Source: a virus
Taxonomy: Duplodnaviria > Heunggongvirae > Uroviricota > Caudoviricetes
Virus record (IMG/VR): IMGVR_UViG_3300035208_003871
Reading direction: 5' to 3' (one strand)
DNA length: 61,733 bases
Notes under the pieces: model-generated
What the model was told of the DNA's origin: nothing
Databases searched by the model: none
What the model saw: the letters and a program-made list of their open reading frames with translations, nothing else
Shown: positions 1 through 61,733 of the stretch, in pieces
Numbering within the stretch: position 1 is the stretch's first letter
How the letters are laid out: the number at the start of each line of letters is the position of its first letter
Program-made: the position numbers and the translations under genes

Positions 1-2
1 AT

Positions 3-413
3 TCAGTACCAGTTAAACCAAAAAAAGTAAAACAAACCAAAAAACGAAAGATTCATGCTATTCAGACAGTTGAACAGGCTACTGCTAACCAAGCTGATGT
101 TATAGTAGAACAACTTCATAATCTCAAGGCAATTCTGAACGAACTGGAGAACCATGCCGATAAACTCACTACTCCTGAAAAAATCATAGGAAGCTATAAT
201 ATCGGAGTGTGTATTGGTATAATAAGTATATCAAGCAACCTAATCGGACTTGAAACCCATGATACAATTAGTACAAGTATTCAGGGGTTTCTTGACCGTA
301 TGAAAGAAGATGATTTTACAGGTTCAGATTGTGAATTCACTCCCGGTATAAGCCCAGAATGTGAAAGTTGCAAATCCAGTACATTATGCCTATTACTGAT
401 CGAACGAGAATAA
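3..413 (+). CDS. Hypothetical protein, 5' partial
   Basis: Frame is open from base 3 into ORF 207..413, so the start lies upstream of the window. Confidence 0.6.
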   Translation, partial: SVPVKPKKVKQTKKRKIHAIQTVEQATANQADVIVEQLHNLKAILNELENHADKLTTPEKIIGSYNIGVCIGIISISSNLIGLETHDTISTSIQGFLDRMKEDDFTGSDCEFTPGISPECESCKSSTLCLLLIERE

Positions 414-420
414 ATGTTAA

Positions 421-951
421 ATGTCATTAAAATCACACCATCAATCTATTTTAGTTGCTCGTAACATCATTAGAGTAACATTTAAAGACCAACTTGGAGA
501 TTATTATAGAATTACTGATACTTATCTTAATCAAATAGTAATAATTAAACCAAATGGATCTGAAGAAATAAACCACAACTGCATGTATGAAAAAGAATAT
601 ACAATTGAGTCAATGGAAAAACTGTATGCACAAGACAAATTAACATACAAAAACTATGATGTTACTCAATCAGTAGGTAACCAACAAAGATCCTATTCAT
701 TCGATGTTACAGAAACTAAACCAATTAGTTTAGTTAATTTAGTTAAAGCAAAACCAATTAATCTGAACGAAACTCTCTTCGATGTATTAGGTAATATGTA
801 TCCACAATCACAAGTAATGGTAGAACATATCAAAAATAAAGAATCTAATGCCATTTATGAAAAGATAAAAGAACTAGCTTGTAATGAAGCAGAAACAGCA
901 ATTAGAAACATGAAACGTAATGAAACTTATAAACAATTAGGTAAGTATTGA
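421..951 (+). CDS. Hypothetical protein
   Basis: 176 aa ORF, co-oriented and tightly packed. Confidence 0.7.
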   Translation: MSLKSHHQSILVARNIIRVTFKDQLGDYYRITDTYLNQIVIIKPNGSEEINHNCMYEKEYTIESMEKLYAQDKLTYKNYDVTQSVGNQQRSYSFDVTETKPISLVNLVKAKPINLNETLFDVLGNMYPQSQVMVEHIKNKESNAIYEKIKELACNEAETAIRNMKRNETYKQLGKY

Positions 952-1130
952 TTAAAATGACCAACGAAATGACCAATGAAATGACCGATAAAACAATCAT
1001 AAAACCGCTATTCATCAAGCTTGCAGAAATACTGTACAAATTATTCTTCTGGTTTATGATATTTTTATTCATATTTGGATTCATAATCTTGACAATCAAC
1101 GAACTTCGCAAATATGGCATTTACACATAA
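948..1130 (+). CDS. Small membrane protein
   Basis: Hydrophobic stretch LFFWFMIFLFIFGFIILTI; N-terminal MTNE repeats. Confidence 0.6.
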   Translation: MIKMTNEMTNEMTDKTIIKPLFIKLAEILYKLFFWFMIFLFIFGFIILTINELRKYGIYT

Positions 1131-1132
1131 GT

Positions 1133-2044
1133 ATGGTGAGTATGATAAGTATGGTGAAACAAACAATTAAAACTAAACCAACTAAAGTAACTAAAATTAA
1201 ATCAGTGAACGAACCAGTAAAAACATGCACTGGTTGTCAGAAAACACTCCCGATATCAAGTTTTTATAAACATAAGAGTATGCCTGATGGCCTCACATAC
1301 ATGTGTAAAGCATGTTATTCTGGAAGATATCATTCCCAAACTATTCCCACAAGAAAAAAATCCAATACACCAAGTATACAAGTTTCACAAATTACCCAAG
1401 TTACTCAAGTTAATCCGATTAAACCGATTAAACCGATTAAACAAAGTAAACAAATTAATATATTTAACTTAACTTCTGATGAATTTAATGAAATTATTCC
1501 AGAAAATGTGCCCTTTACAATCACAGATATCTTAAAACTAACTAATACTGAAGAAAGTGCAACTAACCGATCCAAGGTGCAAACTCGTATCTACACATTA
1601 ATTGAGAATAACATTATCGAACGTGTAGAGCAGCTTCATAATAAAAGCATTGTCTATATGAAAAAGAACACTCAAGTGAAAGATCTTATATTTGAGTCTC
1701 GTACATGTCTCAAGTGTAATGAACCTCTCCATTTAAACGATATAGCAAACAATCCACATACCAAGCTTTGCTCAAAATGCACTACTGCATTAACAAAGAT
1801 TGAAAAATCGATAACAATACCAACTACAACCAGTGAGGATATGGAAAGATTAACTACCTCAATGCGTAATGAAATAGTAGTAATGAATGAGAAACTAAAC
1901 AATTTAAACGAAAACTCAAGATCTCTTCATAATATCGAGGCCGGACTGATGGTTCTCCAAGATCAGATGACTACATTAATCAAGATCTTTGCAATAAACT
2001 GTAAAACATTACCAGACAATATAAATCCAGCATATATTTCATAA
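1133..2044 (+). CDS. Zinc-finger DNA-binding protein with C-terminal coiled coil
   Basis: CTGC...CKAC and CLKC...CSKC motifs; first finger resembles the Zn domain found N-terminal to HNH nucleases. Confidence 0.65.
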   Translation: MVSMISMVKQTIKTKPTKVTKIKSVNEPVKTCTGCQKTLPISSFYKHKSMPDGLTYMCKACYSGRYHSQTIPTRKKSNTPSIQVSQITQVTQVNPIKPIKPIKQSKQINIFNLTSDEFNEIIPENVPFTITDILKLTNTEESATNRSKVQTRIYTLIENNIIERVEQLHNKSIVYMKKNTQVKDLIFESRTCLKCNEPLHLNDIANNPHTKLCSKCTTALTKIEKSITIPTTTSEDMERLTTSMRNEIVVMNEKLNNLNENSRSLHNIEAGLMVLQDQMTTLIKIFAINCKTLPDNINPAYIS

Positions 2045-2085
2045 AAAATCACAATAAAAATTAATAACAAAAATGGTGAATAAAA

Positions 2086-2388
2086 TTGGAAGAAAACATC
2101 AATAAAACTAAATTCTATCCAGTAACTTATAAAGTATTTACCGGATCACGGTTTAAGAAATGTTCAGTTAAAAAGAGGTTTGCAAGTCGAAAAGAAGCTA
2201 AAACCTTCATGTATCATCACAATGTACAAAAATACATTACCAAAAAACTAACAGTATATAAATGTAGATTTTGTGGATTCTATCACATTGGGGGCATTGA
2301 AAACATGATCGCATTCAATAAAGATAGATCCAATGAAGATATCAATGAAGATATCAATGAAGATATTAATGAATCAACCAAAGCTTAA
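2086..2388 (+). CDS. Small Zn-binding phage-type protein
   Basis: VYKCRFCGFYHIG motif; NEDI x3 tail. Confidence 0.6.
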   Translation: MEENINKTKFYPVTYKVFTGSRFKKCSVKKRFASRKEAKTFMYHHNVQKYITKKLTVYKCRFCGFYHIGGIENMIAFNKDRSNEDINEDINEDINESTKA

Positions 2389-2409
2389 GTTTATAAACAA
2401 TAAAGATCA

Positions 2410-2490
2410 TACTTAATGTTGCATCCAGCAACAGAACGGATCACCAGACCAGACAACTAACCATTGTTTGGTTTTCGTTTTGTTCAGACT
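2410..2490 (+). ncRNA. Hairpin small-RNA unit, copy 1 of 5 (TACTTAA...GTTCAGACT family)
   Basis: TACTTAA, 13 nt spacer, outer stem AACAGAACG/CGTTTTGTT, inner stem AGACCAGACAA/TTGTTTGGTTT, ends GTTCAGACT. Confidence 0.6.
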
Positions 2491-2646
2491 ATTTTGTGCG
2501 CCTGACCTGAACCGGCAAGGCATTTTTGAGCGTGTTCAAGGTAACACTGCGCGGTTTACTTTTCATTCTCGTATCCTTGGCGGATTTTCTACCACTATAT
2601 AAACTTATTGGTGTGGTGTGACAAGTAATTAGATGATCTTTTATAG

Positions 2647-2660
2647 TTTTAAGACGAAAT
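2647..2660 (+). promoter_or_regulatory. TTTTAAG(C/A)CGAAGT-type promoter motif
   Basis: TTTTAAGACGAAAT, 27 nt before the ORF start; recurs at seven further sites. Confidence 0.55.
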
Positions 2661-2673
2661 ATTATATAGATAG

Positions 2674-2952
2674 GTGATTAAGATGAACTATGAAAAAGTG
2701 GAAAAGGTGGAATATGAATGTGAATGCATTCGTGAAAAGTTAAAGGAAAAGTGCGAAGAAGCGATGAATATCCTCAGTGACCATTTCGGGTCCGAGGATG
2801 AAGTCGCGGAAGCAATTGACCTTAAACAGAGTATCGATTATTATAAAGACAAGATCGCTGATCTTGTGAAAATCTATGATGATATGATAGACATTGAAGA
2901 GAAAATACCCGCATACTATCCCGAAGCACACGATCTTGCCGGTGATAGATGA
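2674..2952 (+). CDS. Hypothetical protein
   Basis: 92 aa ORF with GGTG SD-like leader. Confidence 0.65.
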   Translation: MIKMNYEKVEKVEYECECIREKLKEKCEEAMNILSDHFGSEDEVAEAIDLKQSIDYYKDKIADLVKIYDDMIDIEEKIPAYYPEAHDLAGDR

Positions 2953-2990
2953 TTGTCGGGAAATGAATATTAGGGCAGTCAGGAAACGCG

Positions 2991-4562
2991 ATGATGAAAA
3001 TGGTGAACAAAAAATTACATGCAAAAGGGAGAACTGAAATTTCAACCGAGGAACTTAATGATGCATTGTCTGATGTAAGCAAAGTGACCGTTACAAAAAT
3101 CAAAAATGATAATAGTAACATCCCGGTTAGTCCAATTAATCCAGTTAAAAAACGGTATCGAACAAGAAATATGTATCTTAACAATTGGGTATCTATAGTT
3201 AATGCAACCTCTGATGAAAACATTATGAAAAGCAATGTCAGTGGTGCATTATCTCCGGAAGAAATTAAACAAGCAATCGAAACGGCTAAAGAGAACCGAT
3301 TTAAAAAGATACAATTTTCGGTAAAAGAACCAGTAGTTAAATACGAAACAGGTGAAAAATTGACAGATAATTTAGAAAATGAAAATGATAATTCGGGTAA
3401 TGTAACACTACCTATGGCAGTAGCTCCATCAGTGGAACCCGATACCACTAAAAAGGTATCTAAACGAAAAAAAGTTGTTCCTCCGGCGGAAGTGCAACAA
3501 GTTGTAGAGGAGGTGAATAAAAGAGAAAAAATTATGGCTAAAGCAGTGAAAGATAACGTCAAGCCAGAAATGAACCTGTTAGCCCAAAAACTGGTTGATA
3601 CAGCAGTTGATTACGTTTTTAATCTACAGCATACTCCAGCAGATCAGAATGAAGTTCTCCAAAAGATTGTGGGGGCAGTTGAGGATGAACTGTTAAAAAA
3701 GTACATCTACATTCCTGAACGGGTTATTTCCATTAAAATCAATGATATTGAAGTAAATCGGACAAGCGAGATCGTTCATGAAAAATTTGAGGACATCTGC
3801 AAGTATACATTATCAGATATTCCTACCTTCCTTGTAGGTAATGCCGGGACAGGTAAAAACTATTTATGTAAACAGATCGCTGATACCCTTAAACTCGATT
3901 TCTATTTCACAAATGCCGTAACAAACGAATATAAAATTACGGGATTTATTGATGCTAACGGAGTCTATCATCGATCACAGTTTCATGATGCATTTACGAA
4001 AGGTGGACTGTTCTTTTTCGATGAAGTTGATGCCTCTATTCCAGAAACGCTTGTATTATTAAATGCAGCAATCGAAAATCGTTACTTTAACTTTCCTACC
4101 GGGAAGGTCGATGCTCATCCTAACTTCCGGGTCATTGCAGCAGGCAACACGTATGGGGGTGGAGCCGATCTTCAATTCGTGGGCCGTTTCCAACTGGATG
4201 CAGCTTCATTAGATCGATTCAGTTTCATTGAAATTGACTATGATGAAAAGATTGAGAATTTCATTGCGAACGGAGACACTGATCTCGTAGATATCATCAG
4301 GTTATTCCGTGGTATCATCAGGGCACTTGGTATCCGTAAAATTGTTTCGTATCGTGCCATTGCCCAGATAGGTAAAATTGTAAGAACTACTGATATCGAC
4401 CACAAAAATGCATTCTTCTATTCGTTAATTAAAGATATGCGTCCTGACGATCTGAATGCAATATTAGCAAAGTATCCTCAGGCTGCCATGAAAACCAACA
4501 AATACATTGGAGATTTGAAAGAAGCCCTTCAAATGGCAGTGGCTATCAAATCCACCCATTAA
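2991..4562 (+). CDS. MoxR/CbbQ/CobS-like AAA+ ATPase with long N-terminal extension
   Basis: Walker A GNAGTGKN, Walker B FFFDEVD, IAAGNT and LDAASLDRF motifs. Confidence 0.85.
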   Translation: MMKMVNKKLHAKGRTEISTEELNDALSDVSKVTVTKIKNDNSNIPVSPINPVKKRYRTRNMYLNNWVSIVNATSDENIMKSNVSGALSPEEIKQAIETAKENRFKKIQFSVKEPVVKYETGEKLTDNLENENDNSGNVTLPMAVAPSVEPDTTKKVSKRKKVVPPAEVQQVVEEVNKREKIMAKAVKDNVKPEMNLLAQKLVDTAVDYVFNLQHTPADQNEVLQKIVGAVEDELLKKYIYIPERVISIKINDIEVNRTSEIVHEKFEDICKYTLSDIPTFLVGNAGTGKNYLCKQIADTLKLDFYFTNAVTNEYKITGFIDANGVYHRSQFHDAFTKGGLFFFDEVDASIPETLVLLNAAIENRYFNFPTGKVDAHPNFRVIAAGNTYGGGADLQFVGRFQLDAASLDRFSFIEIDYDEKIENFIANGDTDLVDIIRLFRGIIRALGIRKIVSYRAIAQIGKIVRTTDIDHKNAFFYSLIKDMRPDDLNAILAKYPQAAMKTNKYIGDLKEALQMAVAIKSTH

Positions 4563-4661
4563 ACCCTTTTATTATGATAACTATAAGTGAAAGAAGATTT
4601 ATTGCTGTAATTTTATTTACTATTATGATTACTGCATTCGTGTGTAAATGGTTGGTGACTT

Positions 4662-5063
4662 ATGGATTATAACTTCACTCGAATGCGATTAAGTTCTGAA
4701 TTAAGTATAGCAGCAGAATGGAAAAAATGGACAAAGGAGATACCATTTGTCAATTGGCCTTCAGAATGGGAAGTTAAAGCAATTCCCCCATTTGGAGGAT
4801 CAATAATCAGGTATCTTGTCAGATTAAAACAATACCCAGATCATGATATATCAATATATTTGGATTGTTATGATGAACTTGGGGTAGTAGGACAACCATA
4901 TTGGGAAATTTATCCCGCTAACGAAGGTGATACATATAGATGTTTAATGAATGATGTTGATGAATTAATTACTGAATTATGGAAAGCATTAATAGCAATT
5001 AATGAATTAAAACCACAAGATTGTTTGCCTGAAGGATATAAACTGTTAGCCGAGGAAGTTTAA
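4662..5063 (+). CDS. Hypothetical protein
   Basis: 133 aa ORF, stop overlaps next start. Confidence 0.7.
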   Translation: MDYNFTRMRLSSELSIAAEWKKWTKEIPFVNWPSEWEVKAIPPFGGSIIRYLVRLKQYPDHDISIYLDCYDELGVVGQPYWEIYPANEGDTYRCLMNDVDELITELWKALIAINELKPQDCLPEGYKLLAEEV

Positions 5064-6025
5064 TGGTTGAATTTCGCAGGGTAAAATATTATGAGAAGCA
5101 GGATGTTGATGGATCGTGGCTACCTGATCAGAAAGGAAGCATTGGGATATTCGAAGATATAAACGAGGTTTGTCACTTTTGTGAAATAAACGAGATTAAT
5201 CATGATGTTTTCGATGAACACTTAGCTTCAGAACGTCAAAGATCACATAATAACAAATGGTCAATGACTCAAAGTTTAAGTGAAGCTATAAGTTTAGCAC
5301 GTGCAGGATGGGATGAAGGATATCAGAAGATGATTGAGGCAGACAAGTATAAAGACATTATCGAACTATTCAAGCCCATGATGGTCAAGCGTAAATTTCT
5401 TCCTATAAATGACGTAGTGGGTCATACACCTGATGTTGCTCGTATGCTGATGAATCATCCTCTCACAATGAACAGTGACATACGAAGCCGTGACAAGCGC
5501 CGTAACATCAACATAGTTATCGATATAACTGCAAGTTCATATGTTCAATCGGATAAAATGCTCGCTCGTGGCGTGTTAATATGCAATCTCATAAACATCA
5601 TCGAAGAGGCCGGTATTAGAGCAACCGTCTACATTGCTATGACCGGAAGTGTCAAGGGTGAAGTGATGGCAACTTTCATCAAAGTTAAGCACACAAGCGA
5701 GGCATTAAACACCAGACGATTAGCATATCCAATTGCTCATCCCTCCATGCTCCGCCGTATATTATTCAGGTTAATCGAAATTAGAGGAACTACTGATGAA
5801 TGGGTGCCCGGTTATGGACGACCACGATCACAAATCGCAACCGATTATCTTAATTACAAATCTGATGATTTCCGAAACGTATTATTTTTCCCAGAAAACT
5901 TAACTTTGGAATTCGATTTAAGTGATCCTCATGCCTATGTCTCGAAGTGCATTGCATATTCACAGAAAGTTTTTGGTGACAATTGCGCGTTCTCCAAGCC
6001 AAAGCAAGAAGAACACAATATCTAA
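5063..6025 (+). CDS. vWA-like (CobT-type) partner of the AAA+ ATPase
   Basis: NIVIDITASSYV MIDAS-like strand, HPSMLRR motif, adjacency to a MoxR-type ATPase. Confidence 0.65.
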   Translation: MVEFRRVKYYEKQDVDGSWLPDQKGSIGIFEDINEVCHFCEINEINHDVFDEHLASERQRSHNNKWSMTQSLSEAISLARAGWDEGYQKMIEADKYKDIIELFKPMMVKRKFLPINDVVGHTPDVARMLMNHPLTMNSDIRSRDKRRNINIVIDITASSYVQSDKMLARGVLICNLINIIEEAGIRATVYIAMTGSVKGEVMATFIKVKHTSEALNTRRLAYPIAHPSMLRRILFRLIEIRGTTDEWVPGYGRPRSQIATDYLNYKSDDFRNVLFFPENLTLEFDLSDPHAYVSKCIAYSQKVFGDNCAFSKPKQEEHNI

Positions 6026-6099
6026 CCCTTTTAGTGCCGAATGACAAGTGTTAAGAGAACCCTTAAGTAATCAGGAGTCTAATATATTATAGGAGATGT

Positions 6100-6288
6100 A
6101 TGACTGATAAAACTAATAAACAAGAGTGTATAACTGATAACATGAGTGAGGAGGATAAAGCGGAATATGAGGAAATGCTCAATTCAATCGCACAATCCTT
6201 TACCGAAGAAGAATTAGCGACCATTAAGGAATTGCTCGACAAACAGAGGTCTAAATTCAAATCGCACGACGCCTCCAAAATAGTCTGA
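6100..6288 (+). CDS. Small hypothetical protein
   Basis: AGGAG SD upstream; stop codon lies inside hairpin-unit copy 2. Confidence 0.6.
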   Translation: MTDKTNKQECITDNMSEEDKAEYEEMLNSIAQSFTEEELATIKELLDKQRSKFKSHDASKIV

Positions 6289-6358
6289 ACAAAACAAAAG
6301 AGAGAAACGTGTTCTCCCTTTCATGGGTACATTTTGTTCTTGGGTGCATCATTAAGTA
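6282..6358 (-). ncRNA. Hairpin small-RNA unit, copy 2 of 5
   Basis: Minus strand: TACTTAA, 13 nt, GAACAAAA/TTTTGTTC outer stem, GAAAGGGAGAA/TTCTCTCTTTT inner stem, ends GTTCAGACT. Confidence 0.6.
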
Positions 6359-6404
6359 TGATCTAAAAGGTAATAAATGTTACTTCTAAAATGGTGAATA
6401 AATT

Positions 6405-7010
6405 ATGTTGATAAGTGAAATATCTGGTATAAATCAGTTGACTGGTGAGCCGTGGAAGGATACTGATAAGCTAATAGATACATTTACAAAAAAGAAAGAT
6501 CTGGATATTTTGAAGTTATTGAAACAATGTATTCCTGATTGTTATTATGGGTATGGCGTGCAGCGTATCATTCGATACATTGAATGTGATCTTGATATCT
6601 GCATCGATGTCAAAACATTAAGTAAACCATTCGATCAGGTTCTTGATACGTGCGATTATAAGAATTATCTTACTGAAAACATTCAGTATGGATGCTTTGA
6701 GTTTAAAGACAGAATATACTTAGTATATCGAAAGGTATCAGATCCAGTAACGAAGATTATTGAGATGGTGAGGTTTTATTCGATTCAGGATTTTATAGAA
6801 GTGACAAAAGGATTTAATGTATCAGTTATTGGAGAAGACGGTTATCATACTTACATCGATCAAGGAGAAGGATGGTATGAGGAAAAATGTGATGGATTGG
6901 GTGGTGAACTAACGGTATTTGACTGCTATACTAAATTCTTTTCATTGATGAAAACTCATTATGTGGTGAGTGATTCAGAATTTGGTATAGAATTAACAAA
7001 GAAAGTATAA
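6405..7010 (+). CDS. Hypothetical protein
   Basis: 201 aa ORF with GGTG leader. Confidence 0.7.
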   Translation: MLISEISGINQLTGEPWKDTDKLIDTFTKKKDLDILKLLKQCIPDCYYGYGVQRIIRYIECDLDICIDVKTLSKPFDQVLDTCDYKNYLTENIQYGCFEFKDRIYLVYRKVSDPVTKIIEMVRFYSIQDFIEVTKGFNVSVIGEDGYHTYIDQGEGWYEEKCDGLGGELTVFDCYTKFFSLMKTHYVVSDSEFGIELTKKV

Positions 7011-7050
7011 TTTTTAATAAAAATTAGTGAATTAAAAACAGGTGGTATAA

Positions 7051-8010
7051 ATGGATAATATTGATGAGATAACAAGGCCGACAAAACTTGATGAATTCAT
7101 TGTTCCTGATGATATCAAGGAAAAAATCAAGGTGCGAATTGCAGCAACGAAGATTAGAGGAAAAGAATTCCCAAACACACTTATTACAGGTGATGCAGGA
7201 ACAGGAAAGACAACCGCAGGTATGATTATTGCCAACGAACTTGGTGTCGATCCGAAGGTTATCCTTGGTCGAAATGTGAAGTGTGCAGATGATATTGCAG
7301 ACGAACTGGTAAATATGAATGATGGATCGATTGTTATATTTGATGAGGTTCATGTCATTCCTAAAAAGTTCTATGAAGTTATGTATTATGCTATGGAGCA
7401 GCGAATGGTGCCCAAAAACATTGAGGGAGTTTCCTTTAATTATCCAATCAACAACATAACATTCATATTAATCACAAATAAGGATGATGATCTTCCTCAG
7501 GCAATGAAGGATCGGTGTGGATTCCGATTGCATTTCTCCGGATATACCGAAGAGCATATTGCACAGATGATCGAAGTTAATTCAAATAAGTTAATCGCCA
7601 GTCATTACAGCAACGTGAAAATCGATTATGAGTCTGCGCTCATGTTTGCAAAAGTTTGCAGAAATACCCCACGTATAGCGAATGCATATCTTGATAGTAT
7701 CATTGATTATGCAATGGTCAATAACATTGATAACATTGATACATCAAGTGTTAGTGAAGTCCTTCAGTTTATGGGCATTGATGAAAACGGACTCGATAAG
7801 GTTGATAGGAAAATTCTCTTAACACTATATAAAGCGAAGAAACTTCCACTCAGTTCAATCACGTTGATGCTGAAAATATCTGAAGACAATTACCTAACCG
7901 AACATGAACCTTATCTAATGAATCGTGGTCTATTGGTTAAAGGAACTGGAGGCCGAAAGCTTTCAGCAGATGGATGGAAGCTCGTAGTATCTGGTAAAGT
8001 CATCGAATAA
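7051..8010 (+). CDS. ruvB: RuvB-like Holliday junction branch-migration ATPase
   Basis: RPTKLDEF start, GDAGTGKTT, FDEVH, DRCG, RNTPRIAN, GIDENGLDKVDRKIL and EPYLMNRGLL...GGR follow the RuvB motif order. Confidence 0.85.
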   Translation: MDNIDEITRPTKLDEFIVPDDIKEKIKVRIAATKIRGKEFPNTLITGDAGTGKTTAGMIIANELGVDPKVILGRNVKCADDIADELVNMNDGSIVIFDEVHVIPKKFYEVMYYAMEQRMVPKNIEGVSFNYPINNITFILITNKDDDLPQAMKDRCGFRLHFSGYTEEHIAQMIEVNSNKLIASHYSNVKIDYESALMFAKVCRNTPRIANAYLDSIIDYAMVNNIDNIDTSSVSEVLQFMGIDENGLDKVDRKILLTLYKAKKLPLSSITLMLKISEDNYLTEHEPYLMNRGLLVKGTGGRKLSADGWKLVVSGKVIE

Positions 8011-8043
8011 TTTATTGGATAATTAATTATTATAGGTAATATT

Positions 8044-8241
8044 ATGGATGATGATTTTCCTAAACATGTTCTCATTGGTATAGATCACAATACCAATAAA
8101 CCATTTATAGCAGGTTGTGGGGATACTGATGATGAAGCGCTTACTGATATTGTAAGGGAGCAGGCATATAATCCAGATAATAGATATAAAATCTACGAAC
8201 TTAAAAATTTTAACAAACGAAAGAATTGGAAACGTAATTAA
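8044..8241 (+). CDS. Hypothetical protein
   Basis: Short ORF in a co-oriented run. Confidence 0.5.
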   Translation: MDDDFPKHVLIGIDHNTNKPFIAGCGDTDDEALTDIVREQAYNPDNRYKIYELKNFNKRKNWKRN

Positions 8242-8278
8242 TTTAGTTAATTTATATTTAATATTAGTATTTATAGAG

Positions 8279-8491
8279 GTGATTCATATCAAGGTAAAGA
8301 AAACAATTACTATGGATGAAGTTACGTGTATACAAAGTAATAAAAAGATGGATTGGATGCTTGTATTCTATATGTTAACAATTAAACATGATATTCCCGA
8401 TGAATCATGGGTGTATATCGAAGGTGGTAATTTTCCCGATATACAGATAGGAAACGAAAAGTTAAATGCTAAATATATCCAATTAGAATAA
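8279..8491 (+). CDS. Hypothetical protein
   Basis: GAGGTG leader, short ORF. Confidence 0.5.
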   Translation: MIHIKVKKTITMDEVTCIQSNKKMDWMLVFYMLTIKHDIPDESWVYIEGGNFPDIQIGNEKLNAKYIQLE

Positions 8492-8500
8492 AGAAGTATT

Positions 8501-8788
8501 ATGTTTGATGCAACTGGATCTACTAAACAAGAATTTGAATCGACATACGAACCGAAGTCAAAACCAAAGAATAAGACAGTGAAAAAAGTTAAACGAATTT
8601 CTATTATCTCTAAGTATAATGGTAAGATGTGTTCATTAACTCCAGAACTTAGGTGTACTGTTGGTATGTGTTCAGTAGCGAAATGTCAGAGGGTTCAGGA
8701 AATTTCAGATATTCGTGATCCATCTACTCAATATACTGGAAGAGATTATGGATCAATTATTGATCGGGTAATTGGAAAGAATAAATAA
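8501..8788 (+). CDS. Hypothetical protein with Cys cluster
   Basis: CSL...CTVGMCSVAKC. Confidence 0.55.
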   Translation: MFDATGSTKQEFESTYEPKSKPKNKTVKKVKRISIISKYNGKMCSLTPELRCTVGMCSVAKCQRVQEISDIRDPSTQYTGRDYGSIIDRVIGKNK

Positions 8789-9008
8789 GTTAAGAGGTGT
8801 TGTTATTTCAAAATTATTTGTAATATCCGAAGAAGATTCTAAAGATATAGTATGTAAAATAACTGATCCTCAAGTTGCCATATCTTTTTTAAATGCACTC
8901 ATTCCGTTAGAAGAATTAATGGGTAACGATATAGAAAAAATTAATGAGTTTTATTATAATTATAATAAGAAGTATCAAACTATTTGTTCTATTGAATGCT
9001 ATAAATGA
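8772..9008 (+). CDS. Hypothetical protein
   Basis: Short ORF in run; start uncertain. Confidence 0.45.
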   Translation: MERINKLRGVVISKLFVISEEDSKDIVCKITDPQVAISFLNALIPLEELMGNDIEKINEFYYNYNKKYQTICSIECYK

Positions 9009-9026
9009 ATGTTATAAATAAGTATC

Positions 9027-9521
9027 ATGATGAGATTATCTGATATTGTTAAGTGTGATTTCATCAATCTCATGGTGATTGGAGATACTGAAGTCTTAAT
9101 TGCTCCGCTTTTATATGATCATATTAACTCAAAAAACAGGGAGTTTGTTCATGTTCCAGAGTATGATAATATTAAAGTGAGTGAACGTGTTAAGATGGGA
9201 TATATTAAAATAAGAGGAGAGGTTGGTTACTTTCGAAATAAGGATGCTCAGTTTATTTCATGGTGTTATGGCGTGCGCTGGTTGCGCGATGATCATCTCC
9301 GCAGATTAAATGTATGTAAATTAAAAGATCTAAACAAAGAGTCTACGATTGAGGTTTTGCAAAAGAAAGAGTTTAAATTGTTATATGAAGATCCTTTTGA
9401 TGAAAATAATGAAAAAATTATAAAAATTATTGATAATCCAGATCTCAATTTTTTAGCAAACCTTTATACGGTTTTAAGCCGAAATACTATTATCGCAATG
9501 GTTGCAGCTGAACCATTGTAA
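9027..9521 (+). CDS. Hypothetical protein
   Basis: 164 aa ORF. Confidence 0.65.
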   Translation: MMRLSDIVKCDFINLMVIGDTEVLIAPLLYDHINSKNREFVHVPEYDNIKVSERVKMGYIKIRGEVGYFRNKDAQFISWCYGVRWLRDDHLRRLNVCKLKDLNKESTIEVLQKKEFKLLYEDPFDENNEKIIKIIDNPDLNFLANLYTVLSRNTIIAMVAAEPL

Positions 9522-9538
9522 AGTTTGATGGTGAACAA

Positions 9539-10441
9539 ATGAAGTATAATCCAGAGATGGCAATTAACAGATACAAAACGTTGGATCAGATTCGTGTGGA
9601 TGCAAAAGGTCTTCATACAGCAGAGATGTTTCCTCTTCAGTTTCGTGACTGGAATCCTACAACTGGAGCGACTGAATCAAGATTCTGGTCAATTAAGAAC
9701 ATGAACACGAAACAGGAGATCTGTCCTGCAACGGGTGATTATAGTCTAATTCAGCATATTGATGCAGTAAACTGGGTACTTGATAGTATTCAGGAAGCTG
9801 GTATTGATGGGCATGGAGTGCTTCGAAATTGGGGAAATCAGTTTAAACTCGAAGTGTTTTTTGACAATTTTCAGTTTCGTGATCCTACCGGTGAAGAGTT
9901 TTTTATTGGATGTTCTCTTGCAAGCTCATACAGTAAACAAGTCGGTTTGTACATCAATCCCTATATTATTCGTGGTGTTTGCTCAAATGGTCAGATATTT
10001 AAAGGAGGTATTGGTAATGTTAATACTATCTATGCACGTCATGTGGGAAACGTCATTGAACGTGTTGGAGCATCATCTATTAAAGAGATGGTAAACAGCA
10101 TTGCCTCAGTTCAAGGCACGATTCTGACCATGATTGATAAAGCAAATAACGATGTTATAACTTTTCAGAAAGTGGAAGATGAGGTATTAACAATTAGTAA
10201 GTTTGTTGGTGGAACTCGACGCGCAAAGGCAATCATTGAAGAGTATAATATTCCATTAACTACAACTCGTCTCGAACTTTATAACATATTTAATGAATAT
10301 GGAACATGGACTGATAAACTCAGTTTTCAGGTTCAGGATGATATTCTCTCTAAATCAGAAGAACTTCTCAGGAAAGGATTAAAGATAGATATAGCTAACG
10401 ATGTGTCAGCAATTGCCGATGCTCTTCCATTAGCAATTTAA
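9539..10441 (+). CDS. DUF932-like phage/plasmid protein
   Basis: YSLIQH near the N-terminus and SSYS...IRGVCSNGQI match the R-x-x-C-x-N-G signature as I recall it. Confidence 0.6.
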   Translation: MKYNPEMAINRYKTLDQIRVDAKGLHTAEMFPLQFRDWNPTTGATESRFWSIKNMNTKQEICPATGDYSLIQHIDAVNWVLDSIQEAGIDGHGVLRNWGNQFKLEVFFDNFQFRDPTGEEFFIGCSLASSYSKQVGLYINPYIIRGVCSNGQIFKGGIGNVNTIYARHVGNVIERVGASSIKEMVNSIASVQGTILTMIDKANNDVITFQKVEDEVLTISKFVGGTRRAKAIIEEYNIPLTTTRLELYNIFNEYGTWTDKLSFQVQDDILSKSEELLRKGLKIDIANDVSAIADALPLAI

Positions 10442-10503
10442 ATTTAATCTTTTCTCGGAAATTACTTAACTTTCTTTATCATTATTCTATTGGTAACAAT
10501 TGT

Positions 10504-10809
10504 ATGAGCGATACATCTACTGAAACTAAAGTTCGTAAGTGTGGATATTGTAGAAAAATACTAGATGATGGCAATCCTAATAATTATTGTGATGAAAATC
10601 ACGAAATGCTAAGGAGGAATAGTAACAAAACATATTATAAGAATCATAAAAGTGATTGCGTGAAACGTAATAAACAATGGAAAAAAGATCATCCTGATGA
10701 AGTAAGTACTTATAATCATGATTATTATGTGAAACATAATTTAAAAGAGAAAGAAAAGGATCGTCTTCCTTATAAAAGAAAATGGCGTAAGAATCATGAT
10801 AAAACATGA
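10504..10809 (+). CDS. Basic protein with CxxC and K/Y/N-rich helical repeats
   Basis: CGYC...YC, YYKNHK and YYVKHN repeats like those of HNH N-termini, but no HNH core. Confidence 0.55.
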   Translation: MSDTSTETKVRKCGYCRKILDDGNPNNYCDENHEMLRRNSNKTYYKNHKSDCVKRNKQWKKDHPDEVSTYNHDYYVKHNLKEKEKDRLPYKRKWRKNHDKT

Positions 10810-10911
10810 AATACATGATAAAACATAACGAAATAGAACTCTGATACTAGTAACCAATAGTCTTTTTTGCTTTCTCATCCAATATAATGTATAATCATTT
10901 AGGTTTACATT

Positions 10912-11103
10912 ATGCCTGACAATCAAATTACACAACATAGTGATATTGAAGACGCTTATTCACCTCTTGATGTTGCAATGATGTATCTTACGCACACTTA
11001 TGGTATAGAAACTATAGTTACTTGGCTTCATGATAATTGTTATGAAGATACATTAAACATGATGAACTTGTTAAATATGTGCGGGGAACATGAAGATTGT
11101 TAA
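10912..11103 (+). CDS. Hypothetical protein
   Basis: Short ORF overlapping the next gene. Confidence 0.5.
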   Translation: MPDNQITQHSDIEDAYSPLDVAMMYLTHTYGIETIVTWLHDNCYEDTLNMMNLLNMCGEHEDC

Positions 11104-11278
11104 ATGGATTCTGGATTTATTTAAACCTTCTTACAAGGTAAGGTGTATTGATTGTGGAAGAATTATCGATGTGAATAAAGAATCTCATTACTGGTGGAAC
11201 GAAAAATCTCCCGGTAGAACCGATGATGAACGAACTTTTGTACAATGTGTTGATTGTGCTATAGATGAGGATAACTAA
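11090..11278 (+). CDS. Small Zn-ribbon protein
   Basis: CIDC...CVDC. Confidence 0.6.
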   Translation: MKIVKWILDLFKPSYKVRCIDCGRIIDVNKESHYWWNEKSPGRTDDERTFVQCVDCAIDEDN

Positions 11279-11296
11279 TAATTAAAGGTTAATTTT

Positions 11297-11509
11297 ATGG
11301 ATATCGATAGGCAAGCAATTGTAGATAAATGTATAGATCTTCCAAATGATCTCGATGGATTAGAGGTAATTTTGAATAATTTAGCAACATTTGCATACAA
11401 AAAAGAACCCATAAATCAAGATGATCTTAATGTAATGTTCTTTTTAATTGGCACCGCATCTGGTAAATTGTGGAATATTAAAGAAAAAGAAAATAAACAA
11501 AAATTATGA
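11297..11509 (+). CDS. Hypothetical protein
   Basis: Stop overlaps next start (ATGA). Confidence 0.55.
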   Translation: MDIDRQAIVDKCIDLPNDLDGLEVILNNLATFAYKKEPINQDDLNVMFFLIGTASGKLWNIKEKENKQKL

Positions 11510-11973
11510 CTAAAGAAGAAGTTGATAGTTACCTTGATAAATTAAAATTTAACGTAGTTACAGGGAAAAATTCTGATCCAGTAAAGGAATTAACAGTTGA
11601 TGAAATAAATGCTTCTGAAGTAGAAGGTGAACGAGTAGATCCATTTATATTGGGTCAGGAAGTTGGAAAGACAATATTATCTGATTTACATGCCGCGCCA
11701 GTTACCCCGGAAGTTACCCCGGAAGTTACCCCGGAAGTTACTATAGTTACCGGGTTTGCAACATTTGATCCCAATTCAAGAGGCAATAATCAAAATGGAA
11801 CTTTTATCGGATCTGAATTTCTGAAAAGTATTGGGTATGATGAAGATGATATAGCGCCGGGTGAATCATTGACCGATTATGCTATACGTATTAAGAAAAA
11901 ACTTGAAGCAGAACGAATGAGAAATCATATGCATGATAATTGTTCTTTTGCAACAGCATCAACGTGGTTCTGA
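11506..11973 (+). CDS. Hypothetical protein with VTPE x3 repeat
   Basis: GTTACCCCGGAA tandem repeat in frame. Confidence 0.65.
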   Translation: MTKEEVDSYLDKLKFNVVTGKNSDPVKELTVDEINASEVEGERVDPFILGQEVGKTILSDLHAAPVTPEVTPEVTPEVTIVTGFATFDPNSRGNNQNGTFIGSEFLKSIGYDEDDIAPGESLTDYAIRIKKKLEAERMRNHMHDNCSFATASTWF

Positions 11974-12251
11974 TAAAAATGGATAAACAGGATGAAAGTG
12001 GTGAAATTGATAGGAAAGCAAAAGAGTTATCGAATGCGTTGTCAAATTACAACAAACCTGTTATAACGCATATACCAATTGATAAATCAGTTGATAAATC
12101 AGAAGCAACGAATCAATCATGGTGTACAAGTTGCGATAATTGTAAATATTCACAGACACGTACAAAAGATTATTGTTATTGTAGGATATTGGGTGGGTTG
12201 ATTAGACGAAACAATAATTTCTGTATAAATCACAGTAGTTATAAAAAGTAA
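11940..12251 (+). CDS. Hypothetical protein with C-terminal Cys cluster
   Basis: CTSCDNC...CYC...FC; true start probably the ATG at 11979. Confidence 0.55.
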   Translation: MFFCNSINVVLIKMDKQDESGEIDRKAKELSNALSNYNKPVITHIPIDKSVDKSEATNQSWCTSCDNCKYSQTRTKDYCYCRILGGLIRRNNNFCINHSSYKK

Positions 12252-12269
12252 GGTAAATTGGAGTAAAAA

Positions 12270-12536
12270 ATGTCAGACTGTAATGGATCAGATGGTTGTA
12301 ATTGTAATGAGGGTTGTGAAGGAAACTGCACCTGTAATGAGGATAAGGAATGGAGCAAAATCTTCTGGGATACTGAATTTGAGGGTGATTGTAGAGAAGG
12401 AATGTATTTTAGATCTATGAAACTCGGTCAGTTTATTAAAGAAACTGAAGAAAAAGGACTCAAAATTGTTGGAATAAAATTCGATGAATCTAATAATTGC
12501 GATTTAATCTTTGTACCTCCTAAGGAAGAAGAATGA
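12270..12536 (+). CDS. Hypothetical protein with Cys-rich N-terminus
   Basis: CNGSDGCNCNEGCEGNCTC; GGAG leader. Confidence 0.6.
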   Translation: MSDCNGSDGCNCNEGCEGNCTCNEDKEWSKIFWDTEFEGDCREGMYFRSMKLGQFIKETEEKGLKIVGIKFDESNNCDLIFVPPKEEE

Positions 12537-12626
12537 TTGAGGTATTGCTTGCTGGATGTATATCTGTAGTAATTATTCCGATAATTTATGCAGTTTCGTG
12601 GAGATTATGGTATAGCGCATTAGGTT

Positions 12627-12905
12627 TTGAAGATGGCAAAAAGAATTAGTGTATTTTATCATTTAATTGTTCATAAGGAAGGAAAAATGTATTATCATAC
12701 TCGTTCTAACAGTATATTTTCAGATGATATTACAAAGGCAAAAGTGTATACTGCCACTGGTCACATGAAAAATGCCATAATCAAGAATTATGCTAACAAC
12801 AAGATATGGAGAACCAATCTTGGTGATTTACCAGTAACTGATTTTAAGGGTCTTATTATTGCATATGCAATCCCAGATCCTGATGATCTTGTAGAATTGT
12901 ACTAA
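12627..12905 (+). CDS. Hypothetical protein
   Basis: 92 aa ORF. Confidence 0.55.
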   Translation: MKMAKRISVFYHLIVHKEGKMYYHTRSNSIFSDDITKAKVYTATGHMKNAIIKNYANNKIWRTNLGDLPVTDFKGLIIAYAIPDPDDLVELY

Positions 12906-12918
12906 AAATATTAAAAAT

Positions 12919-13194
12919 AACCCTTAGGTTACAGGAAAATTTTATGTGAAAATTTATAGGAAAAATTATAGGAAAAATTATGGATGGAAATAAAATTACA
13001 CGGGTAGAAATTGTTTGTAACGATGGTTCAATTATAACGTATGATAAATCTGAGTTTTGTGGTGTAGGGTTTCATGAAGGATGTTTAGTAATTCAGAAAC
13101 ATGATTTTGCTCATCACTTTAAACCCCTTACCAGTATCAGGGATATATTTATGATAATGCCAGATGAATAAATTATAAACCCTTAGGTTACAGG
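12919..13194 (+). repeat. 17 bp direct repeat AACCCTTAGGTTACAGG flanking one small ORF
   Basis: Identical copies at 12919-12935 and 13178-13194. Confidence 0.8.
12980..13171 (+). CDS. Hypothetical protein
   Basis: 63 aa ORF between the direct repeats. Confidence 0.6.
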   Translation: MDGNKITRVEIVCNDGSIITYDKSEFCGVGFHEGCLVIQKHDFAHHFKPLTSIRDIFMIMPDE

Positions 13195-13274
13195 GCAAAT
13201 TTTTTATTAATTTAAATCTTTTTTCATTAACAATTATCTTTATATTCTTTTAGGACGAAGTATATATTGAAACT

Positions 13275-13877
13275 ATGAGAAGACTGCATTACTTAATTGC
13301 TGCAATTTTATTAGTTGTAGTATTTGTATCGATCACTGGTTGTATTGATACTGTTCCGGGAGAGCGTGCTCAAATGCTAAATACTCAGCCAACCGAAACG
13401 ATTAGTCATTCAGTAGAGCGCGACATTTTTATGGGATATCTCAAAGAATGTTCAGATCCAAATAATATCCAGTGGATTTATTGTATGGATTATAATGGTA
13501 ATGTATTGTTTAAATCTCCAGTTAAAGGTAAGACAATTTCAGCAACGAAATCGAGTGAACCATATGAGCGAATTGCTGATGGTTCCAGTGCCGATTATGG
13601 AGAAATAATTGCAGCTAAACAATTTGCAGGTTATATTCCCGGAACTATTCAATTAATGAATCCGAGCGGAATGTTTGGACACGATACGGTTGGAGTAATT
13701 TGGCAGGATCCTCAGGGAAATTACTATGAGTATCACAGTGGTCCATACTTCATATCAAGTGTTCCGTTAAACATTGATGCTCCTACGTATACAACATCAA
13801 TTGATCAGGATGTATATGCGAAGGAAAAGAAGGTTGAATCTGGACAGGCTAATGCATCTGTTATTGATGTATCATGA
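13275..13877 (+). CDS. Putative lipoprotein
   Basis: Basic N-terminus, hydrophobic core, ITGC lipobox-like motif. Confidence 0.7.
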   Translation: MRRLHYLIAAILLVVVFVSITGCIDTVPGERAQMLNTQPTETISHSVERDIFMGYLKECSDPNNIQWIYCMDYNGNVLFKSPVKGKTISATKSSEPYERIADGSSADYGEIIAAKQFAGYIPGTIQLMNPSGMFGHDTVGVIWQDPQGNYYEYHSGPYFISSVPLNIDAPTYTTSIDQDVYAKEKKVESGQANASVIDVS

Positions 13878-14338
13878 AACAAATCCTATTTTTAGCGCTG
13901 ATAGGATTAGTAATCGTATCAACTGGATTGTGTGGATGTCTCGGTTATTTCGAAGGTTATGATAAAAAAGCACAGGAATTTACCAGTGCAAATTATGCCA
14001 TTGATCATTACAAATTTTTTATTGATAAGTATAATACCATTCGTCAGATTGGAGCACAGTTGAGAAATGTTGATGTTAGAATCAAGAAATTTGAAGATAT
14101 GCATCCAAATCCCTCAACATGGACACGAACTGAGAATAACAATTATGCTGATATAGAATTTGTAAAATCAGGGTATGAAGCACAGTACAATTTGTTTGTT
14201 GGTGAATATAACAGTCGGATGCGAGATTTAACCACGAATCAAGTGTGGATGAAACCTCAGAACTTCCCACAGGAACTATCGTTGTACAGCCCCGATAACG
14301 TAATTACCATGGAAAATCCCGAACTTTCATATAGGTAA
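13874..14338 (+). CDS. Putative membrane-anchored helical protein/lipoprotein
   Basis: Signal-like N-terminus ending LCGC; overlaps the upstream gene. Confidence 0.65.
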   Translation: MKQILFLALIGLVIVSTGLCGCLGYFEGYDKKAQEFTSANYAIDHYKFFIDKYNTIRQIGAQLRNVDVRIKKFEDMHPNPSTWTRTENNNYADIEFVKSGYEAQYNLFVGEYNSRMRDLTTNQVWMKPQNFPQELSLYSPDNVITMENPELSYR

Positions 14339-14774
14339 TTGGTTATAAATTGGTTATAAATTGGTTATATTATGGATTTTATACCTTCTTTTTTAATTGG
14401 GTTAGTTAGTGGATTAATCATTGTTCCATTATATGCAAAATATGTTGGAAATAATAGTAATATAGATTACATTATAGGATTGGTTATTGCAATTATTGTA
14501 ACTGAAATTATTGTTTATTACTATTAGCATAACGCAAAGTATATTAAAATGTAGAGACAACATTGTTTGCTCGCGGAAATGAAAAACTTGCTGAATTGGA
14601 TTCCGCGATCCTACTCTCGCATCAACACAGTAATGTTCTACAATAACACATTGAAGGTTTCAATGAGTTTTGTAGAGCATTTATTCTTTTAAAATCTTTT
14701 AAATTATTTACTTTTAATTGATTTTAGGCTATTCGGTTTTTGTTTATATAAGGTTTGCGAAATATTATTATATA

Positions 14775-15293
14775 ATGTCATTACAGGAACTTCGTAATTT
14801 AACTGATGTGCTTCTCGCTAAAGATGAAGAGATCATTCGCATTAAACGAGAATGGGAAGCAACATTTGATAGTGTTCCTGATCTTATTATTATTTTTAAT
14901 AATGATTTGATAATAACAAATGTAAATAAATCGTTTTGTAATGACGTTGGAATTAAGAAGGAAGAGATAATTGGTAAACATTATCAGGATCTTTTTTATA
15001 ACGAATGTTCTGATACTAATGATAATTGTTTTAGATATATAAGTAATTTAACCGGGTGGTATCAAATTGCAGTTAGTAAATTATATGATCATGATAATAA
15101 TGTCATAGGATCTGTTCATATTTTACATGATATTACAAAGCTAAAAGAAGCTGAACTTGAGTTAATAAAAAAGAATGAAGAAATGGAAGAGATGTCAAGG
15201 GATCTTGCTGATAGAATACGTCGAATAGAAAAGTTTCTATGTGAGTTCCGCGCCAAATACGAAAATACAATAAAATATATGGTGGAAGAATGA
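14775..15293 (+). CDS. Stand-alone PAS-domain protein with flanking coiled coils
   Basis: EWEATFDSVPDLIIIFNNDLIITNVNKSF...EEIIGK...IGSVHILHDIT PAS/PAC pattern; ATG 14775 follows a TTTATATAA box; no kinase domain. Confidence 0.8.
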   Translation: MSLQELRNLTDVLLAKDEEIIRIKREWEATFDSVPDLIIIFNNDLIITNVNKSFCNDVGIKKEEIIGKHYQDLFYNECSDTNDNCFRYISNLTGWYQIAVSKLYDHDNNVIGSVHILHDITKLKEAELELIKKNEEMEEMSRDLADRIRRIEKFLCEFRAKYENTIKYMVEE

Positions 15294-15586
15294 CAGTTAC
15301 TAAAGAATCGAATGGAACATCGATTGCGAATCAGTCATGGCGCGATTGGGCACAGATGTGTTTACGAGAACTCGATACAATAGAAAAAAAAATTGACTCT
15401 ATAGAAACTAAGGTTGACTCATTATCGGATACAGTTAATGATATTGTGAAAGAACGAATGCTCGAAGATCATAGACACGATTTAGCTATCCAGAGCTTAG
15501 AGATACGAGTAGGAATGATTGCTGCAGGAGCTGGTATCGCCGTTCCTCTATTGATAGAACTTGTAAAATGGATTATAACAAAGTGA
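15290..15586 (+). CDS. Coiled-coil protein with C-terminal TM helix (holin/XhlA-like architecture)
   Basis: Heptad region followed by IAAGAGIAVPLLIELVKWIITK. Confidence 0.5.
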   Translation: MTVTKESNGTSIANQSWRDWAQMCLRELDTIEKKIDSIETKVDSLSDTVNDIVKERMLEDHRHDLAIQSLEIRVGMIAAGAGIAVPLLIELVKWIITK

Positions 15587-15816
15587 TAATACAGTAACAA
15601 TAAAATAACAAAACTAGTGATAAACAATGGATGATATTAAATTAACAAGAGCCGATTTAATAAAAATTATATTAATTGGTATAATTGGTGGAGTGGTTGG
15701 ATCATTTATTTCTTTATTAATTCGCTATTTAATTAATCTATCGGGAATAATGCCGGGATTTTAAAAGTTCAATATAATACATAAACTTTAATTGTTTTGG
15801 ATACAGACTATTAAGC

Positions 15817-16251
15817 ATGGGTTATAATAAACATGTTCAATGTACAACATGTAATCATCCTCGATCAGAAGAAATAAACAAGGATCTATATGAAAGAAAA
15901 CTAAAGTTAGTTGAAATATGTGAAAAATATGGCAACTATGTTAGTACATGTGCTCTTTCTACTCATCGCTCAAATCACATGAAAAATTATGTTCCTAAAC
16001 AATCTGTTCCTCGGTTAAATGATCAGATAACTCTTGGTGTATTTGGAGATGAACCTATAAAGCAGCGATGTGGCGCGAAAGTAAATGATTGTGTGACTCA
16101 TGTTTCCCGTCCATTACTTAATACACCAAATCCACCCAATATACCTATTTGTGCATCTTCTGAAAAGAAGTCAATCGATGATCTTATAATAGAGACGAAA
16201 GTTAAACAAATAGTATTAATAACTTTAAAAGAACTTGGTATATGTCAGTGA
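15817..16251 (+). CDS. Zn/HTH DNA-binding protein
   Basis: CTTCNHP...ALSTHRSNHM. Confidence 0.55.
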   Translation: MGYNKHVQCTTCNHPRSEEINKDLYERKLKLVEICEKYGNYVSTCALSTHRSNHMKNYVPKQSVPRLNDQITLGVFGDEPIKQRCGAKVNDCVTHVSRPLLNTPNPPNIPICASSEKKSIDDLIIETKVKQIVLITLKELGICQ

Positions 16252-16516
16252 GATTAATATGTCAATATTTAAAAAAATAACAGATTATATAAATCATTTC
16301 TTATTTAAAGATAAGAAAGTTCTTACAATCAGAGTTTACGACAAAACGATATCCATTATGTATTATGATGGTAAAGAAACCAAAGATAATAGAATCATTT
16401 GTAAAAATGTAGGATATAACATAGAAACAAAACAAGATCCTGATAATGAAGATTATCTCATTCACATTGAAATGTATGGAGTCACATCGTCTGAATTACA
16501 GAGGGGTGAATATTGA
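16235..16516 (+). CDS. Hypothetical protein
   Basis: Stop overlaps the methylase start. Confidence 0.55.
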   Translation: MVYVSEINMSIFKKITDYINHFLFKDKKVLTIRVYDKTISIMYYDGKETKDNRIICKNVGYNIETKQDPDNEDYLIHIEMYGVTSSELQRGEY

Positions 16517-17583
16517 ATCTTAATACCATATATTGCGGAGATGCGCTATCCGTCTTAAAAACATTTCCCGATAATAGTATAGATTGTGTAGTTACCTCGC
16601 CTCCATATTATAATTTAAGATCGTATTTACCTGAAGATCATTCTGATAAAGAAAAAGAGATTGGTTTCGGTGGTTCTCCTGAAGAATATGTTGAATCACT
16701 TGTCACTATATTTCAGGAAGTAAAGAGAGTTCTATTACCAATGGGAACTTGTTACTTAAATATTGGAGATTCGTATGCATCGAACGGGATTTACATCGGA
16801 AAGTACAAGGATACTCATCCAGATCACAAAGATCTTCACATGGATCATTCTGAACGATATCCTCAGAAAGTTAAGGGATTTCGCGGAGGAAAGTACAATA
16901 TTAAAAAGAAAGATCTCATGCTTATACCTCATCGAGTAGCAATTGCGTTATGTGATAATGGATGGTATATTCGTTCAGATATAATATATTCGAAAAAAAA
17001 TTCGATGCCATCCAGTGTTAAAGATCGCCCGGTTTCATCAAAAGAGTATGTATTTCTATTAACTAAAACTCCTAATTATTATTGGGATTGGGAATCGATA
17101 TCAACAGAACCGGCAGATTCTACACAGGCGGATAAAAGACCAAAGGGAGTGTTAAGGCAGCGTCAAAATGAAAATTCTAAATATCATGAAAACTGTGATC
17201 CCACTATCGCTGCGCAATTTCGTAAGCAAGATAACGTGGGTAGATCTGATTATACTGGTTTTAATGATCGGTATACCCCTGTTGATAAAGTACGAAGACG
17301 AGATGTTTGGGCACTGACTGTTCCGGGAAGTAAAATAAAACACTTTGCAATGTTTAATCCTCAATTAGTTGATTTATGTATCAGATCTGGTTGCCCGGAA
17401 AATGGTATCGTGTTAGACCCGTTTATGGGAGCTGGAAGTGTTGCATTAGTCTCCAGATCATTAAATCGCAATTACATTGGTATAGAATTGAATCCGGAGT
17501 ATGTGAAAACTGCTGAAGATTATCTTGACAATTGGAGATATGATGTCGATTCTAAAAAAGTTGTTTCATCAAAAAACAAGTAA
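16513..17583 (+). CDS. Orphan N4-cytosine/N6-adenine DNA methyltransferase (beta class)
   Basis: CGDAL, DCVVTSPPY, HFAMF, VLDPFMGAGS, YIGIELNPEY. Confidence 0.92.
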   Translation: MNLNTIYCGDALSVLKTFPDNSIDCVVTSPPYYNLRSYLPEDHSDKEKEIGFGGSPEEYVESLVTIFQEVKRVLLPMGTCYLNIGDSYASNGIYIGKYKDTHPDHKDLHMDHSERYPQKVKGFRGGKYNIKKKDLMLIPHRVAIALCDNGWYIRSDIIYSKKNSMPSSVKDRPVSSKEYVFLLTKTPNYYWDWESISTEPADSTQADKRPKGVLRQRQNENSKYHENCDPTIAAQFRKQDNVGRSDYTGFNDRYTPVDKVRRRDVWALTVPGSKIKHFAMFNPQLVDLCIRSGCPENGIVLDPFMGAGSVALVSRSLNRNYIGIELNPEYVKTAEDYLDNWRYDVDSKKVVSSKNK

Positions 17584-17927
17584 CATAGGTAATAATATGA
17601 AGTATAAAATAACATATGAAGTAATTAGGGAAGTTGATTCTGAAGATCTTTTCCCAAAAGAAATATTAGGTAAAAATTTACTCGAATCTAAAAAGTCAGG
17701 AACCATTCCAAACTGGTTAGTTACCGGCGAAAGTTTGATAAGTATAAAAGTTAAATCTGCAAAGGTTATAAAATAAATGTTGATGAAGTGTGATAAATGC
17801 AATAAAAACATTGAAGTGTTCGATGATGCATATTTCCTGTATAAACGTGCAATAGACCATGAACCGATGTATGGTGGATCGTGGTTACGTGTACATCCAT
17901 TAACTTGTTTTTGTGGAGGAATCTTAC

Positions 17928-18626
17928 ATGACATTTCAGAACATTGAAGTTGTAGCAAAGATTTCACCTTATTTTCCATCCCGGTATGAAGTCCTTCAAA
18001 TTTCTGAAGTTGGTTCATTTATGTGGCAAATGCAGAACTTCACCCCCGATCACGGAACTTCTGATCATGATCTGGTAGTAATTTATCGGGCATCAACCAA
18101 GGACATTCTCAAAGGTCGCACTATTAATCCGACGCTCCCTTGCAAGCATCACATAATGATAGACAATCAAGAATATGATTTTAGTTACCTTGAGATTGGA
18201 CACTTTTGTCATCAGTTGAAAAAAGGCAATGTTAACATGATCTGGGCACTTTTATCACCAATTATAATATATAGGAAACCAGCAGTAACAGTATTGCGTG
18301 ATATTATTCAACAGATTCATACATCTGATATAGTTGCATCTGGTGTTGGTATGACGATTTCCCAATTAAAAGATGCAACAAAACGAGCAGATGTCCGATC
18401 TCCTGAAAAATCATTAAAAACTGCTTATAGAACTTCTCAATTTGTATTTAATCATCTTAATACCAGCAAGTGGCAATTTGATCCGGTTACATGGACCGTT
18501 ACAGAAGCCGATGTGATGGATCTCATTGATAATATTAAAACACTTGAATTAAATGGAAATTACGAACCAATGCCTATTGATTCAATTGAGCAGTGGATTT
18601 ACCAACTTCGCGTAGTTGATATTTAA
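17928..18626 (+). CDS. Pol-beta-superfamily nucleotidyltransferase (RlaP/NrdC.11-like)
   Basis: GSFMW...SDHDL (GS...DxD) and LKKGNVN...ALLSP motifs; lies at the edge of the tRNA region. Confidence 0.7.
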   Translation: MTFQNIEVVAKISPYFPSRYEVLQISEVGSFMWQMQNFTPDHGTSDHDLVVIYRASTKDILKGRTINPTLPCKHHIMIDNQEYDFSYLEIGHFCHQLKKGNVNMIWALLSPIIIYRKPAVTVLRDIIQQIHTSDIVASGVGMTISQLKDATKRADVRSPEKSLKTAYRTSQFVFNHLNTSKWQFDPVTWTVTEADVMDLIDNIKTLELNGNYEPMPIDSIEQWIYQLRVVDI

Positions 18627-18692
18627 TAAACATAACATTTTTTGATTGAAATTAAACAGTAACATTTAACAAGTGGTTGATTTTATCTATTT

Positions 18693-19160
18693 GTGATGAT
18701 CGACATACCCACTGATGTAGATGATAATAATACTAAAGAAATAGAAGCATATTTTAATCTATTTAAAGAAATATTACCAATGGGGAACTGGCGGGTAATA
18801 TTAGAATTGGTAAACTCTCATGATTTATCGCATTATATTAAGTCTCCAGATGCTTATGGTGCATGTAATAAAAATAGAAATACAATGTATGCAACCATTT
18901 ACATTAATGAAGATAAACCACGAGTAGATGAGTATGGAGAGACATGGGAATTCACTTTACTTCATGAAATGCTTCACTTAGTAATTGATGATTTTATGGA
19001 ATATATAGAGATGAAGAGTCCCGAAATACAAGAAGACACTTTCTTTCAGATCAAAAAGGAAAGACTGATCAATTTACTTTCGTATTCATTTTTTGCTGCG
19101 CTAACCACTAACATCAACGAACAAGAAGTTGATTCTTTAGCCGAAGTTAATAGATTTTAA
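18693..19160 (+). CDS. HExxH metallopeptidase-like protein
   Basis: LLHEMLHLV. Confidence 0.65.
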   Translation: MMIDIPTDVDDNNTKEIEAYFNLFKEILPMGNWRVILELVNSHDLSHYIKSPDAYGACNKNRNTMYATIYINEDKPRVDEYGETWEFTLLHEMLHLVIDDFMEYIEMKSPEIQEDTFFQIKKERLINLLSYSFFAALTTNINEQEVDSLAEVNRF

Positions 19161-19236
19161 TGTATGACATCGGCTTAACACCAAAACTTTTTTATACTAT
19201 TTTAGCGCACCTTATAGTGTAACAACACGATACAAT

Positions 19237-19316
19237 GAGTGTATAGTCAATTGGAAACGACAATTGGTTTAGAGCCAATGATTAGTTCTGTTCAGGTTCG
19301 ATTCCTGATACACTCA
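19237..19316 (+). tRNA. tRNA-Leu(TAG)
   Basis: GAGTGTA/TACACTC acceptor, ATTGG-TT TAG AG-CCAAT, TCAGG TTCGATT CCTGA. Confidence 0.85.
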
Positions 19317-19330
19317 TTTAATTGATGTTA

Positions 19331-19440
19331 ACAATAGGTTGGGTTGACAAGGGTTACTTCATAAATCCTGAAAATTTAAACGAGACTGACCTTTCTAAAC
19401 AATTGGTCTTTAACACCTGAGTCAAATGATCTCCTGTTGT
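19331..19440 (+). ncRNA. Y-RNA-like module U1 with Ser(UGA) anticodon-loop mimic
   Basis: ACAATAGG TTGGGTTGACAA GGG TTACTTC ... CCT GAGTC AAAT GATCT CCTGTTGT; internal TAAAT-CCTGAAA-ATTTA. Confidence 0.8.
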
Positions 19441-19502
19441 AAAATCAAGATCGGAAATTGCAAAGTATTGGCAGGGAGGAACTAGACTCCCAAAAATTCA
19501 AA

Positions 19503-19589
19503 GTGTCTATAGGAAAGTGGCTGAATCCGCTAGGCTAAGAACCTAGTACCGTTAGGGTAAACGCACCAGTTCGAATCTGGTTAGGCACA
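19503..19589 (+). tRNA. tRNA-Leu(AAG)
   Basis: GTGTCTA/TAGGCAC, CTAGG-CT AAG AA-CCTAG, long variable arm, TTCGAAT T-loop. Confidence 0.85.
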
Positions 19590-19591
19590 TC

Positions 19592-19734
19592 CCAAGCAGG
19601 TTGGGTTGTTGAGAGTTACTTCAATTGATTTGAAATCGATAGCCGGGAAAGGAGGGATGAAATTATAATGCCCGGATTTGTGACGAAATGTCATATTCCA
19701 CTCCAAAACTCAAAGCAATTGATCTCCTGTTTGG
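19592..19734 (+). ncRNA. Y-RNA-like module U2 with Ser(UGA) anticodon-loop mimic
   Basis: CCAAGCAGG TTGGGTTGTTGA GAG TTACTTC ... CTC AAAGC AATT GATCT CCTGTTTGG; internal ATTGA-TTTGAAA-TCGAT. Confidence 0.8.
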
Positions 19735-19754
19735 AAAGTTAAGTTCAGTTAAAA

Positions 19755-19910
19755 GTTCAGTTAGTGTAAAGGTATCATATTGGCATAAAAAGAAACTCTA
19801 ATCGACTGATCTCCCAATGTTCTTTGTGATGTTTTTTCATTGGGTTGGGTAGATGTGAGATACTTCATATACAGGGGCCGATGATGGTGGTTCGATTCCA
19901 CCACTGAACA
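19755..19910 (+). ncRNA. tRNA-like scaffold carrying permuted Y-like module U3 in place of the anticodon loop
   Basis: GTTCAGT/ACTGAAC, D arm, TTGGC/GCCGA, GGTGG TTCGATT CCACC; 92 nt insert 19785-19876 has the 3' motif strand before the 5' strand. Confidence 0.8.
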
Positions 19911-19912
19911 TT

Positions 19913-19977
19913 TGATAGGTTGGGTAGTAAAGGGTTACTTCAAGGTTTTAGTCCCGATACAGACTGATCTCCTATCA
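19913..19977 (+). ncRNA. Y-RNA-like module U4 (minimal)
   Basis: TGATAGG TTGGGTAGTAAA GGG TTACTTC ... CCC GATAC AGACT GATCT CCTATCA. Confidence 0.8.
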
Positions 19978-20093
19978 GTAAAGTTTCCCAGTATAGCCAT
20001 AGGAAAATCTCAAAAGGATAGTTAAGACCGATTCAATATAGAGATCATTTGCTTTATGCAAAGTGGAGTAGTAAAATACTCCATTTTCATAAT

Positions 20094-20164
20094 GGTAGTT
20101 TAGCATATTGGATATGTACCTGCCTGCAGAGCAGAGGAAGCAAGTTCGACTCTTGCAACTACCT
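20094..20164 (+). tRNA. tRNA-Cys(GCA)
   Basis: GGTAGTT/AACTACC, loop CT GCA GA, U73. Confidence 0.85.
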
Positions 20165-20165
20165 T

Positions 20166-20238
20166 GTGATTGTAGCGTAATGGTTTAGCGTAACTGACTG
20201 TGACTCAGTTGGATTGGGTTCGATTCCCAACTATCACA
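20166..20238 (+). tRNA. tRNA-His(GTG)
   Basis: ACTGA-CT GTG AC-TCAGT, TTGGG TTCGATT CCCAA. Confidence 0.85.
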
Positions 20239-20370
20239 TTTTATGAAGTTTAAAAGTGGTGTAAAATACAACGTCGATTCCAGAGACTGGAAATATGGAT
20301 TTGCAAAAGATTCAAGAGTAGATCTCCATCCAACTAAAATGATCGCGGATACAGGTCGCTATACTCATAG

Positions 20371-20676
20371 ATGGGAAAGATATACGGACACTATATGGTT
20401 GAAAAAATGACAATTTATGAAAATGTATCAGTTTGGATAGATAAACAGGGATTTATCAAAACTCCTGATGGAAAACTTGGTCAGTACACTTACAACATCG
20501 ATCATCTCAATCCAAAAGATAAAGATATGAAAGGTCTTCAGTTTGTCGCAGATAATAACAAAGCGACAATTTATTTAGTTCGTGAATTCATTGCTATAGA
20601 TGCCGATTACCGAGAAGAGCATCCTCGTAAAGTAGATCCGAAAGATTGGTATCTTCTGGAAATAAAACCTCAGTAA
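20371..20676 (+). CDS. Hypothetical protein
   Basis: 101 aa ORF between tRNAs; start uncertain. Confidence 0.6.
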   Translation: MGKIYGHYMVEKMTIYENVSVWIDKQGFIKTPDGKLGQYTYNIDHLNPKDKDMKGLQFVADNNKATIYLVREFIAIDADYREEHPRKVDPKDWYLLEIKPQ

Positions 20677-20685
20677 AATTTTTGA

Positions 20686-20757
20686 GCTCCAGTAGTGTAA
20701 AGGTAATCATCGGTGATTCTCAGTCATTGAATCTGGGTTCAATTCCCAGCTGGAGTA
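20686..20757 (+). tRNA. tRNA-Glu(CTC)
   Basis: GCTCCAG/CTGGAGT archaeal Glu-like acceptor, loop TT CTC AG. Confidence 0.85.
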
Positions 20758-20770
20758 TTTGTGATACATT

Positions 20771-21229
20771 ATGAAACTTTCAGAAGCATTAATCAAACGA
20801 GCAGATCTTCAGAAAAGATATGCTGAACTAAAGAATCGAATTTTGAATAATGTCCAAGTGCAAGAAGGAGACACACCATCCGAAGATCCCGAAGTGTTAA
20901 TTGAAGAAGCATGTAGTGTGTTGTTTGATCTCAAAATGTATATTCAGATGATTAACAAGACCAATTCACGAACAATTATGAATGATGGATCGACTATCAC
21001 AAATGCAATCGCAATGCGGGATGCTCTTAAGTTAAAGCATGAATTATATTCATCAATCGCAAGTTCAGCAACTATAACTCCACGATTCTCACGATCTGAG
21101 ATCAAAGCAACAAGTGTTATTGATGTAAATAAATATCGAACACTTGCAGATGATACCGCAAAATCCTTCAGATTTTTGGATACCGAAATCCAGACAATGA
21201 ATTGGAATACTGAATTAATCGAAAATTAA
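20771..21229 (+). CDS. DIP1984-like (DUF6847) helical protein
   Basis: MKLSEALIKRADLQKR...VQEGDTPSEDP...IQMINKTN...RDAL...IQTMNWNTEL follows the family pattern as I recall it. Confidence 0.75.
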   Translation: MKLSEALIKRADLQKRYAELKNRILNNVQVQEGDTPSEDPEVLIEEACSVLFDLKMYIQMINKTNSRTIMNDGSTITNAIAMRDALKLKHELYSSIASSATITPRFSRSEIKATSVIDVNKYRTLADDTAKSFRFLDTEIQTMNWNTELIEN

Positions 21230-21241
21230 CCAAAATTAAGT

Positions 21242-21431
21242 ACAAGTTTGGTAGTTTGTAACGTAAAGTGATTGCACACAAATATTACAAATGGATATAT
21301 ATGCGAACGAAGGAACCAAGTAGCAAATTTACAAATCAGTTCCATATTGTTACCTGTGTAAAGTGCATCAATTAATGTTATTACCGGTGCTTTAGTTATG
21401 TTACAAACGAGGGTGGGTAAGGGGAACTTGT
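21242..21431 (+). ncRNA. Structured RNA candidate directly 3' of the DIP1984-like gene
   Basis: Nested stems ACAAGTT/AACTTGT, GTTTGTAACGTAA/TTATGTTACAAAC, TGATTGCAC/GTGCATCA, GGAAC/GTTCC. Confidence 0.55.
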
Positions 21432-21433
21432 TA

Positions 21434-21514
21434 AGGAATGTGCCCAAGCTTGGTAAGGGGATCGGCTCAAACCCGATTGTGCAGACCTCAGGGGTTCAAA
21501 TCCCTTCATTCCTA
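21434..21514 (+). tRNA. tRNA-Leu(CAA)
   Basis: AGGAATG/CATTCCT, ATCGG-CT CAA AC-CCGAT, variable arm. Confidence 0.85.
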
Positions 21515-21676
21515 TAAATTGTGAAAATATGATAAGACGATGCATTGTGCAATATGTGAAGAAATGTCCAATTCATCATGAAAATGATGTTAGTTTAGCA
21601 GATTATTGTGCTGATTGCGGATATAACAAAGGTATAAAATCACATTACATTTATTGTTCTTTTGGAGATGAAATAG

Positions 21677-22000
21677 ATGATGTTTAACCACAATGAAATA
21701 TCAGAATATACACACGATGAGACAATGAAGAAGGTAATTCCTTATATTACTTCCGATGTTACAATTGTGAAATTAGAAGTACTTGATTTTCAGGTTAATA
21801 ATACTGCACATTCTATGTCAAAGTTCGGAATTCCTGTTGGTCAATATTTTTATCAGGAAATGGCAATGCACATAGATAATATAGTGTCCAATACTACAGG
21901 TCATATAATGGCGTACTACGGTGGAGATAGAATTCCATCAATTGAGTTATGGGATTACACAAATGTACCGATATGCACCTTTTATTTTGTGGTGGTTTAA
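21677..22000 (+). CDS. Hypothetical protein
   Basis: GGAG leader; abuts the next gene. Confidence 0.6.
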   Translation: MMFNHNEISEYTHDETMKKVIPYITSDVTIVKLEVLDFQVNNTAHSMSKFGIPVGQYFYQEMAMHIDNIVSNTTGHIMAYYGGDRIPSIELWDYTNVPICTFYFVVV

Positions 22001-22987
22001 ATGGTTAAAGTATTTTATCATAATGATCCGGACGGTTGGTGTTCGGCGTATTGGGTTCGTAAACACCTCGAAAGTGAAAAGATTCCATTTGAGGCATCAG
22101 ATTTCATCGAAATGAACTACGATAAATCTTTCCCATGGGACAAAATTAATCACATGGGTGAACAAGTTTTCATGGTTGACTTCTCACTCAATGATCCTGA
22201 AGATATGATCAAACTTTCTAAAATGTGTGATTTTACATGGATCGATCACCATAAAACTGCCATCGATAAAATGGGTGAATTTTGTAATAAATCAGGATGG
22301 GAAGAACCTAAAGGTATTCGTATTGATGGTGTTGCAGCCTGTGCTTTAACATGGGTTTATTTACATGGAATTTCATCTGGAAAGTTCACATTAAAAGATA
22401 TTACAACTGCGCATCCAATAAGAGGCGATGTTGTTACCAGTGAGTATATTACTGTTGATACTAATGAGATTGTAATTAGAAAATATACATGGGAATTTGC
22501 GCCATTATTCACGCAATACATCCACCTATGGGATACTTGGCAATGGAAAAATCATCCGGATGCAATGGAAATTAATGAGTTTATCACTGCGTTAAATGCA
22601 TCAAATACACACCCATTATCTATAAATTGGGACGCTCTTAATGAAAGTCAGGAAGTAATCTGTACACTTGTGCAGTCGGGATCTGATATGATTCGATTTC
22701 GTGATGGATATGCAAAAGGGTTGTGTGATTCTATAGGTAAAGTTATCGAATTTGAAGGGCATCGATGTTTTGTATGTAACATGGGACACTGTAATAGCGA
22801 GTGGTTTAAATCAGTAGATCCTTCAACCTATGATATCATGATGCCATTTTATTACAATGTACAAACAGAGCAGTTTTGCATCAGTCTCTACAGTGATAAA
22901 GTAGACGTTAGTAAAATAGCGGTTAAATACGGTGGAGGAGGACATTGCGGAGCTTCTGGCTTTCAATGTAGAAACTTACCTTTCTGA
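22001..22987 (+). CDS. DHH/DHHA1 phosphoesterase
   Basis: YHNDPDG, VDFS, WIDHH and GGGGHCGASGF motifs. Confidence 0.9.
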   Translation: MVKVFYHNDPDGWCSAYWVRKHLESEKIPFEASDFIEMNYDKSFPWDKINHMGEQVFMVDFSLNDPEDMIKLSKMCDFTWIDHHKTAIDKMGEFCNKSGWEEPKGIRIDGVAACALTWVYLHGISSGKFTLKDITTAHPIRGDVVTSEYITVDTNEIVIRKYTWEFAPLFTQYIHLWDTWQWKNHPDAMEINEFITALNASNTHPLSINWDALNESQEVICTLVQSGSDMIRFRDGYAKGLCDSIGKVIEFEGHRCFVCNMGHCNSEWFKSVDPSTYDIMMPFYYNVQTEQFCISLYSDKVDVSKIAVKYGGGGHCGASGFQCRNLPF

Positions 22988-23219
22988 AATAGAAATATTT
23001 TTACGGTAATTTAATAATGACACGTATAAATGTATGTCCGGAATGCAAAACTGAAGTTAAGGAACCATTTTATGTAAATGTTATACAAGATAAGCGTTTA
23101 CCTAATGATTTTCATTATTTTTATCAATGTCCGAAGTGTAAGCGAGTCTTTGTAGAAGTAAATTAGAATGTAAACCCCAAATTATTTATAATTTGGAAAA
23201 CAACAGTTAATGCACATTT

Positions 23220-23339
23220 GCCAGTTTAGCAGAGTAGGAATGCATCCGGCCTGTATTTCAGATGTTCACAAAAAGTGAACAGATAGTAAAAAGTGAACAG
23301 GATACCGGAAGATCGGGGGAGCATAACCCTCAACTGGCT
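23220..23339 (+). tRNA. tRNA-Thr(TGT) with canonical 37/38 BHB intron (23256-23303), C33
   Basis: TCCGG/CCGGA stem; BHB central helix CCTG/CAGG, 3 nt bulges, TTCA/TGAA intron helix; U73. Confidence 0.85.
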
Positions 23340-23340
23340 C

Positions 23341-23412
23341 TCTGCCTTGGTCTAGCAGCAAGGATGATTGACTTTCTATCAATCTGCGTGGGTGCAATTC
23401 CCGCAGGCAGAA
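23341..23412 (+). tRNA. tRNA-Glu(TTC)
   Basis: TCTGCCT/AGGCAGA, ATTGA-CT TTC TA-TCAAT, T-loop TGCAATT. Confidence 0.8.
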
Positions 23413-23435
23413 TAAACGATATTAAACGATAACTA

Positions 23436-23449
23436 TTTTAAGCCGAAGT
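23436..23449 (+). promoter_or_regulatory. TTTTAAGCCGAAGT promoter motif
   Basis: 28 nt upstream of ATG 23464. Confidence 0.55.
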
Positions 23450-23463
23450 GCGTATATAATTAT

Positions 23464-23664
23464 ATGTCACGACTTGATGCACGTATGCAGATTTTTGCTG
23501 ATAGATTAACTGATTCACTTGGTTTAAAGAAAGGAACTCTTATTAAAGATGAAGATATCCAAAAGATTGCAACTGCAACCATGGGTCAGCAGATAACGAT
23601 TAATAACAAAACGATTGCCATTGCACCGGTTATGATTTTTCAGGCAAACAAAATCATGGAATGA
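23464..23664 (+). CDS. Hypothetical protein
   Basis: Follows the promoter motif. Confidence 0.6.
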   Translation: MSRLDARMQIFADRLTDSLGLKKGTLIKDEDIQKIATATMGQQITINNKTIAIAPVMIFQANKIME

Positions 23665-23749
23665 AATAAAGAACATAAATTTACTAAGTAAATTTAATTA
23701 TACACTTTAAAATAATTTATATATTTATAAAATGAATGTATAAGTTAAC

Positions 23750-24067
23750 ATGTTTCAGTACATTAGATTATTTTTATTCTTACAGTTTCTTGATTTAGTT
23801 ACCACATATGCTGATATCACATATGTTATCGGCACATCTGAAGGAAATACATTATGGTCATATTTACTATCGTATATGCCAATTAATATGTACATTATGA
23901 TGATTATAGGTAAATTTGTAGGAATAGTTATGCTATTAACATGCCTTTATATACTAACTATAATCTCAACAAATAAGATTTACAAAACCCTGAATACAGT
24001 AATATTAGCAATGTGTACATTCGTAGTAATTAATAATATAGCCATATTACTCACATATTTCCAATAA
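23750..24067 (+). CDS. Three-TM membrane protein (DUF5658-like)
   Basis: LQFLDLVTT...EGN...K motif with hydrophobic helices. Confidence 0.6.
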   Translation: MFQYIRLFLFLQFLDLVTTYADITYVIGTSEGNTLWSYLLSYMPINMYIMMIIGKFVGIVMLLTCLYILTIISTNKIYKTLNTVILAMCTFVVINNIAILLTYFQ

Positions 24068-24098
24068 TTTTATATTTAATAACGATTCAACTATTATG

Positions 24099-24172
24099 GG
24101 GCGTTTAGCATAGCTGGTTAATGCACTCGGCTCATACCCGAGAGATCATCGGTTCGAACCCGGTATCGCCCA
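24099..24172 (+). tRNA. tRNA with CAT anticodon (Ile2-like or elongator Met)
   Basis: GGGCG acceptor start, CTCGG-CT CAT AC-CCGAG; body resembles archaeal Ile2. Confidence 0.8.
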
Positions 24173-24173
24173 T

Positions 24174-24262
24174 TCGCCTGTAGCCTATAGGACTAAGGCA
24201 CCTGACTTCTAAGTTTATACGAAGATATCAGGATGAGGCGGGTTCAATTCCCGTCAGGCGAG
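24174..24262 (+). tRNA. tRNA-Arg(TCT) with 15 nt BHB intron (24212-24226)
   Basis: CCTGA/TCAGG stem; central helix CTTC/GAAG with 3 nt bulges. Confidence 0.88.
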
Positions 24263-24264
24263 TA

Positions 24265-24633
24265 ATGCAACAGAAAATTACCGGCAATGTATTAATTGTT
24301 GCTGGACCTCGTAACTTTTTTAATCGCGAAATAATTATTGAGAATTTAATCAATGCAATCTGTGACATTAAACCCACCAAGATTATTACCGGAAATGCAA
24401 CCGGTGTAGATCAAATTACTGCCGAATATTGCCATAGTTTAACCGAAATAGAATTTGAAGTGTTTCCTGCAGATTGGGATAAATATGGTAGATCAGCAGG
24501 CCCTCGTAGAAACTGGACTATGGCACTTGCAGGAACTCACCTACTAGCCTTTACAAATGGATCACCCGGAACAAGTAATATGATTTATTTTGCAAAACGT
24601 CATGATTTGGAAATTATCTTTGTAGATATATAA
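24265..24633 (+). CDS. SLOG-superfamily protein (DUF2493/YspA-like)
   Basis: IVAGPRNF, ITGNATGVD, FPADWDKYGRSAGPRRN, AFTNGSPGTSNMI. Confidence 0.85.
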   Translation: MQQKITGNVLIVAGPRNFFNREIIIENLINAICDIKPTKIITGNATGVDQITAEYCHSLTEIEFEVFPADWDKYGRSAGPRRNWTMALAGTHLLAFTNGSPGTSNMIYFAKRHDLEIIFVDI

Positions 24634-24722
24634 AATAAATTTATATACTTTGCCCGAAAATCTCCATGAAAATTAACTTTTTTAATAATTAACAAATAAT
24701 AGTTAACAAACCTATTATATAG

Positions 24723-24736
24723 TTTTAAGCCGAAGT
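24723..24736 (+). promoter_or_regulatory. TTTTAAGCCGAAGT promoter motif
   Basis: 21 nt before ATG 24744; heads the ligase operon. Confidence 0.55.
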
Positions 24737-24743
24737 ATAATGA

Positions 24744-24902
24744 ATGGGAAGAACGTGGCCAGAAGAAGATAAGAAAACATTAAGTGATCTCTACTTAATA
24801 GATCGGCTATTTGCACCTGAAATTGCATTACGAATGGGTCGCGGTGTCGGAGCAGTTCGTATGAAAATTACAGCAATGAATTTGTCCGGAGGTGGATTAT
24901 GA
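24744..24902 (+). CDS. Small HTH/Myb-like protein (below the ORF track cutoff)
   Basis: MGRTWPEEDKKTL...EIALRMGRGVGAVRMK; stop overlaps the ligase start. Confidence 0.6.
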   Translation: MGRTWPEEDKKTLSDLYLIDRLFAPEIALRMGRGVGAVRMKITAMNLSGGGL

Positions 24903-25789
24903 TTAAAAAACCAATGTTGTCGGTAAATGCAGAATTAGATAAAATAAGATACCCAGTACTTGGCACTCCCAAAATCGATGGAATACGCTGTTTGACTACA
25001 GACTTGGGCGCGGTATCTCGAAATATGAAACCAATCCCAAATGCGCATGTTCGTAATATGTTAAATGATCTTCCGGTTGGTTTGGATGGAGAATTAATAG
25101 TTGATAACAATTTTCATCAAACTTCTTCCGGGATCATGAGCAGGGATGGTGAACCAAAATTCACTTACAAAGTATTTGATTATATCATCGACGGTGATAC
25201 AACAATGCCATATAACGAGCGTATGACCCATCTCTTTGAGTTTGCTATGGAAGTTGAACCAGATCCACATTTAAGTGGGTTCATTCAATGTCTTCTCCCA
25301 ATCGAAATACAGACACAGAGTGAATTGTTTGATTATGAAGGAGTGTGTCATGAACTCGGTTACGAGGGCTGTATGATTCGCAAAGTAGATTCTCCATATA
25401 AATCAGGAAGATCTAGTGTTAAGGAAGGATATTTGTTAAAAATAAAGAGGTTCGAAGATGCAGAAGCAGAAATCATTGGGTTCGAAGAGTTACAACGTAA
25501 TCAAAATGCGGCGAAGCGTGACGTGTTCGGCCACATTGACCGGTCAACTTGCAAGGACGGAATGGTTGCAGGACAAACAATGGGCGCGATTAGGGTGCGC
25601 GATTTAAAAACCGGAGTAGAATTTTCCATCGGATCAGGATTTACTGCATCAGATCGTGAAACAATATGGAGTCATCAGGATTTCTACATTGGCAAAGCCA
25701 TAAGTTATAAATTTCAACCCTGTGGCACTAAGGATGCACCACGATTTCCGATATTCAAAGGATTCCGACATCCCAATGACATATCGTAG
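24899..25789 (+). CDS. lig: Minimal ATP-dependent DNA ligase
   Basis: Motif I KIDGIR, LDGEL, VFD, EGCMIR, LLKIK, C-terminal OB fold with IGSGF and RFPIFKGFR. Confidence 0.9.
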   Translation: MIKKPMLSVNAELDKIRYPVLGTPKIDGIRCLTTDLGAVSRNMKPIPNAHVRNMLNDLPVGLDGELIVDNNFHQTSSGIMSRDGEPKFTYKVFDYIIDGDTTMPYNERMTHLFEFAMEVEPDPHLSGFIQCLLPIEIQTQSELFDYEGVCHELGYEGCMIRKVDSPYKSGRSSVKEGYLLKIKRFEDAEAEIIGFEELQRNQNAAKRDVFGHIDRSTCKDGMVAGQTMGAIRVRDLKTGVEFSIGSGFTASDRETIWSHQDFYIGKAISYKFQPCGTKDAPRFPIFKGFRHPNDIS

Positions 25790-26154
25790 AATTTATTCTC
25801 ACATGCGAGGATTGCATGTAGAAAAACATCACTCTCGTGTTTTTCGTGGTATATACAAGTGGATATTATTATCACGAAGGGTTGCACCAAAACTTGGATG
25901 TAAGTATGATGATATTGGAGAACGTGGTCCCGGACGTAATATTAGAAAATTGCGTCCGTGGCGGATGCAATAATCTATAACTTTATTAACTTTTAAGACG
26001 AAGTGTTAGTATGGAATCAGAAGAAAATATAGAATCTAAAATAGTAGAATTACGAGAATTGCTTCGTGTTCCCGGAACCACACCATGCACAGCACGTAAA
26101 ATCGAAGGTCAAATAGAAATTCTCGAATGGGTAATAAGTAATATTGGTGAATAA

Positions 26155-26772
26155 ATGACAAATCCAGATATTGTTGAAATTGTTGCCATTGTTGATAGTT
26201 CCGGATCTATGCAAAGTATCAAGGGTGCAGCTATTGCGGGATTCAATGCATTACTTTATGATCAACAGACATTAATGAATGCAGCAGATGCTATCTTTAC
26301 ATTAGTATTCTTCAATTCTGTGCATTATATGGTCTATGATGCAGTTGATATTGGGGAAGTGAAACCGCTAACCCCAAACACTTACGAATGCGATGGTAAT
26401 ACTGCCATGTATGATGCAATCGGAGACACTATAACCCGCGTTCATAATAAATTCAAAGACATGCCAGAGGACGAAATACCCGGTACAATTTTATTTGTAA
26501 TTATTACCGATGGTGGTGAAAATGATTCTCACAATTACAAGGGAAGTTTACTAAAAGAAATGATAACGCGACTCAAAAGAGAAGATAACTGGATGTTCAG
26601 TTATCTTTCATCTACTAACAATCCCTATGATGAAGCAGAACAAATAGGTATTCCTAATGAAGATGTTCTAAAGCTAAGAACTGGAGCACAGGGTATGCAG
26701 GAAGGTTACGTAAAAATCAGTACTGCATACTCAAATTACCGGACTGGAAAATCCAAGAAAGTAAACCTTTAA
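26155..26772 (+). CDS. vWA domain protein (TerY-like)
   Basis: VDSSGSM MIDAS, TAMYDAIG, IITDGGEN. Confidence 0.85.
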   Translation: MTNPDIVEIVAIVDSSGSMQSIKGAAIAGFNALLYDQQTLMNAADAIFTLVFFNSVHYMVYDAVDIGEVKPLTPNTYECDGNTAMYDAIGDTITRVHNKFKDMPEDEIPGTILFVIITDGGENDSHNYKGSLLKEMITRLKREDNWMFSYLSSTNNPYDEAEQIGIPNEDVLKLRTGAQGMQEGYVKISTAYSNYRTGKSKKVNL

Positions 26773-26816
26773 AATTATTAGACAACCTTTAAATTTTTGT
26801 AAATCTAATTAAATTT

Positions 26817-26890
26817 ACCCGTATAGTGTATCGGATTAATCATTAGGGATCGCGAATCCCTAGAGCGGGGTTCAACTCCCCGTACGGGTG
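26817..26890 (+). tRNA. tRNA-Arg(GCG), C33
   Basis: ACCCGTA/TACGGGT, AGGGA-TC GCG AA-TCCCT, CGGGG TTCAACT CCCCG. Confidence 0.8.
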
Positions 26891-27171
26891 TCTTTTATGA
26901 TTAGGAAATTGTATTTTCTTTTATTTGGTAGGAATCGGCATCGATGGGTGAAATACTATTACAGATATAAAGACCCAATTCGGAATGGATGGGAGTTGTG
27001 TGAATTATGAATGTTAAACGGCGCGCGTGCTGGCATCTTATTGGTTATTGGTGTGCTCGTTGCAATCGAAAAATCGGGTGCAAGTATTTTAGTGGAACAC
27101 ATCCAAGTCCTAATAAATTCCACACTTGGTAAATAATAAATAATAAATGATAAACAAATACATTTATCTAT

Positions 27172-27185
27172 TTTTAAGCCGAAGT
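27172..27185 (+). promoter_or_regulatory. TTTTAAGCCGAAGT promoter motif
   Basis: Upstream of ORF 27191; 28 nt before ATG 27200. Confidence 0.55.
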
Positions 27186-27190
27186 ATAAT

Positions 27191-27997
27191 GTGATAAATA
27201 TGGTTGATATTGTAGCAGGATGTAAACGAGGATATAATTGGTTCAAGGGAATTCTCAAAGCAGTTTGGGAGTTGTTAAAAAAATTATTTCCCAGACCACG
27301 CAAGAGCAGTGGCAAAAATAGTGGAAAAAATAGTGGAAAAAGTCAGAAAAAGCAAAATTGTGGAGATCAACAAGATGATTCGGGACAAAACGACTCAGGA
27401 GAGGATGGAGATGGCAATCAGGAATGTGACGGAAGCCAGAGCGGAGGCAATAATGGTGACGAGAGCAATGGATCTTGTGACAGTGCTAATAAAGATGCAA
27501 CAGAGGAATCTGAGAATAATGCCGATGTATCCGGCACTTCAACCGAGCGCAGCGATCAAATCAGATCTGCGCAAGATACTGCGCGAGATAAGTTTCACAG
27601 ACGAGTAGAAGAGGCTGAAGAACGAGGAGAATTCGATACCGTAGATACTGAAGAATATGGTGCCATTGAAGATCCCAATTCCAATGAAGAAGCATTTGAA
27701 GAGTCTGAAGAATTAATTGAAGAATCTGATGAATTAGGTAAATCAGGTGAATCAGGAAGTGGTGGCAGCGATGAATTCTATGAACCAACCATAACCGGTA
27801 AAAAACTGAGTATGGTGGAAGCAGCATTAGCAGAAGCATTTACTAATGAGGAAACATCTGATGAGGAAACCGTAATTACAAACGGGACAAGCAGCGGAAG
27901 TGAAGTTGAATTGATTGACACTTCTGAATTACAGAATGCGCGCAGACTCACCGTTATTCCCAATCAAAGACGAGAAACTCGTGCTGTCTACGATTAA
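27191..27997 (+). CDS. Acidic low-complexity protein with amphipathic N-terminus
   Basis: WFKGILKAVWELLKKLF followed by a D/E/S/G/N-rich region; SGKN repeats. Confidence 0.7.
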   Translation: MINMVDIVAGCKRGYNWFKGILKAVWELLKKLFPRPRKSSGKNSGKNSGKSQKKQNCGDQQDDSGQNDSGEDGDGNQECDGSQSGGNNGDESNGSCDSANKDATEESENNADVSGTSTERSDQIRSAQDTARDKFHRRVEEAEERGEFDTVDTEEYGAIEDPNSNEEAFEESEELIEESDELGKSGESGSGGSDEFYEPTITGKKLSMVEAALAEAFTNEETSDEETVITNGTSSGSEVELIDTSELQNARRLTVIPNQRRETRAVYD

Positions 27998-27999
27998 AA

Positions 28000-28203
28000 T
28001 TGATAACCATGGCACAAATTAAAACTTACCCAACTTTAATGGCAGTTATTTCTGCTAATCATTATCAAATATGTAAATGGTATAGATTTCTTCGTTCTCC
28101 CGAAACATCCGAAGAAGTAGATATTAACAATGAAATTTGTGAAAGACTTAAAAAATTTGGTGGTTTTACTCCGGAGATATCTAAATCGATTGGATGGAAA
28201 TAA
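28000..28203 (+). CDS. Conserved phage-type hypothetical protein
   Basis: QICKWYRFLRSP...GGFTPEISKSIGW. Confidence 0.65.
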   Translation: MITMAQIKTYPTLMAVISANHYQICKWYRFLRSPETSEEVDINNEICERLKKFGGFTPEISKSIGWK

Positions 28204-28264
28204 AATACAACCAAATAACGAAAATTTTTAATATTAGGATATCAAACATTATTACGTAACATCT

Positions 28265-28336
28265 GCTTCATTGGGCCAAAAGGTAAGCTTGCTGGTTTGG
28301 GACCAGTAGAAGACGGAGCGTTACCGTCATGAAGCA
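28265..28336 (+). tRNA. tRNA-Pro(TGG), atypical T-loop
   Basis: GCTTCAT/ATGAAGC, GCTGG-TT TGG GA-CCAGT, GACGG AGCGTTA CCGTC. Confidence 0.8.
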
Positions 28337-28337
28337 T

Positions 28338-28606
28338 CCCCACTTCCGAGGTTCTATTGCAGAACGACATGTGGTTTATCGGGTGAAACGGATCGGCCCG
28401 GTACGCTGGATAGCAAGTGTGACACGCAGGTTACCTTCGCCGTAGGAGTGCTATCAGAAGGTGTATACCGTAGCAGTGGCATCGTAAGCCCAAAGACTTG
28501 CTGCATAGGTCGAAGAGTCAGGCCCTTGACGATATACAAAAGTAAATCAACAGAAACTGCCAGCATCCGAGTGTTATTTGAATTTGGGTTCAATTTAACA
28601 CTTTTT
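28338..28606 (+). ncRNA. Large structured, pseudoknotted ncRNA candidate
   Basis: GC-rich non-coding tract with many helices, two H-type pseudoknots and a terminal AGTGTTA/TAACACT hairpin plus T run. Confidence 0.55.
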
Positions 28607-28765
28607 ATTGGTGAAATTATGAGTGATGAATACGAAGAAGATAAATCAAAAGTCAAGAATGAAATGACTGGTAGAATTGAAGATCGTGCTACTGGTAGTG
28701 ACTATGCTGATGGTGGCGCGATGTACAGTAAAGTCTATAAGAAGAAAGATTAACTTCTTCATTTT

Positions 28766-28839
28766 GGAACTGTAGCAAAATTGGGAAGTGCGTACGTTTG
28801 AAGGGCGTAATATTATGAGTTCGAATCTCATCAGTTCCG
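28766..28839 (+). tRNA. tRNA-Phe(GAA)
   Basis: GGAACTG/CAGTTCC, TACGT-TT GAA GG-GCGTA, ATGAG TTCGAAT CTCAT. Confidence 0.78.
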
Positions 28840-28841
28840 TC

Positions 28842-28954
28842 ACTGAAAGGTTGGGTTGATAAGGGTTACTTCGGTATTTATGGTTCGAATCCATGACTCT
28901 CTGATCAGGGAGTATAAAAGACAAAACACCTGAGTCGAAAGATCTCCTTTCGGT
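28842..28954 (+). ncRNA. Y-RNA-like module U5 with YrlA-type T arm and loop-closed acceptor stem
   Basis: Motif strands as in U1; inside TATGG TTCGAAT CCATG then ACTCTCT-GATC-AGGGAGT (7 bp). Confidence 0.82.
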
Positions 28955-28973
28955 TTAAGTTTTTAAAAAAGTT

Positions 28974-29309
28974 TTAATTGATAATGAACATTCCACCATC
29001 GTCATCTTCGTTCATTAAATTCATTAAATTCAGAATTATTTCTTCATATTCTAAATTATTAGAATAACATCCCAAAAAGTACGATAAGTACATCTTTTGC
29101 TGTATAGTTAAATCCTCGATGTATGCTATTTGTGACATTAACTCTAATGGATCAACAACATCAACCGTATGGTATCTTTTACACAAAAATTTACCTAACA
29201 TTACCATTAACTTATTAAAATATACTTCATCTATATCGTAAGGCGTCCCTTTAATTGTAAAAATCTTCGGGGGCTTCTCTTTCTCCATCACTTTGATCAC
29301 CGTCCTCAT
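28974..29309 (-). CDS. Hypothetical protein
   Basis: 111 aa minus-strand ORF. Confidence 0.6.
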   Translation of the reverse strand: MRTVIKVMEKEKPPKIFTIKGTPYDIDEVYFNKLMVMLGKFLCKRYHTVDVVDPLELMSQIAYIEDLTIQQKMYLSYFLGCYSNNLEYEEIILNLMNLMNEDDDGGMFIIN

Positions 29310-29694
29310 TCAATTTTTTATAATGTTTGACCACCGTATCCATATTCCATCGTTTACTTTCTTTATCAATCAACGTGCATTTAACTGAGTCATCTCCAAC
29401 AGTTTGCCACTCAGTACATTTCCATGACATGAAACAAATTAATTGAAAATCATTCATTAATTCCGGAATAAAACCACATAACTCGCTATTTAATATATAC
29501 GGGGAATCCAATAACTTTGAAGTTTCTATTACCTGTCCATAACTTTGCCAGTAAGGGCAACGCATCTCATTTATGCAGCCGTTAACGCATCTAATCGATT
29601 TCGAATGCCCTACGCTATATGGACACACAACATTCATAAACTGCATTGTTTCTTTATCATATATAACATATATAATATTATAAGCTTGAAACAT
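29251..29694 (-). CDS. Hypothetical protein with Cys motifs
   Basis: Minus-strand ORF; start uncertain. Confidence 0.55.
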   Translation of the reverse strand: MFQAYNIIYVIYDKETMQFMNVVCPYSVGHSKSIRCVNGCINEMRCPYWQSYGQVIETSKLLDSPYILNSELCGFIPELMNDFQLICFMSWKCTEWQTVGDDSVKCTLIDKESKRWNMDTVVKHYKKLNEDGDQSDGEREAPEDFYN

Positions 29695-29751
29695 TGCATT
29701 TATAAATTCATAACAGAAAGAATTATATGGTAAAGTAACAAATGTTTAACT

Positions 29752-30348
29752 ATGGTCAATTCAAAGTTGATTGAAATGGTTTGTATCATTGACAAATCAG
29801 GATCGATGAGTCCATTTAAAGGAGATTCTATTGGAAGTTTTAATACGTTTCTTAACGAGCAAAAGAATCTTAAATCTGATATAAACGCACTGTTTACAAT
29901 GGTGCAATTTAATACTGGTTATGATATTGTTCATAATGGTATACCAATCCAAAATGTTCCAGAATTAAATGATGCAACATATTGCTGCGTTGGTTGTACC
30001 GCGTTATATGATGCTGTTGGAAAGGCGATTGATACTATTGGAAACCGATTATCAAACACACACGAAGATCAGCGTCCTTCAAAAGTTATTGTTACTATTT
30101 TAACTGATGGTGAAGAGAACTCATCAATGGAATATAATAGTGAAAAGATTAAAAAGATGATTAAAACCCAAACCGAAGACTTTCAATGGGAATTCATTTA
30201 TTTATCCGCAAGTCCAAATGCATTCAGGGATTCTGCTGCAATGGGGATAAGTGCCCAGCAAACACAAACCGTAAATCTTAGTTCCACAAGAGGAATAAAA
30301 GACAGTTACGCAACAATTAGTTCTTGCTATTCATCATATCGAAATTAG
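29752..30348 (+). CDS. vWA domain protein (TerY-like), paralogue of 26155..26772
   Basis: IDKSGSM, TALYDAVG, ILTDGEENSS. Confidence 0.85.
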   Translation: MVNSKLIEMVCIIDKSGSMSPFKGDSIGSFNTFLNEQKNLKSDINALFTMVQFNTGYDIVHNGIPIQNVPELNDATYCCVGCTALYDAVGKAIDTIGNRLSNTHEDQRPSKVIVTILTDGEENSSMEYNSEKIKKMIKTQTEDFQWEFIYLSASPNAFRDSAAMGISAQQTQTVNLSSTRGIKDSYATISSCYSSYRN

Positions 30349-30458
30349 AATAGATTTATATATTAATATAGTTAAGTTATAACTGGAGCACGTAGTGTGC
30401 CCAAAGTAATGATAATCAGCGAGTCAGACCTTTTGAGGCTGATGACCTGCTCAACTTT

Positions 30459-30546
30459 GAGAATGTGGCTGAGCTTGGCAGAAAGCACCAGACTTAAGAT
30501 CTGGCACCAAAGGGTAAACGCACCGGTTCAAGTCCGGTCATTCTCA
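30459..30546 (+). tRNA. tRNA-Leu(TAA)
   Basis: GAGAATG/CATTCTC, CCAGA-CT TAA GA-TCTGG, variable arm. Confidence 0.88.
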
Positions 30547-30608
30547 TCAATAATGACCATTTTGTTGACGCCAACAAATTGATCTAAAATCCATTAGTTT
30601 TAAAAACT

Positions 30609-30682
30609 GGACGTGTAGCACAACTGGATAGTGCATTCTCCTGATACGGGAAAGATTTGGGGTTCAAATCCTCTCGCGTCCA
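30609..30682 (+). tRNA. tRNA-Ile(GAT)
   Basis: GGACGTG/CGCGTCC, TTCTC-CT GAT AC-GGGAA. Confidence 0.85.
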
Positions 30683-30685
30683 TTT

Positions 30686-30758
30686 GGGTGCGTAGCATAA
30701 TAGATAGTGCATCACCCTTCGAAGGTGAGTGGTAAGGGTGCAACTCCCTTCGTGCCCG
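30686..30758 (+). tRNA. tRNA-Arg(TCG)
   Basis: TCACC-CT TCG AA-GGTGA, T-loop TGCAACT. Confidence 0.82.
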
Positions 30759-30762
30759 TTTT

Positions 30763-30978
30763 ATGTCCAGAACCAAGCGAATCTATAATAAAATACGACG
30801 CAGGATGTATCACGGATATTACTTATTTTATCATCCTTATATAGAATGGTGTTGTGGCAATTGCAGTTCTTGTCGTAAACATAAAATAAAGGAAAATAAA
30901 AAACGCAAAACAAATAAACTTCGCGAATTTCATAAATTATTAATCGATGAAAATGTCCCGTACAGTAAGAACCTATAA
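30763..30978 (+). CDS. Small very basic protein (MSRTKR...)
   Basis: K/R rich; YHPY motif shared with the next ORF. Confidence 0.6.
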   Translation: MSRTKRIYNKIRRRMYHGYYLFYHPYIEWCCGNCSSCRKHKIKENKKRKTNKLREFHKLLIDENVPYSKNL

Positions 30979-31147
30979 CAAACCTTCATTTTACAAAAGA
31001 AATAGAATGTTTGGATATCATCCATATCGTCAATATAACATTTCAAAATTTTGGTTGTCTGATTATGGTGTAACTAAGCGCGGTGAGAGTAAATCCCGAC
31101 GATTACGATATCTTCACCAAATGTTAACTGACATCAATAATCTATAA
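30947..31147 (+). CDS. Small very basic protein (MSRTVR...), tandem paralogue
   Basis: MSRTxRxYNK...YHPY shared with the previous ORF. Confidence 0.6.
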   Translation: MKMSRTVRTYNKPSFYKRNRMFGYHPYRQYNISKFWLSDYGVTKRGESKSRRLRYLHQMLTDINNL

Positions 31148-31153
31148 ATATTT

Positions 31154-31348
31154 TTGCAACTCATATTATTTATGAAACTTATCCAGATACCGGTAATTGT
31201 ATTCTTAATAGCAGCAAGTATGCAGCTTGGAATCATTGTAACAGGACATTCATTAGATCAACTTGGATCTGGCTTGTGGGTTGGTTTAGCAATGCTATGG
31301 GCAATAAATTGCCTAATAATTACCAGACAACTATTATATAATTACTAA
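31154..31348 (+). CDS. Small two-TM membrane protein
   Basis: Two hydrophobic helices. Confidence 0.5.
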   Translation: MQLILFMKLIQIPVIVFLIAASMQLGIIVTGHSLDQLGSGLWVGLAMLWAINCLIITRQLLYNY

Positions 31349-31429
31349 AAACCCTAAATAATTACCATATAATCACTATCAAATAAGTAAATATTTAAGT
31401 ATAAACAAACAATATTGTAGTAGCGAACT

Positions 31430-31502
31430 GGAAGCGTCGTATAACGGTTTATTATCCTGCCCCGTCACGGCAGGGATTCGGGTTCGACTCCCGGCGTTTC
31501 CG
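31430..31502 (+). tRNA. tRNA-Asp(GTC), C33
   Basis: CTGCC-CC GTC AC-GGCAG, G73. Confidence 0.85.
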
Positions 31503-31556
31503 TCTGTCTATAGGGATCGCGATTAAAACAACAGTTCACCTATAGACAATTAAATT

Positions 31557-31642
31557 GCCGTCATATTCAAGTGGTATGGAACTGGTCCTGAAAACCAGCG
31601 CTCTGAAACAGTGGGTCGAAGGTTCAAATCCTTCTGGCGGCG
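31557..31642 (+). tRNA. tRNA-Ser(TGA), C33
   Basis: CTGGT-CC TGA AA-ACCAG, long variable arm, G73. Confidence 0.85.
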
Positions 31643-31648
31643 CTTTCT

Positions 31649-31734
31649 GACATGGTAGGCAAGTAGGTATGCCGCCGATCTGCTAAGTCGGTGCTCTGAA
31701 ATATGGGTCAGGAGTTCAAATCTCCTTCATGTCG
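31649..31734 (+). tRNA. tRNA-Ser(GCT)
   Basis: CCGAT-CT GCT AA-GTCGG, long variable arm, G73. Confidence 0.85.
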
Positions 31735-31742
31735 TACACCAT

Positions 31743-31857
31743 TCCGTGGGTGGTGAAAAAAAAACTAAAACGAGGTGTTTGAAACCCTCAACTCAACCCG
31801 AAGGAAAACAGGTGATTAACGGTGTTAATCAAAACCAAAACTTAAGGATACCACGGA
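31743..31857 (+). ncRNA. Multibranch RNA candidate within the tRNA operon
   Basis: TCCGTGG/CCACGGA closing stem enclosing GAGG/CCTC and TGATTAAC/GTTAATCA hairpins. Confidence 0.45.
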
Positions 31858-31869
31858 TATCCAATAATT

Positions 31870-31942
31870 GGATGAGTAGCAATTGTGGTAAAAGCGAATG
31901 GCTGTTAACCATTTAATGAGGGTTCGACTCCTTCCTCTTCCG
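31870..31942 (+). tRNA. tRNA-Asn(GTT)
   Basis: AATGG-CT GTT AA-CCATT, G73. Confidence 0.82.
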
Positions 31943-31946
31943 CTCA

Positions 31947-32018
31947 CTCAGTTTGGTATATCGGCTGTTGCCCTTGGCTGTAGACCAAGAGAACCCGGTT
32001 CAACTCCGGGAACTGAGA
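31947..32018 (+). tRNA. tRNA-Tyr(GTA), archaeal C1-G72 type
   Basis: CTCAGTT/AACTGAG, CTTGG-CT GTA GA-CCAAG, short variable loop, A73. Confidence 0.85.
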
Positions 32019-32030
32019 TCTCGTAAGTTT

Positions 32031-32102
32031 GCGTTGGTAGTTCAATGGTAGAATGTCTGCCCTCCAAGCAGAATGTTGGGAGTTCGATCCTCCCTCAGCG
32101 CA
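32031..32102 (+). tRNA. tRNA-Gly(TCC), C33
   Basis: GCG start, TCTGC-CC TCC AA-GCAGA. Confidence 0.85.
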
Positions 32103-32163
32103 CTCTCATTTCAATGAACTGCTGAAGGTCGATGCATCCAGTAGAGAAATGAGGAAATCAAGA

Positions 32164-32239
32164 AGCGAGATAGGCTAGCTAGGATCAGGCCGCCGGACCC
32201 ATGATCCGGTATTCTCCAGTTCGAATCTGGATCTCGCTA
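32164..32239 (+). tRNA. Initiator-like tRNA-Met(CAT), C33
   Basis: AGCGAGA/TCTCGCT (A1-U72), CCGGA-CC CAT GA-TCCGG; only two of the three initiator G-C pairs. Confidence 0.75.
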
Positions 32240-32256
32240 TCTCTCCAAAATGAAGA

Positions 32257-32329
32257 ACTGCTATGGGGAAAATGGCAATCCTGTAAGTCTTTGGAACTTA
32301 CGTTCTCGGTTCGAATCCGAGTAGCAGAA
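32257..32329 (+). tRNA. tRNA-Gln(TTG)
   Basis: TAAGT-CT TTG GA-ACTTA, CTCGG TTCGAAT CCGAG; 1-72 mismatch. Confidence 0.78.
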
Positions 32330-32371
32330 TACACGGAAAGTATAAATTGCATAAAAATAAATAATTTAGAA

Positions 32372-32443
32372 AGGATACTGGTTTATCGGTAATAATACAA
32401 GGTTCTGACCCTTGTGAGCGTGGTTCGACTCCACGGTATCCTA
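32372..32443 (+). tRNA. tRNA-Gln(CTG)
   Basis: AGGATAC/GTATCCT, CAAGG-TT CTG AC-CCTTG. Confidence 0.82.
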
Positions 32444-32449
32444 TAAAAG

Positions 32450-32908
32450 TTATATTCTCATTAAAAACTGATCCATTGGATGACCTGTTTCTAACCCTTC
32501 ATATGTATATCCAACATGTATTGGGAATATTGGACTTGTTCTAGAATCCTCACCACCAATTATAAAGTTTTTCCACAAGAATTCATTTGATGAATTTAAC
32601 ATGAAAAACGATCTCATATTTTCTGCCACCCAATGAATATAAATTTCAGCACCAATCGATTCATTAGAACGATCTCCTTTCCAATCAGATCTGCTCTTAA
32701 TAAAATCCCCGATTACTTTTGATTTTTCAACATTTGCAACACCATACGGTTCTTTAAAATAAACTAACATTTGACCATTTTTATCTGTAGTTGTCTGAAA
32801 GTCAATGCGCTCAATTACATCACTAATACTTGGATCAATATCGTCACCTTCATATCTCACAACTTCTTTTTTTGTGTATGTATCAATTAATTTTATCATA
32901 ATAATCAC
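32450..32908 (-). CDS. Hypothetical protein
   Basis: 152 aa minus-strand ORF. Confidence 0.7.
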   Translation of the reverse strand: MIIMIKLIDTYTKKEVVRYEGDDIDPSISDVIERIDFQTTTDKNGQMLVYFKEPYGVANVEKSKVIGDFIKSRSDWKGDRSNESIGAEIYIHWVAENMRSFFMLNSSNEFLWKNFIIGGEDSRTSPIFPIHVGYTYEGLETGHPMDQFLMRI

Positions 32909-32920
32909 CTTACTAAACGA

Positions 32921-33139
32921 TTATTTAAATACTTTGAATTTTTTAAGATATTCGACAATCATCTTGTTATATTGGTTTTCTTTTGGAATAGTAAACGACT
33001 GAAAACTGTCTGCGCCCGCATCCTTGTACGTTATTTTAATTTTCCCATCATCAAATCCCACAAAAGTTACCGTGTATTTTTCCTCTACCATGTAATAATA
33101 TACAACAATACCCGTTAATAATACTAGAGCCAATAGCAA
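32921..33139 (-). CDS. Small membrane-anchored protein
   Basis: N-terminal TM helix. Confidence 0.6.
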   Translation of the reverse strand: MLLALVLLTGIVVYYYMVEEKYTVTFVGFDDGKIKITYKDAGADSFQSFTIPKENQYNKMIVEYLKKFKVFK

Positions 33140-33219
33140 ATAAACTGAAAAAACCGAATAAACCGTGAAATAACCAAAAGGTTAATATATAACCTCGAAC
33201 AATTTATACTAATAATCCC

Positions 33220-33291
33220 GGATCATTGAGGTAATGGGAATCCGACAGTCCTCCAGAGTCTGTAATGTAGGTTCGATTCCTACATGGTCCA
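33220..33291 (+). tRNA. tRNA-Trp(CCA)
   Basis: GGATCAT/ATGGTCC, CAGTC-CT CCA GA-GTCTG (one U-U pair). Confidence 0.75.
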
Positions 33292-33294
33292 TTT

Positions 33295-33369
33295 GGGCAA
33301 GTAGTTCCAATTAGATAGAACGCTGGATTTGCAATTCAGAGGCTCCGGGGGCAGATCCCGGCTTGTCCA
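33295..33369 (+). tRNA. tRNA-Ala(TGC)
   Basis: G3-U70 pair, CTGGA-TT TGC AA-TTCAG, atypical T-loop GGCAGAT. Confidence 0.82.
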
Positions 33370-33422
33370 TAAACATCATACAACATCAAAAATTTAATAT
33401 ACTCTTAAGCCGAAGTATATGT

Positions 33423-33716
33423 ATGATAATGAACTTTGATAATCCTCAGTGGGATGACTTCCTAGACCGGTTATATGGTCCTGAAGGTTGCAACTTCCAG
33501 TATGATGCAGATGGCAAACCTACATGGGTTTGCAAAGCTGGCAATGATAAAACATATGCGACACTTATCCTGCAAGATATGGGATTATCCAAAGAAGAAA
33601 TTATCAAATCATGTGAGTTTTTCGATGAAAACGGAGGACATTGCGATTGCGAAATAATCTGGAATGTTGCAAGACATAATCCAAATTGTTTCGATAATGA
33701 AACCTCTAACGAATAA
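33423..33716 (+). CDS. DUF2695-like protein
   Basis: EFFDENGGHCDCEIIWNV; preceded by TCTTAAGCCGAAGT. Confidence 0.75.
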   Translation: MIMNFDNPQWDDFLDRLYGPEGCNFQYDADGKPTWVCKAGNDKTYATLILQDMGLSKEEIIKSCEFFDENGGHCDCEIIWNVARHNPNCFDNETSNE

Positions 33717-33733
33717 ATTTAAATGAATAAACT

Positions 33734-33805
33734 GGAATCATAATGTAGTGGATTGCATAGTTGGCCCTTAACCAACTTGTGAGGGTTCGAGTCCCTCTGG
33801 TTCCG
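33734..33805 (+). tRNA. tRNA-Lys(CTT), C33
   Basis: GTTGG-CC CTT AA-CCAAC. Confidence 0.82.
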
Positions 33806-33808
33806 TCA

Positions 33809-33881
33809 GGGTTTGTGATGTAACGGCTTTGCATGTCAGACTTTTAATCTGATTGTCAGGGTTCGACCCCCTGCAGACCCG
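33809..33881 (+). tRNA. tRNA-Lys(TTT)
   Basis: GGGTTTG/CAGACCC, TCAGA-CT TTT AA-TCTGA. Confidence 0.88.
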
Positions 33882-33893
33882 CTTTCAATGTGC

Positions 33894-33964
33894 AGAGGAT
33901 TAAGCTAGTGGTAAACTGGAGCGCTTACATCGCTCATTCGTGGGTTCAATTCCCTCATCCTCTA
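33894..33964 (+). tRNA. tRNA-Val(TAC)
   Basis: AGAGGAT/ATCCTCT, GAGCG-CT TAC AT-CGCTC. Confidence 0.82.
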
Positions 33965-33971
33965 TAAAGTT

Positions 33972-34409
33972 ATGTTAAAATTAAAACGATTTCATAAAGC
34001 AACTAAAGATTCTTGGGGAACTAAACCACTTGAATCATTCTCATTAGTTACACTCGATATAAAATTAACGTCCGAAGAATTTGAACTTTTATCATATGGA
34101 AGTATTCCAGAATCAATGGATAATCATTGGTTTGGATATATGGAAAACAACCAATATTATTTGTTTAGATCATGGACTGGTACTGCGACTCATATAATTG
34201 AATTCAATGTGCAATCTAATGGATCTGTTCGTGCAGTAATAGCAATGGTTGTATCATGGTGGAGAAATTTTGATTCAGAACCACCACATATATTTATAGA
34301 AGATCATATAAAATCAGTAATTAATAGAAATAAATATTATAAATTCGGAGCATATGAAAATTATCTTATAAAAGAATTTGGCAAAGATAAAGTAAAAATA
34401 ATTAAATAA
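33972..34409 (+). CDS. Conserved hypothetical protein (MDNHWF...RSWTG type)
   Basis: IPESMDNHWFGY...LFRSWTG; I recall this motif fused to macro or ADP-ribosylhydrolase domains, unverified. Confidence 0.55.
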   Translation: MLKLKRFHKATKDSWGTKPLESFSLVTLDIKLTSEEFELLSYGSIPESMDNHWFGYMENNQYYLFRSWTGTATHIIEFNVQSNGSVRAVIAMVVSWWRNFDSEPPHIFIEDHIKSVINRNKYYKFGAYENYLIKEFGKDKVKIIK

Positions 34410-34459
34410 TTAAATATTTTATATAAACTTTTTTATGTATATAAATCTAATATATATAC

Positions 34460-34720
34460 ATGGTTCAGATAATAACTACTGGTCGGGGATGTCACACTCC
34501 AATAAATTCAGAAATTCAATTTCGATGTTCTATGTGCAGACCGTGGCAAGCAACACTTGATAATAGAATAATGGATAATGCCAGAGCGTGTGCATTAAGT
34601 AGAATTGCAAAAGGAATAGTTTATCAATATCATGAACCCATTTATGAAAGAGATCCTATAACCAAAAAACTATCAATTGTAGATTATAAATTGGTAGAAA
34701 AATATAATAATAAAAGTTAA
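34460..34720 (+). CDS. Hypothetical protein
   Basis: 86 aa ORF after a TATA-rich spacer. Confidence 0.55.
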   Translation: MVQIITTGRGCHTPINSEIQFRCSMCRPWQATLDNRIMDNARACALSRIAKGIVYQYHEPIYERDPITKKLSIVDYKLVEKYNNKS

Positions 34721-34762
34721 CTTTAATCACATTCTTATTCTGGTAAATATCAATTCATTAGT

Positions 34763-35002
34763 ATGGCACTTAAGCGCAATGTTCAGGAAGCTCTCGATGT
34801 TGCATATCAGAGAGCATCAGAAATGATTGAAGAGCAAAATAATCTTAATAACTTAGATAATATAGAAATTCGTATTTATGAAGATACAACACGCATATTT
34901 TTCACATCACTGGAAGAAAATTTCATCGGATCTGGAGTTAAGTCAAGTGAAAAAACTGTAGAAATGACTTATGCTACAAGAGAAGACAGGGAAAACTTCT
35001 AA
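34763..35002 (+). CDS. Hypothetical protein
   Basis: 79 aa ORF. Confidence 0.6.
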   Translation: MALKRNVQEALDVAYQRASEMIEEQNNLNNLDNIEIRIYEDTTRIFFTSLEENFIGSGVKSSEKTVEMTYATREDRENF

Positions 35003-35248
35003 ATTCTATTTTTAAAAATTTTAAGCACTCATCTTACGAATCATTGTGCTGGATAAAGGATGGTGAAAGATGATAGGTGAACAACCTTTGCACATTAACT
35101 GTGCAATACAATATTAGTCAACTAAGTATTTATAGTTAACCTTTTGTTCCGCGCATTTATAAAAGTATTCATTTATTGTATATGTATATTTATATCCATT
35201 AATATTTTATAAAACACTTTATATAATATTAATATATAATGTAAAGAG

Positions 35249-35554
35249 ATGGAAACAGTTGACGATCTAATAAAATACTTCGAGGAAGAAGCCATCAAGA
35301 AAGCAGATAAAGGCTTTCTTTCCGAAAGAATACGCAGATTCGTCAGGGAATACTATTCTGAATATCATGAATCTCCCGTTGTTGTATATGCTCTTTTCAA
35401 TACCTATAAACGAAAATATGGCGAGGAAGTCAAAGATTCGTACTTTCGCGGCGTGATTGAGAAAGCGTGGATTACATACGTTGATGAAAATGGTGTTCAG
35501 TGGGTTAACCTTGACAAGCAGAAAAAATTGAGATTACGAAAACGGAAGGTGTAA
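35249..35554 (+). CDS. Hypothetical protein (possible winged helix)
   Basis: 101 aa ORF heading the replication block. Confidence 0.6.
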
Positions 35555-35555
35555 A

Positions 35556-35747
35556 ATGCCAGAAGTTAAAAAATACAGGAAAAAGCCAGTTGTTATTGAA
35601 GCATATCAAACCGATATTGCAATTTTAATAAATACTCTCGAAGGAACAATGATCGCAAATCCCGGTGATTGGATTATAACCGGTATCAAGGGCGAAAAAT
35701 ATCCCTGTAAATCCGACATCTTCGATGCAACGTATGAAGAAGTTTAA
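35556..35747 (+). CDS. Conserved small phage protein (PGDYG-like)
   Basis: KKPVVIEA...TLEG...[21 protein letters not shown]. Confidence 0.75.
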
Positions 35748-35763
35748 TTCACGGTGATATAAT

Positions 35764-36069
35764 ATGGAAAAATCATTCTCTTCTGATATGTACAAATCCA
35801 AAAAAAATCACGATATTGTTCTTGCTCAAAAATTTGACGAGTTTTATGAACAAAAGTGGTTCGATCATGGTATGTATACTCCATCAGATTTTATAGGTGA
35901 ATTTGGTATTAACCGACATCTTGCGCGTTACTATTTGATGATCATGGTATATGAAAAAAAGCTCTTCCGCGTGAAGTATTCCAATAAAACATTCTATGGA
36001 AAGAGAAAACCCGAATTCGTTGATAAATTTAAGGAATTTGTCTGGATGGGCGTTGAAGTAACCGTATAA
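35764..36069 (+). CDS. Winged-helix-like protein
   Basis: TPSDFIGEFGINRHLARYYLMIMV...LFRV. Confidence 0.55.
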   Translation: MEKSFSSDMYKSKKNHDIVLAQKFDEFYEQKWFDHGMYTPSDFIGEFGINRHLARYYLMIMVYEKKLFRVKYSNKTFYGKRKPEFVDKFKEFVWMGVEVTV

Positions 36070-36195
36070 TGTTAAGCCGAAATAATTAACAAATGAAACA
36101 TTTATAATCAGGCACATACATAGTTGTAATTCACAAAAACACAAACAAAAACTTTAATCAACAAATTTGATTCCTGTGACGGTGGTGATGATAGG

Positions 36196-37428
36196 TTGTC
36201 TCTGATAGTAGATGCTATCGAAATTGAGCAATGGATTAAGAAAGGATTAGAAAAAACTCTTCATACTGAAGGGTTTCCAAGTATCACACCTGAGGATCAC
36301 GATGAGTCTCTTAAACAAAAAGTTAAACAAAATGTTAACTCTAGTGAATTAACTATGACGAGCTACAACTACAAAGAAATTGCGGAAAAGTATAAATCAG
36401 ATGCTGAAACCGTAAAAGAAGCAATCGCTGCACTCGAAAAAGAAATCCGATCTCTCTCACCAAAGGAATCTGATGAAGTTTATCAGTTCCTTGTAATGCA
36501 GGGTATTGGAAACAAACTCATGAAATCTTCACCTTTGGATTTTGCAAAAGAAAATGCAGAAGAATTCAACGGTGTTATTCTCGCCGTTTCCAAAGTTCGT
36601 GATCTCAACGACTACCCAAAAAGACAGGCTTGGAAGCTTCTTCGCGAGAACCAACAGCTTGCACTCTCAAGTGGCAAGATTCGCCTCGAAAAAGATGATA
36701 ATGGCGTCGAACGGAAGATCCCAATTGATATGGAACCAACACTCCGTGACGGAAGTGCAAATCCCAATTATAAACAGCCCATTCCATACAAGCGTGCCCG
36801 TGAACTCTTCATGATCCTGAACGACACTGGAGAACTCGCGCTTGTTCGTATGGATATCGACAACGTAAACATTGGTCAAAAATCCACAATTTACGGCAAA
36901 AAGTCAGCTGTAAAAGACAAACCATACAAATCAGTTATTCGCGGATGGCATGGTGCTTATGAAGAGAGTGGCGCATATAACACTGCATGGCAGCTTGCAG
37001 AAAAACTCTACGATTCATTCTACACAGAGACAAAATTCAAGGATGAAAATGGAAACTACTCGACAGTAGTTCATCAGAAAATCACCGCTGCAGATGTTGC
37101 AAACCTTCCATCATATGGATATTACGTAACTCGTGGTTATGTTGATGGCATTTCCCAGAACAATGATGGTACGAAGACATATCTTACCGTGTCAGACGAT
37201 GATGGTAACAAGGTTCGGTCATCAACCGGTTATGAATCTATCATGGCTGACATTGATAACCTTGCAAATGGCGACGAAGTAATCATCGTGATCGAGCGAA
37301 ATTCCTTCAAGAATAACGAAGGTCAGTATGTTCCCTACAATGTCCTTATGGGAGTTACTAAGAACAACGCAGGAAATACATTCTCCGATGCATTGAAGAG
37401 ACTCAATTCATTGAGAGGTAACAAATAA
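36196..37428 (+). CDS. Hypothetical protein, possibly OB-fold ssDNA-binding
   Basis: 410 aa ORF; position before ATPase, nuclease and polB; beta-rich C-terminus (function is inference). Confidence 0.5.
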   Translation: MSLIVDAIEIEQWIKKGLEKTLHTEGFPSITPEDHDESLKQKVKQNVNSSELTMTSYNYKEIAEKYKSDAETVKEAIAALEKEIRSLSPKESDEVYQFLVMQGIGNKLMKSSPLDFAKENAEEFNGVILAVSKVRDLNDYPKRQAWKLLRENQQLALSSGKIRLEKDDNGVERKIPIDMEPTLRDGSANPNYKQPIPYKRARELFMILNDTGELALVRMDIDNVNIGQKSTIYGKKSAVKDKPYKSVIRGWHGAYEESGAYNTAWQLAEKLYDSFYTETKFKDENGNYSTVVHQKITAADVANLPSYGYYVTRGYVDGISQNNDGTKTYLTVSDDDGNKVRSSTGYESIMADIDNLANGDEVIIVIERNSFKNNEGQYVPYNVLMGVTKNNAGNTFSDALKRLNSLRGNK

Positions 37429-37436
37429 TTTTTTCG

Positions 37437-37661
37437 GTGATGATCATGTCAGAAACAATCAATGAATCAGTTCCTGAAGTATTTACACCTGTAGAAAGTG
37501 TACCAATTGAAAATGTTGTACCACGAGAAGATCCGGTTGTTGTTCCATCAATGACTAAGGAGCAGATTGAGCAGATGCATCAAATCAAGGAAGGATTAAC
37601 AATTGTTATCCTTGTATCTTCATTTGCATTAATCATCACTAAGGTTGCGGGTGTTTGGTAA
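37437..37661 (+). CDS. Small protein with C-terminal TM helix
   Basis: GLTIVILVSSFALIITKVAGVW. Confidence 0.55.
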   Translation: MMIMSETINESVPEVFTPVESVPIENVVPREDPVVVPSMTKEQIEQMHQIKEGLTIVILVSSFALIITKVAGVW

Positions 37662-37960
37662 TGGTAGATAACCAGAAATTCTGTATTACCTGTGCTCATT
37701 ACGTCAGAAAATCTCCATTAGGAAAGTCAAGCTCTGGAGATTGCACACTCGATCCAGCATGGGCAATGGTAAAACTTCCGGTAACACACTGGTGCAGTCA
37801 TTGGATATCTGGCATTCAGCGTTTCTCCAATGAAATTTACAAATCTCCAGATGCAACTGATATACCAGCAGTTATAGTTAAACCGGATACCACAATCCAA
37901 ACCGAGCTCAACACAATAATTGATACAGCAAGCAGCAAAAAATCACCAAAGGTGCGGTAA
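37655..37960 (+). CDS. Small Cys/His metal-binding protein
   Basis: CITCAHY...C...HWCSHW. Confidence 0.6.
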   Translation: MVMVDNQKFCITCAHYVRKSPLGKSSSGDCTLDPAWAMVKLPVTHWCSHWISGIQRFSNEIYKSPDATDIPAVIVKPDTTIQTELNTIIDTASSKKSPKVR

Positions 37961-38793
37961 TGAGTGGCGGTTGGAAGGAAGAAGCAGAAGGTTTGGAAAA
38001 GAAAAAGAAACCCTCTATTTCTAAAACAGATATAATGAATAAGTTTAAACCAGCTACTGAAATTACATCAGTATCATCACTTAAACTTGCATTATATGGA
38101 TTACCAAAAACTGGTAAAACTCATCTTGCCATTACTGCACGCAAACCTGTGTACATCATTGATACTGAAAAATCAAGCAATCTTCTATTACAGATGTTAT
38201 CAGAAGAAGATCGCAAAGACATTCATGTCCTTGATGTTATGGAATATACAGACAAGCGTGATGGAAAGAGTAACCTGAACCTCACAATGTCTCTTGAACT
38301 AATCGAAGATGCAATAGAAGCGCTTCACGACATTGCATTAGTATCACCAGTTAAGGGAACCATTGTATTAGATAGTGCATCCGATCTATGGGATTTTCTG
38401 AAATCATGGCTTAATGAAGATGTTGACGATAAAAAAGTCACCAAAGACGGGCGCATGATGCAGGTAGAATGGTCAAAACCAAATGCTCGCTATACCGAGA
38501 CAATGAGATTACTTATCAAAGCCGGTTGGAATGTCATCTTAACATTCAGAGCAGAAGAAGTCTTTGGATCAAAGGGAGAGCGCCTTGGAGTTTATAAACC
38601 AAAGGGTCAGAAAGATACACTCTTCTGGGTAGATCAAATCGTGGAAATGCAACAAATCGGCAATAATCACATATTAAGATTCCATGGTGGAAGATTTGGA
38701 GATCTCCAAGGATCAGAACTCACAAATCCTGCGTGGAAAGATTTAATCGACTTTTTATCATTGAAATCCGGTGTGAAGTTCGCAGAGAACTAA
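37960..38793 (+). CDS. AAA_24/RecA-like phage recombination ATPase
   Basis: LYGLPKTGKT, IIDTE, IVLDSASD. Confidence 0.8.
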   Translation: MSGGWKEEAEGLEKKKKPSISKTDIMNKFKPATEITSVSSLKLALYGLPKTGKTHLAITARKPVYIIDTEKSSNLLLQMLSEEDRKDIHVLDVMEYTDKRDGKSNLNLTMSLELIEDAIEALHDIALVSPVKGTIVLDSASDLWDFLKSWLNEDVDDKKVTKDGRMMQVEWSKPNARYTETMRLLIKAGWNVILTFRAEEVFGSKGERLGVYKPKGQKDTLFWVDQIVEMQQIGNNHILRFHGGRFGDLQGSELTNPAWKDLIDFLSLKSGVKFAEN

Positions 38794-38819
38794 CACCATT
38801 CTTATTTTTAGGCAACATA

Positions 38820-39611
38820 ATGGATAAAATAAATGAATTAAATGATGAAATACTATATAAAGTAGAAATAGATTGGGATTCTTGTGGCGATTACACCTCA
38901 AAGAGTCGGATTTCCACGTACACCTTTTGCCCGCTCCAATATAAAAAAAAATATGTTGATGGTATAAGAGATACTAGCTTCAATTATGCCATGACTGTAG
39001 GAAGTCGGTTTCACGAATTCGCTGATAACTTTTTTGATTTTGCACCCATTTATCCGAAAGACAAATGGGAAGATTTTATTCATTCGGACTTCAATGATAA
39101 TGAGCGTATTTCTTTATCGTGGTTTATTAATCAGGAGAGAGAACGCCTCGAACTGTTTGATGGAGATATGGATCTCTGGATGCCTATAGTTCGTGAATGT
39201 AAGATTGTAGATCCATTACATAAACTAAGGGGAATCGTTGATCGGGTGGACAAAATCAATGATTTATACATAATCGTTGAATATAAAACATCAAAGAGTA
39301 TTTACAAACCAAGCTTGCAGCGCGAATTTGGATTTTATAAGATACTATTACAAGCTGATCCACGATTTAAAGGTAAGAAATTCCTCGGATGTGTAATTAA
39401 CCCGCGATTAAAACAAATAGAATTTATGAATCCATCACGCGAGTCAACCGTGGAAAAAATGATATTTAACCTACGAGAATCAGTTGCTAATGGCATCTAT
39501 ATTCCAACATGCTCCGGTGCTAAATTTGCCATGTGTGGCCTATGCACTTCCTGTGAGGAAGCTAACTTATATCAAGAGTATAAAAACCTTGGTAATATGC
39601 ATGGCATATAA
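38820..39611 (+). CDS. Cas4/AddB-like PD-(D/E)xK exonuclease with Fe-S Cys
   Basis: FCPLQY, GSRFHE, RGIVDRVD, IVEYKTS, C-terminal C...C..C...C. Confidence 0.85.
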   Translation: MDKINELNDEILYKVEIDWDSCGDYTSKSRISTYTFCPLQYKKKYVDGIRDTSFNYAMTVGSRFHEFADNFFDFAPIYPKDKWEDFIHSDFNDNERISLSWFINQERERLELFDGDMDLWMPIVRECKIVDPLHKLRGIVDRVDKINDLYIIVEYKTSKSIYKPSLQREFGFYKILLQADPRFKGKKFLGCVINPRLKQIEFMNPSRESTVEKMIFNLRESVANGIYIPTCSGAKFAMCGLCTSCEEANLYQEYKNLGNMHGI

Positions 39612-39656
39612 TTATTAAGCATAAGAAATAATTCATATAGAGGGCACACAAACAGA

Positions 39657-40013
39657 ATGACTAACATATCATTGGGAAAACCCGATACGTTATCTCAACC
39701 AGTTGATATAACAAATCGTACTGAAAATTCAGAAAAATCTAAAAAATTTACCATGCTTTTTAATAAAATATCAGGCATCCTAAATTCAAAAGATTTGCAG
39801 TACCGGGAAGACCCAATTTTTGTATTGTCCACTATCGATCTACTCACTCAGATTAAGATCAAGGCGGTTAGAGCAGAACTTACCATATATCCAGATAAAG
39901 CAGAAAAGTTAGAGGATGAATTATTGGATATAATAGTCTACAGTATGTTAACGCTTGATAAAATCTACACTGAACGTAAAGAGATCCCTGAACTTAAGAG
40001 GAACACCGCATGA
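39657..40013 (+). CDS. DUF1599/MazG-like nucleotide-modification-associated helical domain
   Basis: KDLQY...KAVR...EDELLDIIVYS pattern. Confidence 0.55.
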   Translation: MTNISLGKPDTLSQPVDITNRTENSEKSKKFTMLFNKISGILNSKDLQYREDPIFVLSTIDLLTQIKIKAVRAELTIYPDKAEKLEDELLDIIVYSMLTLDKIYTERKEIPELKRNTA

Positions 40014-40300
40014 CTGAAGACCCTATTACAATTAATTTTACATTTGATGAGCTTGCCGGACTATATTTCATTGCAAATGCAGGACTTATATCTGTTATCA
40101 TGAATACTATGACAGAGAAAGTCGAACTCAAAAATCCTGATGAAGATGCAATTCGCTACCGGGAGACTGAAGTTGGTTACCGCGAAAATATTCTGGCATT
40201 CAGAGAAAATGAAAATACAGAATCCGTTCTCGTGAAATTAGATAACATTCGCGAGTGTTTAGCTAAAGCATCTGAAGAATCCAAAAATAAACCACAATAA
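40010..40300 (+). CDS. Hypothetical protein
   Basis: Overlaps the previous stop. Confidence 0.6.
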   Translation: MTEDPITINFTFDELAGLYFIANAGLISVIMNTMTEKVELKNPDEDAIRYRETEVGYRENILAFRENENTESVLVKLDNIRECLAKASEESKNKPQ

Positions 40301-40437
40301 ATTTTAACATAAATTTTAACAATACACCAATCCAACTCAATCCAACCAATAATATAACTATTCTTACCACATCATTTGTTAATTAAAAATAATTAACATT
40401 CACAACCTTTTTCACCTGATGCATCAAATAGTATCCA

Positions 40438-42843
40438 ATGAACAACCCTTCTTCAAATAACTCAGATAACAAAGAAATAGACAAAAATCAGATTTGGATC
40501 TTAGAAGAAGCTTCATATCGTGTAAAACAGGGTCAACCAATCGTGCTTCTTTTCTCTCGTAATTACTGCAACAATAAAGAAACGGTTACTCATGAAATTC
40601 ATGGATTTAGACCATATTTTTATGCACCAATAAACGAAAAACCTGATTTACCTGCCGGTTGCGAATATTCAGAAGAAATTACAAAAGATGCTCTTGGCCG
40701 TGATGTTCGTAAAGTATACACTGATATTCCATCAACAGTACGAAAAGTGCGTGAACAATACAGTTTCACATGCATGGCAGATTATTTATTTGAAAAACGG
40801 TGGATGGCAGATAACAAAGTCTTTTACGCTTATCAATGGGTAAATAATCAAGCTATTCCAGTCGAAATAGAAGATGTAGTAAAACCACGCATCCTCTATG
40901 TAGACATAGAAGTATTATCGCCACAAGGTATATTTCCCGAACCTATAGAATCAAAATTTCCCGTAGTAAGCATTCAGATGCTCGATAGTTACACTAACGA
41001 CATAACTGTATTAACTGCTGGAAATCTCTACGTAGATGGAAAAAAATACAATATACCCCAAACTGATGCTGAAGATCACATCGCATGTAAATCAGAAGAA
41101 GAACTATTCAAAGTATTCCAAGAATACATAAAAATAACAGATCCGGATCTCATCACAATGTGGAACGGGGATAAGTACGATTTACCATACTTAATTAGGC
41201 GGGCCAGCAACCTCAAAATAAGCATCAGTGGATTGGGTAGATTGGGTAGACCAATGGCAATATACGAACCCGGTGATGATAAATTCAATCTTCGTATTCC
41301 CGGACGATCCACTCTCGATATGATGTCTGCATTCAAAGTTTTCTATAAAAAGAAAGCGCAGCGCGAAAGTTACGATTTAAAAACAGTTTCGGCAGATTAT
41401 GGATTCCCATATGCTGATTACGGTTACAAATTGGCAGAAGTTCTCGGTAACAAAGATTATGTAACCTTTCTTCAATACTGCCGTAATGATGTTATAGCAC
41501 TGAAAAACATCGATGATAAAGTTGGATTATTTAACTTTTATGAAACCCTACGCAAAATCGCCGGTTGTAAACTTGATAACACACTCCACAATTCCGTAAT
41601 CATCGAATCCCTGTTAGTAAAATATGATATATTACCAATGCCTACTAAAAATCGAAATCTCGCACCAGTAAACTTCGAGGGAGCACTTGTATTAACACCA
41701 CCTTGTGGTATATTTGAAAATGTCGGCACCGTAGATCTTGCAGCTCTATATCCAACCGTAATGCGTGCATTTCCGGGAAGATGTTGTCCTGATGCTTACA
41801 TGAAAGTTGTAGAAGTTCTCGAACTTGTAGTGGATGAACGTGAACGATATCGGGCAATAAATAAAACGGATGAATCGACAGATCTCACAGAACTTATAGA
41901 ATACATTTACAAAGTTTTAGCAAACAGTTTTTACGGAGCACTTGGTCTTCAATCTTTCAGATTATTCAAAGAATCATGCGCATCATCAGTGTGTGAAATC
42001 GGGCGTGATGTTGATCGATTTGTTCATTCAAAATTGCGTTCGTATGGTAAGTCTGTTTTGTATTCTGACACTGATTCGAGTTTCTTTTCTCAATTAGAGA
42101 CCGTAGAAGAGGGATTGGATATACAAGAAAAGTTGAATAAAGATCTCATTGAATGGGGAGAACAAAAAGGTGCTCGTGTACATTTTTCATTAAAATTCGA
42201 AAAACTCTATGATCGTATATTATTCAAAAAAGACACCGATTATAAAAAGAAGTATTCTTGGGACGACGATGTAGGTAAGAAAAAGAAATACATTGGTAAA
42301 CTAAAGTGGAAAGAAGGTAAGGATGCAGAATACCTGCGAGATCATGGTGAAGAACTCAATTTTATGGGATTAGAGCTTGTCCGATCAGATAACTCGAAAT
42401 TTACTAAACAAATCCTTCGTGAATTCTTCAACATTGTATTAATGGATGGTGATATCGATAAAGCATCGCAGTACATACGTGACTCTTATCAAAAAGCAAA
42501 AACCGGTCAAGTAGATTACCGTGACATTTCTATCCCCAAAGATGTTCGCAAAGTATCAAAAACCGACAATCCATGGAAACGAGGAATAGAAAACACCAAA
42601 AATACATTCAATTACATTATCCCAGACGGAACAAAACCACGTCTTATATTCGTAAAAGATTATCCTTATGAATTCTGCATAGACGATGAAATAGACATTG
42701 GAGAATGGAAAGAAAAAATAGATTGGGATACCATGCTTGATAAAACCGTCACTAAAAAACTTAAAACATATGCTGAATCTGCAGGTATATCATGGGATCG
42801 ATTTGTTCATGGTCAACAAACCATTGATCAATGGTTCAAATAA
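40438..42843 (+). CDS. polB: Family B DNA polymerase with 3'-5' exonuclease
   Basis: VDIEV, WNGDKYD, DLAALYP, KVLANSFYG, YSDTDS, GLELVRSD. Confidence 0.95.
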   Translation: MNNPSSNNSDNKEIDKNQIWILEEASYRVKQGQPIVLLFSRNYCNNKETVTHEIHGFRPYFYAPINEKPDLPAGCEYSEEITKDALGRDVRKVYTDIPSTVRKVREQYSFTCMADYLFEKRWMADNKVFYAYQWVNNQAIPVEIEDVVKPRILYVDIEVLSPQGIFPEPIESKFPVVSIQMLDSYTNDITVLTAGNLYVDGKKYNIPQTDAEDHIACKSEEELFKVFQEYIKITDPDLITMWNGDKYDLPYLIRRASNLKISISGLGRLGRPMAIYEPGDDKFNLRIPGRSTLDMMSAFKVFYKKKAQRESYDLKTVSADYGFPYADYGYKLAEVLGNKDYVTFLQYCRNDVIALKNIDDKVGLFNFYETLRKIAGCKLDNTLHNSVIIESLLVKYDILPMPTKNRNLAPVNFEGALVLTPPCGIFENVGTVDLAALYPTVMRAFPGRCCPDAYMKVVEVLELVVDERERYRAINKTDESTDLTELIEYIYKVLANSFYGALGLQSFRLFKESCASSVCEIGRDVDRFVHSKLRSYGKSVLYSDTDSSFFSQLETVEEGLDIQEKLNKDLIEWGEQKGARVHFSLKFEKLYDRILFKKDTDYKKKYSWDDDVGKKKKYIGKLKWKEGKDAEYLRDHGEELNFMGLELVRSDNSKFTKQILREFFNIVLMDGDIDKASQYIRDSYQKAKTGQVDYRDISIPKDVRKVSKTDNPWKRGIENTKNTFNYIIPDGTKPRLIFVKDYPYEFCIDDEIDIGEWKEKIDWDTMLDKTVTKKLKTYAESAGISWDRFVHGQQTIDQWFK

Positions 42844-42949
42844 AAAAGGGGCGTTCACTTCGTTCACTAAACCCATTAAACCCCTAATAAAATAAATATA
42901 AATTTTTATATCATACATTAAACAAATCTTGATATACAATAAACATCTA

Positions 42950-43027
42950 TACTTAACGTACCCCACAGTAACAAGACTCGCAAGAACAGGAAACCTATTT
43001 CTTCCTGTTTTTTGTTTTGTTCAGACT
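42950..43027 (+). ncRNA. Hairpin small-RNA unit, copy 3 of 5
   Basis: TACTTAA, 13 nt, AACAAGAC/GTTTTGTT, AAGAACAGGAA/TTCCTGTTTTT, GTTCAGACT overlapping the stop of the convergent gene. Confidence 0.6.
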
Positions 43028-43842
43028 GATTTGTCGGTGATGCGCAGTTTGGTATAATATTGATGGTAGTCGGGTGTGCGATCTGGGATTTCGGCCAAAC
43101 TTCTCCCGCGAACAATTAAGTCATCTCTGATTTTGCAAAGCATCTCATATCTAATTTGTATACCAAATTTGAGTCGTATAAATCCGTCATTTTGCTCTTC
43201 GAGTTTTTCTAATAAATCTAACTGAGATTGCGATGCTGTATCACGCTGATTGCACCCTGCTTCTTTTGCAGTTTTTCCAAATATAACTACATTTAACATA
43301 TCCGCTTCTGTAGCATATACCAGCCATTTCATTTCGTCCGGAACATCATATAACAAATGGTCTTTAATCGCGTCAGTCATACCCTTATACTTTAACTTAG
43401 TTGCCTCGCGCCGCGCCCACCATTGCGGAACTTTATAATAATCTAAATGTTTTCCAAATGTCTTGATAACATATCTTTGAAAATCTGAAACTTTTTCACC
43501 CACGGTTGGATCTTCCATGCGAGATGGTGTTATCTTCATTAAGTACATCGTCATACCATCACGAGTTAAACACTTTAGTTTAACTTTACCACTCTTTGAA
43601 GTGGTTGACGTAACGTATACCACTGTAGAAAACTCACTAAATTCATTTTTGCCTCTTGAAAGGATTTTAGATTGGGTATCTTTATTAATTCCAAGTGCTT
43701 TTGAGATATCTGCTACCGGGATAACCCATCCCATATCAGCGGTGCATATGAACCGCACTGGTATATTAAAGACTTCTCCTTCAATCATAAGTGGATCACC
43801 CGTTCTCAATGAGTGATCTTCTGCTCGTGTTATATCGAACAT
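43021..43842 (-). CDS. BRO/Rha-type antirepressor-like DNA-binding protein
   Basis: VADISKALGI N-domain; TDAIKD...EADMLNVVIFG...NQRD C-domain shared with 45784..46503. Confidence 0.7.
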   Translation of the reverse strand: MFDITRAEDHSLRTGDPLMIEGEVFNIPVRFICTADMGWVIPVADISKALGINKDTQSKILSRGKNEFSEFSTVVYVTSTTSKSGKVKLKCLTRDGMTMYLMKITPSRMEDPTVGEKVSDFQRYVIKTFGKHLDYYKVPQWWARREATKLKYKGMTDAIKDHLLYDVPDEMKWLVYATEADMLNVVIFGKTAKEAGCNQRDTASQSQLDLLEKLEEQNDGFIRLKFGIQIRYEMLCKIRDDLIVRGRSLAEIPDRTPDYHQYYTKLRITDKSV

Positions 43843-43911
43843 ATATACATGTAGTTTTATTAGAATAAATGTTCACTTATAGTCCATTACTTAAAATTTA
43901 CAAATGCGAAA

Positions 43912-43920
43912 CTTTTAAAT
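43912..43920 (+). promoter_or_regulatory. TATA-like box upstream of the Y-like RNA/tRNA/Ro60 locus
   Basis: TTTTAAATA about 30 nt before U6. Confidence 0.5.
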
Positions 43921-43941
43921 ACTTGCGCGTTGACCTATTGT

Positions 43942-44023
43942 ATGTCAAAACAGGTTGGGCAGCAAAGGGATACTTCAATGAAAATGAAACAAAGCCCGAT
44001 GCGACTTGATCTCCTGTAGACAT
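43942..44023 (+). ncRNA. Y-RNA-like module U6 with Phe(GAA)-like 7 nt loop
   Basis: ACAGG TTGGGCAGCAAA GGG ATACTTC ... CCC GATGC GACTT GATCT CCTGT; TTCA-ATGAAAA-TGAA. Confidence 0.82.
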
Positions 44024-44030
44024 TAATATT

Positions 44031-44167
44031 GGGATGGTAGCTTAGCCCGGTAGAGCGCATAAATTTCTCTAATCGCTTGACCTCTAATAAGCAATTATTA
44101 GCTGGGTAGATGTGAGTTACTTCGATTTGTAATCGTGAGATCGAGAGTTCGAATCTCTCCCGTCCCG
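44031..44167 (+). tRNA. tRNA-Thr(TGT) interrupted at 28/29 by permuted Y-like module U7 (44060-44122)
   Basis: Removing 63 nt restores CACGA-TT TGT AA-TCGTG in a perfect cloverleaf; insert = 3' motif strand, GCAA tetraloop, 5' motif strand. Confidence 0.85.
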
Positions 44168-44181
44168 TAAATTAAGTCTAC

Positions 44182-44189
44182 TTTTTTTT
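44182..44189 (+). terminator. Oligo-T archaeal terminator candidate
   Basis: T8 tract right after the tRNA and before the Ro60 leader. Confidence 0.5.
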
Positions 44190-44225
44190 GGAGATCTGCC
44201 CGCGACCTGCAGTCAGGAGTGCAGC

Positions 44226-45752
44226 ATGTCAACATTTAACAAGAAGGTTTCTACCTCAAAAAAGTTAGAATCGCACCCAAGTGCAACAAAGAACCACGAG
44301 GACGCACTTGCATTTAAGATGTCACCAAAGCTCGATCTGTACACTAGAGTAGCAACATGTCTCTATGGTCAGGACAAATTTTACGTAACCGGAAAGCAGG
44401 CAGACTCCGAACTTCAGTCAGTTCTGTCAACGGTAATCGCAGAAGATCCAAAGTTTGTTCTTGATCTTGCAAAGTATACCCGCAATAAATTGTACCTCAG
44501 GTCGGTTCCACAGGTGTTACTTGCAGAAGTTTTCAATCAGTCACCCGGAACTGTTGGTGCATACAAGTATGTTCCTGAAGTAGTGAAACGTGCAGATGAA
44601 ATCACCGAGGTGCTCGCTTACCAGTTAAACAGAAATGCTGCAACAGGGACACGTGGTGATGGTCAGAAGAAGATTCCCAAGTCACTACAGAAGGGACTTC
44701 GACTCGCAATGCAGAACTTCGGAGAGTATCACTACGCTAAGTACAACAAAGATGGCGAAGTTACCTTCAAGGACGCAATGACACTCGTGCGACCAAAGCC
44801 AAAAGATTCTGCACAGGCAGCAATCTTCGAAAAACTCGTAAATGGCGAGTCGCTTCCAATCCCGGATACATGGGAGATGATCACCACAATAAAGGGATCA
44901 AACAAAGCAAGTTGGGAAGAGGCCGCAGAAAAGACTCCGTACATGGCTACAATTAGGAATTTAAACAATTTCCTTCGGAATGATATCGGGAACCTCGATG
45001 TTGTAATTGATCGTCTTACCAATGAGGCACAGGTTCTCAAATCAAAACAGCTTCCGTTTAGGTTCTACTCTGCATATCGCGAGATCCAGAACAATGCCAA
45101 GGATAGCAGAACAAATAAGGTTCTTGATGCAATCGACACTGCTATGGAAATCTCAATAAAAAATGTTCCAAATGCAGGTGGAAAAACCGCTGTGCTTGTG
45201 GATCTTTCAGGGTCAATGCAAAGCAAAGTATCTGGAAAATCAACCGTTAGCATGAGAGAAATCGCATCTGTCTTCGGTGCAATATCTTCAAAGGTCTTCG
45301 ATGACTGCGTATTCTACGGATTCGGTGACACTTCCAAGGTAATTCCGCTTTCGAAGAGAAGTTCAATCATCGATAATGTCGAAAAAATCAACCAGACAAA
45401 TGTTGGATGTTCAACAAATGCGCATCTACCAGTCCTTGACATGATAAAAAATGGCACCGATGTAGATCGCATAATCCTGTTCAGTGATATGCAGTGCTAT
45501 AACAGCGGATATAGTGGAACATCCAGCGGATATTCATATGGATACGATGTAACACCAGCATTCTTCGACTACCGCAAGAAAGTAAATCAGAACACAAAAC
45601 TGTATTCCATCGACCTCACCGGATATGGAACTGTCAAGTGGCCCGAAAACACTCGTGGTATCTACACAATCAGTGGATGGAGCAACAGCATCTTCAACTT
45701 CATCGATGCAGTAGAAAAGGGTGAGAAGGATATCCTTTCCCTCATCAATTAA
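44226..45752 (+). CDS. rsr: Ro60/TROVE-domain RNA-binding protein with C-terminal vWA
   Basis: LYLRSVP, KRADEITE, KYNKDG...KDAMTLVRPKP, PDTWE, YMATIRNL, QLPFRFYSAY, VDLSGSM, ILFSDMQ. Confidence 0.93.
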   Translation: MSTFNKKVSTSKKLESHPSATKNHEDALAFKMSPKLDLYTRVATCLYGQDKFYVTGKQADSELQSVLSTVIAEDPKFVLDLAKYTRNKLYLRSVPQVLLAEVFNQSPGTVGAYKYVPEVVKRADEITEVLAYQLNRNAATGTRGDGQKKIPKSLQKGLRLAMQNFGEYHYAKYNKDGEVTFKDAMTLVRPKPKDSAQAAIFEKLVNGESLPIPDTWEMITTIKGSNKASWEEAAEKTPYMATIRNLNNFLRNDIGNLDVVIDRLTNEAQVLKSKQLPFRFYSAYREIQNNAKDSRTNKVLDAIDTAMEISIKNVPNAGGKTAVLVDLSGSMQSKVSGKSTVSMREIASVFGAISSKVFDDCVFYGFGDTSKVIPLSKRSSIIDNVEKINQTNVGCSTNAHLPVLDMIKNGTDVDRIILFSDMQCYNSGYSGTSSGYSYGYDVTPAFFDYRKKVNQNTKLYSIDLTGYGTVKWPENTRGIYTISGWSNSIFNFIDAVEKGEKDILSLIN

Positions 45753-45783
45753 CTTTTTTAACATAATCAACTCATATAATTAT

Positions 45784-46503
45784 ATGAGTGATACATTTCT
45801 CATACCATTTACATTCGATGGTGAACCAATCGATATGGTAATGTTAGATGATTTAACTGTTGGTTTTACTACCCATCATCTTGCAATTGCACTAGATACA
45901 GATGAAAAATACATTAAGCAATTATTGCAGCGGAATCACGAATTATTCGATGATTCTACCTTTCGCTGCAAGATGCATCATTTGGGAGCAATGCGAGTAA
46001 TTACCTGTTTAAAGAAAGATGCGGTCATAACTTTAGTAACACTCCTTGATTATCATAGATATCCGGAAAATAAGAAACAGCGCATAATTTCATTCAGGAA
46101 GTGGTCATCGAAAGTTATTGTTGATGTGATAGAAGGTAAGATTAGTGATGATGTTATCACATGGATTGCTGAGCGAAAAATAGCAAAAATGCTTTATCAC
46201 ACTCTCACTGATGCAGTTAAAGAAAAATGTGTTCCAGAAAATGCAAGTGAAAAAGAGAAACGTATGATTTATGGAAAAGAAGCTAATCTCATTAATTTGG
46301 TTGTATTTGGTAAGAAAGCAAATGGTGTAAATCAGAGAAATACAGCCACATCTGATCAATTAAGGTGTTTGAATAGGTGTCAGGGTGTATTGCCCGGATT
46401 GGTTCTTGCAGACATTCCATACAACAGACGGCTTGAAATTTTGCAGGAAGTTGTCGATAAGATTGTTATTGAATCAATGGATGATCAAAAGCAACTTTCA
46501 TAA
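45784..46503 (+). CDS. Antirepressor-like DNA-binding protein, paralogue of 43021..43842
   Basis: TDAVKE...EANLINLVVFG...NQRN C-domain. Confidence 0.7.
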   Translation: MSDTFLIPFTFDGEPIDMVMLDDLTVGFTTHHLAIALDTDEKYIKQLLQRNHELFDDSTFRCKMHHLGAMRVITCLKKDAVITLVTLLDYHRYPENKKQRIISFRKWSSKVIVDVIEGKISDDVITWIAERKIAKMLYHTLTDAVKEKCVPENASEKEKRMIYGKEANLINLVVFGKKANGVNQRNTATSDQLRCLNRCQGVLPGLVLADIPYNRRLEILQEVVDKIVIESMDDQKQLS

Positions 46504-46638
46504 ACTTTTATGATTAATATATAAGTGAACAGATCCGATTGTTACGAATTGCATTGAAGTGGATCCACACTTCATCGCCACCTATTTTTTAACTAATCCT
46601 CGATAACATTATATAAAGATACAACGCATTTTATACTC

Positions 46639-46848
46639 ATGAGCTCGTTCGACAAGCCAATGGTTACTGATAAAGCCAGAGAAGAAATGCAAAAAAATCA
46701 GGAAAACCCAACTCCCGGTTTTTTTAACAAAGTCAGAGCAGCGGGACGCGACATTGTAGTTAAATGTAAAGCACTCTGCGGATACAAAACCGAAGACACA
46801 ACCGAAGGCGACTGTGGATTCACTACTGGTGATTGTGATGGTAAGTAA
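46639..46848 (+). CDS. Hypothetical protein
   Basis: 69 aa ORF overlapping the next gene. Confidence 0.55.
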   Translation: MSSFDKPMVTDKAREEMQKNQENPTPGFFNKVRAAGRDIVVKCKALCGYKTEDTTEGDCGFTTGDCDGK

Positions 46849-47569
46849 GTTTATACTACTTTCGATTATACTACTCTCAATGATCGCACTCCCGGTAATG
46901 GCAACTGACTCAACCTCACACATAGAAACCAGTGGAACGGCTGGATCAGTCATTTCTTCGGGTGTAAGTGAAGTTGAGGTATCGGTTGGTGGCACTTATA
47001 ACAGTATTAGCTCAAGTAGAAAAATGCTTACCCTTGGTAACACAAAATTTACCACAAATCAGAACAGCACCAGCAAATATCACAACACACTCGATTCAAG
47101 TGATGAAGTGGAATTTGCCGATTTAGCAATCATAACTGATTCATACGGTATGGAAGATGCCAAGGATTCAACCGGTAAGTACAGTTATTTAGCTGACGAT
47201 TCAACATCATCCGAGCAGAAAGTAAATGCCGAGTTTATCCAGATGGGATCAAATGGCGGCAGGTATAAGAGCGCCGGAGTTGTGGACGATGCAAACATTA
47301 CCACAAGCATGAGAGCAGAAGGTAACGCGGGATCAGTAACTGCAAAATACGCCTCGACAACCGCATCAAGTTTGATTGCAGGTAGCACGACTCCCAATTA
47401 CCAGAAGAATGAGTATGGTTCAGTTACATGGCTCAACAAAAATGACACCGGTTACGATGCAGCATTCGATTGGGTTTGGAAAGATTTCAGCGTCCCATTC
47501 GAAATCATTAACAACACCACAAGTGCGAATGTCACTAATGAGAGTGTAAACATCACTCCCGCTTATTAA
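46838..47569 (+). CDS. Secreted S/T-rich beta protein
   Basis: Signal peptide MVSKFILLSIILLSMIALPVMA; several N-x-S/T sequons. Confidence 0.7.
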   Translation: MVSKFILLSIILLSMIALPVMATDSTSHIETSGTAGSVISSGVSEVEVSVGGTYNSISSSRKMLTLGNTKFTTNQNSTSKYHNTLDSSDEVEFADLAIITDSYGMEDAKDSTGKYSYLADDSTSSEQKVNAEFIQMGSNGGRYKSAGVVDDANITTSMRAEGNAGSVTAKYASTTASSLIAGSTTPNYQKNEYGSVTWLNKNDTGYDAAFDWVWKDFSVPFEIINNTTSANVTNESVNITPAY

Positions 47570-47652
47570 TTTTTATACTGATAAATGAGATGTCATTATA
47601 TGTCATCTCAAAAACCTTTACATTTTTATAGATGTAAACCACATTTTATTTC

Positions 47653-47850
47653 ATGTGCAATTCACGCAAATTTACAAATAATATGGCTACGACTCTTGAA
47701 ATGGTGGAAAAAGACAATAAATTCCTCAGAAAAGAAGTGCAGTTATTGCGAGAAGAAATAGATTTATTACGAACAAGAATACCACCCTGTCCTTGCGGAT
47801 TTATTGAAACAAAATATTGCAATATAATATCAGACGACACGGAGGATTAG
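47653..47850 (+). CDS. Small coiled-coil protein with CPC motif
   Basis: Heptads followed by PPCPCG. Confidence 0.55.
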   Translation: MCNSRKFTNNMATTLEMVEKDNKFLRKEVQLLREEIDLLRTRIPPCPCGFIETKYCNIISDDTED

Positions 47851-47873
47851 ATCACATCCCGGCTTAAAAGTTT

Positions 47874-47954
47874 AGTCTAACAAAGAAAAGAAAGAAAGAG
47901 AAAGATTATTTTCTCTTCCTGCTTGTTCTTTGTGTTTGGGTGTGTCGTTAAGTA
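47874..47954 (-). ncRNA. Hairpin small-RNA unit, copy 4 of 5
   Basis: Minus strand: TACTTAA, ACAAAGAA/TTCTTTGT, GGAAGAGAAA/TTTCTCTTTC, ends GTTAGACT. Confidence 0.55.
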
Positions 47955-47999
47955 AAAACTTAACAATATAATATTGACTTTTCAACTATAAAAAAGTTA

Positions 48000-48203
48000 T
48001 TAGTAATGTCTAGATGACAAAATTTGACCGTTTTGAATGGTATAATATGGATTTTTGTCACCAAGTCCCTTGTCGAGAACGATAGTGTAGGTGTTATTTC
48101 CTTCTGCTTCGTTTCTATCAACTTCACCAATGATAAATGCTGCGTCTTCTCTTGATTCTCCAGCAACTAACCAAATACGTCCTTCTTCGTTAATTTTTCT
48201 CAT
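48000..48203 (-). CDS. Hypothetical protein
   Basis: GGAG leader on the minus strand. Confidence 0.55.
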   Translation of the reverse strand: MRKINEEGRIWLVAGESREDAAFIIGEVDRNEAEGNNTYTIVLDKGLGDKNPYYTIQNGQILSSRHY

Positions 48204-48206
48204 AAT

Positions 48207-48452
48207 TTACTCCTTAATGAAAATTCCTTTTAGTGCGGCATAGTGTGCCGATGCTTTCTTTCCTACCTTGATCAGTTCTTCATCAGTGAGGTTTTTGTCA
48301 GCAAATCCGTCTTCAAATGCAGCAAGTCCTTCTAAATAAGGAACTACTACACCTGCGGCTTGTTTTAATCTTACACTTTGGATATATGTTGTGACAATAC
48401 CGATGAGGGCAACCACGGTTGGAATAATTACGTTGAGCTCCATTCCTTCCAT
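48207..48452 (-). CDS. Small membrane protein
   Basis: N-terminal TM helix VIIPTVVALIGIVTTYI. Confidence 0.6.
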   Translation of the reverse strand: MEGMELNVIIPTVVALIGIVTTYIQSVRLKQAAGVVVPYLEGLAAFEDGFADKNLTDEELIKVGKKASAHYAALKGIFIKE

Positions 48453-48534
48453 GTATCTATCTTATATTATTTCCCATTTAATATAATATAAGTTTTATAC
48501 AAAGGTTAATAAAGTAAATTAACAATTATTATAT

Positions 48535-49560
48535 ATGAATCCTTTTGTATCAGTTTGTATATCTACTTTTAATCGATGTGATCAATTGGAAATAGCAGTA
48601 GAATCAATATTGCGACAAGATTATCCACATTTAGAACTTGTAATATATGATAATGCAAGCAGTGATAATACCCCAGAATATCTTACTAAATTATCTGAAA
48701 AATACCCAAATATAAATGCAATATGTAGAAAGGTTCCAAATCGAAATGCAATGCAGACACTGAATCAAACATTCAGGGCATCTCGTGGAGAATACATATT
48801 AGTTTTAGATGATGATGCATATCTCCCAGATACAACAACAATATCAAAATTAGTAATTGCAATGGAAACTCATCCTGACGCGGCAATAGTTGGAGCAAAT
48901 GTTCAGGCAGCTAATGGAGATTGGCAAATGCCTATTCGAACAGTAGACGGTTTATTTGTACCATCGTGGCAAATTGGAAACATGGGAACATTTAAATACT
49001 TTGAATTTCATGGAGCTTGCGCATTATTTAGAAAAAGTTTTGTTCAGGAAATTGGATATTATGATGAAAGTTTCATGATTTACATGAATGAACTCGATCT
49101 CTCCACTCGTGTACTTGCAATGGGATTTAATGTTTATATATGCGCTGATGTAATCGCAATTCATACTGGAGTTGGTGATAAAAATGCATGTACAAAAAAG
49201 GTTTATTATTTCATTAAAAATTACAACACTGTTATAACACGAACATTTACAAGTGTTTATAAACGATTAACGGGAGTTTTGTTACATTCTTTTATGAGTG
49301 GTGGATATTATTTTGAAAGAATAATGATTCATAAAACTTGTAAATCGAGATTTGTTGTATTTAAATTTCTGTATTATTTAACTAAAATACTGTGTATTGG
49401 GATATATAGATCGTTTTTTCCTGATAAGAATTATCGATTTGATATATCATTTCAGCGCATATACGAAAATTCAATGTATAATGGATTTAAGCGATGTGTA
49501 ACTGATAGATTACTTTGGTTCATTAATCGTAAAGATACAACATCAAAGGGTGTACGATGA
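48535..49560 (+). CDS. GT2-family glycosyltransferase
   Basis: VSVCISTFNR, YDNASSD, LVLDDD, YDESFMIYMNELDL. Confidence 0.9.
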   Translation: MNPFVSVCISTFNRCDQLEIAVESILRQDYPHLELVIYDNASSDNTPEYLTKLSEKYPNINAICRKVPNRNAMQTLNQTFRASRGEYILVLDDDAYLPDTTTISKLVIAMETHPDAAIVGANVQAANGDWQMPIRTVDGLFVPSWQIGNMGTFKYFEFHGACALFRKSFVQEIGYYDESFMIYMNELDLSTRVLAMGFNVYICADVIAIHTGVGDKNACTKKVYYFIKNYNTVITRTFTSVYKRLTGVLLHSFMSGGYYFERIMIHKTCKSRFVVFKFLYYLTKILCIGIYRSFFPDKNYRFDISFQRIYENSMYNGFKRCVTDRLLWFINRKDTTSKGVR

Positions 49561-50510
49561 GTGACGCAAAACGAGTCGGTGTGGCTATTTCAACTTGGAA
49601 TCGCGCAGTTGACTTAAAACGATGTCTCACATTATTATACAATCAGAGTTTTCCATTTGACATTTTTGTAGTGGACAATTGTAGTTTAGATTGGACAGAA
49701 GAAGTCTTAAAATCATTTGGTTTACGTAAAGGTATTGAATATTATATAATGCCACATTCAGACTTTAGCGCAATAGAAACCATAAATGTTGCATTGCGAA
49801 ATCTAAACAACGAATACGTAATAATTCTTGACGATGATACATTTCTTACCGATAATAATAGTATAGAGAAAATGGTAAGCACTGCAGATACAGATACAAA
49901 TATAGCAATAGTAGCCTGCAACATTCGTGATAAGTTTGGAAAGATATCATTTATATTAAAGACCCCAATGTTCGATGCGATTGACTACGATCAAGTTACT
50001 AATAAACCAATATTCGACATTGATGATTTTAGTGGCGCATGTGCATTATTCAGGAAATCGTTGGTTGGCCCTGATTACTATGATGAAAGTTTCAAACTTT
50101 ATTGGAACGAACCAGAACTTGCAATACGAATGGCAGCAAAAGGTCATAGAGTAGTTATCAACCAATCAATCGTAGTAACTCATGGAAGTGAAGTTGGTCG
50201 CGAATCCTGTAAATCTTATTATTATGGTTCACGTAATACATTCAGATTAATGACCAAGGTTATGACGCGAAAACAAAGTCTTCTTTATACAGCGGTATTA
50301 GTTCCATTTCATTTCAGACATTACATAAAATTCTATAAAAATAAAAACTTCTTTAAATATCTTCCAAAACTTATATTTTCATATTTACAGGGTTTTTATC
50401 GCTGTATATTTGCTGAAAGAATACAATTTAAAGATCCAGATACTGAACAAAGAGTGCGAGATACATATAACAAATATTATCTAAAAGAAATATTATTTGC
50501 GGTAAGTTAA
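49557..50510 (+). CDS. GT2-family glycosyltransferase, paralogue
   Basis: ISTWNR, VDNCSLD, ILDDD, YDESFKLYWNEPEL. Confidence 0.9.
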   Translation: MSDAKRVGVAISTWNRAVDLKRCLTLLYNQSFPFDIFVVDNCSLDWTEEVLKSFGLRKGIEYYIMPHSDFSAIETINVALRNLNNEYVIILDDDTFLTDNNSIEKMVSTADTDTNIAIVACNIRDKFGKISFILKTPMFDAIDYDQVTNKPIFDIDDFSGACALFRKSLVGPDYYDESFKLYWNEPELAIRMAAKGHRVVINQSIVVTHGSEVGRESCKSYYYGSRNTFRLMTKVMTRKQSLLYTAVLVPFHFRHYIKFYKNKNFFKYLPKLIFSYLQGFYRCIFAERIQFKDPDTEQRVRDTYNKYYLKEILFAVS

Positions 50511-50534
50511 CTAATAAAAATTAACTAATTTATA

Positions 50535-51161
50535 ATGAAAACAAGAATCATTTATTTTATTTACAATTTTTTTTATGAACCAATTTTTAATTTCATTTAT
50601 TTGATCAAGTGGAAAATATATGGAAAAAAGTTGTTCAAAAAAGATGGAAAAAATCATCAAATAATGTATGTTTCTCTCATTCATGGCGGAGGACTAGCGC
50701 GTCATGTATCAGATCTTACTGAAGGTTTGAAAACAAATTACGCAATTTGGATTATAAGAAAGAATAGATGGATATATCATATTAACGGAAGCAATAGATC
50801 GATATTCAGGTATCCTGAAACTATGACATTATCTGAAGTGATAAGTGAAATAAATCCCTCTGTTATCCACATTCATCAATTAAGCGAGACATTATGGGAA
50901 ATTCCACATATACCATTAGATAAGTGTGTCATAACTTTACATGATGTTTATTATGTGTGCCCTCATTATTTCATGACTGAGTGCCTCGGAACAAGATTTT
51001 GTCACCCCTCACTTTGCAGTAAAGAATGGAGGGAACAGATGCATTCCATATTACAACAGTGCAAATGTATTATTGCTCCGTCAACTGCGATAAAAGAAAT
51101 AATATTATTTTACTACCCGGATATTGAAGAAAAAATCATTATTATAGAACATGGAATTTAA
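50535..51161 (+). CDS. GT4-family glycosyltransferase, N-terminal half
   Basis: GGGLARHV, IHIHQL, ITLHDVYYVCP, IIAPSTAIK, IIEHGI. Confidence 0.8.
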   Translation: MKTRIIYFIYNFFYEPIFNFIYLIKWKIYGKKLFKKDGKNHQIMYVSLIHGGGLARHVSDLTEGLKTNYAIWIIRKNRWIYHINGSNRSIFRYPETMTLSEVISEINPSVIHIHQLSETLWEIPHIPLDKCVITLHDVYYVCPHYFMTECLGTRFCHPSLCSKEWREQMHSILQQCKCIIAPSTAIKEIILFYYPDIEEKIIIIEHGI

Positions 51162-51657
51162 AATGTTAAACGTGGCATATGTTGGAGCATTATATCATGC
51201 AAAAGGATCTTATAATTTATTATATTTGATGGAAACAAATAGTCCGGTAAACTGGTTTGTTATAGGATGGATTGCCGAATACAATGATATATTAAAGAAA
51301 GCGACATTATACGGATCTTATAAGTCAAAGAATGAATTGTTTGATATGCTTGATATTTATGCAATCGATTTGGTAATAATGCCAAATGAATGTTATGAAT
51401 CATTTTCGTATATAATGAGTGAAGTATGGGAATATGGTCTACCAATCCTTGGAACGGACAGAGGGGCAGTAAAAAGTCGAATTGAGGAAACCGGTTGTGG
51501 ATGGGTATGCAGTCCTAAAAAAATGAACGAGGCATTAATCTGGTTAAATAATCATCCGGAAGAAATAGATAAAAAATTGATGATTACTCAGTCATATAAT
51601 GTCCCTACAATTTCGGACATGTATATTAAATATGATAAGTTATATAAAGAAATGTAA
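51151..51657 (+). CDS. GT4-family glycosyltransferase, C-terminal half
   Basis: YVGALYHAKG, ECYESFSYIMSEVWEYGLPILGTDRGA. Confidence 0.82.
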   Translation: MEFKMLNVAYVGALYHAKGSYNLLYLMETNSPVNWFVIGWIAEYNDILKKATLYGSYKSKNELFDMLDIYAIDLVIMPNECYESFSYIMSEVWEYGLPILGTDRGAVKSRIEETGCGWVCSPKKMNEALIWLNNHPEEIDKKLMITQSYNVPTISDMYIKYDKLYKEM

Positions 51658-53159
51658 TGATTACTGCATTAGTTGTAATGTTTAATGCTGAACAAATGCT
51701 CGATGAGCATTTAATATCGCTTTGGTTTTGTGATGAAATAATAGCAATAGATCTCGGAAGTTCAGATAATTCAGTTAACATAGCAAAAAAGTATAATTGT
51801 AACATTAAACATCATACATGGGTTCCCATGGGAGAAATGGCATGGACTCATTACATAAATGAAGCTCGGAATGATTGGATTCTTGTTGCCGATCCTGATG
51901 AAATTATAACTCCTAAACTTGCAGAAAAGATAAATGAAACTATAGATACTATACCGGATGACGTTGGTACAATACTTCTTCCATATAGACATCATTTTCT
52001 CGGAAAGCGAATAGAAACTTCAATGTGGGGAGAAATTCATTACATACCAAAATTATTCCACAAAAACCGAGTCGATGTTACATGCACAGTTCATCGTCCA
52101 TTTACTATAAAACAAAATTATAAAAATATAATTCTTAAAATTGAAAATAATGATGATTCGGAAGTTGTTCTCCATTATCCAGCTGAAAATATAGTGTTTA
52201 TGCTAACTAAATTATTCAGGTACTCATTGCTAGAGGGAGAATCGAGATTTAAACACGGTGAAAAATGGACATTTAAAAGTTGTACTCTTGCAATATCTCG
52301 CAGTATTTATTATCATTTTAAACAAACTAATGGAATCCGTAACCCTTCATCAATATTACTTGGAGCAATATTTGTAACTTATGATGCAGTTTCACAATTT
52401 ACACTAATGGTTTACCAACATCATTACAAAAGCAGAAGTTTGGATATATTGCAAATAGAACCAACCAGACGGTGTAATATGAATTGTAAACATTGTAATC
52501 GTAAAGATAATAATGGATACATTTCTATTGAAATATTTGCTAAAATACTGTCACTACACCCTTACGTAAAAACAATAAAAATACAAGGACTTGGAGAACC
52601 GTTATTGCATCCAAATATCGATAAACTAATTCAAATGGCGCGCAATCATGGATCTCGTGTAATGATTATAACAAATGGTTCATTACCGATTCCTGAAGGT
52701 ATAGATGATCTCGTTATATCAATGGAAACAATAGATCCAATTAAATATAAAGAATTACGCGGATACGATATTGGACGAGTATTAACCAATATTGAAGACA
52801 TAAGAACAAAACAAAAAGTCACATTAAATTGTGTACAAACACATCTTACCAATAAAACAGATGTAGAAAATATTAAACGATATGCAAATTTATCAGGTAT
52901 GGATGTGTGGTTAACTCCAATGGAAGTATGGGTAGATCCCTTACATCCTGACTATCAAGGATCACGTGATCATGCGTTACAAGCATGTGATATTCATGGT
53001 ACAATTCCATGTAAAAGACAAAAAACTTGTCAATGGATGAAGAAATCTAAATATTATGATTATCTTGGAAGAGAGCACCCCTGTTGTATCAGAATGACCG
53101 ACGAATACATTCTCAGTTTAGTTGATTTAGAGTTATGTTGTAAAAGGTGTCCTATATGA
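51657..53159 (+). CDS. GT2 glycosyltransferase fused to a radical SAM domain
   Basis: DLGSSD and ADPDE, then CNMNCKHC, GLGEPLLHP, ITNG and C-terminal Cys (SPASM/twitch-like). Confidence 0.85.
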   Translation: MITALVVMFNAEQMLDEHLISLWFCDEIIAIDLGSSDNSVNIAKKYNCNIKHHTWVPMGEMAWTHYINEARNDWILVADPDEIITPKLAEKINETIDTIPDDVGTILLPYRHHFLGKRIETSMWGEIHYIPKLFHKNRVDVTCTVHRPFTIKQNYKNIILKIENNDDSEVVLHYPAENIVFMLTKLFRYSLLEGESRFKHGEKWTFKSCTLAISRSIYYHFKQTNGIRNPSSILLGAIFVTYDAVSQFTLMVYQHHYKSRSLDILQIEPTRRCNMNCKHCNRKDNNGYISIEIFAKILSLHPYVKTIKIQGLGEPLLHPNIDKLIQMARNHGSRVMIITNGSLPIPEGIDDLVISMETIDPIKYKELRGYDIGRVLTNIEDIRTKQKVTLNCVQTHLTNKTDVENIKRYANLSGMDVWLTPMEVWVDPLHPDYQGSRDHALQACDIHGTIPCKRQKTCQWMKKSKYYDYLGREHPCCIRMTDEYILSLVDLELCCKRCPI

Positions 53160-53719
53160 TTATAGATAATAATGTAGAGGGTTTTGTAAGCCCAATAGAA
53201 GGAAGTATATTGCAGATTTTTGCAAGTAAATGCATCACCGGTTGTATTGTAAATATTGGTTGTTATAAAGGAAGATCTCTCAATTACATAATTGATGGAA
53301 AAAAAACCTATAGTAATGATCCATCTACTATTGAACCAACTATATATGCAATAGATATTAAAGTGCAACCAGAAGTTAAATTATTGGAAAATTACGGTGT
53401 AGTTTGTATTGAAGGATCATCATACGATCCAATTATACTTAATAAAATACCAGATAATATCGAATTGGTGTTTATTGATGGAGATCATTCATTTGATGGA
53501 TGTAAAGCAGATCTTGAGAATTATTGGAAGAAACTTATTCCGGGTGGTATTATGATGATTCATGATAGTTATGATACAAATGGAAAAATTTGTGAACCAG
53601 AAGTAGTAAAAGCCACTCGTAAATTTGTCAAACTTCATATGGATGAATTTGTGCCCGATTATTGGTATACTACACCGGTTCATAAAGTTGATAGTACAAT
53701 GGTTCTTCAGAAAAAGTAA
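53147..53719 (+). CDS. Class I SAM-dependent methyltransferase (Methyltransf_24-like)
   Basis: NIGCYKGRS, FIDGDHSF, PGGIMMIHD. Confidence 0.85.
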   Translation: MSYMIIDNNVEGFVSPIEGSILQIFASKCITGCIVNIGCYKGRSLNYIIDGKKTYSNDPSTIEPTIYAIDIKVQPEVKLLENYGVVCIEGSSYDPIILNKIPDNIELVFIDGDHSFDGCKADLENYWKKLIPGGIMMIHDSYDTNGKICEPEVVKATRKFVKLHMDEFVPDYWYTTPVHKVDSTMVLQKK

Positions 53720-53773
53720 TTAAATATACTTATTTATTATATGGTAAATTAGAGAGTATGGATAAGGTGCAAT

Positions 53774-54097
53774 ATGAAAGTTTTAACTATAGGAAAAGGA
53801 CTTATTGGTGATGATGGAAAAGTTGTAACAGGTCAAACAATCAGTTCATTAGATCCGGATAAGATTGTATACACTGGTGGAGTTCCATCAGAAGAAGAAA
53901 TTGTTAAAAAATGGGCAGCAAAAGGAAAGCGCGAGTATGGATCTTCATTTAAAAAAGAACCCATTAAAGAACCTGTTAAAAAAGTAACTGCCAAAGAAAC
54001 TTATGATGACTCTGAACCAACTGTTGATGTAATGTTTCCAGAAGAAAAATCAGATAAATCAAAAAATGTAAACCCATTATTCGTAACATATAAATAA
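53774..54097 (+). CDS. Hypothetical protein
   Basis: 107 aa ORF. Confidence 0.6.
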   Translation: MKVLTIGKGLIGDDGKVVTGQTISSLDPDKIVYTGGVPSEEEIVKKWAAKGKREYGSSFKKEPIKEPVKKVTAKETYDDSEPTVDVMFPEEKSDKSKNVNPLFVTYK

Positions 54098-54261
54098 ATA
54101 CGATAAACCTCCATACTTTTTAATGAACTTATGTGAAAACTGCATTCATGCAGCCCCTTGTAATCTAGAAAAAGGATTCAAGTTTTGCGAAGCCGATAAC
54201 CTCTTTTTAAAAGTATTTCCTGTCGAATGCCATAATTTTGAGTGTATAGATTTGTGATATT

Positions 54262-54918
54262 ATGGAAATTGTAGTTAATACATTAAGTGAATCTTATGCA
54301 TCTGTAATGAAATTCATTATTTGGAATCATTGTGAAGTTACTACTGAAGATAATGAAAAAACTTGGCAAAGCGATCCAATATTAATAACTATTACAAATC
54401 CCACTTCTTCCGATTACATTCATAAAAACTCACCGTATGGAAAACAATTTTATGAACAATACGCATCTGCAATTGTATATGGATATACTGAATCTGATAG
54501 TAAATTTGTTTACGATTATCATTCCAGATTATTTGAATATTATGATTATGATGGTGTAAAAGAATCATCTCGTTGGACAAACCAGATTCAGTACGTGATT
54601 GACAAGTTAAATGAATCAAGAACCACAAGACGCGCTATTGCTATTACATGGAATCCATCAGTTGATACAACAAATAAAGATGTACCCTGTTTACAAAGTA
54701 CTCAGTTCTGGATATTAAATGATTTATTAGAAATGTCTATTCACATTCGAAGCAATGACATGCTCATGGGGTACCCACAAAATATTTATGGGTTTGTTGA
54801 ACTCATGAAGTTTGTTGCAAGTAAAACCGGAGTCAAAATCGGAAAGGTATACTATTACGTCGCAATTCCGCACTGTTATTATATTAGAGACGGTAATTAC
54901 CTGAAACCTTGGATGTAA
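54262..54918 (+). CDS. thyA: Archaeal-type thymidylate synthase
   Basis: TRRAIA, DVPCLQ, RSNDMLMGYPQN, HCY. Confidence 0.88.
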   Translation: MEIVVNTLSESYASVMKFIIWNHCEVTTEDNEKTWQSDPILITITNPTSSDYIHKNSPYGKQFYEQYASAIVYGYTESDSKFVYDYHSRLFEYYDYDGVKESSRWTNQIQYVIDKLNESRTTRRAIAITWNPSVDTTNKDVPCLQSTQFWILNDLLEMSIHIRSNDMLMGYPQNIYGFVELMKFVASKTGVKIGKVYYYVAIPHCYYIRDGNYLKPWM

Positions 54919-54954
54919 AGATATATAACTTAGTTAATCATATAACTAAGTATT

Positions 54955-55176
54955 ATGGTTAAGCGGCCCTGTCATAAGTGTACGAAAAATAAGGTAAAAA
55001 ATAAAGATAAGCCGGTATTTATGGTATATGACCCACGAGTTGGAGCGTATGTGTGTTTAAGTTGTGGAAATGTAAAAACGTGTTTAGGTGAAGATGGACA
55101 AGAAGATAGCGGAACTCGAAGCAAGACTCGTAGAGTGCGACAGAGTGATCGAGAAGATTACAAAGATACGATCTGA
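54955..55176 (+). CDS. Small Zn-ribbon protein
   Basis: CHKC...CLSC. Confidence 0.5.
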   Translation: MVKRPCHKCTKNKVKNKDKPVFMVYDPRVGAYVCLSCGNVKTCLGEDGQEDSGTRSKTRRVRQSDREDYKDTI

Positions 55177-55534
55177 AGTTTATAACGAAGTTAACAAATA
55201 TTTAACAGTTATAGAGCGGCAGCGCGCAAGGTGGGATGGAGATCTTATCACTATTAAACGGGCAAAAGATCTTATGATTTCAGATCAGCGCGGCCAAAAA
55301 GAGTGGCGCGAGCGAGTTTTACTTCGGGACCATTATACTTGTCAAAAGTGTGGATCGATAGATGAGCCAACTTGTCATCATATAATAGCTAAAAGCACGT
55401 GTAATTCTGATAGTTTAAAGTGGAATCCAAGTAATGGAATTGTTTTGTGTAAAGCGTGCCACGATAAATGGCACAGACATCATGATGAAGGTATCTCAAT
55501 ATCAGTGTTTTTAAGATGGTTACAGGAAAAGTAA
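55088..55534 (+). CDS. HNH endonuclease
   Basis: VLLRDHYTCQKC...HHII...NGIVLCKACHDKWH. Confidence 0.88.
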   Translation: MKMDKKIAELEARLVECDRVIEKITKIRSEVYNEVNKYLTVIERQRARWDGDLITIKRAKDLMISDQRGQKEWRERVLLRDHYTCQKCGSIDEPTCHHIIAKSTCNSDSLKWNPSNGIVLCKACHDKWHRHHDEGISISVFLRWLQEK

Positions 55535-55583
55535 ATTCCATTTCTTTTACATTATTCTTTTATATCTTCCAACTGAATTACTA

Positions 55584-56306
55584 TTGATGATAGAACTGTG
55601 CAATATACCGAAAGAAATTTTTAAACCTTTTATTGACACAATCTGCAATTTTAAGAAAGAAGTTGAATTAAACCTCGATCCGGATCTTGGTAATATCACA
55701 CTGCGAACAATGGACACAGCAAAAGTCGCGCTGCTCGAAATGGAATTATTAATAAAACCAAATGAACTTACATCGTTCCAGATACCACTTGGTTCAATTG
55801 AAAAAGCAGTTCCGAAGAAAGATGATGTGAAACTGTATCATAACGGCGCAAATATCACCATTGTTATTGATGGAATGAAATTTAATATTAAAACCCTTGA
55901 TCCTCGAACATCGGGATTAAAACCAGCACCATCTCCAAATGTAACTTATCCAACAGTCGTGAATCTCACAAAAGATAATCTTGAGCAAATTAACTCGTTA
56001 TTTAAAATAGTATCAAATTATACAGATAATGTAATATTCGAAGTTAAAGAAGGACAACTTTCTATAACTGCAAATCTTACAACAGAAGATAATGTGGAAA
56101 AACCAATTGAAGTACCGGTAAATGGTCCTGATTGTAGATCACGAATACCAGCAGAGTATCTCAAAGATACATTTGAAAATTGTAAATTATATGATTCGGC
56201 GGAACTATCAATGGGTACAAATATTCCATTAAAAATCAAATTATCGAGTAATTTTATACAATCAACGATAATGATAGCACCGAGGATTCAGGATGAAGAT
56301 CAATGA
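55584..56306 (+). CDS. pcn: PCNA sliding clamp
   Basis: MDTAKVALLE, GTNIPLKI and IAPRI; 240 aa two-domain size. Confidence 0.85.
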   Translation: MMIELCNIPKEIFKPFIDTICNFKKEVELNLDPDLGNITLRTMDTAKVALLEMELLIKPNELTSFQIPLGSIEKAVPKKDDVKLYHNGANITIVIDGMKFNIKTLDPRTSGLKPAPSPNVTYPTVVNLTKDNLEQINSLFKIVSNYTDNVIFEVKEGQLSITANLTTEDNVEKPIEVPVNGPDCRSRIPAEYLKDTFENCKLYDSAELSMGTNIPLKIKLSSNFIQSTIMIAPRIQDEDQ

Positions 56307-56595
56307 TATTAATGAGATAAATGATATTAACGAGGGTAACATGAAATTACAAATAAATGATGGAAGTTGGATTAACTCGCGCCACGTTAGTGTATATTAC
56401 TTAGATGATTCGGCAAAATGCATTATGTGTACAATGTTAAGTGGAGATAGACAATGTATTATTGATCCTGATAATTCCTCGCTTGCAAATCAGGATTTAT
56501 TAGATAATATGATTCGTATTATATCGGCAAAGGCATTGAATCAATCTTATTTATCACAGTATGAATTATGGAAGGAATTACAGAAGCAGATATAA
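56293..56595 (+). CDS. Hypothetical protein
   Basis: INDINE repeat; start may be 56338. Confidence 0.6.
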   Translation: MKINDINEINDINEGNMKLQINDGSWINSRHVSVYYLDDSAKCIMCTMLSGDRQCIIDPDNSSLANQDLLDNMIRIISAKALNQSYLSQYELWKELQKQI

Positions 56596-56768
56596 AATGT
56601 ATAGAAAACGTAACAGGAAGTTGTTATGATTGCAGATATTTCTGGTTTCATCCACAAAGTTCCTGCCCATTTTGTAAATTTTACATTGCAAGTATAATAA
56701 ATCCTTGGCATTACTGTGAAAAATTTAAACTTATTGTTAACGATAACATTTATTACTAAGTAAAGTTA

Positions 56769-56846
56769 TACTTAATGTACCCCACGGACAATATCACAAG
56801 AAGAATAAATCACACCGATCTATTTCTTCTTTTGTTTGTTCAGGAG
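56769..56846 (+). ncRNA. Hairpin small-RNA unit, copy 5 of 5
   Basis: TACTTAATGTACCCCAC nearly identical to copy 3; ACAAGAAGAA/TTCTTCTTTTGT stem; ends GTTCAGG. Confidence 0.55.
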
Positions 56847-56957
56847 ATTTTGTCATTTTGCAAGTTTCCGTGACTATTTTGAAAGTTTATGAGTTTATTG
56901 CGTTGAGTTATTTGTTTTATATATGTGAAACTCCAATATGTAGAACAGTGATCTGTT

Positions 56958-57254
56958 ATGTACAAGTGTTATAAATGTAAACTTATTATCGATGCTATTT
57001 TTGTAAATGACGATTTGTGCCCGTCATGCGGTGAAAAAATTAAAGTTATGTGCATTAATGATAATGGTAATTGTTCTCACGATGTTGTTGGTGGGTTAAA
57101 GATATGTGAAATATGTGGAGCATTTGTTTGTCCGATTTGTGGATGTCATGATGTAACTCCGATTAGTCGTGTTACTGGATATTATTCTCCAATTAATGCA
57201 TGGTGTACTGGAAAACAGCAAGAACTTAAAGATAGAACAAGATACGTGGTGTAA
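56958..57254 (+). CDS. nrdD: Free-standing NrdD C-terminal Zn/glycyl-radical domain
   Basis: Multiple CxxC motifs then ISRVTGYY...GKQQELKDR glycyl-radical loop. Confidence 0.88.
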   Translation: MYKCYKCKLIIDAIFVNDDLCPSCGEKIKVMCINDNGNCSHDVVGGLKICEICGAFVCPICGCHDVTPISRVTGYYSPINAWCTGKQQELKDRTRYVV

Positions 57255-57256
57255 TT

Positions 57257-57481
57257 ATGGAGATAATTGTTTATTCTCTTGAAATGTGTCCTAATTGTGA
57301 TGATTTTAAAGAAAAGTTAAATAAAAAAGGTTTACATTTTACTGAATTGGATCTTGATAGCGACGATGTGAAAATTAACCTTTTAATTGATTCAGTGACA
57401 TTAGTAGAGGCCCCTATTATAAGAATCGATGGTAAATATATGAATTCACACGAAGCAAGTCGGATGATTGACGCATGTTAA
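57257..57481 (+). CDS. Glutaredoxin/NrdH-like redoxin
   Basis: VYSLEMCPNC...APII. Confidence 0.85.
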   Translation: MEIIVYSLEMCPNCDDFKEKLNKKGLHFTELDLDSDDVKINLLIDSVTLVEAPIIRIDGKYMNSHEASRMIDAC

Positions 57482-59508
57482 GAGTTAGAAAAGATGATGG
57501 TACAATAGAATCATTTAATAAAGATAAAATTATTGAATCCATACGAAAAGAAACCGGATGCACTGGAATAGAAATAGAAGAAATAGTTGATGAAATTTAT
57601 AATATACTTAAAATTTTAAAGATTGATCCAATTACCGGGCCACTTATCAGGGAATTTGTAAACACTAAGTTTTTAGAACACAATATGCCACAATGTCGGA
57701 AAAAATACACGCGAGTTGGTATTCCTATATATGATGCCAGAAAAATTGATATTGGTGGAGGAAAGGGTGACAACGCCAATCTTCAGAATTCTCCAGAAAC
57801 AGCGCATAAAAGAAAAGCTGACTTACTTTCGAAAGAGCAGTATCTTTTAATGTTTTCCGATTACATTTCAGAAGCGCATCTTTGTGGAGATATTCATATT
57901 CACGATCTCGAATACTTTGGTAGTAGAATTTTTTGTCAAGATCACGATTTAAGATATTTTTTTTATTATGGGTTTGTTGGTGATGGAACAGGTGAGCATA
58001 CCAGTTTTGCTGCTCCAGCAATGCGTCCAGAAGTAGCAATATTACATGCAGTTAAGGTGCTTGGTTCTTCTCAAACAAATTGTAGTGGAGGACAGGGATT
58101 TTACAATTTCCTTACGTTTCTTGCACCATTTTTTGAAGGCAAGGATTATACTGTGTACAAACAGTGTATGCAGATGTTTGTGTACGAGATGACACAAATG
58201 CTTGTTGCAAGAGGTGGGCAGGTTGTTTTTTCATCAGTTCAGTTATCTCCCGGAGTTCCCAATCTTTGGAAAGATATTCCGGTTGTTTACAAGGGTAAAA
58301 TTTGGGATGGTAATGAAGCAAAACTTCGAACTTATGGAGACTTTGAAAAAGAAAATCGACTGCTATTCAAGGCCCTTATGGAAGTTATGCTTGAAGGAGA
58401 TTACACCGGTAAGCCATTCTATTTCCCGAAGCCAGAGATTTCAATCGAACCTCAATTCATCGATAAATTAGATGATGATACGTTTTACACATTAGATGGA
58501 TATCCATATCACATTATGGGTATGCCAACATATCGTGAATTATACCTGTTATCATTTGAATTGGCCTCTAAATTTGGAACCCCATACTTTGATAATCAAG
58601 TTCCGCAATATAGAGGATCTGGAAATGGTATTAGTTGCTATCAATGCTGCGCGTACAATTTCAGTTCTAATGAAGTGACAGATACTCGATTTAATGATAA
58701 ACTTCATTTTAAAAATGGTTTACATTTTTCCATGGGATCTTATCAGGTTATGACAATTAATTTTCCGAGAATAGCTTATGAATCCGATGGAGATCCATTT
58801 AAATTTATTGAATTATCTAAGAATAAAATTGATTTATGTTGTGAAGTTTTTAAAATTAAACAAGAAATGTTAAAGAATGTATCATCTCCGTTTTTACAGC
58901 AGATTCATAATGGGTCGCAATTAGTAGATTTTAATTCATTAGTTTATACAATTGGTGTAATTGGAATGAATGAAGTTTGTCAAATTCTTTTTGGAAAGCA
59001 GATTCACGAAGGTAAAGATTCTGTAAAAAACGTGATGAAATTTGTATTAACTTTAAAAAAGTATTGTGCTGAAAAATCCAAAGAACTCGGAATCACAATT
59101 GCATTTGCCAGAACTCCAGCTGAGACTACTGCACAAAGATTTGCAGTTTTGGATTTGTTAACTTATGGAAATGCACATAAAATAGTTAAAGGCGATGTAA
59201 AAGAAGCTATTCGAATTTATGCAGATACCGGATCGAGAGATCTTCCAATATATTACACAAACGGAACACACGTTCCGGTTAATGCTAATGTTTCTATTGC
59301 CGAAAGAGTGGGAATTGAACAGGCATTTTTTCCAATTTTAGATGGTGGAAATATTTGCAATATTTATTTGGGTGAAACTAAACCTGACGCGCGAGGATTA
59401 ATGGACATAACTATGAATATTTGTAAAAATACAAATCTTGGATATTTTACGTTTACTCGTGATTTTACCGTTTGTAATAAATCATTTAGGATGTTTGAAG
59501 ATGATTGA
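57475..59508 (+). CDS. nrdD: Class III anaerobic ribonucleotide reductase catalytic core (ATP cone plus barrel), lacking the glycyl-radical tail
   Basis: N-terminal ATP cone, HIHDLE, CQDHD, SGGQG, QCC, TPAETTA, YYTNGTH; ends at DFTVC without RxxGY. Confidence 0.92.
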   Translation: MLRVRKDDGTIESFNKDKIIESIRKETGCTGIEIEEIVDEIYNILKILKIDPITGPLIREFVNTKFLEHNMPQCRKKYTRVGIPIYDARKIDIGGGKGDNANLQNSPETAHKRKADLLSKEQYLLMFSDYISEAHLCGDIHIHDLEYFGSRIFCQDHDLRYFFYYGFVGDGTGEHTSFAAPAMRPEVAILHAVKVLGSSQTNCSGGQGFYNFLTFLAPFFEGKDYTVYKQCMQMFVYEMTQMLVARGGQVVFSSVQLSPGVPNLWKDIPVVYKGKIWDGNEAKLRTYGDFEKENRLLFKALMEVMLEGDYTGKPFYFPKPEISIEPQFIDKLDDDTFYTLDGYPYHIMGMPTYRELYLLSFELASKFGTPYFDNQVPQYRGSGNGISCYQCCAYNFSSNEVTDTRFNDKLHFKNGLHFSMGSYQVMTINFPRIAYESDGDPFKFIELSKNKIDLCCEVFKIKQEMLKNVSSPFLQQIHNGSQLVDFNSLVYTIGVIGMNEVCQILFGKQIHEGKDSVKNVMKFVLTLKKYCAEKSKELGITIAFARTPAETTAQRFAVLDLLTYGNAHKIVKGDVKEAIRIYADTGSRDLPIYYTNGTHVPVNANVSIAERVGIEQAFFPILDGGNICNIYLGETKPDARGLMDITMNICKNTNLGYFTFTRDFTVCNKSFRMFEDD

Positions 59509-59725
59509 TAAAGAATTAACTGATCTCGTGAATAAATATGGCATAACTGATAGTGGAAAAAGAACACTTCGGATTATTAAATCTCTCGAAAGAAATTTTG
59601 AGAAGTATGGGGCATCTTATTGTCCATGCAAAATAGATAAAATTGAAGATAACATTTGTCAATGTAAAGAGTTTCGGGAAACAGGAAAATGTATTTGTGG
59701 ACTCTATACTTCAGAGATTGAATAA
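59501..59725 (+). CDS. Ferredoxin:thioredoxin (disulfide) reductase catalytic subunit-like
   Basis: YCPC...ICQC...CICGLY. Confidence 0.82.
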   Translation: MIDKELTDLVNKYGITDSGKRTLRIIKSLERNFEKYGASYCPCKIDKIEDNICQCKEFRETGKCICGLYTSEIE

Positions 59726-59741
59726 AATATAGTGTGATTTT

Positions 59742-60008
59742 ATGGACACTGCTACTATTGAAATGATTCTTGTAATCATTTCTCTTATTGGAATGGCGCT
59801 TGTATCTCGTCATGAAAGCAGATTAACTGGATTTTTGGTCTGTTCAATTGGGAATATTGGCTGGATTCTTCACGGGATTAGTATTTCTCATACTCCTTAT
59901 ATTATTTTGTTTCTTGGATATCTTCCATTTAATTTAATTGGACTTCATGACGAATATCATATAAAGAAACGAGTGGATGATTATGCGAAAGAATTTAATC
60001 TTAAGTAA
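59742..60008 (+). CDS. Small membrane protein
   Basis: Three hydrophobic segments. Confidence 0.6.
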   Translation: MDTATIEMILVIISLIGMALVSRHESRLTGFLVCSIGNIGWILHGISISHTPYIILFLGYLPFNLIGLHDEYHIKKRVDDYAKEFNLK

Positions 60009-60040
60009 GATATAAATAGTTAACATTTGCATTAATAATT

Positions 60041-60271
60041 ATGAGTTTTAGTGAATATATGAATCGTGGTAATAGTAATGCTCAAACAGTGAGTATTTCA
60101 TTTTGGCTACCGGTTCAGGTTGCGCTTCTTGTACTTTATTATGGTAATATCGTGCCCAATTTACCATGGTGGTTAGTCTGGCTTCCATCACTGGCATTGT
60201 TACTTGTGATATTTGTTGTGATGATAATTGTAGCAATTGTTTTATTAGTTGCATGGTGGGGAAATCATTAA
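60041..60271 (+). CDS. Small membrane protein
   Basis: LPWWLVWLP motif with TM helices. Confidence 0.6.
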   Translation: MSFSEYMNRGNSNAQTVSISFWLPVQVALLVLYYGNIVPNLPWWLVWLPSLALLLVIFVVMIIVAIVLLVAWWGNH

Positions 60272-60872
60272 CTACTCAGTTATCTACTGCGATTGTCCAT
60301 GGTACTACAAGGATAAAGCTAAGTCAGGAGATCGTGGTGCAGAGTTTCATTATTCATGCATGAAACTTAGTGAACTTTGTGACATGAAAACTTATATTGA
60401 TTCTATTGCAGCACCCGATTCTGTTCTGTTTATGTGGGCTACATCACCGATGCTAAAAGATGCAATGACTGTAATGGAAGCATGGAATTTTAAGTTTAAG
60501 ATTATTGCATTTACTTGGATCAAAACTAATAAAAATCCAGTTAAGAGTTTATTAGTTGGTGAAAATAAATATCTTGTTACTGAAATAGACGATAGAGGAG
60601 ATTTTGAAACTTATGGAGACTTCATGGGAATGGGAAACCACACGCGATCAAACGCAGAATTCGTACTCCTTGGAGTGCGTGGTAAAGGAATTAAGAGAGT
60701 GTCTGCATCTGTTAGATCAACTGTCATCTCACCTCTCCGGGAACATTCACGAAAACCCGATGAAGTTAGAAGACGAATTGAAGATTTGTACGGTGATGTT
60801 CCGCGCATTGAGTTATTTGCGAGAGAACGCGCAATTGGGTGGGATTATTTTGGAGACGAGATAGTATTTTAG
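60249..60872 (+). CDS. MT-A70-family adenine methyltransferase
   Basis: VIYCDCPW (DPPW variant), LFMWAT, FTWIK, TRSNAE, HSRKP, IELFARE. Confidence 0.88.
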   Translation: MHGGEIINYSVIYCDCPWYYKDKAKSGDRGAEFHYSCMKLSELCDMKTYIDSIAAPDSVLFMWATSPMLKDAMTVMEAWNFKFKIIAFTWIKTNKNPVKSLLVGENKYLVTEIDDRGDFETYGDFMGMGNHTRSNAEFVLLGVRGKGIKRVSASVRSTVISPLREHSRKPDEVRRRIEDLYGDVPRIELFARERAIGWDYFGDEIVF

Positions 60873-60893
60873 GGAATGGTGTTTTGGATATAA

Positions 60894-61172
60894 ATGGGAA
60901 AGACCGATCACTTCTCTATGATAACATATGTGACTGATGATGGTTTACATTTAGAAGTGGAGGATGAAACTATAAAAACTGTATACGAAAGCGATGATGG
61001 ATTCTATAAAGTGGATCATTATGTTTATTATCTTTCTCAAAACGATGAACACGTAACAGTTGGTGAAACATATCTTGTTTCCAATAAAGAACAACGACTG
61101 TTTGGTGGATTTCATTCTTGCGCGGATGCAGTTATGTGTATTTTATCAAAAAGGTTATGTGATATATTATGA
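60894..61172 (+). CDS. Hypothetical protein
   Basis: 92 aa ORF. Confidence 0.55.
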   Translation: MGKTDHFSMITYVTDDGLHLEVEDETIKTVYESDDGFYKVDHYVYYLSQNDEHVTVGETYLVSNKEQRLFGGFHSCADAVMCILSKRLCDIL

Positions 61173-61564
61173 CAAAAAGTGTAATGATGTATGCCGGAGA
61201 TCAATATTATGGAGATCAGCCAATTTGTGCTGTGCATAATGTAAAATATTATGGAGAACAATCTCAATGGACAGATTCACGATCTCCATATATGGATCCC
61301 CTTCAACCATTTATATTGGATAGTCAGACATCCGGTTATGCTTTTAAACCTTATCAATATTTCGATACACCGACATTTTTGGGTGGACAAATTGTATATG
61401 AAACTGACGAATGGGAAATATTTAAGATGGTTGCCATCTTAAAAGATGTAATTGATATGTTCGTTGTTGTTAATAAAAATGATAATGCAATAGTGTTTAC
61501 ATCATTAGATTACCCGGAAGCAGAAGCATATATTTACGCGCAGAAAATAAAAGAAATACTATAA
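61169..61564 (+). CDS. Hypothetical protein
   Basis: 131 aa ORF overlapping the previous stop. Confidence 0.6.
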   Translation: MTKSVMMYAGDQYYGDQPICAVHNVKYYGEQSQWTDSRSPYMDPLQPFILDSQTSGYAFKPYQYFDTPTFLGGQIVYETDEWEIFKMVAILKDVIDMFVVVNKNDNAIVFTSLDYPEAEAYIYAQKIKEIL

Positions 61565-61570
61565 ATTATT

Positions 61571-61733
61571 ATGAAAAGAATTGCACAAATCTACGAATTC
61601 AATTCATGTCACAAATGCCCATATGGATCTGGTGGTGAATCATTAGGTAGTCCCATGTATTGCACGTTTTTTGAACCACCAAAACAAATAATGAACTCAA
61701 ACGGACACCCCGTGACAGAAATGGATGAAGATG
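61571..61733 (+). CDS. Hypothetical protein, 3' partial
   Basis: ATG at 61571, open to the window end; CHKC motif. Confidence 0.5.
   Translation, partial: MKRIAQIYEFNSCHKCPYGSGGESLGSPMYCTFFEPPKQIMNSNGHPVTEMDED

Follow-up and report, generated by a model that had tools for sequence, protein, structure and literature searches.

A Ro60 orthologue and a family of Y-RNA-like modules, two of them inside tRNA-like genes, in a probable archaeal virus

The 61,733 nt of viral DNA analysed here (the window) encode an orthologue of the RNA-binding ring protein Ro60 together with what are probably its partner RNAs, seven Y-RNA-like modules that share one putatively protein-binding handle, an archaeal-virus version of the Rsr/Ro60-binding YrlA-type module. 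The first-pass annotation had proposed one Ro60 with a repertoire of Y-like RNAs of constant base and variable tops, and this is supported by covariation, by linkage to TROVE genes and by the YrlA architecture and RF02553 matches of longer bacterial members. Phages that pair Ro60 with several Y RNAs have been described before, namely mycobacteriophages, phage G and phiLo, the last with a structure. What sets this element apart from described systems is its probable archaeal host, the position of modules right behind tRNA genes and a handle inside normally ordered tRNAs (U3 and U7). The literature searched contained no description of Y RNAs in archaeal viruses, in line with the earlier annotation, nor of a Y-RNA handle fused to tRNAs of ordinary appearance or embedded in them.

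The Ro60 gene and seven Y-RNA-like modules

The 5'-strand motif TGGGYWGNNNNGRGWTACTTC (TGGGYWG-N4-GRG-WTACTTC) was searched exactly across the whole window and has seven matches with no mismatches, all on the + strand (19340, 19602, 19846, 19921, 28852, 43956 and 44103), each with a matching 3' strand. This agrees with the seven copies first reported; 0.05 are expected by chance, and seven were reached in none of 100 shuffles. A covariance model trained on the window's family, R1, matches within the window only the five non-permuted copies. The features are:

19236..19317, + strand: tRNA-Leu(UAG) (ARAGORN and Rfam tRNA, 52.2 bits)
19331..19439, + strand: U1, stand-alone Y-like RNA (R1 48.4 bits, E 1e-10; folded)
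19503..19589, + strand: tRNA-Leu(AAG) (ARAGORN, Rfam tRNA); U2 begins 1-4 nt later
19594..19732, + strand: U2, stand-alone Y-like RNA (R1 45.4 bits; fold z = -2.9)
19755..19910, + strand: U3, tRNA-shaped body with permuted handle (motif match at 19846)
19913..19977, + strand: U4, minimal 65-nt Y-like RNA (R1 65.6 bits, E 2e-15)
28765..28841, + strand: tRNA-Phe(GAA) (ARAGORN, Rfam tRNA); U5 begins 2 nt later
28844..28952, + strand: U5, Y-like RNA (R1 43.8 bits; folded)
43908..43921, + strand: BRE/TATA-like promoter box GCGAAACTTTTAAATA, ~30 nt upstream of U6
43948..44019, + strand: U6, a short stand-alone Y-like RNA that opens the TROVE locus (R1 77 bits, E 1.5e-18; alignment A1)
44031..44168, + strand: U7, cloverleaf tRNA-Thr(UGU)-like gene with inserted handle (from the sequence; cloverleaf and handle helices pair)
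44182..44189, + strand: T8 run after U7 and before the TROVE gene (direct reading)
44226..45752, + strand: Ro60 orthologue (TROVE and Ro60-type vWA), 508 aa (Pfam TROVE E 8e-25, vWA_Ro60 E 2.4e-12)

The Pfam matches confirm the full-length TROVE-vWA gene. Its product matches Ro60 of Thermus phage phiLo (PDB 9KOP/9L5Y), the nearest solved homologue, over its full length (E 2e-32), and its best TROVE match in the phage database is that of HGTV-1 (Halogranum tailed virus 1, KC292026), at 32.5% identity. The TATA-like box noticed earlier ahead of the TROVE-adjacent copies is indeed present, and both the box and the CCTATWGTATG element following it are kept in related loci. The T8 run is a possible archaeal terminator separating the RNAs from the TROVE gene.

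Five of the seven modules lie 15-25 kb from TROVE amid tRNA arrays, beyond the 4-kb rule that defines YrlA. U1, U2 and U5 follow tRNA genes by 2-13 nt, U1 starting 13 nt past the 3' end of tRNA-Leu(UAG), and U4 starts 2 nt past U3. U1 consists of an outer stem (CAAUAGG/CCUGUUG), the handle and a ~55-nt variable top, while U2 has a multi-hairpin top of ~85 nt. In U5 a closed hairpin follows the T arm (AUGGUUCGAAUCCAU) of the top, a YrlA-like order, with no clear D arm and no match to the Rfam YrlA model RF02553. U6 has orthologues in five related contigs (L007-L010 and L012).

U3 and U7 carry the handle in the order 3' strand, loop, 5' strand, inside tRNA-like bodies. In U3, which has an acceptor stem (GUUCAGU/ACUGAAC) and a T arm, the permuted handle occupies the place of the anticodon loop, and ARAGORN reports a tRNA interrupted at 36/37 by 85 nt; the same design is found in another contig (L014, 5600-5739). 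In U7, a permuted 63-nt handle closed by GCAA (44060-44122) is inserted between nt 28 and 29, every cloverleaf and handle helix pairs, and the design recurs in L007, L008, L009, L010, L012 and HGTV-1.

The virus probably infects archaea, as indicated by a genuine 15-nt intron at position 37/38 of tRNA-Arg(UCU), an A1:U72 initiator tRNA, BRE/TATA boxes ~30 nt ahead of start codons, and HGTV-1 as the nearest TROVE in the phage database.

Structure and covariation of the handle

On its outside the handle has an outer stem of variable sequence, followed inward by an asymmetric internal loop that is conserved (5' UUGGGYWG, 3' GAUCU). Further in come a helix of 3 bp, a small loop, a helix of 3-4 bp and the tract WUACUUC. 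On direct reading, every helix listed in the first-pass annotation checks out: the mid helices are GAC/GTC, GTT/AGC, GAT/ATC, GTA/TAC, GAT/GTC, GCA/TGC and GAT/ATC, the upper helices GGG/CCT, GAG/CTC or GGG/CCC, and the seven outer stems all differ in sequence and all pair. The covariation claimed for these pairings is strongly supported by two alignments. With eight sequences, compensatory changes occur at 8 of 12 pairs; with 33, 94.7% of cells pair (71.6% shuffled, 43-51% slid) and compensatory cells number 90 versus 24, where fitting alignment A3 to the covariance model favours pairing and the slid controls argue against an artefact.

The loop variant is uniform per genome in the window's clade, being GGG in the window (7/7), L007, L008 and L009, and GCG in L010 and L012 (3/3 copies each). 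Such uniformity would be expected of paralogues that are all read by a single protein. L014 has GCG in six copies and GTG in one, and the relative L010a contains a literal GCGAAG.

Relation to known Ro60-binding RNAs

YrlA/YrlB Y RNAs with Rsr (Ro60) occur in Salmonella, Mycobacterium smegmatis, many other bacteria and 22 phages (PMC4201824; 10.1101/312249; RF02553). Published features of YrlA are GNCGAAN0-1G and YUAY (PMC4201824) and a conserved UA kink (10.1101/312249), a study that discusses permuted tRNAs too. GNCGAA(N)G maps onto UGSGUWG of the handle, and YUAY or the UA kink onto WUAC. Long bacterial R1 matches have the order of YrlA (T arm, closed acceptor-like hairpin, D arm), and RF02553 also matches several of these RNAs, below threshold (E 2e-8 to 1e-3), coinciding with R1 for example at L037 5297-5410 and L049 5882-5988. 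Because R1 matches lie at TROVE loci and RF02553 matches the same bacterial RNAs, the modules can be regarded as Y-RNA handles of the YrlA kind. The Rfam comparison proposed at first pass gave a divided result: the bacterial RNAs found by R1 match RF02553, whereas the seven window copies match neither RF02553 nor Y_RNA (RF00019), even at E<=10.

Like YrlA, the modules are same-strand neighbours of a TROVE gene, frequently as multiple copies; in their terminal stem a conserved loop on the 5' strand precedes YUAY, and the top contains tRNA-like parts; the YrlA-type RNAs that R1 finds, and RF02553 matches too, are in Bacteroidota. They differ in the loop (UUGGGYWG versus GNCGAA), in that most window tops lack the T-AS-D core, in the distant copies within tRNA arrays and in the probably archaeal host. 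U3 and U7 are YrlA circularly permuted: the tRNA body is in normal 5'-to-3' order with the acceptor stem open, and the handle is an extra, loop-closed arm. Metazoan Y RNAs also partner Ro60 and likewise combine a variable loop module with a terminal stem whose conserved helix is distorted, but their conserved GGUCCGA/CUUGAC differs from UUGGGUWG/GAUCU of the window. The CTTGAC of U7, previously taken as an echo of the metazoan stem, is a resemblance in one copy of seven, without a Y_RNA match, and this claim is not supported.

phiLo Ro60 binds two upstream Y-like stem-bulge-stem RNAs via a CGAA bulge, in which single changes cost 3-4-fold in affinity, and host PNPase is its proposed partner (PMC12135203). 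As in the window, the two RNAs (Yrl1 and Yrl2; PDB 9KOP, 9L5Y) lie directly upstream of the gene, and binding in phiLo was seen by EMSA and cryo-EM. phiLo differs in having two RNAs, both gene-adjacent, without tRNA fusion, in its bacterial host and in its literal CGAA, where the window reads GGGU(A/U). To our knowledge, PNPase is generally absent from archaea.

Handles embedded in tRNA-like genes

By inspection, the cultured halovirus HGTV-1 has a layout like that of the window: a promoter and short Y-like RNA are followed by a tRNA with a permuted handle at 28/29, another Y-like RNA is directly upstream of TROVE (HGTV1_129), and one more is immediately 3' of tRNA-Leu(UAG), the position of U1. 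On this inspection, the annotated 'tRNA Asp (gtc) + Intron' (HGTV1_136) is such a tRNA-handle chimera, which the literature searched describes solely as an intron-containing tRNA. HGTV-1 differs in being GC-rich, in fusing the mid and upper helices into one 8-9-bp helix and in a loop nearer GNCGA. Models R1 and R2 did not detect its modules, so the link to the window is drawn from inspection and context, together with a structural descriptor (11 matches versus 3.0 expected).

Archaeal tRNA introns can house functional small RNAs, such as the C/D-box RNA in the Haloferax tRNA-Trp intron, and circularly permuted tRNA genes are known. The embedded handles resemble the former in placing a second small RNA inside a tRNA gene and the latter in that tRNA and mimic are related by circular permutation. 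It is conceivable, although we consider it rather unlikely, that in U3, U7 and related elements the handle is an intron-like insert cut out by the archaeal splicing endonuclease or another nuclease, with the exons rejoined by RtcB, which would yield a working tRNA (Thr-UGU from U7) and a free or circular Y RNA. Once 44060-44122 is removed, the rest of U7 forms a perfect cloverleaf whose 7-nt loop contains U33 and A37; in all seven embedded-type elements the loop is 7 nt long, its second position U and its sixth a purine; and no tRNA-Thr is present among the window's 28 other tRNAs. The tRNA-Arg(UCU) intron implies that splicing is available in the host, and the HGTV-1 chimera, labelled a tRNA with intron in GenBank, adjoins RtcB. 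However, no bulge-helix-bulge motif could be drawn by hand at the 28/29 junctions, unlike in archaeal intron-borne small RNAs, leaving excision in U7 putative. WUACUUC, an end of the handle, is also conserved in stand-alone copies and is thus not a splice-site feature. Furthermore, the orthologues L010c and L012c share ~93% identity beyond the loop and have the same acceptor, T arm and discriminator, yet have anticodon-like loops UUG and GCA, despite 84% identity of their Ro60 proteins, which is not expected of a decoding tRNA. The topology of U3 and U7 is also simply that of YrlA with a V hairpin, circularly permuted. Excision would refine the interpretation of the modules as Ro60 partners rather than exclude it.

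Association of the handle with TROVE genes

The co-occurrence search proposed at first pass found the handle beside TROVE genes on seven metagenomic contigs, ranging from related to more distant, as well as in many bacteria. L007-L010 and L012 share the synteny PolB-[RNAs]-TROVE (TROVE 46-75% identity). L014 has an unrelated neighbourhood (CCA-enzyme...TROVE...PTH2), yet 6-7 modules surround TROVE, and L103, L102 and a Patescibacteria locus (L015) have two modules each just upstream of the gene. Across 80 bacterial TROVE loci there are 53 matches, 51 on the TROVE strand, and the modules are mostly downstream of TROVE. In whole bacterial genomes, all eight matches at E<=0.1 fall inside the TROVE locus, in four of five genomes, the fifth being without a match; the motif was thus not found independently of TROVE in these four. 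The only RNA-labelled public runs gave a few low-depth contigs, probably DNA.

It is improbable that the handle is read by another factor (such as a nuclease for processing, or an enzyme of tRNA modification or repair), with TROVE associated through a shared pathway and not by direct binding. Such a factor would fit the five copies far from TROVE amid tRNA genes and the departure of the window loop from the CGAA that matters for phiLo Ro60 (PMC12135203), but TROVE is the sole gene common to the handle-bearing PolB-type, L014, L102, L103, Patescibacteria and Bacteroidota loci, genome-wide bacterial matches are at TROVE only, and the conserved loop is on the 5' strand, where Ro60 contacts Y RNA. 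A very improbable reading is that U6 and U7 act in cis as leader or attenuator of the TROVE mRNA, the other copies being decayed duplicates or a mobile repeat: both lie between promoter and TROVE on the same strand, with the T8 run ahead of the gene, but the distant copies keep every helix by compensatory changes (44-66 bits), several begin 2-13 nt past tRNA genes, bacterial modules are mostly downstream, and no terminal repeats or target duplications were observed.

Proposed mode of action

We infer from the sequence that the handle binds Ro60 and that the modules are transcribed, processed and functional. Ro60 would dock on the handle, and the variable tops may tether the Ro60 ring to other RNAs or enzymes, most likely tRNA-handling factors, or gate access to the ring. 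U6 and U7 would be transcribed from their own BRE/TATA promoter. Given their distances behind tRNA genes or, for U4, behind U3, the 5' ends of U1, U2, U5 and U4 may be cut from tRNA-array transcripts by the tRNA 3'-end nuclease RNase Z. The tops are of three types: simple hairpins, a closed stem accompanied by a T arm, and a complete tRNA body that bears an anticodon-like loop.

Seven modules share a covarying handle

The 5'-strand motif TGGGYWGNNNNGRGWTACTTC has seven zero-mismatch matches in the window (19340, 19602, 19846, 19921, 28852, 43956 and 44103), all on the + strand. Shuffled sequence gave a mean of 0.05 matches and never reached seven. Each 3' partner (CYY-N2-NNN-...GAUCU-CC-stem) was verified by reading the sequence and with a pairing script. 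The seven covarying modules described in the first-pass annotation, with all the helices listed there, were confirmed in this way. We refer to these modules as U1 to U7 and to their common base as the handle.

Y-RNA-like modules of the window, with the gene that precedes them where this lies close by
U1: 19331-19439, + strand; usual order (5' strand, top, 3' strand); 13 nt after tRNA-Leu(UAG)
U2: 19594-19732, + strand; usual order; 1-4 nt after tRNA-Leu(AAG)
U3: 19755-19910, + strand; 3' strand, loop and 5' strand inside a tRNA-shaped RNA
U4: 19913-19977, + strand; usual order; 2 nt after U3
U5: 28844-28952, + strand; usual order; 2 nt after tRNA-Phe
U6: 43948-44019, + strand; usual order
U7: 44031-44168, + strand; 3' strand, loop and 5' strand inside a tRNA-shaped RNA

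An independent MAFFT alignment of eight short members from six genomes gave an RNAalifold consensus in which an outer stem leads through a conserved asymmetric loop to a 3-bp helix and, beyond a small loop, to a 3-4-bp helix; compensatory changes are present at 8 of the 12 pairs. In a 33-member alignment, 94.7% of cells were standard pairs, compared with 71.6% after shuffling and 43-51% when partners were slid by 1-3 columns, and doubly changed cells numbered 90 against 24 expected; this alignment, having been fitted to the model, is biased towards pairing, and the slid controls and the MAFFT alignment agree with it in direction. The handle structure is real and its stem covaries.

Sub-threshold Rfam matches of the modules to the Na+ riboswitch and McaS are due to chance, and no Rfam ribozyme or riboswitch matched them. 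The loop was also considered as a kink-turn or C/D box, and the tRNA-adjacent copies as hammerhead or HDV-like ribozymes; in both cases the defining sequences are absent and Rfam gave no match.

The handle accompanies TROVE genes

The ORF at 44226-45752 is, by its sequence, a complete TROVE (HEAT-repeat ring) protein with a Ro60-type vWA domain and a member of the Ro60/TROVE family (PF05731, 88.3 bits, cut-off 23; PF25045, 47.5 bits, cut-off 27.7). Among solved structures it is closest to the Thermus phage phiLo Ro60 (9KOP), with a full-length match (residues 19-505 aligned, E 2e-32), and it also matches Xenopus, human and Deinococcus Ro60. The top match in the phage database is the TROVE protein of Halogranum tailed virus 1 (HGTV-1), a haloarchaeal virus, at 32.5% identity. 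A small separate ORF of 198 aa with a vWA domain (29752-30348; weak Pfam VWA match, E 4e-4) lies between the tRNA clusters.

A covariance model of the handle, R1, was trained on the eight short members. In the window it recovered the five non-permuted copies only (44-77 bits), and it then retrieved TROVE-linked handles in other contigs. Five contigs (L007-L010 and L012), whose Ro60 proteins are 46-75% identical to that of the window, keep the order PolB, promoter, short Y RNA, (middle Y RNA), tRNA chimera and TROVE. Four more distant contigs (L014, L102, L103 and L013) have TROVE proteins 42-43% identical. L014 carries six or seven modules round TROVE in a differing neighbourhood, in which TROVE is accompanied by about 25 tRNAs, a CCA-adding enzyme and PTH2, and L102 and L103 have two modules each directly upstream of TROVE; the L102 protein is labelled Aenigmatarchaeota by NCBI. 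A Patescibacteria chromosome locus (L015, 37% identical) likewise has two modules directly upstream of TROVE. R1 found no module in L013. Within the tRNA array of L014, itself a virus-like contig, Rfam reports a DUF3800-X RNA above threshold (1318-1387, 54 bits).

Over 80 TROVE loci of bacterial species genomes, R1 gave 53 matches, mostly immediately behind TROVE and nearly all on its strand (51 of 53). On five whole bacterial genomes (1.4-7.2 Mb), all eight matches at E<=0.1 fell within the TROVE locus, and one of the five genomes had no R1 match. TROVE is the sole gene shared by all the handle-bearing contexts compared. Weak handle matches were also detected beside TROVE in Bacillus phage G and in a crAss-like Bacteroides phage. 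In the crAss-like phage PhiCrAssBcn24, 880 nt without annotated genes directly after TROVE (L098 5419-6299) hold three weak matches (E 0.016-0.024).

A motif scan of IMG/VR returned six matches, all in coding sequence and without a 3' strand or TROVE, which we attribute to chance. A protein search of viral_contigs retrieved no relatives, the search of metagenome_contigs gave an identical copy only, and a DNA search of the phage database with the window found nothing. Neither R1 nor a second covariance model of the family, R2, matched mycobacteriophage Breeniome.

The modules carry a putative Ro60-binding base of the YrlA type

The kinship with Y RNAs and YrlA drawn in the first-pass annotation is not visible to Rfam directly: neither RF02553 (YrlA) nor the metazoan Y_RNA model RF00019 (GGUCCGA/CUUGAC helix) matched the module regions (19200-20100, 28740-29000 and 43880-44230) at E<=10. 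It does emerge through the bacterial RNAs found with R1. In the longer Bacteroidota matches (L049 5869-6001; L037 5279-5411) the handle strands enclose a T arm, a closed acceptor-like hairpin and a D arm, which is the published YrlA architecture (PMC4201824), and RF02553 matches them with E-values of 2e-8 to 1e-3, all under its gathering score of 69. Chryseobacterium loci (L044, L052, L076, L092 and others) have three to five YrlA-type RNAs in tandem behind TROVE; in several of these loci, ...CCACCA at the end of the T-arm half puts a CCA-like tract into the closed acceptor-like loop.

The YrlA signatures can be mapped onto the handle. The GNCGAAN0-1G near the 5' end of YrlA corresponds to GUCGUAG or GCCGUAG in Bacteroidota, to UGCGUAG, UGCGAAG or UGCGCAG in relatives of the window (the first two in L014 and L010) and to UGGGUWG in the window itself; a literal CGAA is found in L010a only. 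The YUAY of YrlA (UA kink, about nt 22-25) corresponds to the invariant WUAC of the handle, which follows the upper helix immediately in all seven window copies and falls at nt 21-24 in U6, compared with nt 22-25 in Salmonella YrlA. U6 and U7, on the TROVE strand, stop 207 and 58 nt ahead of that gene, within the roughly 4 kb used to define YrlA, whereas U1-U5, also on the TROVE strand, are 15-25 kb distant. The YrlA core of T arm, closed acceptor-like stem and D arm is not present in the window copies: only U5 has a T arm and a closed hairpin, but no clear D arm, the complete tRNA body of U3 and U7 is in unpermuted order, and U1, U2, U4 and U6 are without a tRNA-like core. RF02553 is likely silent on the window RNAs because it is dominated by the permuted tRNA core, which is missing or reordered in them.

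Since the handle is shared with bacterial YrlA-type RNAs and the signatures map onto it, the window RNAs are judged to bear the Ro60-binding module of the YrlA class, and are not members of that class by the curated model. Covariation, TROVE linkage and the YrlA-type handle together support the earlier interpretation of one Ro60 with a repertoire of Y-like RNAs. We propose that the window encodes a Ro60/Y RNA particle of the kind already described from prokaryotes, with putative binding, expression and processing.

The handle is joined to tRNA-like bodies in several ways

In the 19.2-34 kb region of the window (19236-33964) lie 28 ordinary tRNA genes, which span all amino acids except Thr and Pro. 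The sole Thr(UGU) anticodon within the window belongs to U7. Since the tRNA-adjacent modules follow so closely behind tRNA genes, the simplest account is that they would be co-transcribed with the tRNA array and freed by tRNA end-processing nucleases.

U7 without 44060-44122 is a perfect cloverleaf (acceptor GGGAUGG/CCGUCCC, D arm, anticodon stem CACGA/UCGUG, loop UUUGUAA and T arm), which places a 63-nt permuted handle between nt 28 and 29. The same 28/29 insertion occurs in the chimeras, that is, tRNAs carrying a permuted handle, of L007, L008, L009, L010 and L012. Pairing there is complete: 7/7 in the acceptor, 4/4 in the D stem, 5/5 in the T stem and 3/3 in each inner handle helix. In U3 and at L014 5600-5739 the handle replaces the anticodon loop. 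In L010b (L010 9688-9800) and L012b (L012 5689-5800) it stands where the acceptor stem would be, ahead of D-like, anticodon-like and T arms. Counting all these forms, at least four modes of attachment link the same Ro60 handle to a tRNA-like body: it follows a tRNA, interrupts the anticodon stem, or replaces either the anticodon loop or the acceptor stem. The chimeras at L010 9829-9961 and L012 5830-5959 are about 93% identical outside the loop, and their loops are replaced (UAUUUGGAA and UUGCAGA, respectively).

The chimera order (acceptor 5' strand, D arm, 3' handle-loop-5' handle, WUAC, hairpin, T arm, acceptor 3' strand) is a circular permutation of that of YrlA (5' handle, YUAY, V hairpin, T arm, closed acceptor, D arm, 3' handle). 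The normally ordered tRNA plus handle is the missing counterpart of the circularly permuted YrlA, and it bears directly on the published idea that YrlA derived from tRNA.

The handle of the 28/29 chimeras could be excised as an intron, leaving a functional tRNA, and we consider this rather doubtful. Deletion of the U7 handle does leave a cloverleaf, all seven chimeras keep a 7-nt loop in which position 2 is U and position 6 a purine, and the window has no second tRNA-Thr. Moreover, tRNA-Arg(UCU) at 24173-24263 has a genuine 15-nt intron at 37/38, and RtcB adjoins the chimera of HGTV-1. However, no bulge-helix-bulge (two 3-nt bulges round a 4-bp helix at the exon-intron junctions) could be drawn by hand at the 28/29 junction of U7, the copy on which this was judged, and WUACUUC is kept in the free-standing copies. 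The chimeras L010c and L012c, whose acceptor stem and discriminator are unchanged and whose genomes encode Ro60 proteins 84% identical, show 9 differences in about 124 positions outside the loop, against 6 in the 9 columns of the anticodon-like loop (UUG vs GCA); so concentrated a change is not the evolution of a decoding tRNA. ARAGORN reports inserts only; brute-force deletion with this program proved too permissive to define splice sites, and on bacterial loci, with introns allowed, it only joined halves of adjacent YrlA copies.

A wider reading, which we think improbable, would have Y RNA output built into the tRNA genes of archaeal tailed viruses. Handles would be freed as tRNA 3' trailers, and the 28/29 chimeras would yield excised, possibly RtcB-circularised handle RNAs together with a functional tRNA. 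The normally ordered tRNA with handle would be the ancestor from which bacterial YrlA derived by circular permutation, and the fast-changing anticodon-like loops would be baits or decoys for tRNA-targeting host factors.

Within the clade, each genome uses a single loop variant

In the clade of the window, a single loop variant is found across all paralogues of each genome: GGG in the window, L007, L008 and L009, and GCG in L010 and L012. In L014, six copies read GCG and a single one GTG. Orthologues of the short (a) and the chimeric (c) types exist in the GGG as well as the GCG group, and at least two or three paralogues must therefore have switched together. In this comparison of few independent lineages, joint switching is suggestive of one genome-specific reader, from which such a pattern would be expected.

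HGTV-1 has, by inspection, a similar layout

Inspection of HGTV-1 revealed four sites of the handle design, on the TROVE/tRNA strand.

Candidate handle sites of HGTV-1
Site 1: promoter, then a stem-loop-stem RNA of 65 nt with AUACUUC at its end (fold z = -2.5)
Site 2: directly after site 1; annotated as 'tRNA Asp (gtc) + Intron'
Site 3: promoter and a Y-like RNA immediately upstream of TROVE
Site 4: L099 45701-45785, minus strand; unannotated 85-nt gap from tRNA-Leu(UAG) to tRNA-Leu(GAG)

Read by inspection, site 2 is a tRNA with a permuted handle at 28/29 and the loop AUCUGGA. Site 4, at a position equivalent to that of U1, gives a Y-like handle fold (z = -3.4) with AUACUUC at its end. R1 and R2 do not detect the HGTV-1 modules. 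A loose structural descriptor was uninformative (44 matches vs 20 expected), and a tighter one gave 11 matches against 3.0 expected, all four candidate sites among them. That HGTV-1 shares the handle layout of the window is moderately supported, on the basis of context. Halovirus elements ending in GTTACTTCGG agree with the Ro60/Y RNA reading and do not count as independent evidence. A 2026 paper on HGTV-1 states only that one tRNA gene has an intron. As HGTV-1 is a cultured virus with the same layout by inspection, RNA production, splicing, Ro60 binding and tethering are open to bench work.

The host is probably archaeal

The 15-nt intron at 37/38 of tRNA-Arg(UCU) requires an archaeal or eukaryal splicing endonuclease and is an archaeal-host marker. 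Default ARAGORN reads this gene as a tRNA-Pyl(CUA) suppressor, but once introns are permitted the program identifies tRNA-Arg(UCU) with a canonical 37/38 intron, and the locus therefore offers no evidence for stop-codon recoding. tRNA-Met at 32164-32239 has the A1:U72 first pair of archaeal and eukaryal initiators, and BRE/TATA boxes precede U6 and several start codons by about 30 nt. The closest phage-database relative of the Ro60, that of HGTV-1, likewise comes from a haloarchaeal virus. Virus-like genes of the window include PolB, NrdD, thymidylate synthase, methylases and a ligase. The host of the virus is probably archaeal.

Ro60/Y RNA particles are known in animals, bacteria and bacteriophages, and with the window locus and its relatives the system reaches viruses whose hosts are probably archaea. 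Our literature search found no paper on Y RNAs in archaeal viruses, in line with the first-pass annotation, which knew of no such description, and none on normally ordered tRNA-handle chimeras. Ro60 with Y RNAs is in print for mycobacteriophages, phage G and CcrColossus, as are RNA binding and structure for phiLo Ro60; TROVE genes are in print, without partner RNAs, for jumbo phages, Asgard 'Nidhogg' viruses and Borgs. What is new in the window system is the probable archaeal-virus setting, the divergent loop, the seven copies across tRNA arrays and the unpermuted tRNA fusions.

Metagenomic occurrence and a shared promoter element

DNA of the window is present in landfill and groundwater metagenomes, some of which are possibly its source. 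Four wastewater runs labelled RNA-Seq, flagged 'probably DNA', yielded only a few low-depth contigs; one of 201 nt (43828-44028) spans the promoter and U6 and is thus not a discrete transcript. The element (GA)CCTATWGTATG(TC) is conserved in the window, in its relatives and in HGTV-1 (window 43922-43947; L008 1908-1922; L009 2148-2162; L095 5812-5832), downstream of the TATA box and ahead of the first Y RNA; it may be an initiator or operator.

Follow-up and report, generated by a model that had tools for sequence, protein, structure and literature searches.

What are the small hairpins that follow a conserved UACUUC motif in several RNA genes of a virus that also encodes a Ro60 protein, and do they imitate the anticodon arms of tRNAs? 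The question is raised by a window (the whole 61,733-nt stretch analysed here, IMG/VR record IMGVR_UViG_3300035208_003871) carrying a Ro60/Rsr orthologue and the RNA units U1 to U7 (Table 1). Units U6 and U7 span 59–276 nt upstream of the Ro60 gene on the + strand, with U7 ending 59 nt from it; U1–U5 lie 15–25 kb upstream, on the + strand like Ro60, and have a module in common with U6 and U7. The sequence-only reading had placed hairpins directly after UACUUC in U1, U2, U6 and U7, and all four were located there.

Table 1. Ro60 gene, RNA units, their hairpins and a canonical tRNA used for comparison in the window
Feature	Position	Strand	Description
U1, short Y-like unit	19332..19439	+	starts 15 nt after tRNA-Leu(UAG)
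U1 hairpin	UACUUC 19355-19360; stem 19362-19366 / 19374-19378; loop 19367-19373		5-bp stem; 7-nt loop CCUGAAA
U2, Y-like unit	19592..19735	+	starts 3 nt after tRNA-Leu(AAG); fold z = -2.4
U2 hairpin	19624-19640; stem 19624-19628 / 19636-19640; loop 19629-19635		loop UUUGAAA
U3, tRNA-ended unit	19755..19910	+	acceptor, D and T arms; no anticodon arm
U4, minimal Y-like unit	19913..19977	+	three basal stems; no apical hairpin
U5, Y-like unit	28842..28954	+	abuts tRNA-Phe; no anticodon arm
tRNA-Ser(UGA), canonical viral	31557..31643	+	C33 loop CCUGAAA; comparison point for U1
U6, short Y-like unit	43950..44017	+	upstream of Ro60
U6 hairpin	43974-43988; stem 43974-43977 / 43985-43988; loop 43978-43984		loop AUGAAAA
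U7, complete tRNA-Thr(UGU)-shaped RNA	44031..44167	+	63-nt Ro-helix module inserted
U7 module	44060-44122		between tRNA positions 28 and 29
U7 anticodon arm	44058-44059 + 44123-44137		CGA / UCG around UUUGUAA at 44123-44135
Ro60/Rsr orthologue	44226..45752	+	508 aa; Pfam TROVE 8e-25, vWA_Ro60 2.4e-12

YrlA is the Y RNA with tRNA-like features that accompanies Ro60/Rsr in bacteria and phages (Chen et al. 2014, PMC4201824; Wang et al. 2018, bioRxiv 10.1101/312249), and the designation of our units as Y-like was borne out by the adjoining Ro60 gene, a Ro-helix motif like GNCGAA(N)G and YrlA's YUAY signature. The helix motif and UACUUC are common to 21 seed units, 19 of which have UUAC or AUAC followed by UUC, the remaining two having CUAC (which is YUAY) and GUAC. 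The published GNCGAA(N)G is matched exactly in some units only; at its place stands a conserved variant, UGSGWWG (within GGUUGSGU), flanked by stems that covary. Homologues of the window's Ro60 numbered 421, and 88 matches from a profile search adjoin Ro60 genes. On these sequence grounds the units of the window are Y RNAs of the YrlA/YrlB class, with a predicted Ro60 partnership. Units U3 and U7 have T and D arms together with an acceptor-like stem, whereas U5 has the T arm and closed stem only; U1, U2, U4 and U6 are without tRNA-like T and D arms and acceptor stem and are YrlB-like. In U3, the Ro helix is closed by a loop, its 3′ strand coming first, and the T arm lies 20 nt after UACUU; U5 has the YrlA layout, with a T-arm-like hairpin and a 7-bp closed stem. 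The units had no match to any Rfam Y RNA family at thresholds up to E = 10, INPHARED phages yielded no DNA-level relative of the Ro60 region by BLASTn, and a single-protein locus search of IMG/VR gave no match; the related IMG/VR loci used below were obtained by an alignment-based search. The 30 IMG/VR loci from a scan for the exact helix-UACUUC pattern were discarded as chance matches, all lacking the 3′ strand. ARAGORN calls none of the Y RNA genes.

On balance, the hairpins appear to be the anticodon-arm element of Y RNAs of the YrlA/YrlB class that are built on a tRNA scaffold and partner the virus's Ro60. A conserved three-stem helix would bear the Ro60-binding motif and end in YUAY-UUC. 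In the long units, this helix would be inserted into the 5′ strand of the tRNA anticodon stem, usually at the 28/29 junction, and therefore the C of UUC would represent tRNA position 29 and the hairpin that follows positions 29–41. The 2–5 nt after the D arm would then pair with the nucleotides after the hairpin and complete a 5-bp stem, yielding a whole cloverleaf with an extra Ro60 handle. Such molecules would exist in a tRNA-ended form (U7; the related loci L031–L035, L038–L040 and L048; and the cultured haloarchaeal virus HGTV-1) and in a circularly permuted form with the acceptor stem closed as in classical YrlA (L049, L062, L092, L096 and L101), while the short units U1, U2 and U6 would keep just the helix, with a small apical element in the corresponding position.

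The pairing across the insertion speaks for this reading. With registers picked by us for maximal pairing, a perfect 5-bp anticodon stem spans the inserted Ro60-binding helix in 18/20 tRNA-bodied units, among them U7, three syntenic relatives and HGTV-1. In the 20 parsed units, 43 of 45 cross-junction pairs form, versus 9–26 of 45 after a 1–3 nt shift of the 5′ side, and these pairs covary, with eleven different combinations at 27:43 and 28:42. Loop composition, which does not depend on the choice of register, conforms to a tRNA signature (Y32 in 17/20, U33 in 18/20, R37 in 19/20 and A38 in 16/20), the exceptions including A33 in two loops and C37 in one. The T arm lies 18–20 nt after UACUU in most tRNA-bodied units. 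ARAGORN identified the molecules joined in silico as tRNAs with a consistent anticodon; it is too permissive at the junction to test the cross-junction pairs and was used for anticodon consistency only. For the tRNA-bodied units, the claim of anticodon stem-loop mimics in the sequence-only reading stands and was understated: the hairpin makes up positions 29–41 of a full anticodon arm, the top pairs of which form across the Ro60 helix.

A perfect cloverleaf is also what remains when the module is removed in silico, which raises the question of whether U7 and its kin are true decoding tRNAs, with the module either an intron for an archaeal splicing endonuclease or an arm tolerated in translation; in the permuted genes, it would represent leader plus trailer. 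Among the 28 tRNAs of the window there is none for Pro or for Thr, the identity of U7 (UGU); an archaeal host is probable, HGTV-1 encodes RtcB and one of its units was deposited as a tRNA with an intron. (Other IMG/VR viral records have 1–4 tRNA-model matches each, too few to judge anticodon gap-filling.) However, no bulge-helix-bulge is present, as the putative intron end UUAC-UU cannot pair with U7 exon positions 23–26 and is constant beside different exons. The module also occurs as a stand-alone Y RNA without a tRNA body (U1, U2, U4 and U6), HGTV-1 already has canonical tRNA-Gln(CUG) and tRNA-Tyr(GUA), the same layout is found in Sericytochromatia, which are bacteria, and loops with A33, C37 or an A34 anticodon occur. 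We therefore consider a decoding role very improbable.

Returning to the hairpins as anticodon-arm elements of Y RNAs, we tabulated loops across homologues, as the sequence-only reading had proposed, using 81 non-redundant units (the window, six metagenomic relatives and 66 IMG/VR Ro60 loci) and a fixed-geometry test in which a hairpin has at least 3 bp and starts 0–3 nt after UACUU. Among these 81 units, which are related to one another and not independent samples, 7-nt loops were observed 37 times versus 15 expected (p = 2e-8), while loop sizes of 4–6 and 8–10 nt were at the null level. Loops of 7 nt in which position 2 is U and position 6 is R were found in 20 of the same 81 units, versus 2.3 expected (p = 8e-14). 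The pattern is kept in homologues. Hairpins of the U33/R37 type with 7-nt loops are present in 17/32 T-arm units (1.1 expected) and in 7/49 of those lacking a T arm (1.7 expected, p = 0.0016).

The short units are less straightforward. The loop of U1, with C rather than U at position 33, exactly matches the C33 loop of the tRNA-Ser(UGA) that the virus encodes, as had been claimed; however, once UGAAA is given, just two more loop positions have to match. It is possible, though we would not call it probable, that the likeness of U1, U2 and U6 to Ser and Phe loops is a by-product of a conserved UGAAA/GAAA element, which would bind a protein or pair with the conserved motif's UUC(A), and not selected mimicry. 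GAAA, UGAAA and GAAAC are enriched 4–5 fold within 25 nt after UACUUC, and UGAAA occurs at differing loop registers in U1, U2, U6, the L031–L033 orthologues and the HGTV-1 short unit. Both U1 and U2 can form a competing UUCA/UGAA hairpin, likewise with a 7-nt loop, and the 5′ strand of the U6 hairpin is the UUCA of the conserved motif itself; the orthologues of U6 in L031–L035 keep UGAAA(A) and not the hairpin. RNAalifold applied to eight short units retained three basal stems only, with no conserved apical hairpin. Against a mere by-product, the enrichment of U33/R37 hairpins extends to units without a T arm, several of which have full 5-bp/7-nt arms from UUC (e.g. L031, L037, L073 and L097), and the hairpin of the short units sits exactly where the long units have their true anticodon arm. 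The specific Ser and Phe assignments proposed for U1, U2 and U6 are thus not secure, given that the shared UGAAA shifts register and the apical hairpin is not conserved.

Relatives of the window show the anticodon arm in a variety of settings. Orthologous units lie directly upstream of Ro60 in the four syntenic relatives L031 and L033–L035 and in L032, a short contig in which a B-family DNA polymerase is again found upstream of Ro60; this arrangement of units near Ro60 on its strand recurs in HGTV-1. The L031–L035 orthologues present Asn, Ile, Asn, Gln-like and Cys loops on one architecture, and L034 and L035 are ~90 % identical yet differ in their loops. HGTV-1 has two tRNA-bodied units, with Gln CUG and Tyr GUA loops, together with a Ro60 gene and a short unit with an AUUGAAA loop; its canonical tRNAs include Gln(CUG) and Tyr(GUA), and both mimic anticodons are thus duplicated. 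A unit of this virus is deposited as ‘tRNA-Asp + intron’. We rejected the Gln mimic as a copy of the canonical tRNA-Gln(CUG), to which it is 64 % identical, other tRNAs being closer.

In cellular genomes, the arm is present in two Sericytochromatia MAGs (bacteria), with the insert at 31/32, while six units (five haloarchaeal and one from a cyanobacterial MAG) have an 11–15 nt linker instead. The profile recovered 11 short units only from 56 cellular Ro60 loci, and a scan of cellular Ro60 loci for UACUU plus a T arm added nine more distinct units; with so few matches the profile is evidently too family-specific, and these counts give no firm frequency of the arm in cellular genomes. As U3, U4 and U5 and the six cellular units lack it, the anticodon arm is optional for the family.

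What would an anticodon arm on a Y RNA be for? Ro60 would hold the helix and offer the tRNA-shaped remainder, with its canonical anticodon loop, to a tRNA-reading protein. Retention of the arm, with covarying pairs and a Y32-U33...R37-A38 signature, makes it probable that this partner reads the anticodon arm; candidates would be a synthetase, a modifying or repairing enzyme, or an anticodon nuclease. The last of these was the choice of the sequence-only reading, in which Ro60-bound baits would soak up such nucleases or bring in repair enzymes. As examined here, the mimics would titrate the host enzymes that cut anticodon loops or act on them as competitive inhibitors, or repair enzymes would be drawn to cleaved loops, and viral translation would be protected. 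The idea is not new, YrlA's tRNA-like domain having been suggested, as speculation, to be a possible competitive inhibitor of an anticodon nuclease (Hughes et al. 2020, PMC7790460), and this proposal itself counts in its favour. The arm is maintained with tRNA-like loop geometry, and anticodon identity turns over fast in close relatives (L034 versus L035) while the Ro module stays constant. As the HGTV-1 mimics duplicate canonical viral tRNAs, they would be unneeded for decoding, which we counted for a decoy. Phage tRNAs have been proposed to escape nucleases by loop changes (PMC10264068), and C33 in 6/28 canonical tRNAs of the window fits such an escape; U2, with U33, has the C33 tRNA-Ser(UGA) as its counterpart. 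Genes for RtcB, RNA ligase or CCA-adding enzymes are found near Ro60 in HGTV-1, L032 and L036.

All of this support is circumstantial, however, and several observations point the other way. No RtcB or RNA-ligase homologue was found within the window by tblastn. Unit U1 copies the C33 loop, the presumed evader, rather than a bait loop. A very wide spread of anticodons is seen (Thr, Asn, Ile, Cys, Gln, Gly, Ser, Leu, Phe, Ala, Tyr and UCA), bacterial MAG loci have the arm too, and the nucleases named in the sequence-only reading are the classical bacterial ones, whereas the host of this virus is probably archaeal. We therefore regard a decoy function as unlikely, and it is similarly doubtful that archaeal and bacterial viruses deploy Ro60 particles with tRNA look-alikes, their loops tuned per virus to host defences that cleave or modify tRNAs. 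Were it true, it would represent a Ro60-based counter-defence with the Y RNA as pseudo-substrate, and give Ro60 and Y RNA a concrete molecular job.

The preferred reading, anticodon-arm elements on tRNA-scaffold Y RNAs, has consequences of its own. Since 2014 it has been an open question what partners the tRNA-like domain of Y RNAs in bacteria and viruses. This question is now narrowed: the canonical anticodon arm that many of these RNAs keep in addition to the tRNA elbow points to anticodon-arm-reading proteins. The published ‘competitive inhibitor’ idea becomes directly testable, with HGTV-1 on Halogranum as a cultivable test system. An origin by insertion of a Ro60-binding helix into the anticodon stem of a tRNA, with linear and permuted forms, would differ from the dimeric-tRNA model. 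Annotation is also affected, as such genes are missed by ARAGORN or mislabelled, as in the HGTV-1 ‘tRNA-Asp + intron’ entry.

Several known systems resemble these RNAs in part. Archaeal intron-containing and permuted tRNA genes likewise have an interrupted anticodon stem and occur in linear and permuted orders, and the host here is probably archaeal; however, no bulge-helix-bulge can be drawn here, the ends of the insert stay the same and show no covariation with the exons, and the insert is a conserved Ro60-type helix also found in free-standing Y RNAs. Phage tRNAs that counter tRNA-cleaving defences (PMC10264068, PMC11464382, PMC11555353) are reminiscent of our units as tRNA-shaped viral RNAs, and the window has a large tRNA set with six C33 tRNAs, but those phage RNAs are ordinary tRNAs taking the place of cleaved host tRNAs, and none is described as a Ro60-bound bait.

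Further likenesses are found among the Y RNAs. For Deinococcus radiodurans Yrn1, a ‘potential anticodon arm’ with a 5-bp stem was modelled (Chen et al. 2014, PMC4201824); however, the Yrn1 loop is of 6 nt, its T and D elements are oriented differently and no anticodon-loop mimic was claimed. The short units U1, U2, U4 and U6 match YrlB and the short Y RNAs of Salmonella Typhimurium and Mycobacterium smegmatis in having the Ro60 helix and a small apical region, and adjoin longer tRNA-like units as in those two species, whereas their apical region often has a small hairpin with UGAAA where the anticodon arm would be, a feature not described for YrlB. There is also a resemblance to YrlA itself, which lies beside Ro60 on the same strand, including in phages, and has a GNCGAA(N)G-like helix followed by YUAY, T and D arms, an acceptor-like stem and, between YUAY and the T arm, a ‘V’ stem-loop in the position of the hairpins studied here; that of M. 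smegmatis is cleaved by RNase P and has CCA added (Chen et al. 2014, PMC4201824; Wang et al. 2018, bioRxiv 10.1101/312249). The units described here differ in their UGSGWWG helix variant and in the open tRNA ends of many of them, the acceptor of YrlA being loop-closed. Published YrlA, of which that of S. Typhimurium has been solved, is stated to have no anticodon loop, its helix being taken as a substitute for the anticodon stem, whereas most of our tRNA-bodied units form a complete 5-bp/7-nt anticodon arm across the helix insertion, and the tRNA-bodied units with this arm hence appear to be a new variant of the YrlA theme.

The window belongs to a large tailed-virus genome that also encodes a B-family DNA polymerase, a RuvB-like protein and NrdD, and one of its ORFs is a Ro60/Rsr orthologue (TROVE 8e-25, vWA_Ro60 2e-12) whose closest cultured relative by protein is that of the haloarchaeal virus HGTV-1 (32% identity). 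Its 28 tRNA genes lie at 19.2-34 kb, all on the + strand, with no tRNA-Thr or tRNA-Pro among them. Six of these canonical tRNAs (Arg GCG, Asp, Ser UGA, Gly, one Met and Lys CUU) carry C33 in place of the near-universal U33. A further tRNA, 91 nt in length with an extended variable arm and the anticodon CUA, is labelled Pyl by ARAGORN and would read the amber codon; since the standard code leaves the Ro60 and DNA polymerase frames uninterrupted, any amber recoding would be partial.

The seven Y-like RNA units of the window (U1-U7) share a 5′ strand of the type GGUUGGGU - 7 nt - GGUUACUUC and a matching 3′ strand that ends in GAUCUCC, and the flanks of each unit pair with one another. RNAalifold retained three stacked stems in eight short units from six viruses, with both-sided changes in 6 of the 12 pairs. 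No Rfam family matched U1-U7. The label 'Y-like RNA' is borne out, since the 5′ motif resembles GNCGAA(N)G of bacterial YrlA and UUAC/AUAC corresponds to the conserved YUAY that 'begins the V loop' in YrlA (Chen 2014, PMC4201824). U1, U2 and U5 start 15, 3 and 1 nt after the 3′ ends of the preceding tRNAs (19317/19332, 19589/19592 and 28841/28842), which suggests that one transcript carries tRNA and unit and that 3′ maturation of the tRNA creates the 5′ end of the unit. U3 has two copies of its 7-nt 5′ acceptor strand, 12 nt apart, and a D arm follows only the second copy.

Coordinates of the Y-like RNA units and of further features in the window and in related loci
Feature	Sequence	Coordinates	Strand	Remark
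U1	window	19332-19439
U2	window	19592-19735
U3	window	19755-19910
U4	window	19913-19977
U5	window	28842-28954
U6	window	43950-44017
U7	window	44031-44167
U3 acceptor strand copies	window	19743-19749, 19755-19761
Ro60/Rsr ORF	window	44226-45752
Six C33 tRNAs	window	26816-26892, 31429-31504, 31557-31643, 32031-32103, 32164-32239, 33733-33807	+
CUA tRNA	window	24173-24263
RNA ligase/RtcB genes near Ro60	L032	4430-5290
RNA ligase/RtcB genes near Ro60	L036	9318-10004, 16912-18093
RNA ligase/RtcB genes near Ro60	L105 (HGTV-1)	4226-5680
Unit deposited as 'tRNA-Asp(gtc) + intron'	L105 (HGTV-1)	2941-3071 = KC292026.1 70440-70571	-	tRNA-bodied Y RNA
Third HGTV-1 unit	L105 (HGTV-1)	about 8260-8370 = KC292026.1 about 75760-75870	-	unannotated
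UCA unit	L048	2713-2834
Middle unit	L034	9688-9800
Middle unit	L035	9689-9800
Permuted YrlA-type RNAs	L108, L148	each about 4520-4720

The four hairpins that the sequence-only reading had described after the conserved TACTTC (U1, U2, U6 and U7) were all found where it had placed them, and the U1 loop, CCUGAAA, is indeed identical to that of the virus's own C33 tRNA-Ser(UGA). The observation is real and generalises beyond the window. A blastn search against cultured phages returned no DNA-level relatives and an exact-pattern scan of IMG/VR gave chance matches only; homologues were reached via the Ro60 protein (six metagenomic contigs, L031-L036; 66 IMG/VR loci; HGTV-1; and 56 cellular-genome loci). 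Four of the six contigs are syntenic, with the DNA polymerase upstream of Ro60 and flanking genes in common; in L036, a different phage, the genes are ordered otherwise. A 5′-strand profile gave 88 matches, or 81 once a duplicate contig was removed. A hairpin with a 7-nt loop starts 0-3 nt after UACUU in 37/81 units (15 expected, p = 2e-8), and 7-nt loops with U at position 2 and a purine at position 6 occur in 20/81 (2.3 expected, p = 8e-14), in 17 of the 32 units with a T arm (1.1 expected) and in 7 of the 49 without (1.7 expected, p = 0.0016); the 81 units are mutually related, so these p values overstate independence. Loop sizes of 4-6 and 8-10 after UACUU showed no excess over the null level in the 81 units. 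Loop sizes and sequences at this position are not random, and the enrichment of anticodon-like loops proposed as a check on the earlier reading is present across homologues.

In most T-arm units the T arm lies 18-20 nt downstream of UACUU, a spacing that equals half an anticodon stem, a 7-nt loop, the 3′ strand and a variable loop of 4-5 nt. We parsed 20 such units (from the window, L031-L035, L038-L040, L043, L048, L049, L062, L072, L092, L096, L101 and HGTV-1), in which the stretch beyond the D arm and position 26 base-pairs with the one beyond the hairpin, giving a perfect 5-bp anticodon stem in 18/20. Across the junction 43/45 pairs form, against 9-26/45 after a shift of the 5′ side by 1-3 nt, and these pairs covary (C-G/A-U, G-C/U-A, C-G/G-C, U-A/U-A, C-G/C-G and others). 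The loops have Y32 (17/20), U33 (18/20), R37 (19/20) and A38 (16/20). On the basis of the stems, the cross-junction pairing, the covariation and the loop composition, the Ro60-type helix interrupts a tRNA anticodon stem on its 5′ strand; the usual insertion point is 28/29, the others being 27/28 and 31/32. The claim of anticodon mimicry holds, in that a canonical anticodon arm is conserved in many units.

Gene order with tRNA ends and the helix closed by a loop is found in U7, U3, L031-L035, L038-L040, L048 and the first HGTV-1 unit, and the classical YrlA permutation, with a closed acceptor stem often encoding N-CCA, in L049, L062, L092, L096, L101, L072 and L043. ARAGORN called none of the T-arm unit genes in place; on the joined sequences it called tRNAs with a stable anticodon. 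The anticodons of the units are Thr UGU (three times), Asn GUU and AUU, Ile GAU, Cys GCA, Gln UUG and CUG, Gly UCC, Ser GCU, Leu UAG/CAG/AAG, Phe GAA, Ala CGC, Tyr GUA and UCA. The UCA loop belongs to a tRNA-ended unit of L048 and would match UGA, a stop codon. Immediately upstream of Ro60, the unit reads Thr in the window, Asn in L031, Ile in L032, Asn in L033, Gln-like in L034 and Cys in L035; the L034 and L035 units are ~90% identical outside these different loops, which argues for fast turnover of loop identity on a conserved module. The arm is optional, being absent from U3-U5 and six cellular-genome units (five haloarchaeal, one from a cyanobacterial MAG). The middle unit of L034 and L035 has a D-arm-like hairpin (4 bp, loop AAUGGUA) directly after UACUUC, with another hairpin and a T arm further on. 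In this unit the Ro helix appears to take the place of the acceptor stem instead of interrupting the anticodon stem, a layout that would make a third topology.

The HGTV-1 unit deposited as an intron-containing tRNA-Asp has an arm that reads Gln CUG, with the Ro-helix insert at 28/29, and the deposited anticodon call looks wrong. A third unit in this virus, overlapping an annotated hypothetical CDS on the opposite strand, comprises UACUUC, ~11 nt, a 5-bp/7-nt arm with a Tyr GUA loop and a T arm. Two Sericytochromatia MAG loci (L108, L148) encode permuted YrlA-type RNAs just downstream of Ro60, with a full anticodon arm and the Ro helix between stem and loop (31/32). These relatives bear on whether U7 and its kin are instead tRNAs from which the module is spliced as an intron, for which the sole favourable point is that U7 is Thr in a window without tRNA-Thr. 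HGTV-1 has canonical tRNA-Gln(CUG) and tRNA-Tyr(GUA) alongside its two mimics, the same architecture occurs in the two bacterial loci, and the same module makes free-standing Y RNAs. Moreover, a bulge-helix-bulge for a 28/29 intron requires pairing between exon positions 23-26 and intron positions -6 to -3; U7 has AGCG and UUAC there, which are unable to pair, and UUAC-UU is constant ahead of quite different exons. We therefore regard splicing as highly improbable.

Ro60 probably binds the helix and displays the tRNA-like remainder to some protein able to recognise anticodon arms. The sequence-only reading had gone further, proposing Ro60-bound mimics as putative baits for anticodon nucleases, which we consider unlikely. 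Circumstantial points in its favour are the fast turnover of loop identity, the redundancy of the HGTV-1 mimics with its canonical tRNAs, the six C33 tRNAs, in keeping with the escape of phage tRNAs from nucleases through altered loops (PMC10264068), and the presence of genes for RtcB, RNA ligase and CCA addition in the vicinity of Ro60 in HGTV-1, L032 and L036. An RNA ligase (PF09414) directly adjoins Ro60 in two relatives, and RtcB lies <=5-7 kb from it in L036 and HGTV-1; among the other genes of L036 are one for a CCA-adding-type enzyme and one that is anti-Pycsar Apyc1-like. In Salmonella, tRNA halves switch on the rsr-yrlBA-rtcBA operon (Hughes 2020, PMC7790460), and the authors suggested that YrlA may competitively inhibit an anticodon nuclease. 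However, tblastn found no RtcB or RNA-ligase homologue in the window, U1 copies a C33 loop and the arm is not confined to viruses.

For the short units U1, U2 and U6 the hairpins are present, but their specific 'Ser' and 'Phe' readings are insecure, because the register of UGAAA shifts, competing hairpins exist and the alignment of short units showed no conserved apical hairpin. UGAAA is common to all three and recurs at differing loop registers in the short-unit orthologues of L031-L033 and in the short unit of HGTV-1, whose AUUGAAA loop closes a 4-bp stem; GAAA and UGAAA are 4-5 fold enriched in the 25 nt after UACUUC. UGAA can pair with UUCA of the conserved motif, and U1 and U2 each have a competing UUCA/UGAA hairpin, likewise with a 7-nt loop. 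Given UGAAA, the identity of the U1 and tRNA-Ser loops needs just two further matches. Several short units elsewhere have full 5-bp/7-nt arms starting at UUC, indicating that miniature anticodon arms do occur in this class.

At the position of the hairpin, published YrlA has a 'less-conserved V stem-loop' (Chen 2014, PMC4201824), and YrlA is stated to lack 'the anticodon loop' (Wang 2018, bioRxiv 10.1101/312249), whereas many of the units described here have a complete anticodon arm. The literature searched described no Y RNA with such an arm; the feature is a variant of YrlA-type Y RNAs in which the complete anticodon arm is new.

What the first reader, a model, noticed from the sequence alone, without database searches (positions are those of the whole stretch)
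23220..33805. Seven tRNAs carry C33 instead of the near-invariant U33
Seen, anticodon loops: Thr CCTGTAA (after splicing), Arg TCGCGAA, Asp CCGTCAC, Ser CCTGAAA, Gly CCTCCAA, iMet CCCATGA, Lys CCCTTAA. All have otherwise intact cloverleaves. Established: U33 forms the anticodon U-turn, and C33 is known mainly from some eukaryotic initiator tRNAs. C-to-U tRNA editing exists in archaea (position 8, Methanopyrus). Inference: seven independent changes at one position indicate selection, such as escape from an anticodon nuclease that reads U33, or dependence on C33-to-U editing. No deaminase is visible in this window.
Basis: partly seen in the sequence, partly recalled or inferred. Interest (0 to 1): 0.72.

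Follow-up and report, generated by a model that had tools for sequence, protein, structure and literature searches.

The report
Archaeal virus tRNAs with C33
Seven of the thirty transfer-RNA genes of this uncultured archaeal virus have a C where almost every known tRNA has a U, next to the anticodon. The excess is real and non-random and recurs in other viruses, but its purpose (probably to avoid host enzymes that read that U) is untested.

Summary
All seven named tRNAs (Thr-UGU, Arg-GCG, Asp-GUC, Ser-UGA, Gly-UCC, Met-CAU, Lys-CUU) have C33 in a 7-nt loop on a perfect 5-bp stem, and all pass the Rfam tRNA model. That is 7 of 30 tRNAs. Three independent assemblies give the same sequence, and a 97%-identical strain keeps C33 in tRNA-Arg.

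This is not general decay. In these 28 tRNAs position 33 deviates in 6 of 28, against 9 of 308 cells at eleven other conserved positions. Six of the seven are otherwise canonical.

- **Cellular controls:** two Methanomicrobiales tRNA sets have U33 in 92 of 94.
- **Viral background:** about 2.5% C33.
- **Closest relative:** it shares only the Thr C33. That Thr C33 is kept in four viruses of the clade and was verified in 61 other viral contigs, but was found in none of 201 Methanomicrobiales genomes.
- **Initiator tRNA:** C33 copies do occur in 6 of those 201 genomes.

I found no deaminase in the window and no RNA data. Nuclease escape and editing therefore remain untested. Published work shows that U33C blocks Cm32, Elongator and t6A enzymes.

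This scan has noted C33-rich viral tRNA sets before on other DNA. I rate it a new variant of a known kind, of moderate interest.

The parts
23220..23339 (+). tRNA-Thr(UGU), C33 at 23251. It carries a 48-nt intron (23256-23303) at the canonical 37/38 site and has the T loop AGCATAA.
   Evidence: Rfam RF00005 scores 37.8 bits over model positions 1-71. The alignment to the intron-less C33 orthologues in L084 and L093 places the insert exactly after A37. RNAfold pairs loop CCTGT with intron ACAGG, between two 3-nt bulges. ARAGORN does not call it.
26817..26890 (+). tRNA-Arg(GCG), loop TCGCGAA, C33 at 26851.
   Evidence: ARAGORN. Rfam 45.7 bits. The T loop is canonical, TTCAACT. C33 is kept in the 97%-identical strain L087/L088.
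31430..31502 (+). tRNA-Asp(GUC), loop CCGTCAC, C33 at 31463. It is the only Asp tRNA of the virus.
   Evidence: ARAGORN. Rfam 43.8 bits. The T loop is canonical, TTCGACT.
31557..31642 (+). tRNA-Ser(UGA), loop CCTGAAA, C33 at 31588, with a long variable arm.
   Evidence: ARAGORN. Rfam 51.2 bits. The same loop recurs in other viral contigs that also carry a C33 Thr.
32031..32102 (+). tRNA-Gly(UCC), loop CCTCCAA, C33 at 32062. It is the only Gly tRNA of the virus.
   Evidence: ARAGORN. Rfam 61.8 bits.
32164..32239 (+). Initiator-like tRNA-Met(CAU), loop CCCATGA (C33 at 32199, G37), with an A1:U72 pair.
   Evidence: ARAGORN. Rfam 52.1 bits. The same loop occurs in an initiator copy of a Methanomicrobiales genome, L345.
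33734..33805 (+). tRNA-Lys(CUU), loop CCCTTAA, C33 at 33766. The neighbouring tRNA-Lys(UUU) has U33.
   Evidence: ARAGORN. Rfam 54.9 bits.
19236..33964 (+). The virus's whole tRNA region: 30 tRNA genes, all on the + strand. The other 23 have U33.

Best explanation
These are working tRNA genes of a roughly 155-kb tailed virus of an archaeon, possibly a member of the Methanomicrobiales. The virus carries a near-complete tRNA set of its own.

In seven of them U33 has been replaced by the other pyrimidine. I think C33 is kept by selection because it removes a nucleotide that host enzymes acting on the anticodon loop must read.

The most likely benefit is that the viral tRNAs stay usable when the host attacks or disables its own tRNA pool during infection. 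This could work in two ways:
- directly, if an anticodon-loop nuclease needs U33; or
- indirectly, because C33 prevents the U33-dependent modifications (Cm32, xm5U34, t6A37) that such nucleases often require.

**Shown:** C33 is present, stable and position-specific; it recurs in relatives and in unrelated viruses; it is absent from the matching elongator tRNA of the putative host order.

**Inferred:** that these tRNAs decode, that C33 is adaptive, and which host factor is avoided.
For: 1. **Position-specific excess in otherwise canonical tRNAs.** Position 33 deviates in 6/28, against 9/308 at U8, G18G19, Y32, R37, G53, T54, T55, C56, R57, A58 and C61 (p = 6e-4). The six ARAGORN-called C33 tRNAs have canonical T loops, GG and U8.
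2. **Only C is seen,** never a purine.
3. **Thr-UGU keeps the loop CCTGTAA in four viruses** whose PolB is only 37-63% identical and whose anticodon stems have all changed: window, L084, L093, L174.
4. **Thr C33 is frequent in viruses and missing from the host order.**
   - A C33 Thr-UGU was verified in 61 IMG/VR contigs: 43 distinct sequences, contig GC 27-66%.
   - The Methanomicrobiales Thr-UGU arm has U33 in every match from 66 of 71 genomes, although position 32 varies U/C.
   - The C33 form was found in 0 of 201 genomes.
5. **C33 clusters by genome.** Distinct other tRNAs have C33 in 12/145 in contigs with a C33 Thr, against 12/485 in contigs with a U33 Thr (odds ratio 3.6, p = 0.005).
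6. **The C33 tRNAs serve heavily used codons.** They read the virus's commonest codons in their families (ACA 39%, UCA 47%, GGA 48%) and are its only Thr, Asp and Gly tRNAs.
7. **Published biochemistry.** U33C abolishes archaeal TrmJ (PMC4105751), Elongator activity (PMC11096365) and t6A formation by bacterial and yeast enzymes (PMC8887486). Phage tRNAs with anticodon-arm changes do escape host tRNases (PMC10264068, PMC12409363).
Against: - No nuclease, host or RNA data are in hand.
- The known escape mutations of phage tRNAs lie elsewhere: U39 and A41 for AriB (PMC12409363).
- One well-studied anticodon nuclease, gamma-toxin, cuts C33 substrates as well as U33 ones (PMC2275089).
- Five of the seven C33s are not shared with the closest relative L084, so they are young and could be drift.
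- In viral tRNAs at large, deviation at position 33 (2.9%) is no higher than at other conserved positions (1.6-6.6%). That fits generally relaxed constraint.
- The archaeal virus HGTV-1 has 36 tRNAs and no C33.
- C33 initiator copies exist in cellular Methanomicrobiales, so at least that one needs no viral explanation.
Confidence: 0.38

Rival explanations
1. Tolerated drift. Viral tRNAs back up host tRNAs and so are under weak purifying selection. C33 is the mildest possible change at this site: it is still a pyrimidine, and eukaryotic initiators function with it. It therefore accumulates without serving any purpose.
For: - Five of the seven C33s are absent from the closest relative, and syntenic tRNA pairs are only 51-92% identical, so turnover is fast.
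- Viral tRNAs in general deviate by 1.6-6.6% at every conserved position, including 2.9% at position 33.
- This virus also has odd T loops and D loops in other tRNAs.
- HGTV-1 has none.
Against: - In this virus position 33 deviates about seven times more often than the other conserved positions, and it does so in tRNAs that are otherwise canonical.
- C arises here in a 35%-GC genome, which I infer runs against its compositional drift.
- Thr C33 is retained across four deeply diverged viruses and 43 distinct viral sequences.
- C33 co-occurs within genomes.
Confidence: 0.3
2. Modification tuning for decoding. C33 keeps host Elp3, TrmJ and KEOPS off the viral tRNAs. U34 in Thr-UGU, Ser-UGA and Gly-UCC would then stay unmodified and could read all four codons of its box. 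One viral tRNA per family would suffice for an AT-rich genome.
For: - U33C blocks these enzymes in vitro (PMC4105751, PMC11096365, PMC8887486).
- Three of the seven are U34 tRNAs of four-codon boxes, and each is the virus's only tRNA for that box, although the U- and C-ending codons together make up 40-54% of use (ACT+ACC 54%, TCT+TCC 40%, GGT+GGC 46%).
- None of the five split-box U34 tRNAs (Lys-UUU, Glu-UUC, Gln-UUG, Leu-UAA, Arg-UCU) has C33.
- Thr-UGU and Ser-UGA are the commonest C33 tRNAs in other viruses.
Against: - Four of the seven have G34 or C34, for which this gives no benefit.
- 3 of 8 against 0 of 5 is not significant.
- C33 Gln-UUG occurs in other viruses.
- The requirements of the archaeal enzymes of the real host are unknown.
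Confidence: 0.17
3. Editing dependence. The C is deaminated to U after transcription, as CDAT8 restores U8 in Methanopyrus kandleri. The mature tRNAs would then be ordinary.
For: There is a genomic C at an otherwise invariant U position in several tRNAs. The Methanopyrus precedent is from my own knowledge.
Against: - No [HC]AE...PCxxC motif was found in any frame of the window.
- No deaminase or THUMP domain was found in 40 ORFs scanned.
- The putative host order encodes U33 in its own tRNAs, so it would have no use for such an enzyme.
- C33 recurs in phages of very different GC content, and many of those tRNAs look bacterial.
- About 93 kb of the genome was not readable here.
Confidence: 0.05
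4. Non-decoding roles. Some of these genes are decoys, regulators or decaying copies rather than translating tRNAs.
For: - Thr has a degenerate T loop and an insert.
- The same virus carries tRNA-shaped RNAs fused to Y-RNA-like modules next to a Ro60 gene (earlier notes).
Against: - Six of the seven are canonical at all other conserved positions.
- They are the sole viral tRNAs for Asp, Gly and Thr, and they match the virus's top codons.
- Sequences are identical in three assemblies.
Confidence: 0.07

Closest known systems
Phage tRNAs proposed or shown to resist host tRNases: mycobacteriophage cluster C1 tRNAs against VapC/MazF (PMC10264068), and T5 tRNA-Lys/Thr/Asn against the PARIS nuclease AriB (PMC12409363, PMC11464382)
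   Same: These are virus-encoded near-complete tRNA sets whose anticodon arms differ from the host's at a few positions while the rest of the tRNA stays canonical. Thr-UGU and a tRNA-Lys are among the tRNAs concerned, although here the Lys is Lys-CUU and the viral Lys-UUU keeps U33.
   Different: The known escape changes lie at the cleavage or recognition sites (for example U39 and A41 for AriB), not at the near-universal U33. The hosts are bacterial, and resistance was measured or predicted against a named nuclease. Here no nuclease is known.
Cytoplasmic initiator tRNA-Met of multicellular eukaryotes, which carries C33 (PMC8887486)
   Same: C33 sits in a functional tRNA. The viral Met-CAU also has the A1:U72 pair typical of archaeal and eukaryotic initiators.
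   Different: In eukaryotes C33 is confined to the initiator. Here six elongator tRNAs carry it. The viral Met also has G37 and only two of the three G:C pairs in the anticodon stem.
Chromosomal initiator tRNA copies with C33 in Methanomicrobiales
   Same: They are archaeal with A1:U72. The loop is CCCATAA, or CCCATGA, which is identical to the viral loop.
   Different: They occur in cellular genomes and affect the initiator only. In 3 of the 6 genomes they sit beside a U33 copy, and in 5 of 6 the genome also has a U33 copy. They are rare (6 of 201 genomes).
tRNA cluster of the haloarchaeal tailed virus HGTV-1 (NC_021328)
   Same: It is a large archaeal tailed virus with about 36 tRNAs, one of them with an intron.
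   Different: It has no C33 at all: 33 U33 and 3 apparent A33. Its host lineage is different.
CDAT8 C8-to-U8 editing of Methanopyrus kandleri tRNAs (from my own knowledge)
   Same: A genomic C stands at a structurally invariant U position in many tRNAs of one genome.
   Different: The position is different. That system has a dedicated deaminase-THUMP enzyme encoded by the organism. None was found here, and no RNA evidence exists.

Membership tests
tRNA (Rfam RF00005) | Cloverleaf matching the covariance model above the gathering score of 29 bits | tested here: met
   All seven score 37.8-61.8 bits over model positions 1-71.
tRNA (Rfam RF00005) | Seven-nucleotide anticodon loop on a 5-bp stem, with U33 | tested here: not met
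   The loop and stem are canonical, but position 33 is C in all seven.
tRNA (Rfam RF00005) | Conserved tertiary positions U8, G18G19, G53, T54, T55, C56, A58, C61 | tested here: met
   All are present in the six ARAGORN-called C33 tRNAs. Thr is the exception, with T loop AGCATAA.
Nuclease-insensitive viral tRNAs | Virus-encoded tRNA that differs from the host's counterpart in the anticodon arm | tested here: inconclusive
   Thr-UGU differs at position 33 from every Methanomicrobiales Thr-UGU arm seen. However, the host is only guessed, from PolB similarity of 27-29%.
Nuclease-insensitive viral tRNAs | The changed position is a determinant of cleavage by a host tRNase, and the viral tRNA resists it | not testable with these tools
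   No nuclease has been identified. gamma-toxin is indifferent to C33 (PMC2275089).
Initiator tRNA of archaeal/eukaryotic type | A1:U72 pair | tested here: met
   Met 32164-32239 starts AGCGAGA and ends TCTCGCTA.
Initiator tRNA of archaeal/eukaryotic type | Three consecutive G:C pairs at 29-31/39-41, and A37 | tested here: not met
   The stem is CCGGA/TCCGG, giving G29, G30 and A31:U39. Position 37 is G.
C-to-U edited tRNAs (CDAT8 type) | A cytidine deaminase able to act on tRNA is encoded by the virus or the host | tested here: inconclusive
   None was found in the 62-kb window by motif or by Pfam. The rest of the genome and the host could not be examined.
C-to-U edited tRNAs (CDAT8 type) | The mature RNA shows U where the DNA has C | not testable with these tools
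   No RNA run holds the stretch.
Archaeal intron-containing pre-tRNA (bulge-helix-bulge) | Intron at position 37/38, with a helix flanked by two 3-nt bulges | tested here: met
   In Thr, the insert lies exactly after A37. The minimum-energy fold pairs CCTGT with ACAGG between the bulges ATT and ATA. Arg-UCU has a 15-nt intron at the same site.

The most novel reading that the evidence does not exclude
C33 is a convergent, virus-specific stealth mark. A single pyrimidine swap at the most conserved anticodon-loop position makes viral tRNAs invisible to a whole class of host enzymes that use U33 as their handle (anticodon nucleases, Elp3, TrmJ, KEOPS). Viruses of both archaea and bacteria would have hit on it repeatedly, most often in Thr-UGU and Ser-UGA.
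Probability: 0.3. Interest if true: 0.8.

Novelty: new variant of a known kind. Interest (0 to 1): 0.55.

Why it matters
U33 is one of the most conserved nucleotides in biology, and several tRNA-modifying enzymes use it as their recognition handle. A virus in which nearly a quarter of the tRNAs replace it challenges that rule, especially when the matching host-order tRNA never does. A Thr-UGU with C33 also recurs in dozens of unrelated viral contigs.

If C33 is adaptive, it would be a one-nucleotide counter-defence or decoding switch, and a new determinant to test for tRNA-targeting immune nucleases. It would also give a simple sequence signature for telling viral from cellular tRNAs.

If it is only tolerated, it measures how far the U-turn rule can bend in a working translation system.

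I found no paper in the held library that describes C33 as a feature of viral tRNAs.

Tried and rejected
- **GenBank phages.** BLAST of the tRNA array found no relative, only 51-nt tRNA-Gly matches.
- **PolB searches of IMG/VR.** As a single protein and as an alignment, these gave no close relative. Relatives came only through ligase and PolB homologues in Logan, ENA and JGI contigs.
- **Exact search of 596 Gb of genomes** for the Thr anticodon arm with C or U at position 33: no hit.
- **RNA evidence.** No RNA holder is listed for the stretch. The four runs laid were DNA contigs. The table of differences was cut off before the main array, so position 33 in the X3/X4 strain was not read directly. 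One X3 contig spans 30553-34100 with only 4 differing letters.
- **Host assignment by spacer-like matches.** 20 kb of the window against 201 Methanomicrobiales genomes gave only chance-level hits. The host remains a guess.
- **Named cultured phages with a C33 Thr-UGU.** The two I checked (Escherichia phage JES2013, Synechococcus phage S-SM1) have U33.
- **Deaminase.** No CDA motif in six frames and no relevant Pfam domain in 40 ORFs.

Ideas I rejected:
- *C33 exists to pair with the Thr intron.* C32-C33 do pair with GG of the intron, but L084, L093 and L174 have the same C33 without any intron.
- *C33 is part of general decay.* The other conserved positions are intact.
- *The loop register was misread.* All loops are 7 nt on perfect 5-bp stems.
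- *The strong Ser-UGA/Thr-UGU co-occurrence (10 of 14) is independent evidence.* It comes largely from one family of near-identical contigs, so I use only the de-duplicated figure.

Full report
**What is there.** The window is part of a roughly 155-kb uncultured tailed virus. It encodes a family-B DNA polymerase, a Ro60/TROVE protein, an anaerobic ribonucleotide reductase, an ATP-dependent ligase and glycosyltransferases.

Between 19236 and 33964 it carries 30 tRNA genes, all on the + strand. ARAGORN. A tRNA-Thr at 23220-23339 is found only by Rfam (37.8 bits). A tRNA-Pro at about 28264-28340 is 100% identical to the ARAGORN-called tRNA-Pro of a relative.

Several tRNA features point to an archaeal host:
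- Introns lie exactly at position 37/38, 48 nt in Thr and 15 nt in Arg-UCU. The Thr intron folds into a helix between two 3-nt bulges.
- There is an Arg-GCG tRNA rather than Arg-ACG.
- One Met tRNA has A1:U72.

Earlier notes of this scan reached the same view from a histone gene and archaeal promoters. The nearest cellular PolB genes (27-29% identity) are nearly all from Methanomicrobiales. That is only a hint of the host. A spacer-like search of 201 genomes of that order found nothing.

**The observation.** The other 23 tRNAs have U33. All seven pass the Rfam tRNA model.

The sequence is not an assembly artefact. Three assemblies from different samples are identical over the region, and a strain 97% identical keeps C33 in Arg-GCG. 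Logan contigs of landfill and groundwater runs hold it too.

**Is it more than chance?** I compared conserved positions using ARAGORN's structure strings.
- In this virus position 33 deviates in 6 of 28 tRNAs. Eleven other conserved positions together deviate in 9 of 308 cells (p = 6e-4).
- The six ARAGORN-called C33 tRNAs have canonical T loops, G18G19 and U8.
- The tRNAs with odd T and D loops (Glu-UUC, Arg-UCG, Ala-UGC, Pro) are different genes. Only Thr combines both oddities.

For cellular controls I read the full tRNA sets of a Methanospirillum and a Methanocorpusculum genome. Of 94 tRNAs, 92 have U33. One exception is a spurious call and one is an initiator copy. A further 22 of 22 tRNAs near archaeal PolB genes have U33.

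For a viral background I used IMG/VR contigs picked by a U33 Thr-UGU pattern. Among their other tRNAs 12 of 534 (2.2%) have C33. Against that rate, six or more among 29 has p = 4e-5.

**Relatives.** The closest relative (L084, ligase 82% identical) has a syntenic array of 24 tRNAs. Only Thr-UGU has C33 there. Its Arg-GCG, Ser-UGA, Gly-UCC, Met and Lys-CUU have U33. Partner genes are only 51-92% identical, so these tRNAs turn over quickly and single substitutions cannot be traced. Two further relatives have U33 in 4 of 4 and 10 of 10 tRNAs.

Thr-UGU is different. The loop CCTGTAA is kept in the window, L084, L093 and L174, although PolB identity falls to 37-39% and all four anticodon stems differ. 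So one of the seven C33s is old and retained, and the others are specific to this lineage. The 143-kb relative has a C33 His-GUG.

**Beyond the clade.** A pattern for Thr-UGU with C32-C33 matched 94 IMG/VR contigs. ARAGORN verified a Thr-UGU with the loop CCTGTAA in 61 of them, as 43 distinct sequences. The contigs range from 27% to 66% GC, and many of the tRNAs have an encoded CCA and bacterial-looking D arms.

Contigs with a C33 Thr are richer in C33 elsewhere: 12 of 145 distinct tRNAs against 12 of 485 (odds ratio 3.6, p = 0.005). Ser-UGA and Asn-GUU lead.

In viral tRNAs at large, deviation at position 33 (2.9%) is no greater than at other conserved positions (1.6-6.6%). What stands out is therefore the concentration in some genomes and some isoacceptors, not the mere existence of C33.

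The cultured archaeal virus HGTV-1 has 36 tRNAs and no C33.

**The putative host order.**
- The Methanomicrobiales Thr-UGU arm was matched in 66 of 71 genomes. Position 32 was U or C, and position 33 was always U.
- The C33 form was found in none of 201 genomes.
- The initiator arm has U33 in 144 of 201 genomes and C33 in 6. In three of the six the C33 copy lies beside a U33 copy on the chromosome.
- One genome has an initiator copy with the loop CCCATGA, the same as the viral Met.

C33 in the viral initiator-like tRNA therefore has a cellular archaeal counterpart. For the one elongator tRNA tested across the order (Thr-UGU), and in the two full cellular tRNA sets, C33 does not.

**Mechanism.** Nothing in the data shows function directly. 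The literature establishes four relevant points:
- U33C abolishes Cm32 formation by the archaeal TrmJ of Sulfolobus (PMC4105751).
- It abolishes acetyl-CoA hydrolysis and U34 modification by Elongator (PMC11096365).
- It abolishes t6A37 formation by bacterial TsaBCDE and yeast KEOPS (PMC8887486).
- gamma-toxin cuts C33 substrates normally (PMC2275089).

Phage tRNAs with anticodon-arm changes are known or proposed to escape host tRNases (PMC10264068, PMC12409363), though at other positions.

My best reading (0.38) is that C33 is selected because it takes the viral tRNAs out of reach of a host factor that reads U33. Most likely that factor is a defence nuclease, acting directly or through the modifications it depends on.

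The rivals are:
- tolerated drift under weak constraint (0.30);
- modification tuning that lets one U34 tRNA read a whole codon box (0.17);
- non-decoding roles (0.07);
- editing back to U (0.05).

The C33 tRNAs read the virus's commonest codons (ACA, UCA, GGA) and are its only Thr, Asp and Gly tRNAs. That argues they matter to the virus.

No deaminase motif or domain is present in the window, but about 93 kb of the genome could not be read.

**Novelty.** I found no paper in the held library that treats C33 as a feature of viral tRNAs. The general idea of nuclease-insensitive phage tRNAs is published.

This scan has reported C33-rich viral or mobile-element tRNA sets on other DNA several times. 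My independent samples agree with their picture of a low viral background and near absence from cells.

I therefore class this as a new variant of a known kind. The case is well documented, at the high end of the range, and comes from an archaeal virus. Two useful additions are the conserved C33 Thr-UGU and the cellular C33 initiator copies.

Noticed in passing
L342-L347 (Methanomicrobiales genomes G047, G037, G025, G073, G067, G005): Six of 201 Methanomicrobiales genomes carry chromosomal initiator tRNA-Met copies with C33. In three of them these lie beside a U33 copy (G025 has three C33 copies and one U33 copy, 110-124 nt apart). One copy (G073) also has G37, giving the loop CCCATGA. As far as I know, C33 initiators are described only for multicellular eukaryotes.
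   Followed up: partly
window 23341-23412, 30685-30759, 33294-33370; also 23220-23339 and about 28264-28340: Glu-UUC, Arg-UCG and Ala-UGC lack G18G19 in the D loop. They also have non-canonical T loops (TGCAATT, TGCAACT, GGCAGAT), which looks like coupled change of the D-loop/T-loop contact. Thr and Pro have AGC-type T loops (AGCATAA, AGCGTTA). The relative L084 shows the same tendency: 6 of 24 lack T55 and 6 of 24 lack GG.
   Followed up: partly
window about 28264-28340: A tRNA-Pro(UGG) is missed by ARAGORN and by Rfam in this window, yet it is 100% identical to the ARAGORN-called tRNA-Pro of relative L084, while the flanks differ. This indicates strong conservation of an unusual tRNA.
   Followed up: partly
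window 23256-23303 and 24173-24263: There are two tRNA introns at the canonical 37/38 site. One is a 48-nt intron in Thr that holds a direct repeat (AAAAAGTGAACAG twice) and a hairpin. The other is a 15-nt intron in Arg-UCU, which ARAGORN without intron mode misreads as tRNA-Pyl(CUA). The Thr orthologues in L084, L093 and L174 have no intron.
   Followed up: partly
window 19755-19910 and 44030-44168: Two tRNA-shaped genes carry large inserts that share a common core motif. The second lies just upstream of the Ro60/TROVE gene (44226-45752). Earlier notes read them as Y-RNA-like modules. I did not study them here.
   Followed up: no
IMG/VR loci L350-L443: A tRNA-Thr(UGU) with the loop CCTGTAA (C33) was verified in 61 viral contigs, as 43 distinct sequences, with contig GC from 27% to 66%. 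A family of about 15 near-identical contigs from one sample pairs it with a C33 Ser-UGA. L451 has four C33 tRNAs (Ala, Asn, Val, His) beside a U33 Thr.
   Followed up: partly
L348/L349 (HGTV-1, NC_021328, 47537-52168): In ARAGORN's register three HGTV-1 tRNAs have A at position 33: Cys-GCA with loop CAGCAGA, a second Ile-GAU with CAGATGG, and Ala-AGC with TAAGCCA. I did not check whether the registers are right.
   Followed up: no
window 20165-20239: tRNA-His has T at position -1 and A at position 73, instead of the G-1:C73 usually encoded in prokaryotes. Several other viral tRNAs are also drawn by ARAGORN with an 8-bp acceptor stem that starts with a T at -1.
   Followed up: no
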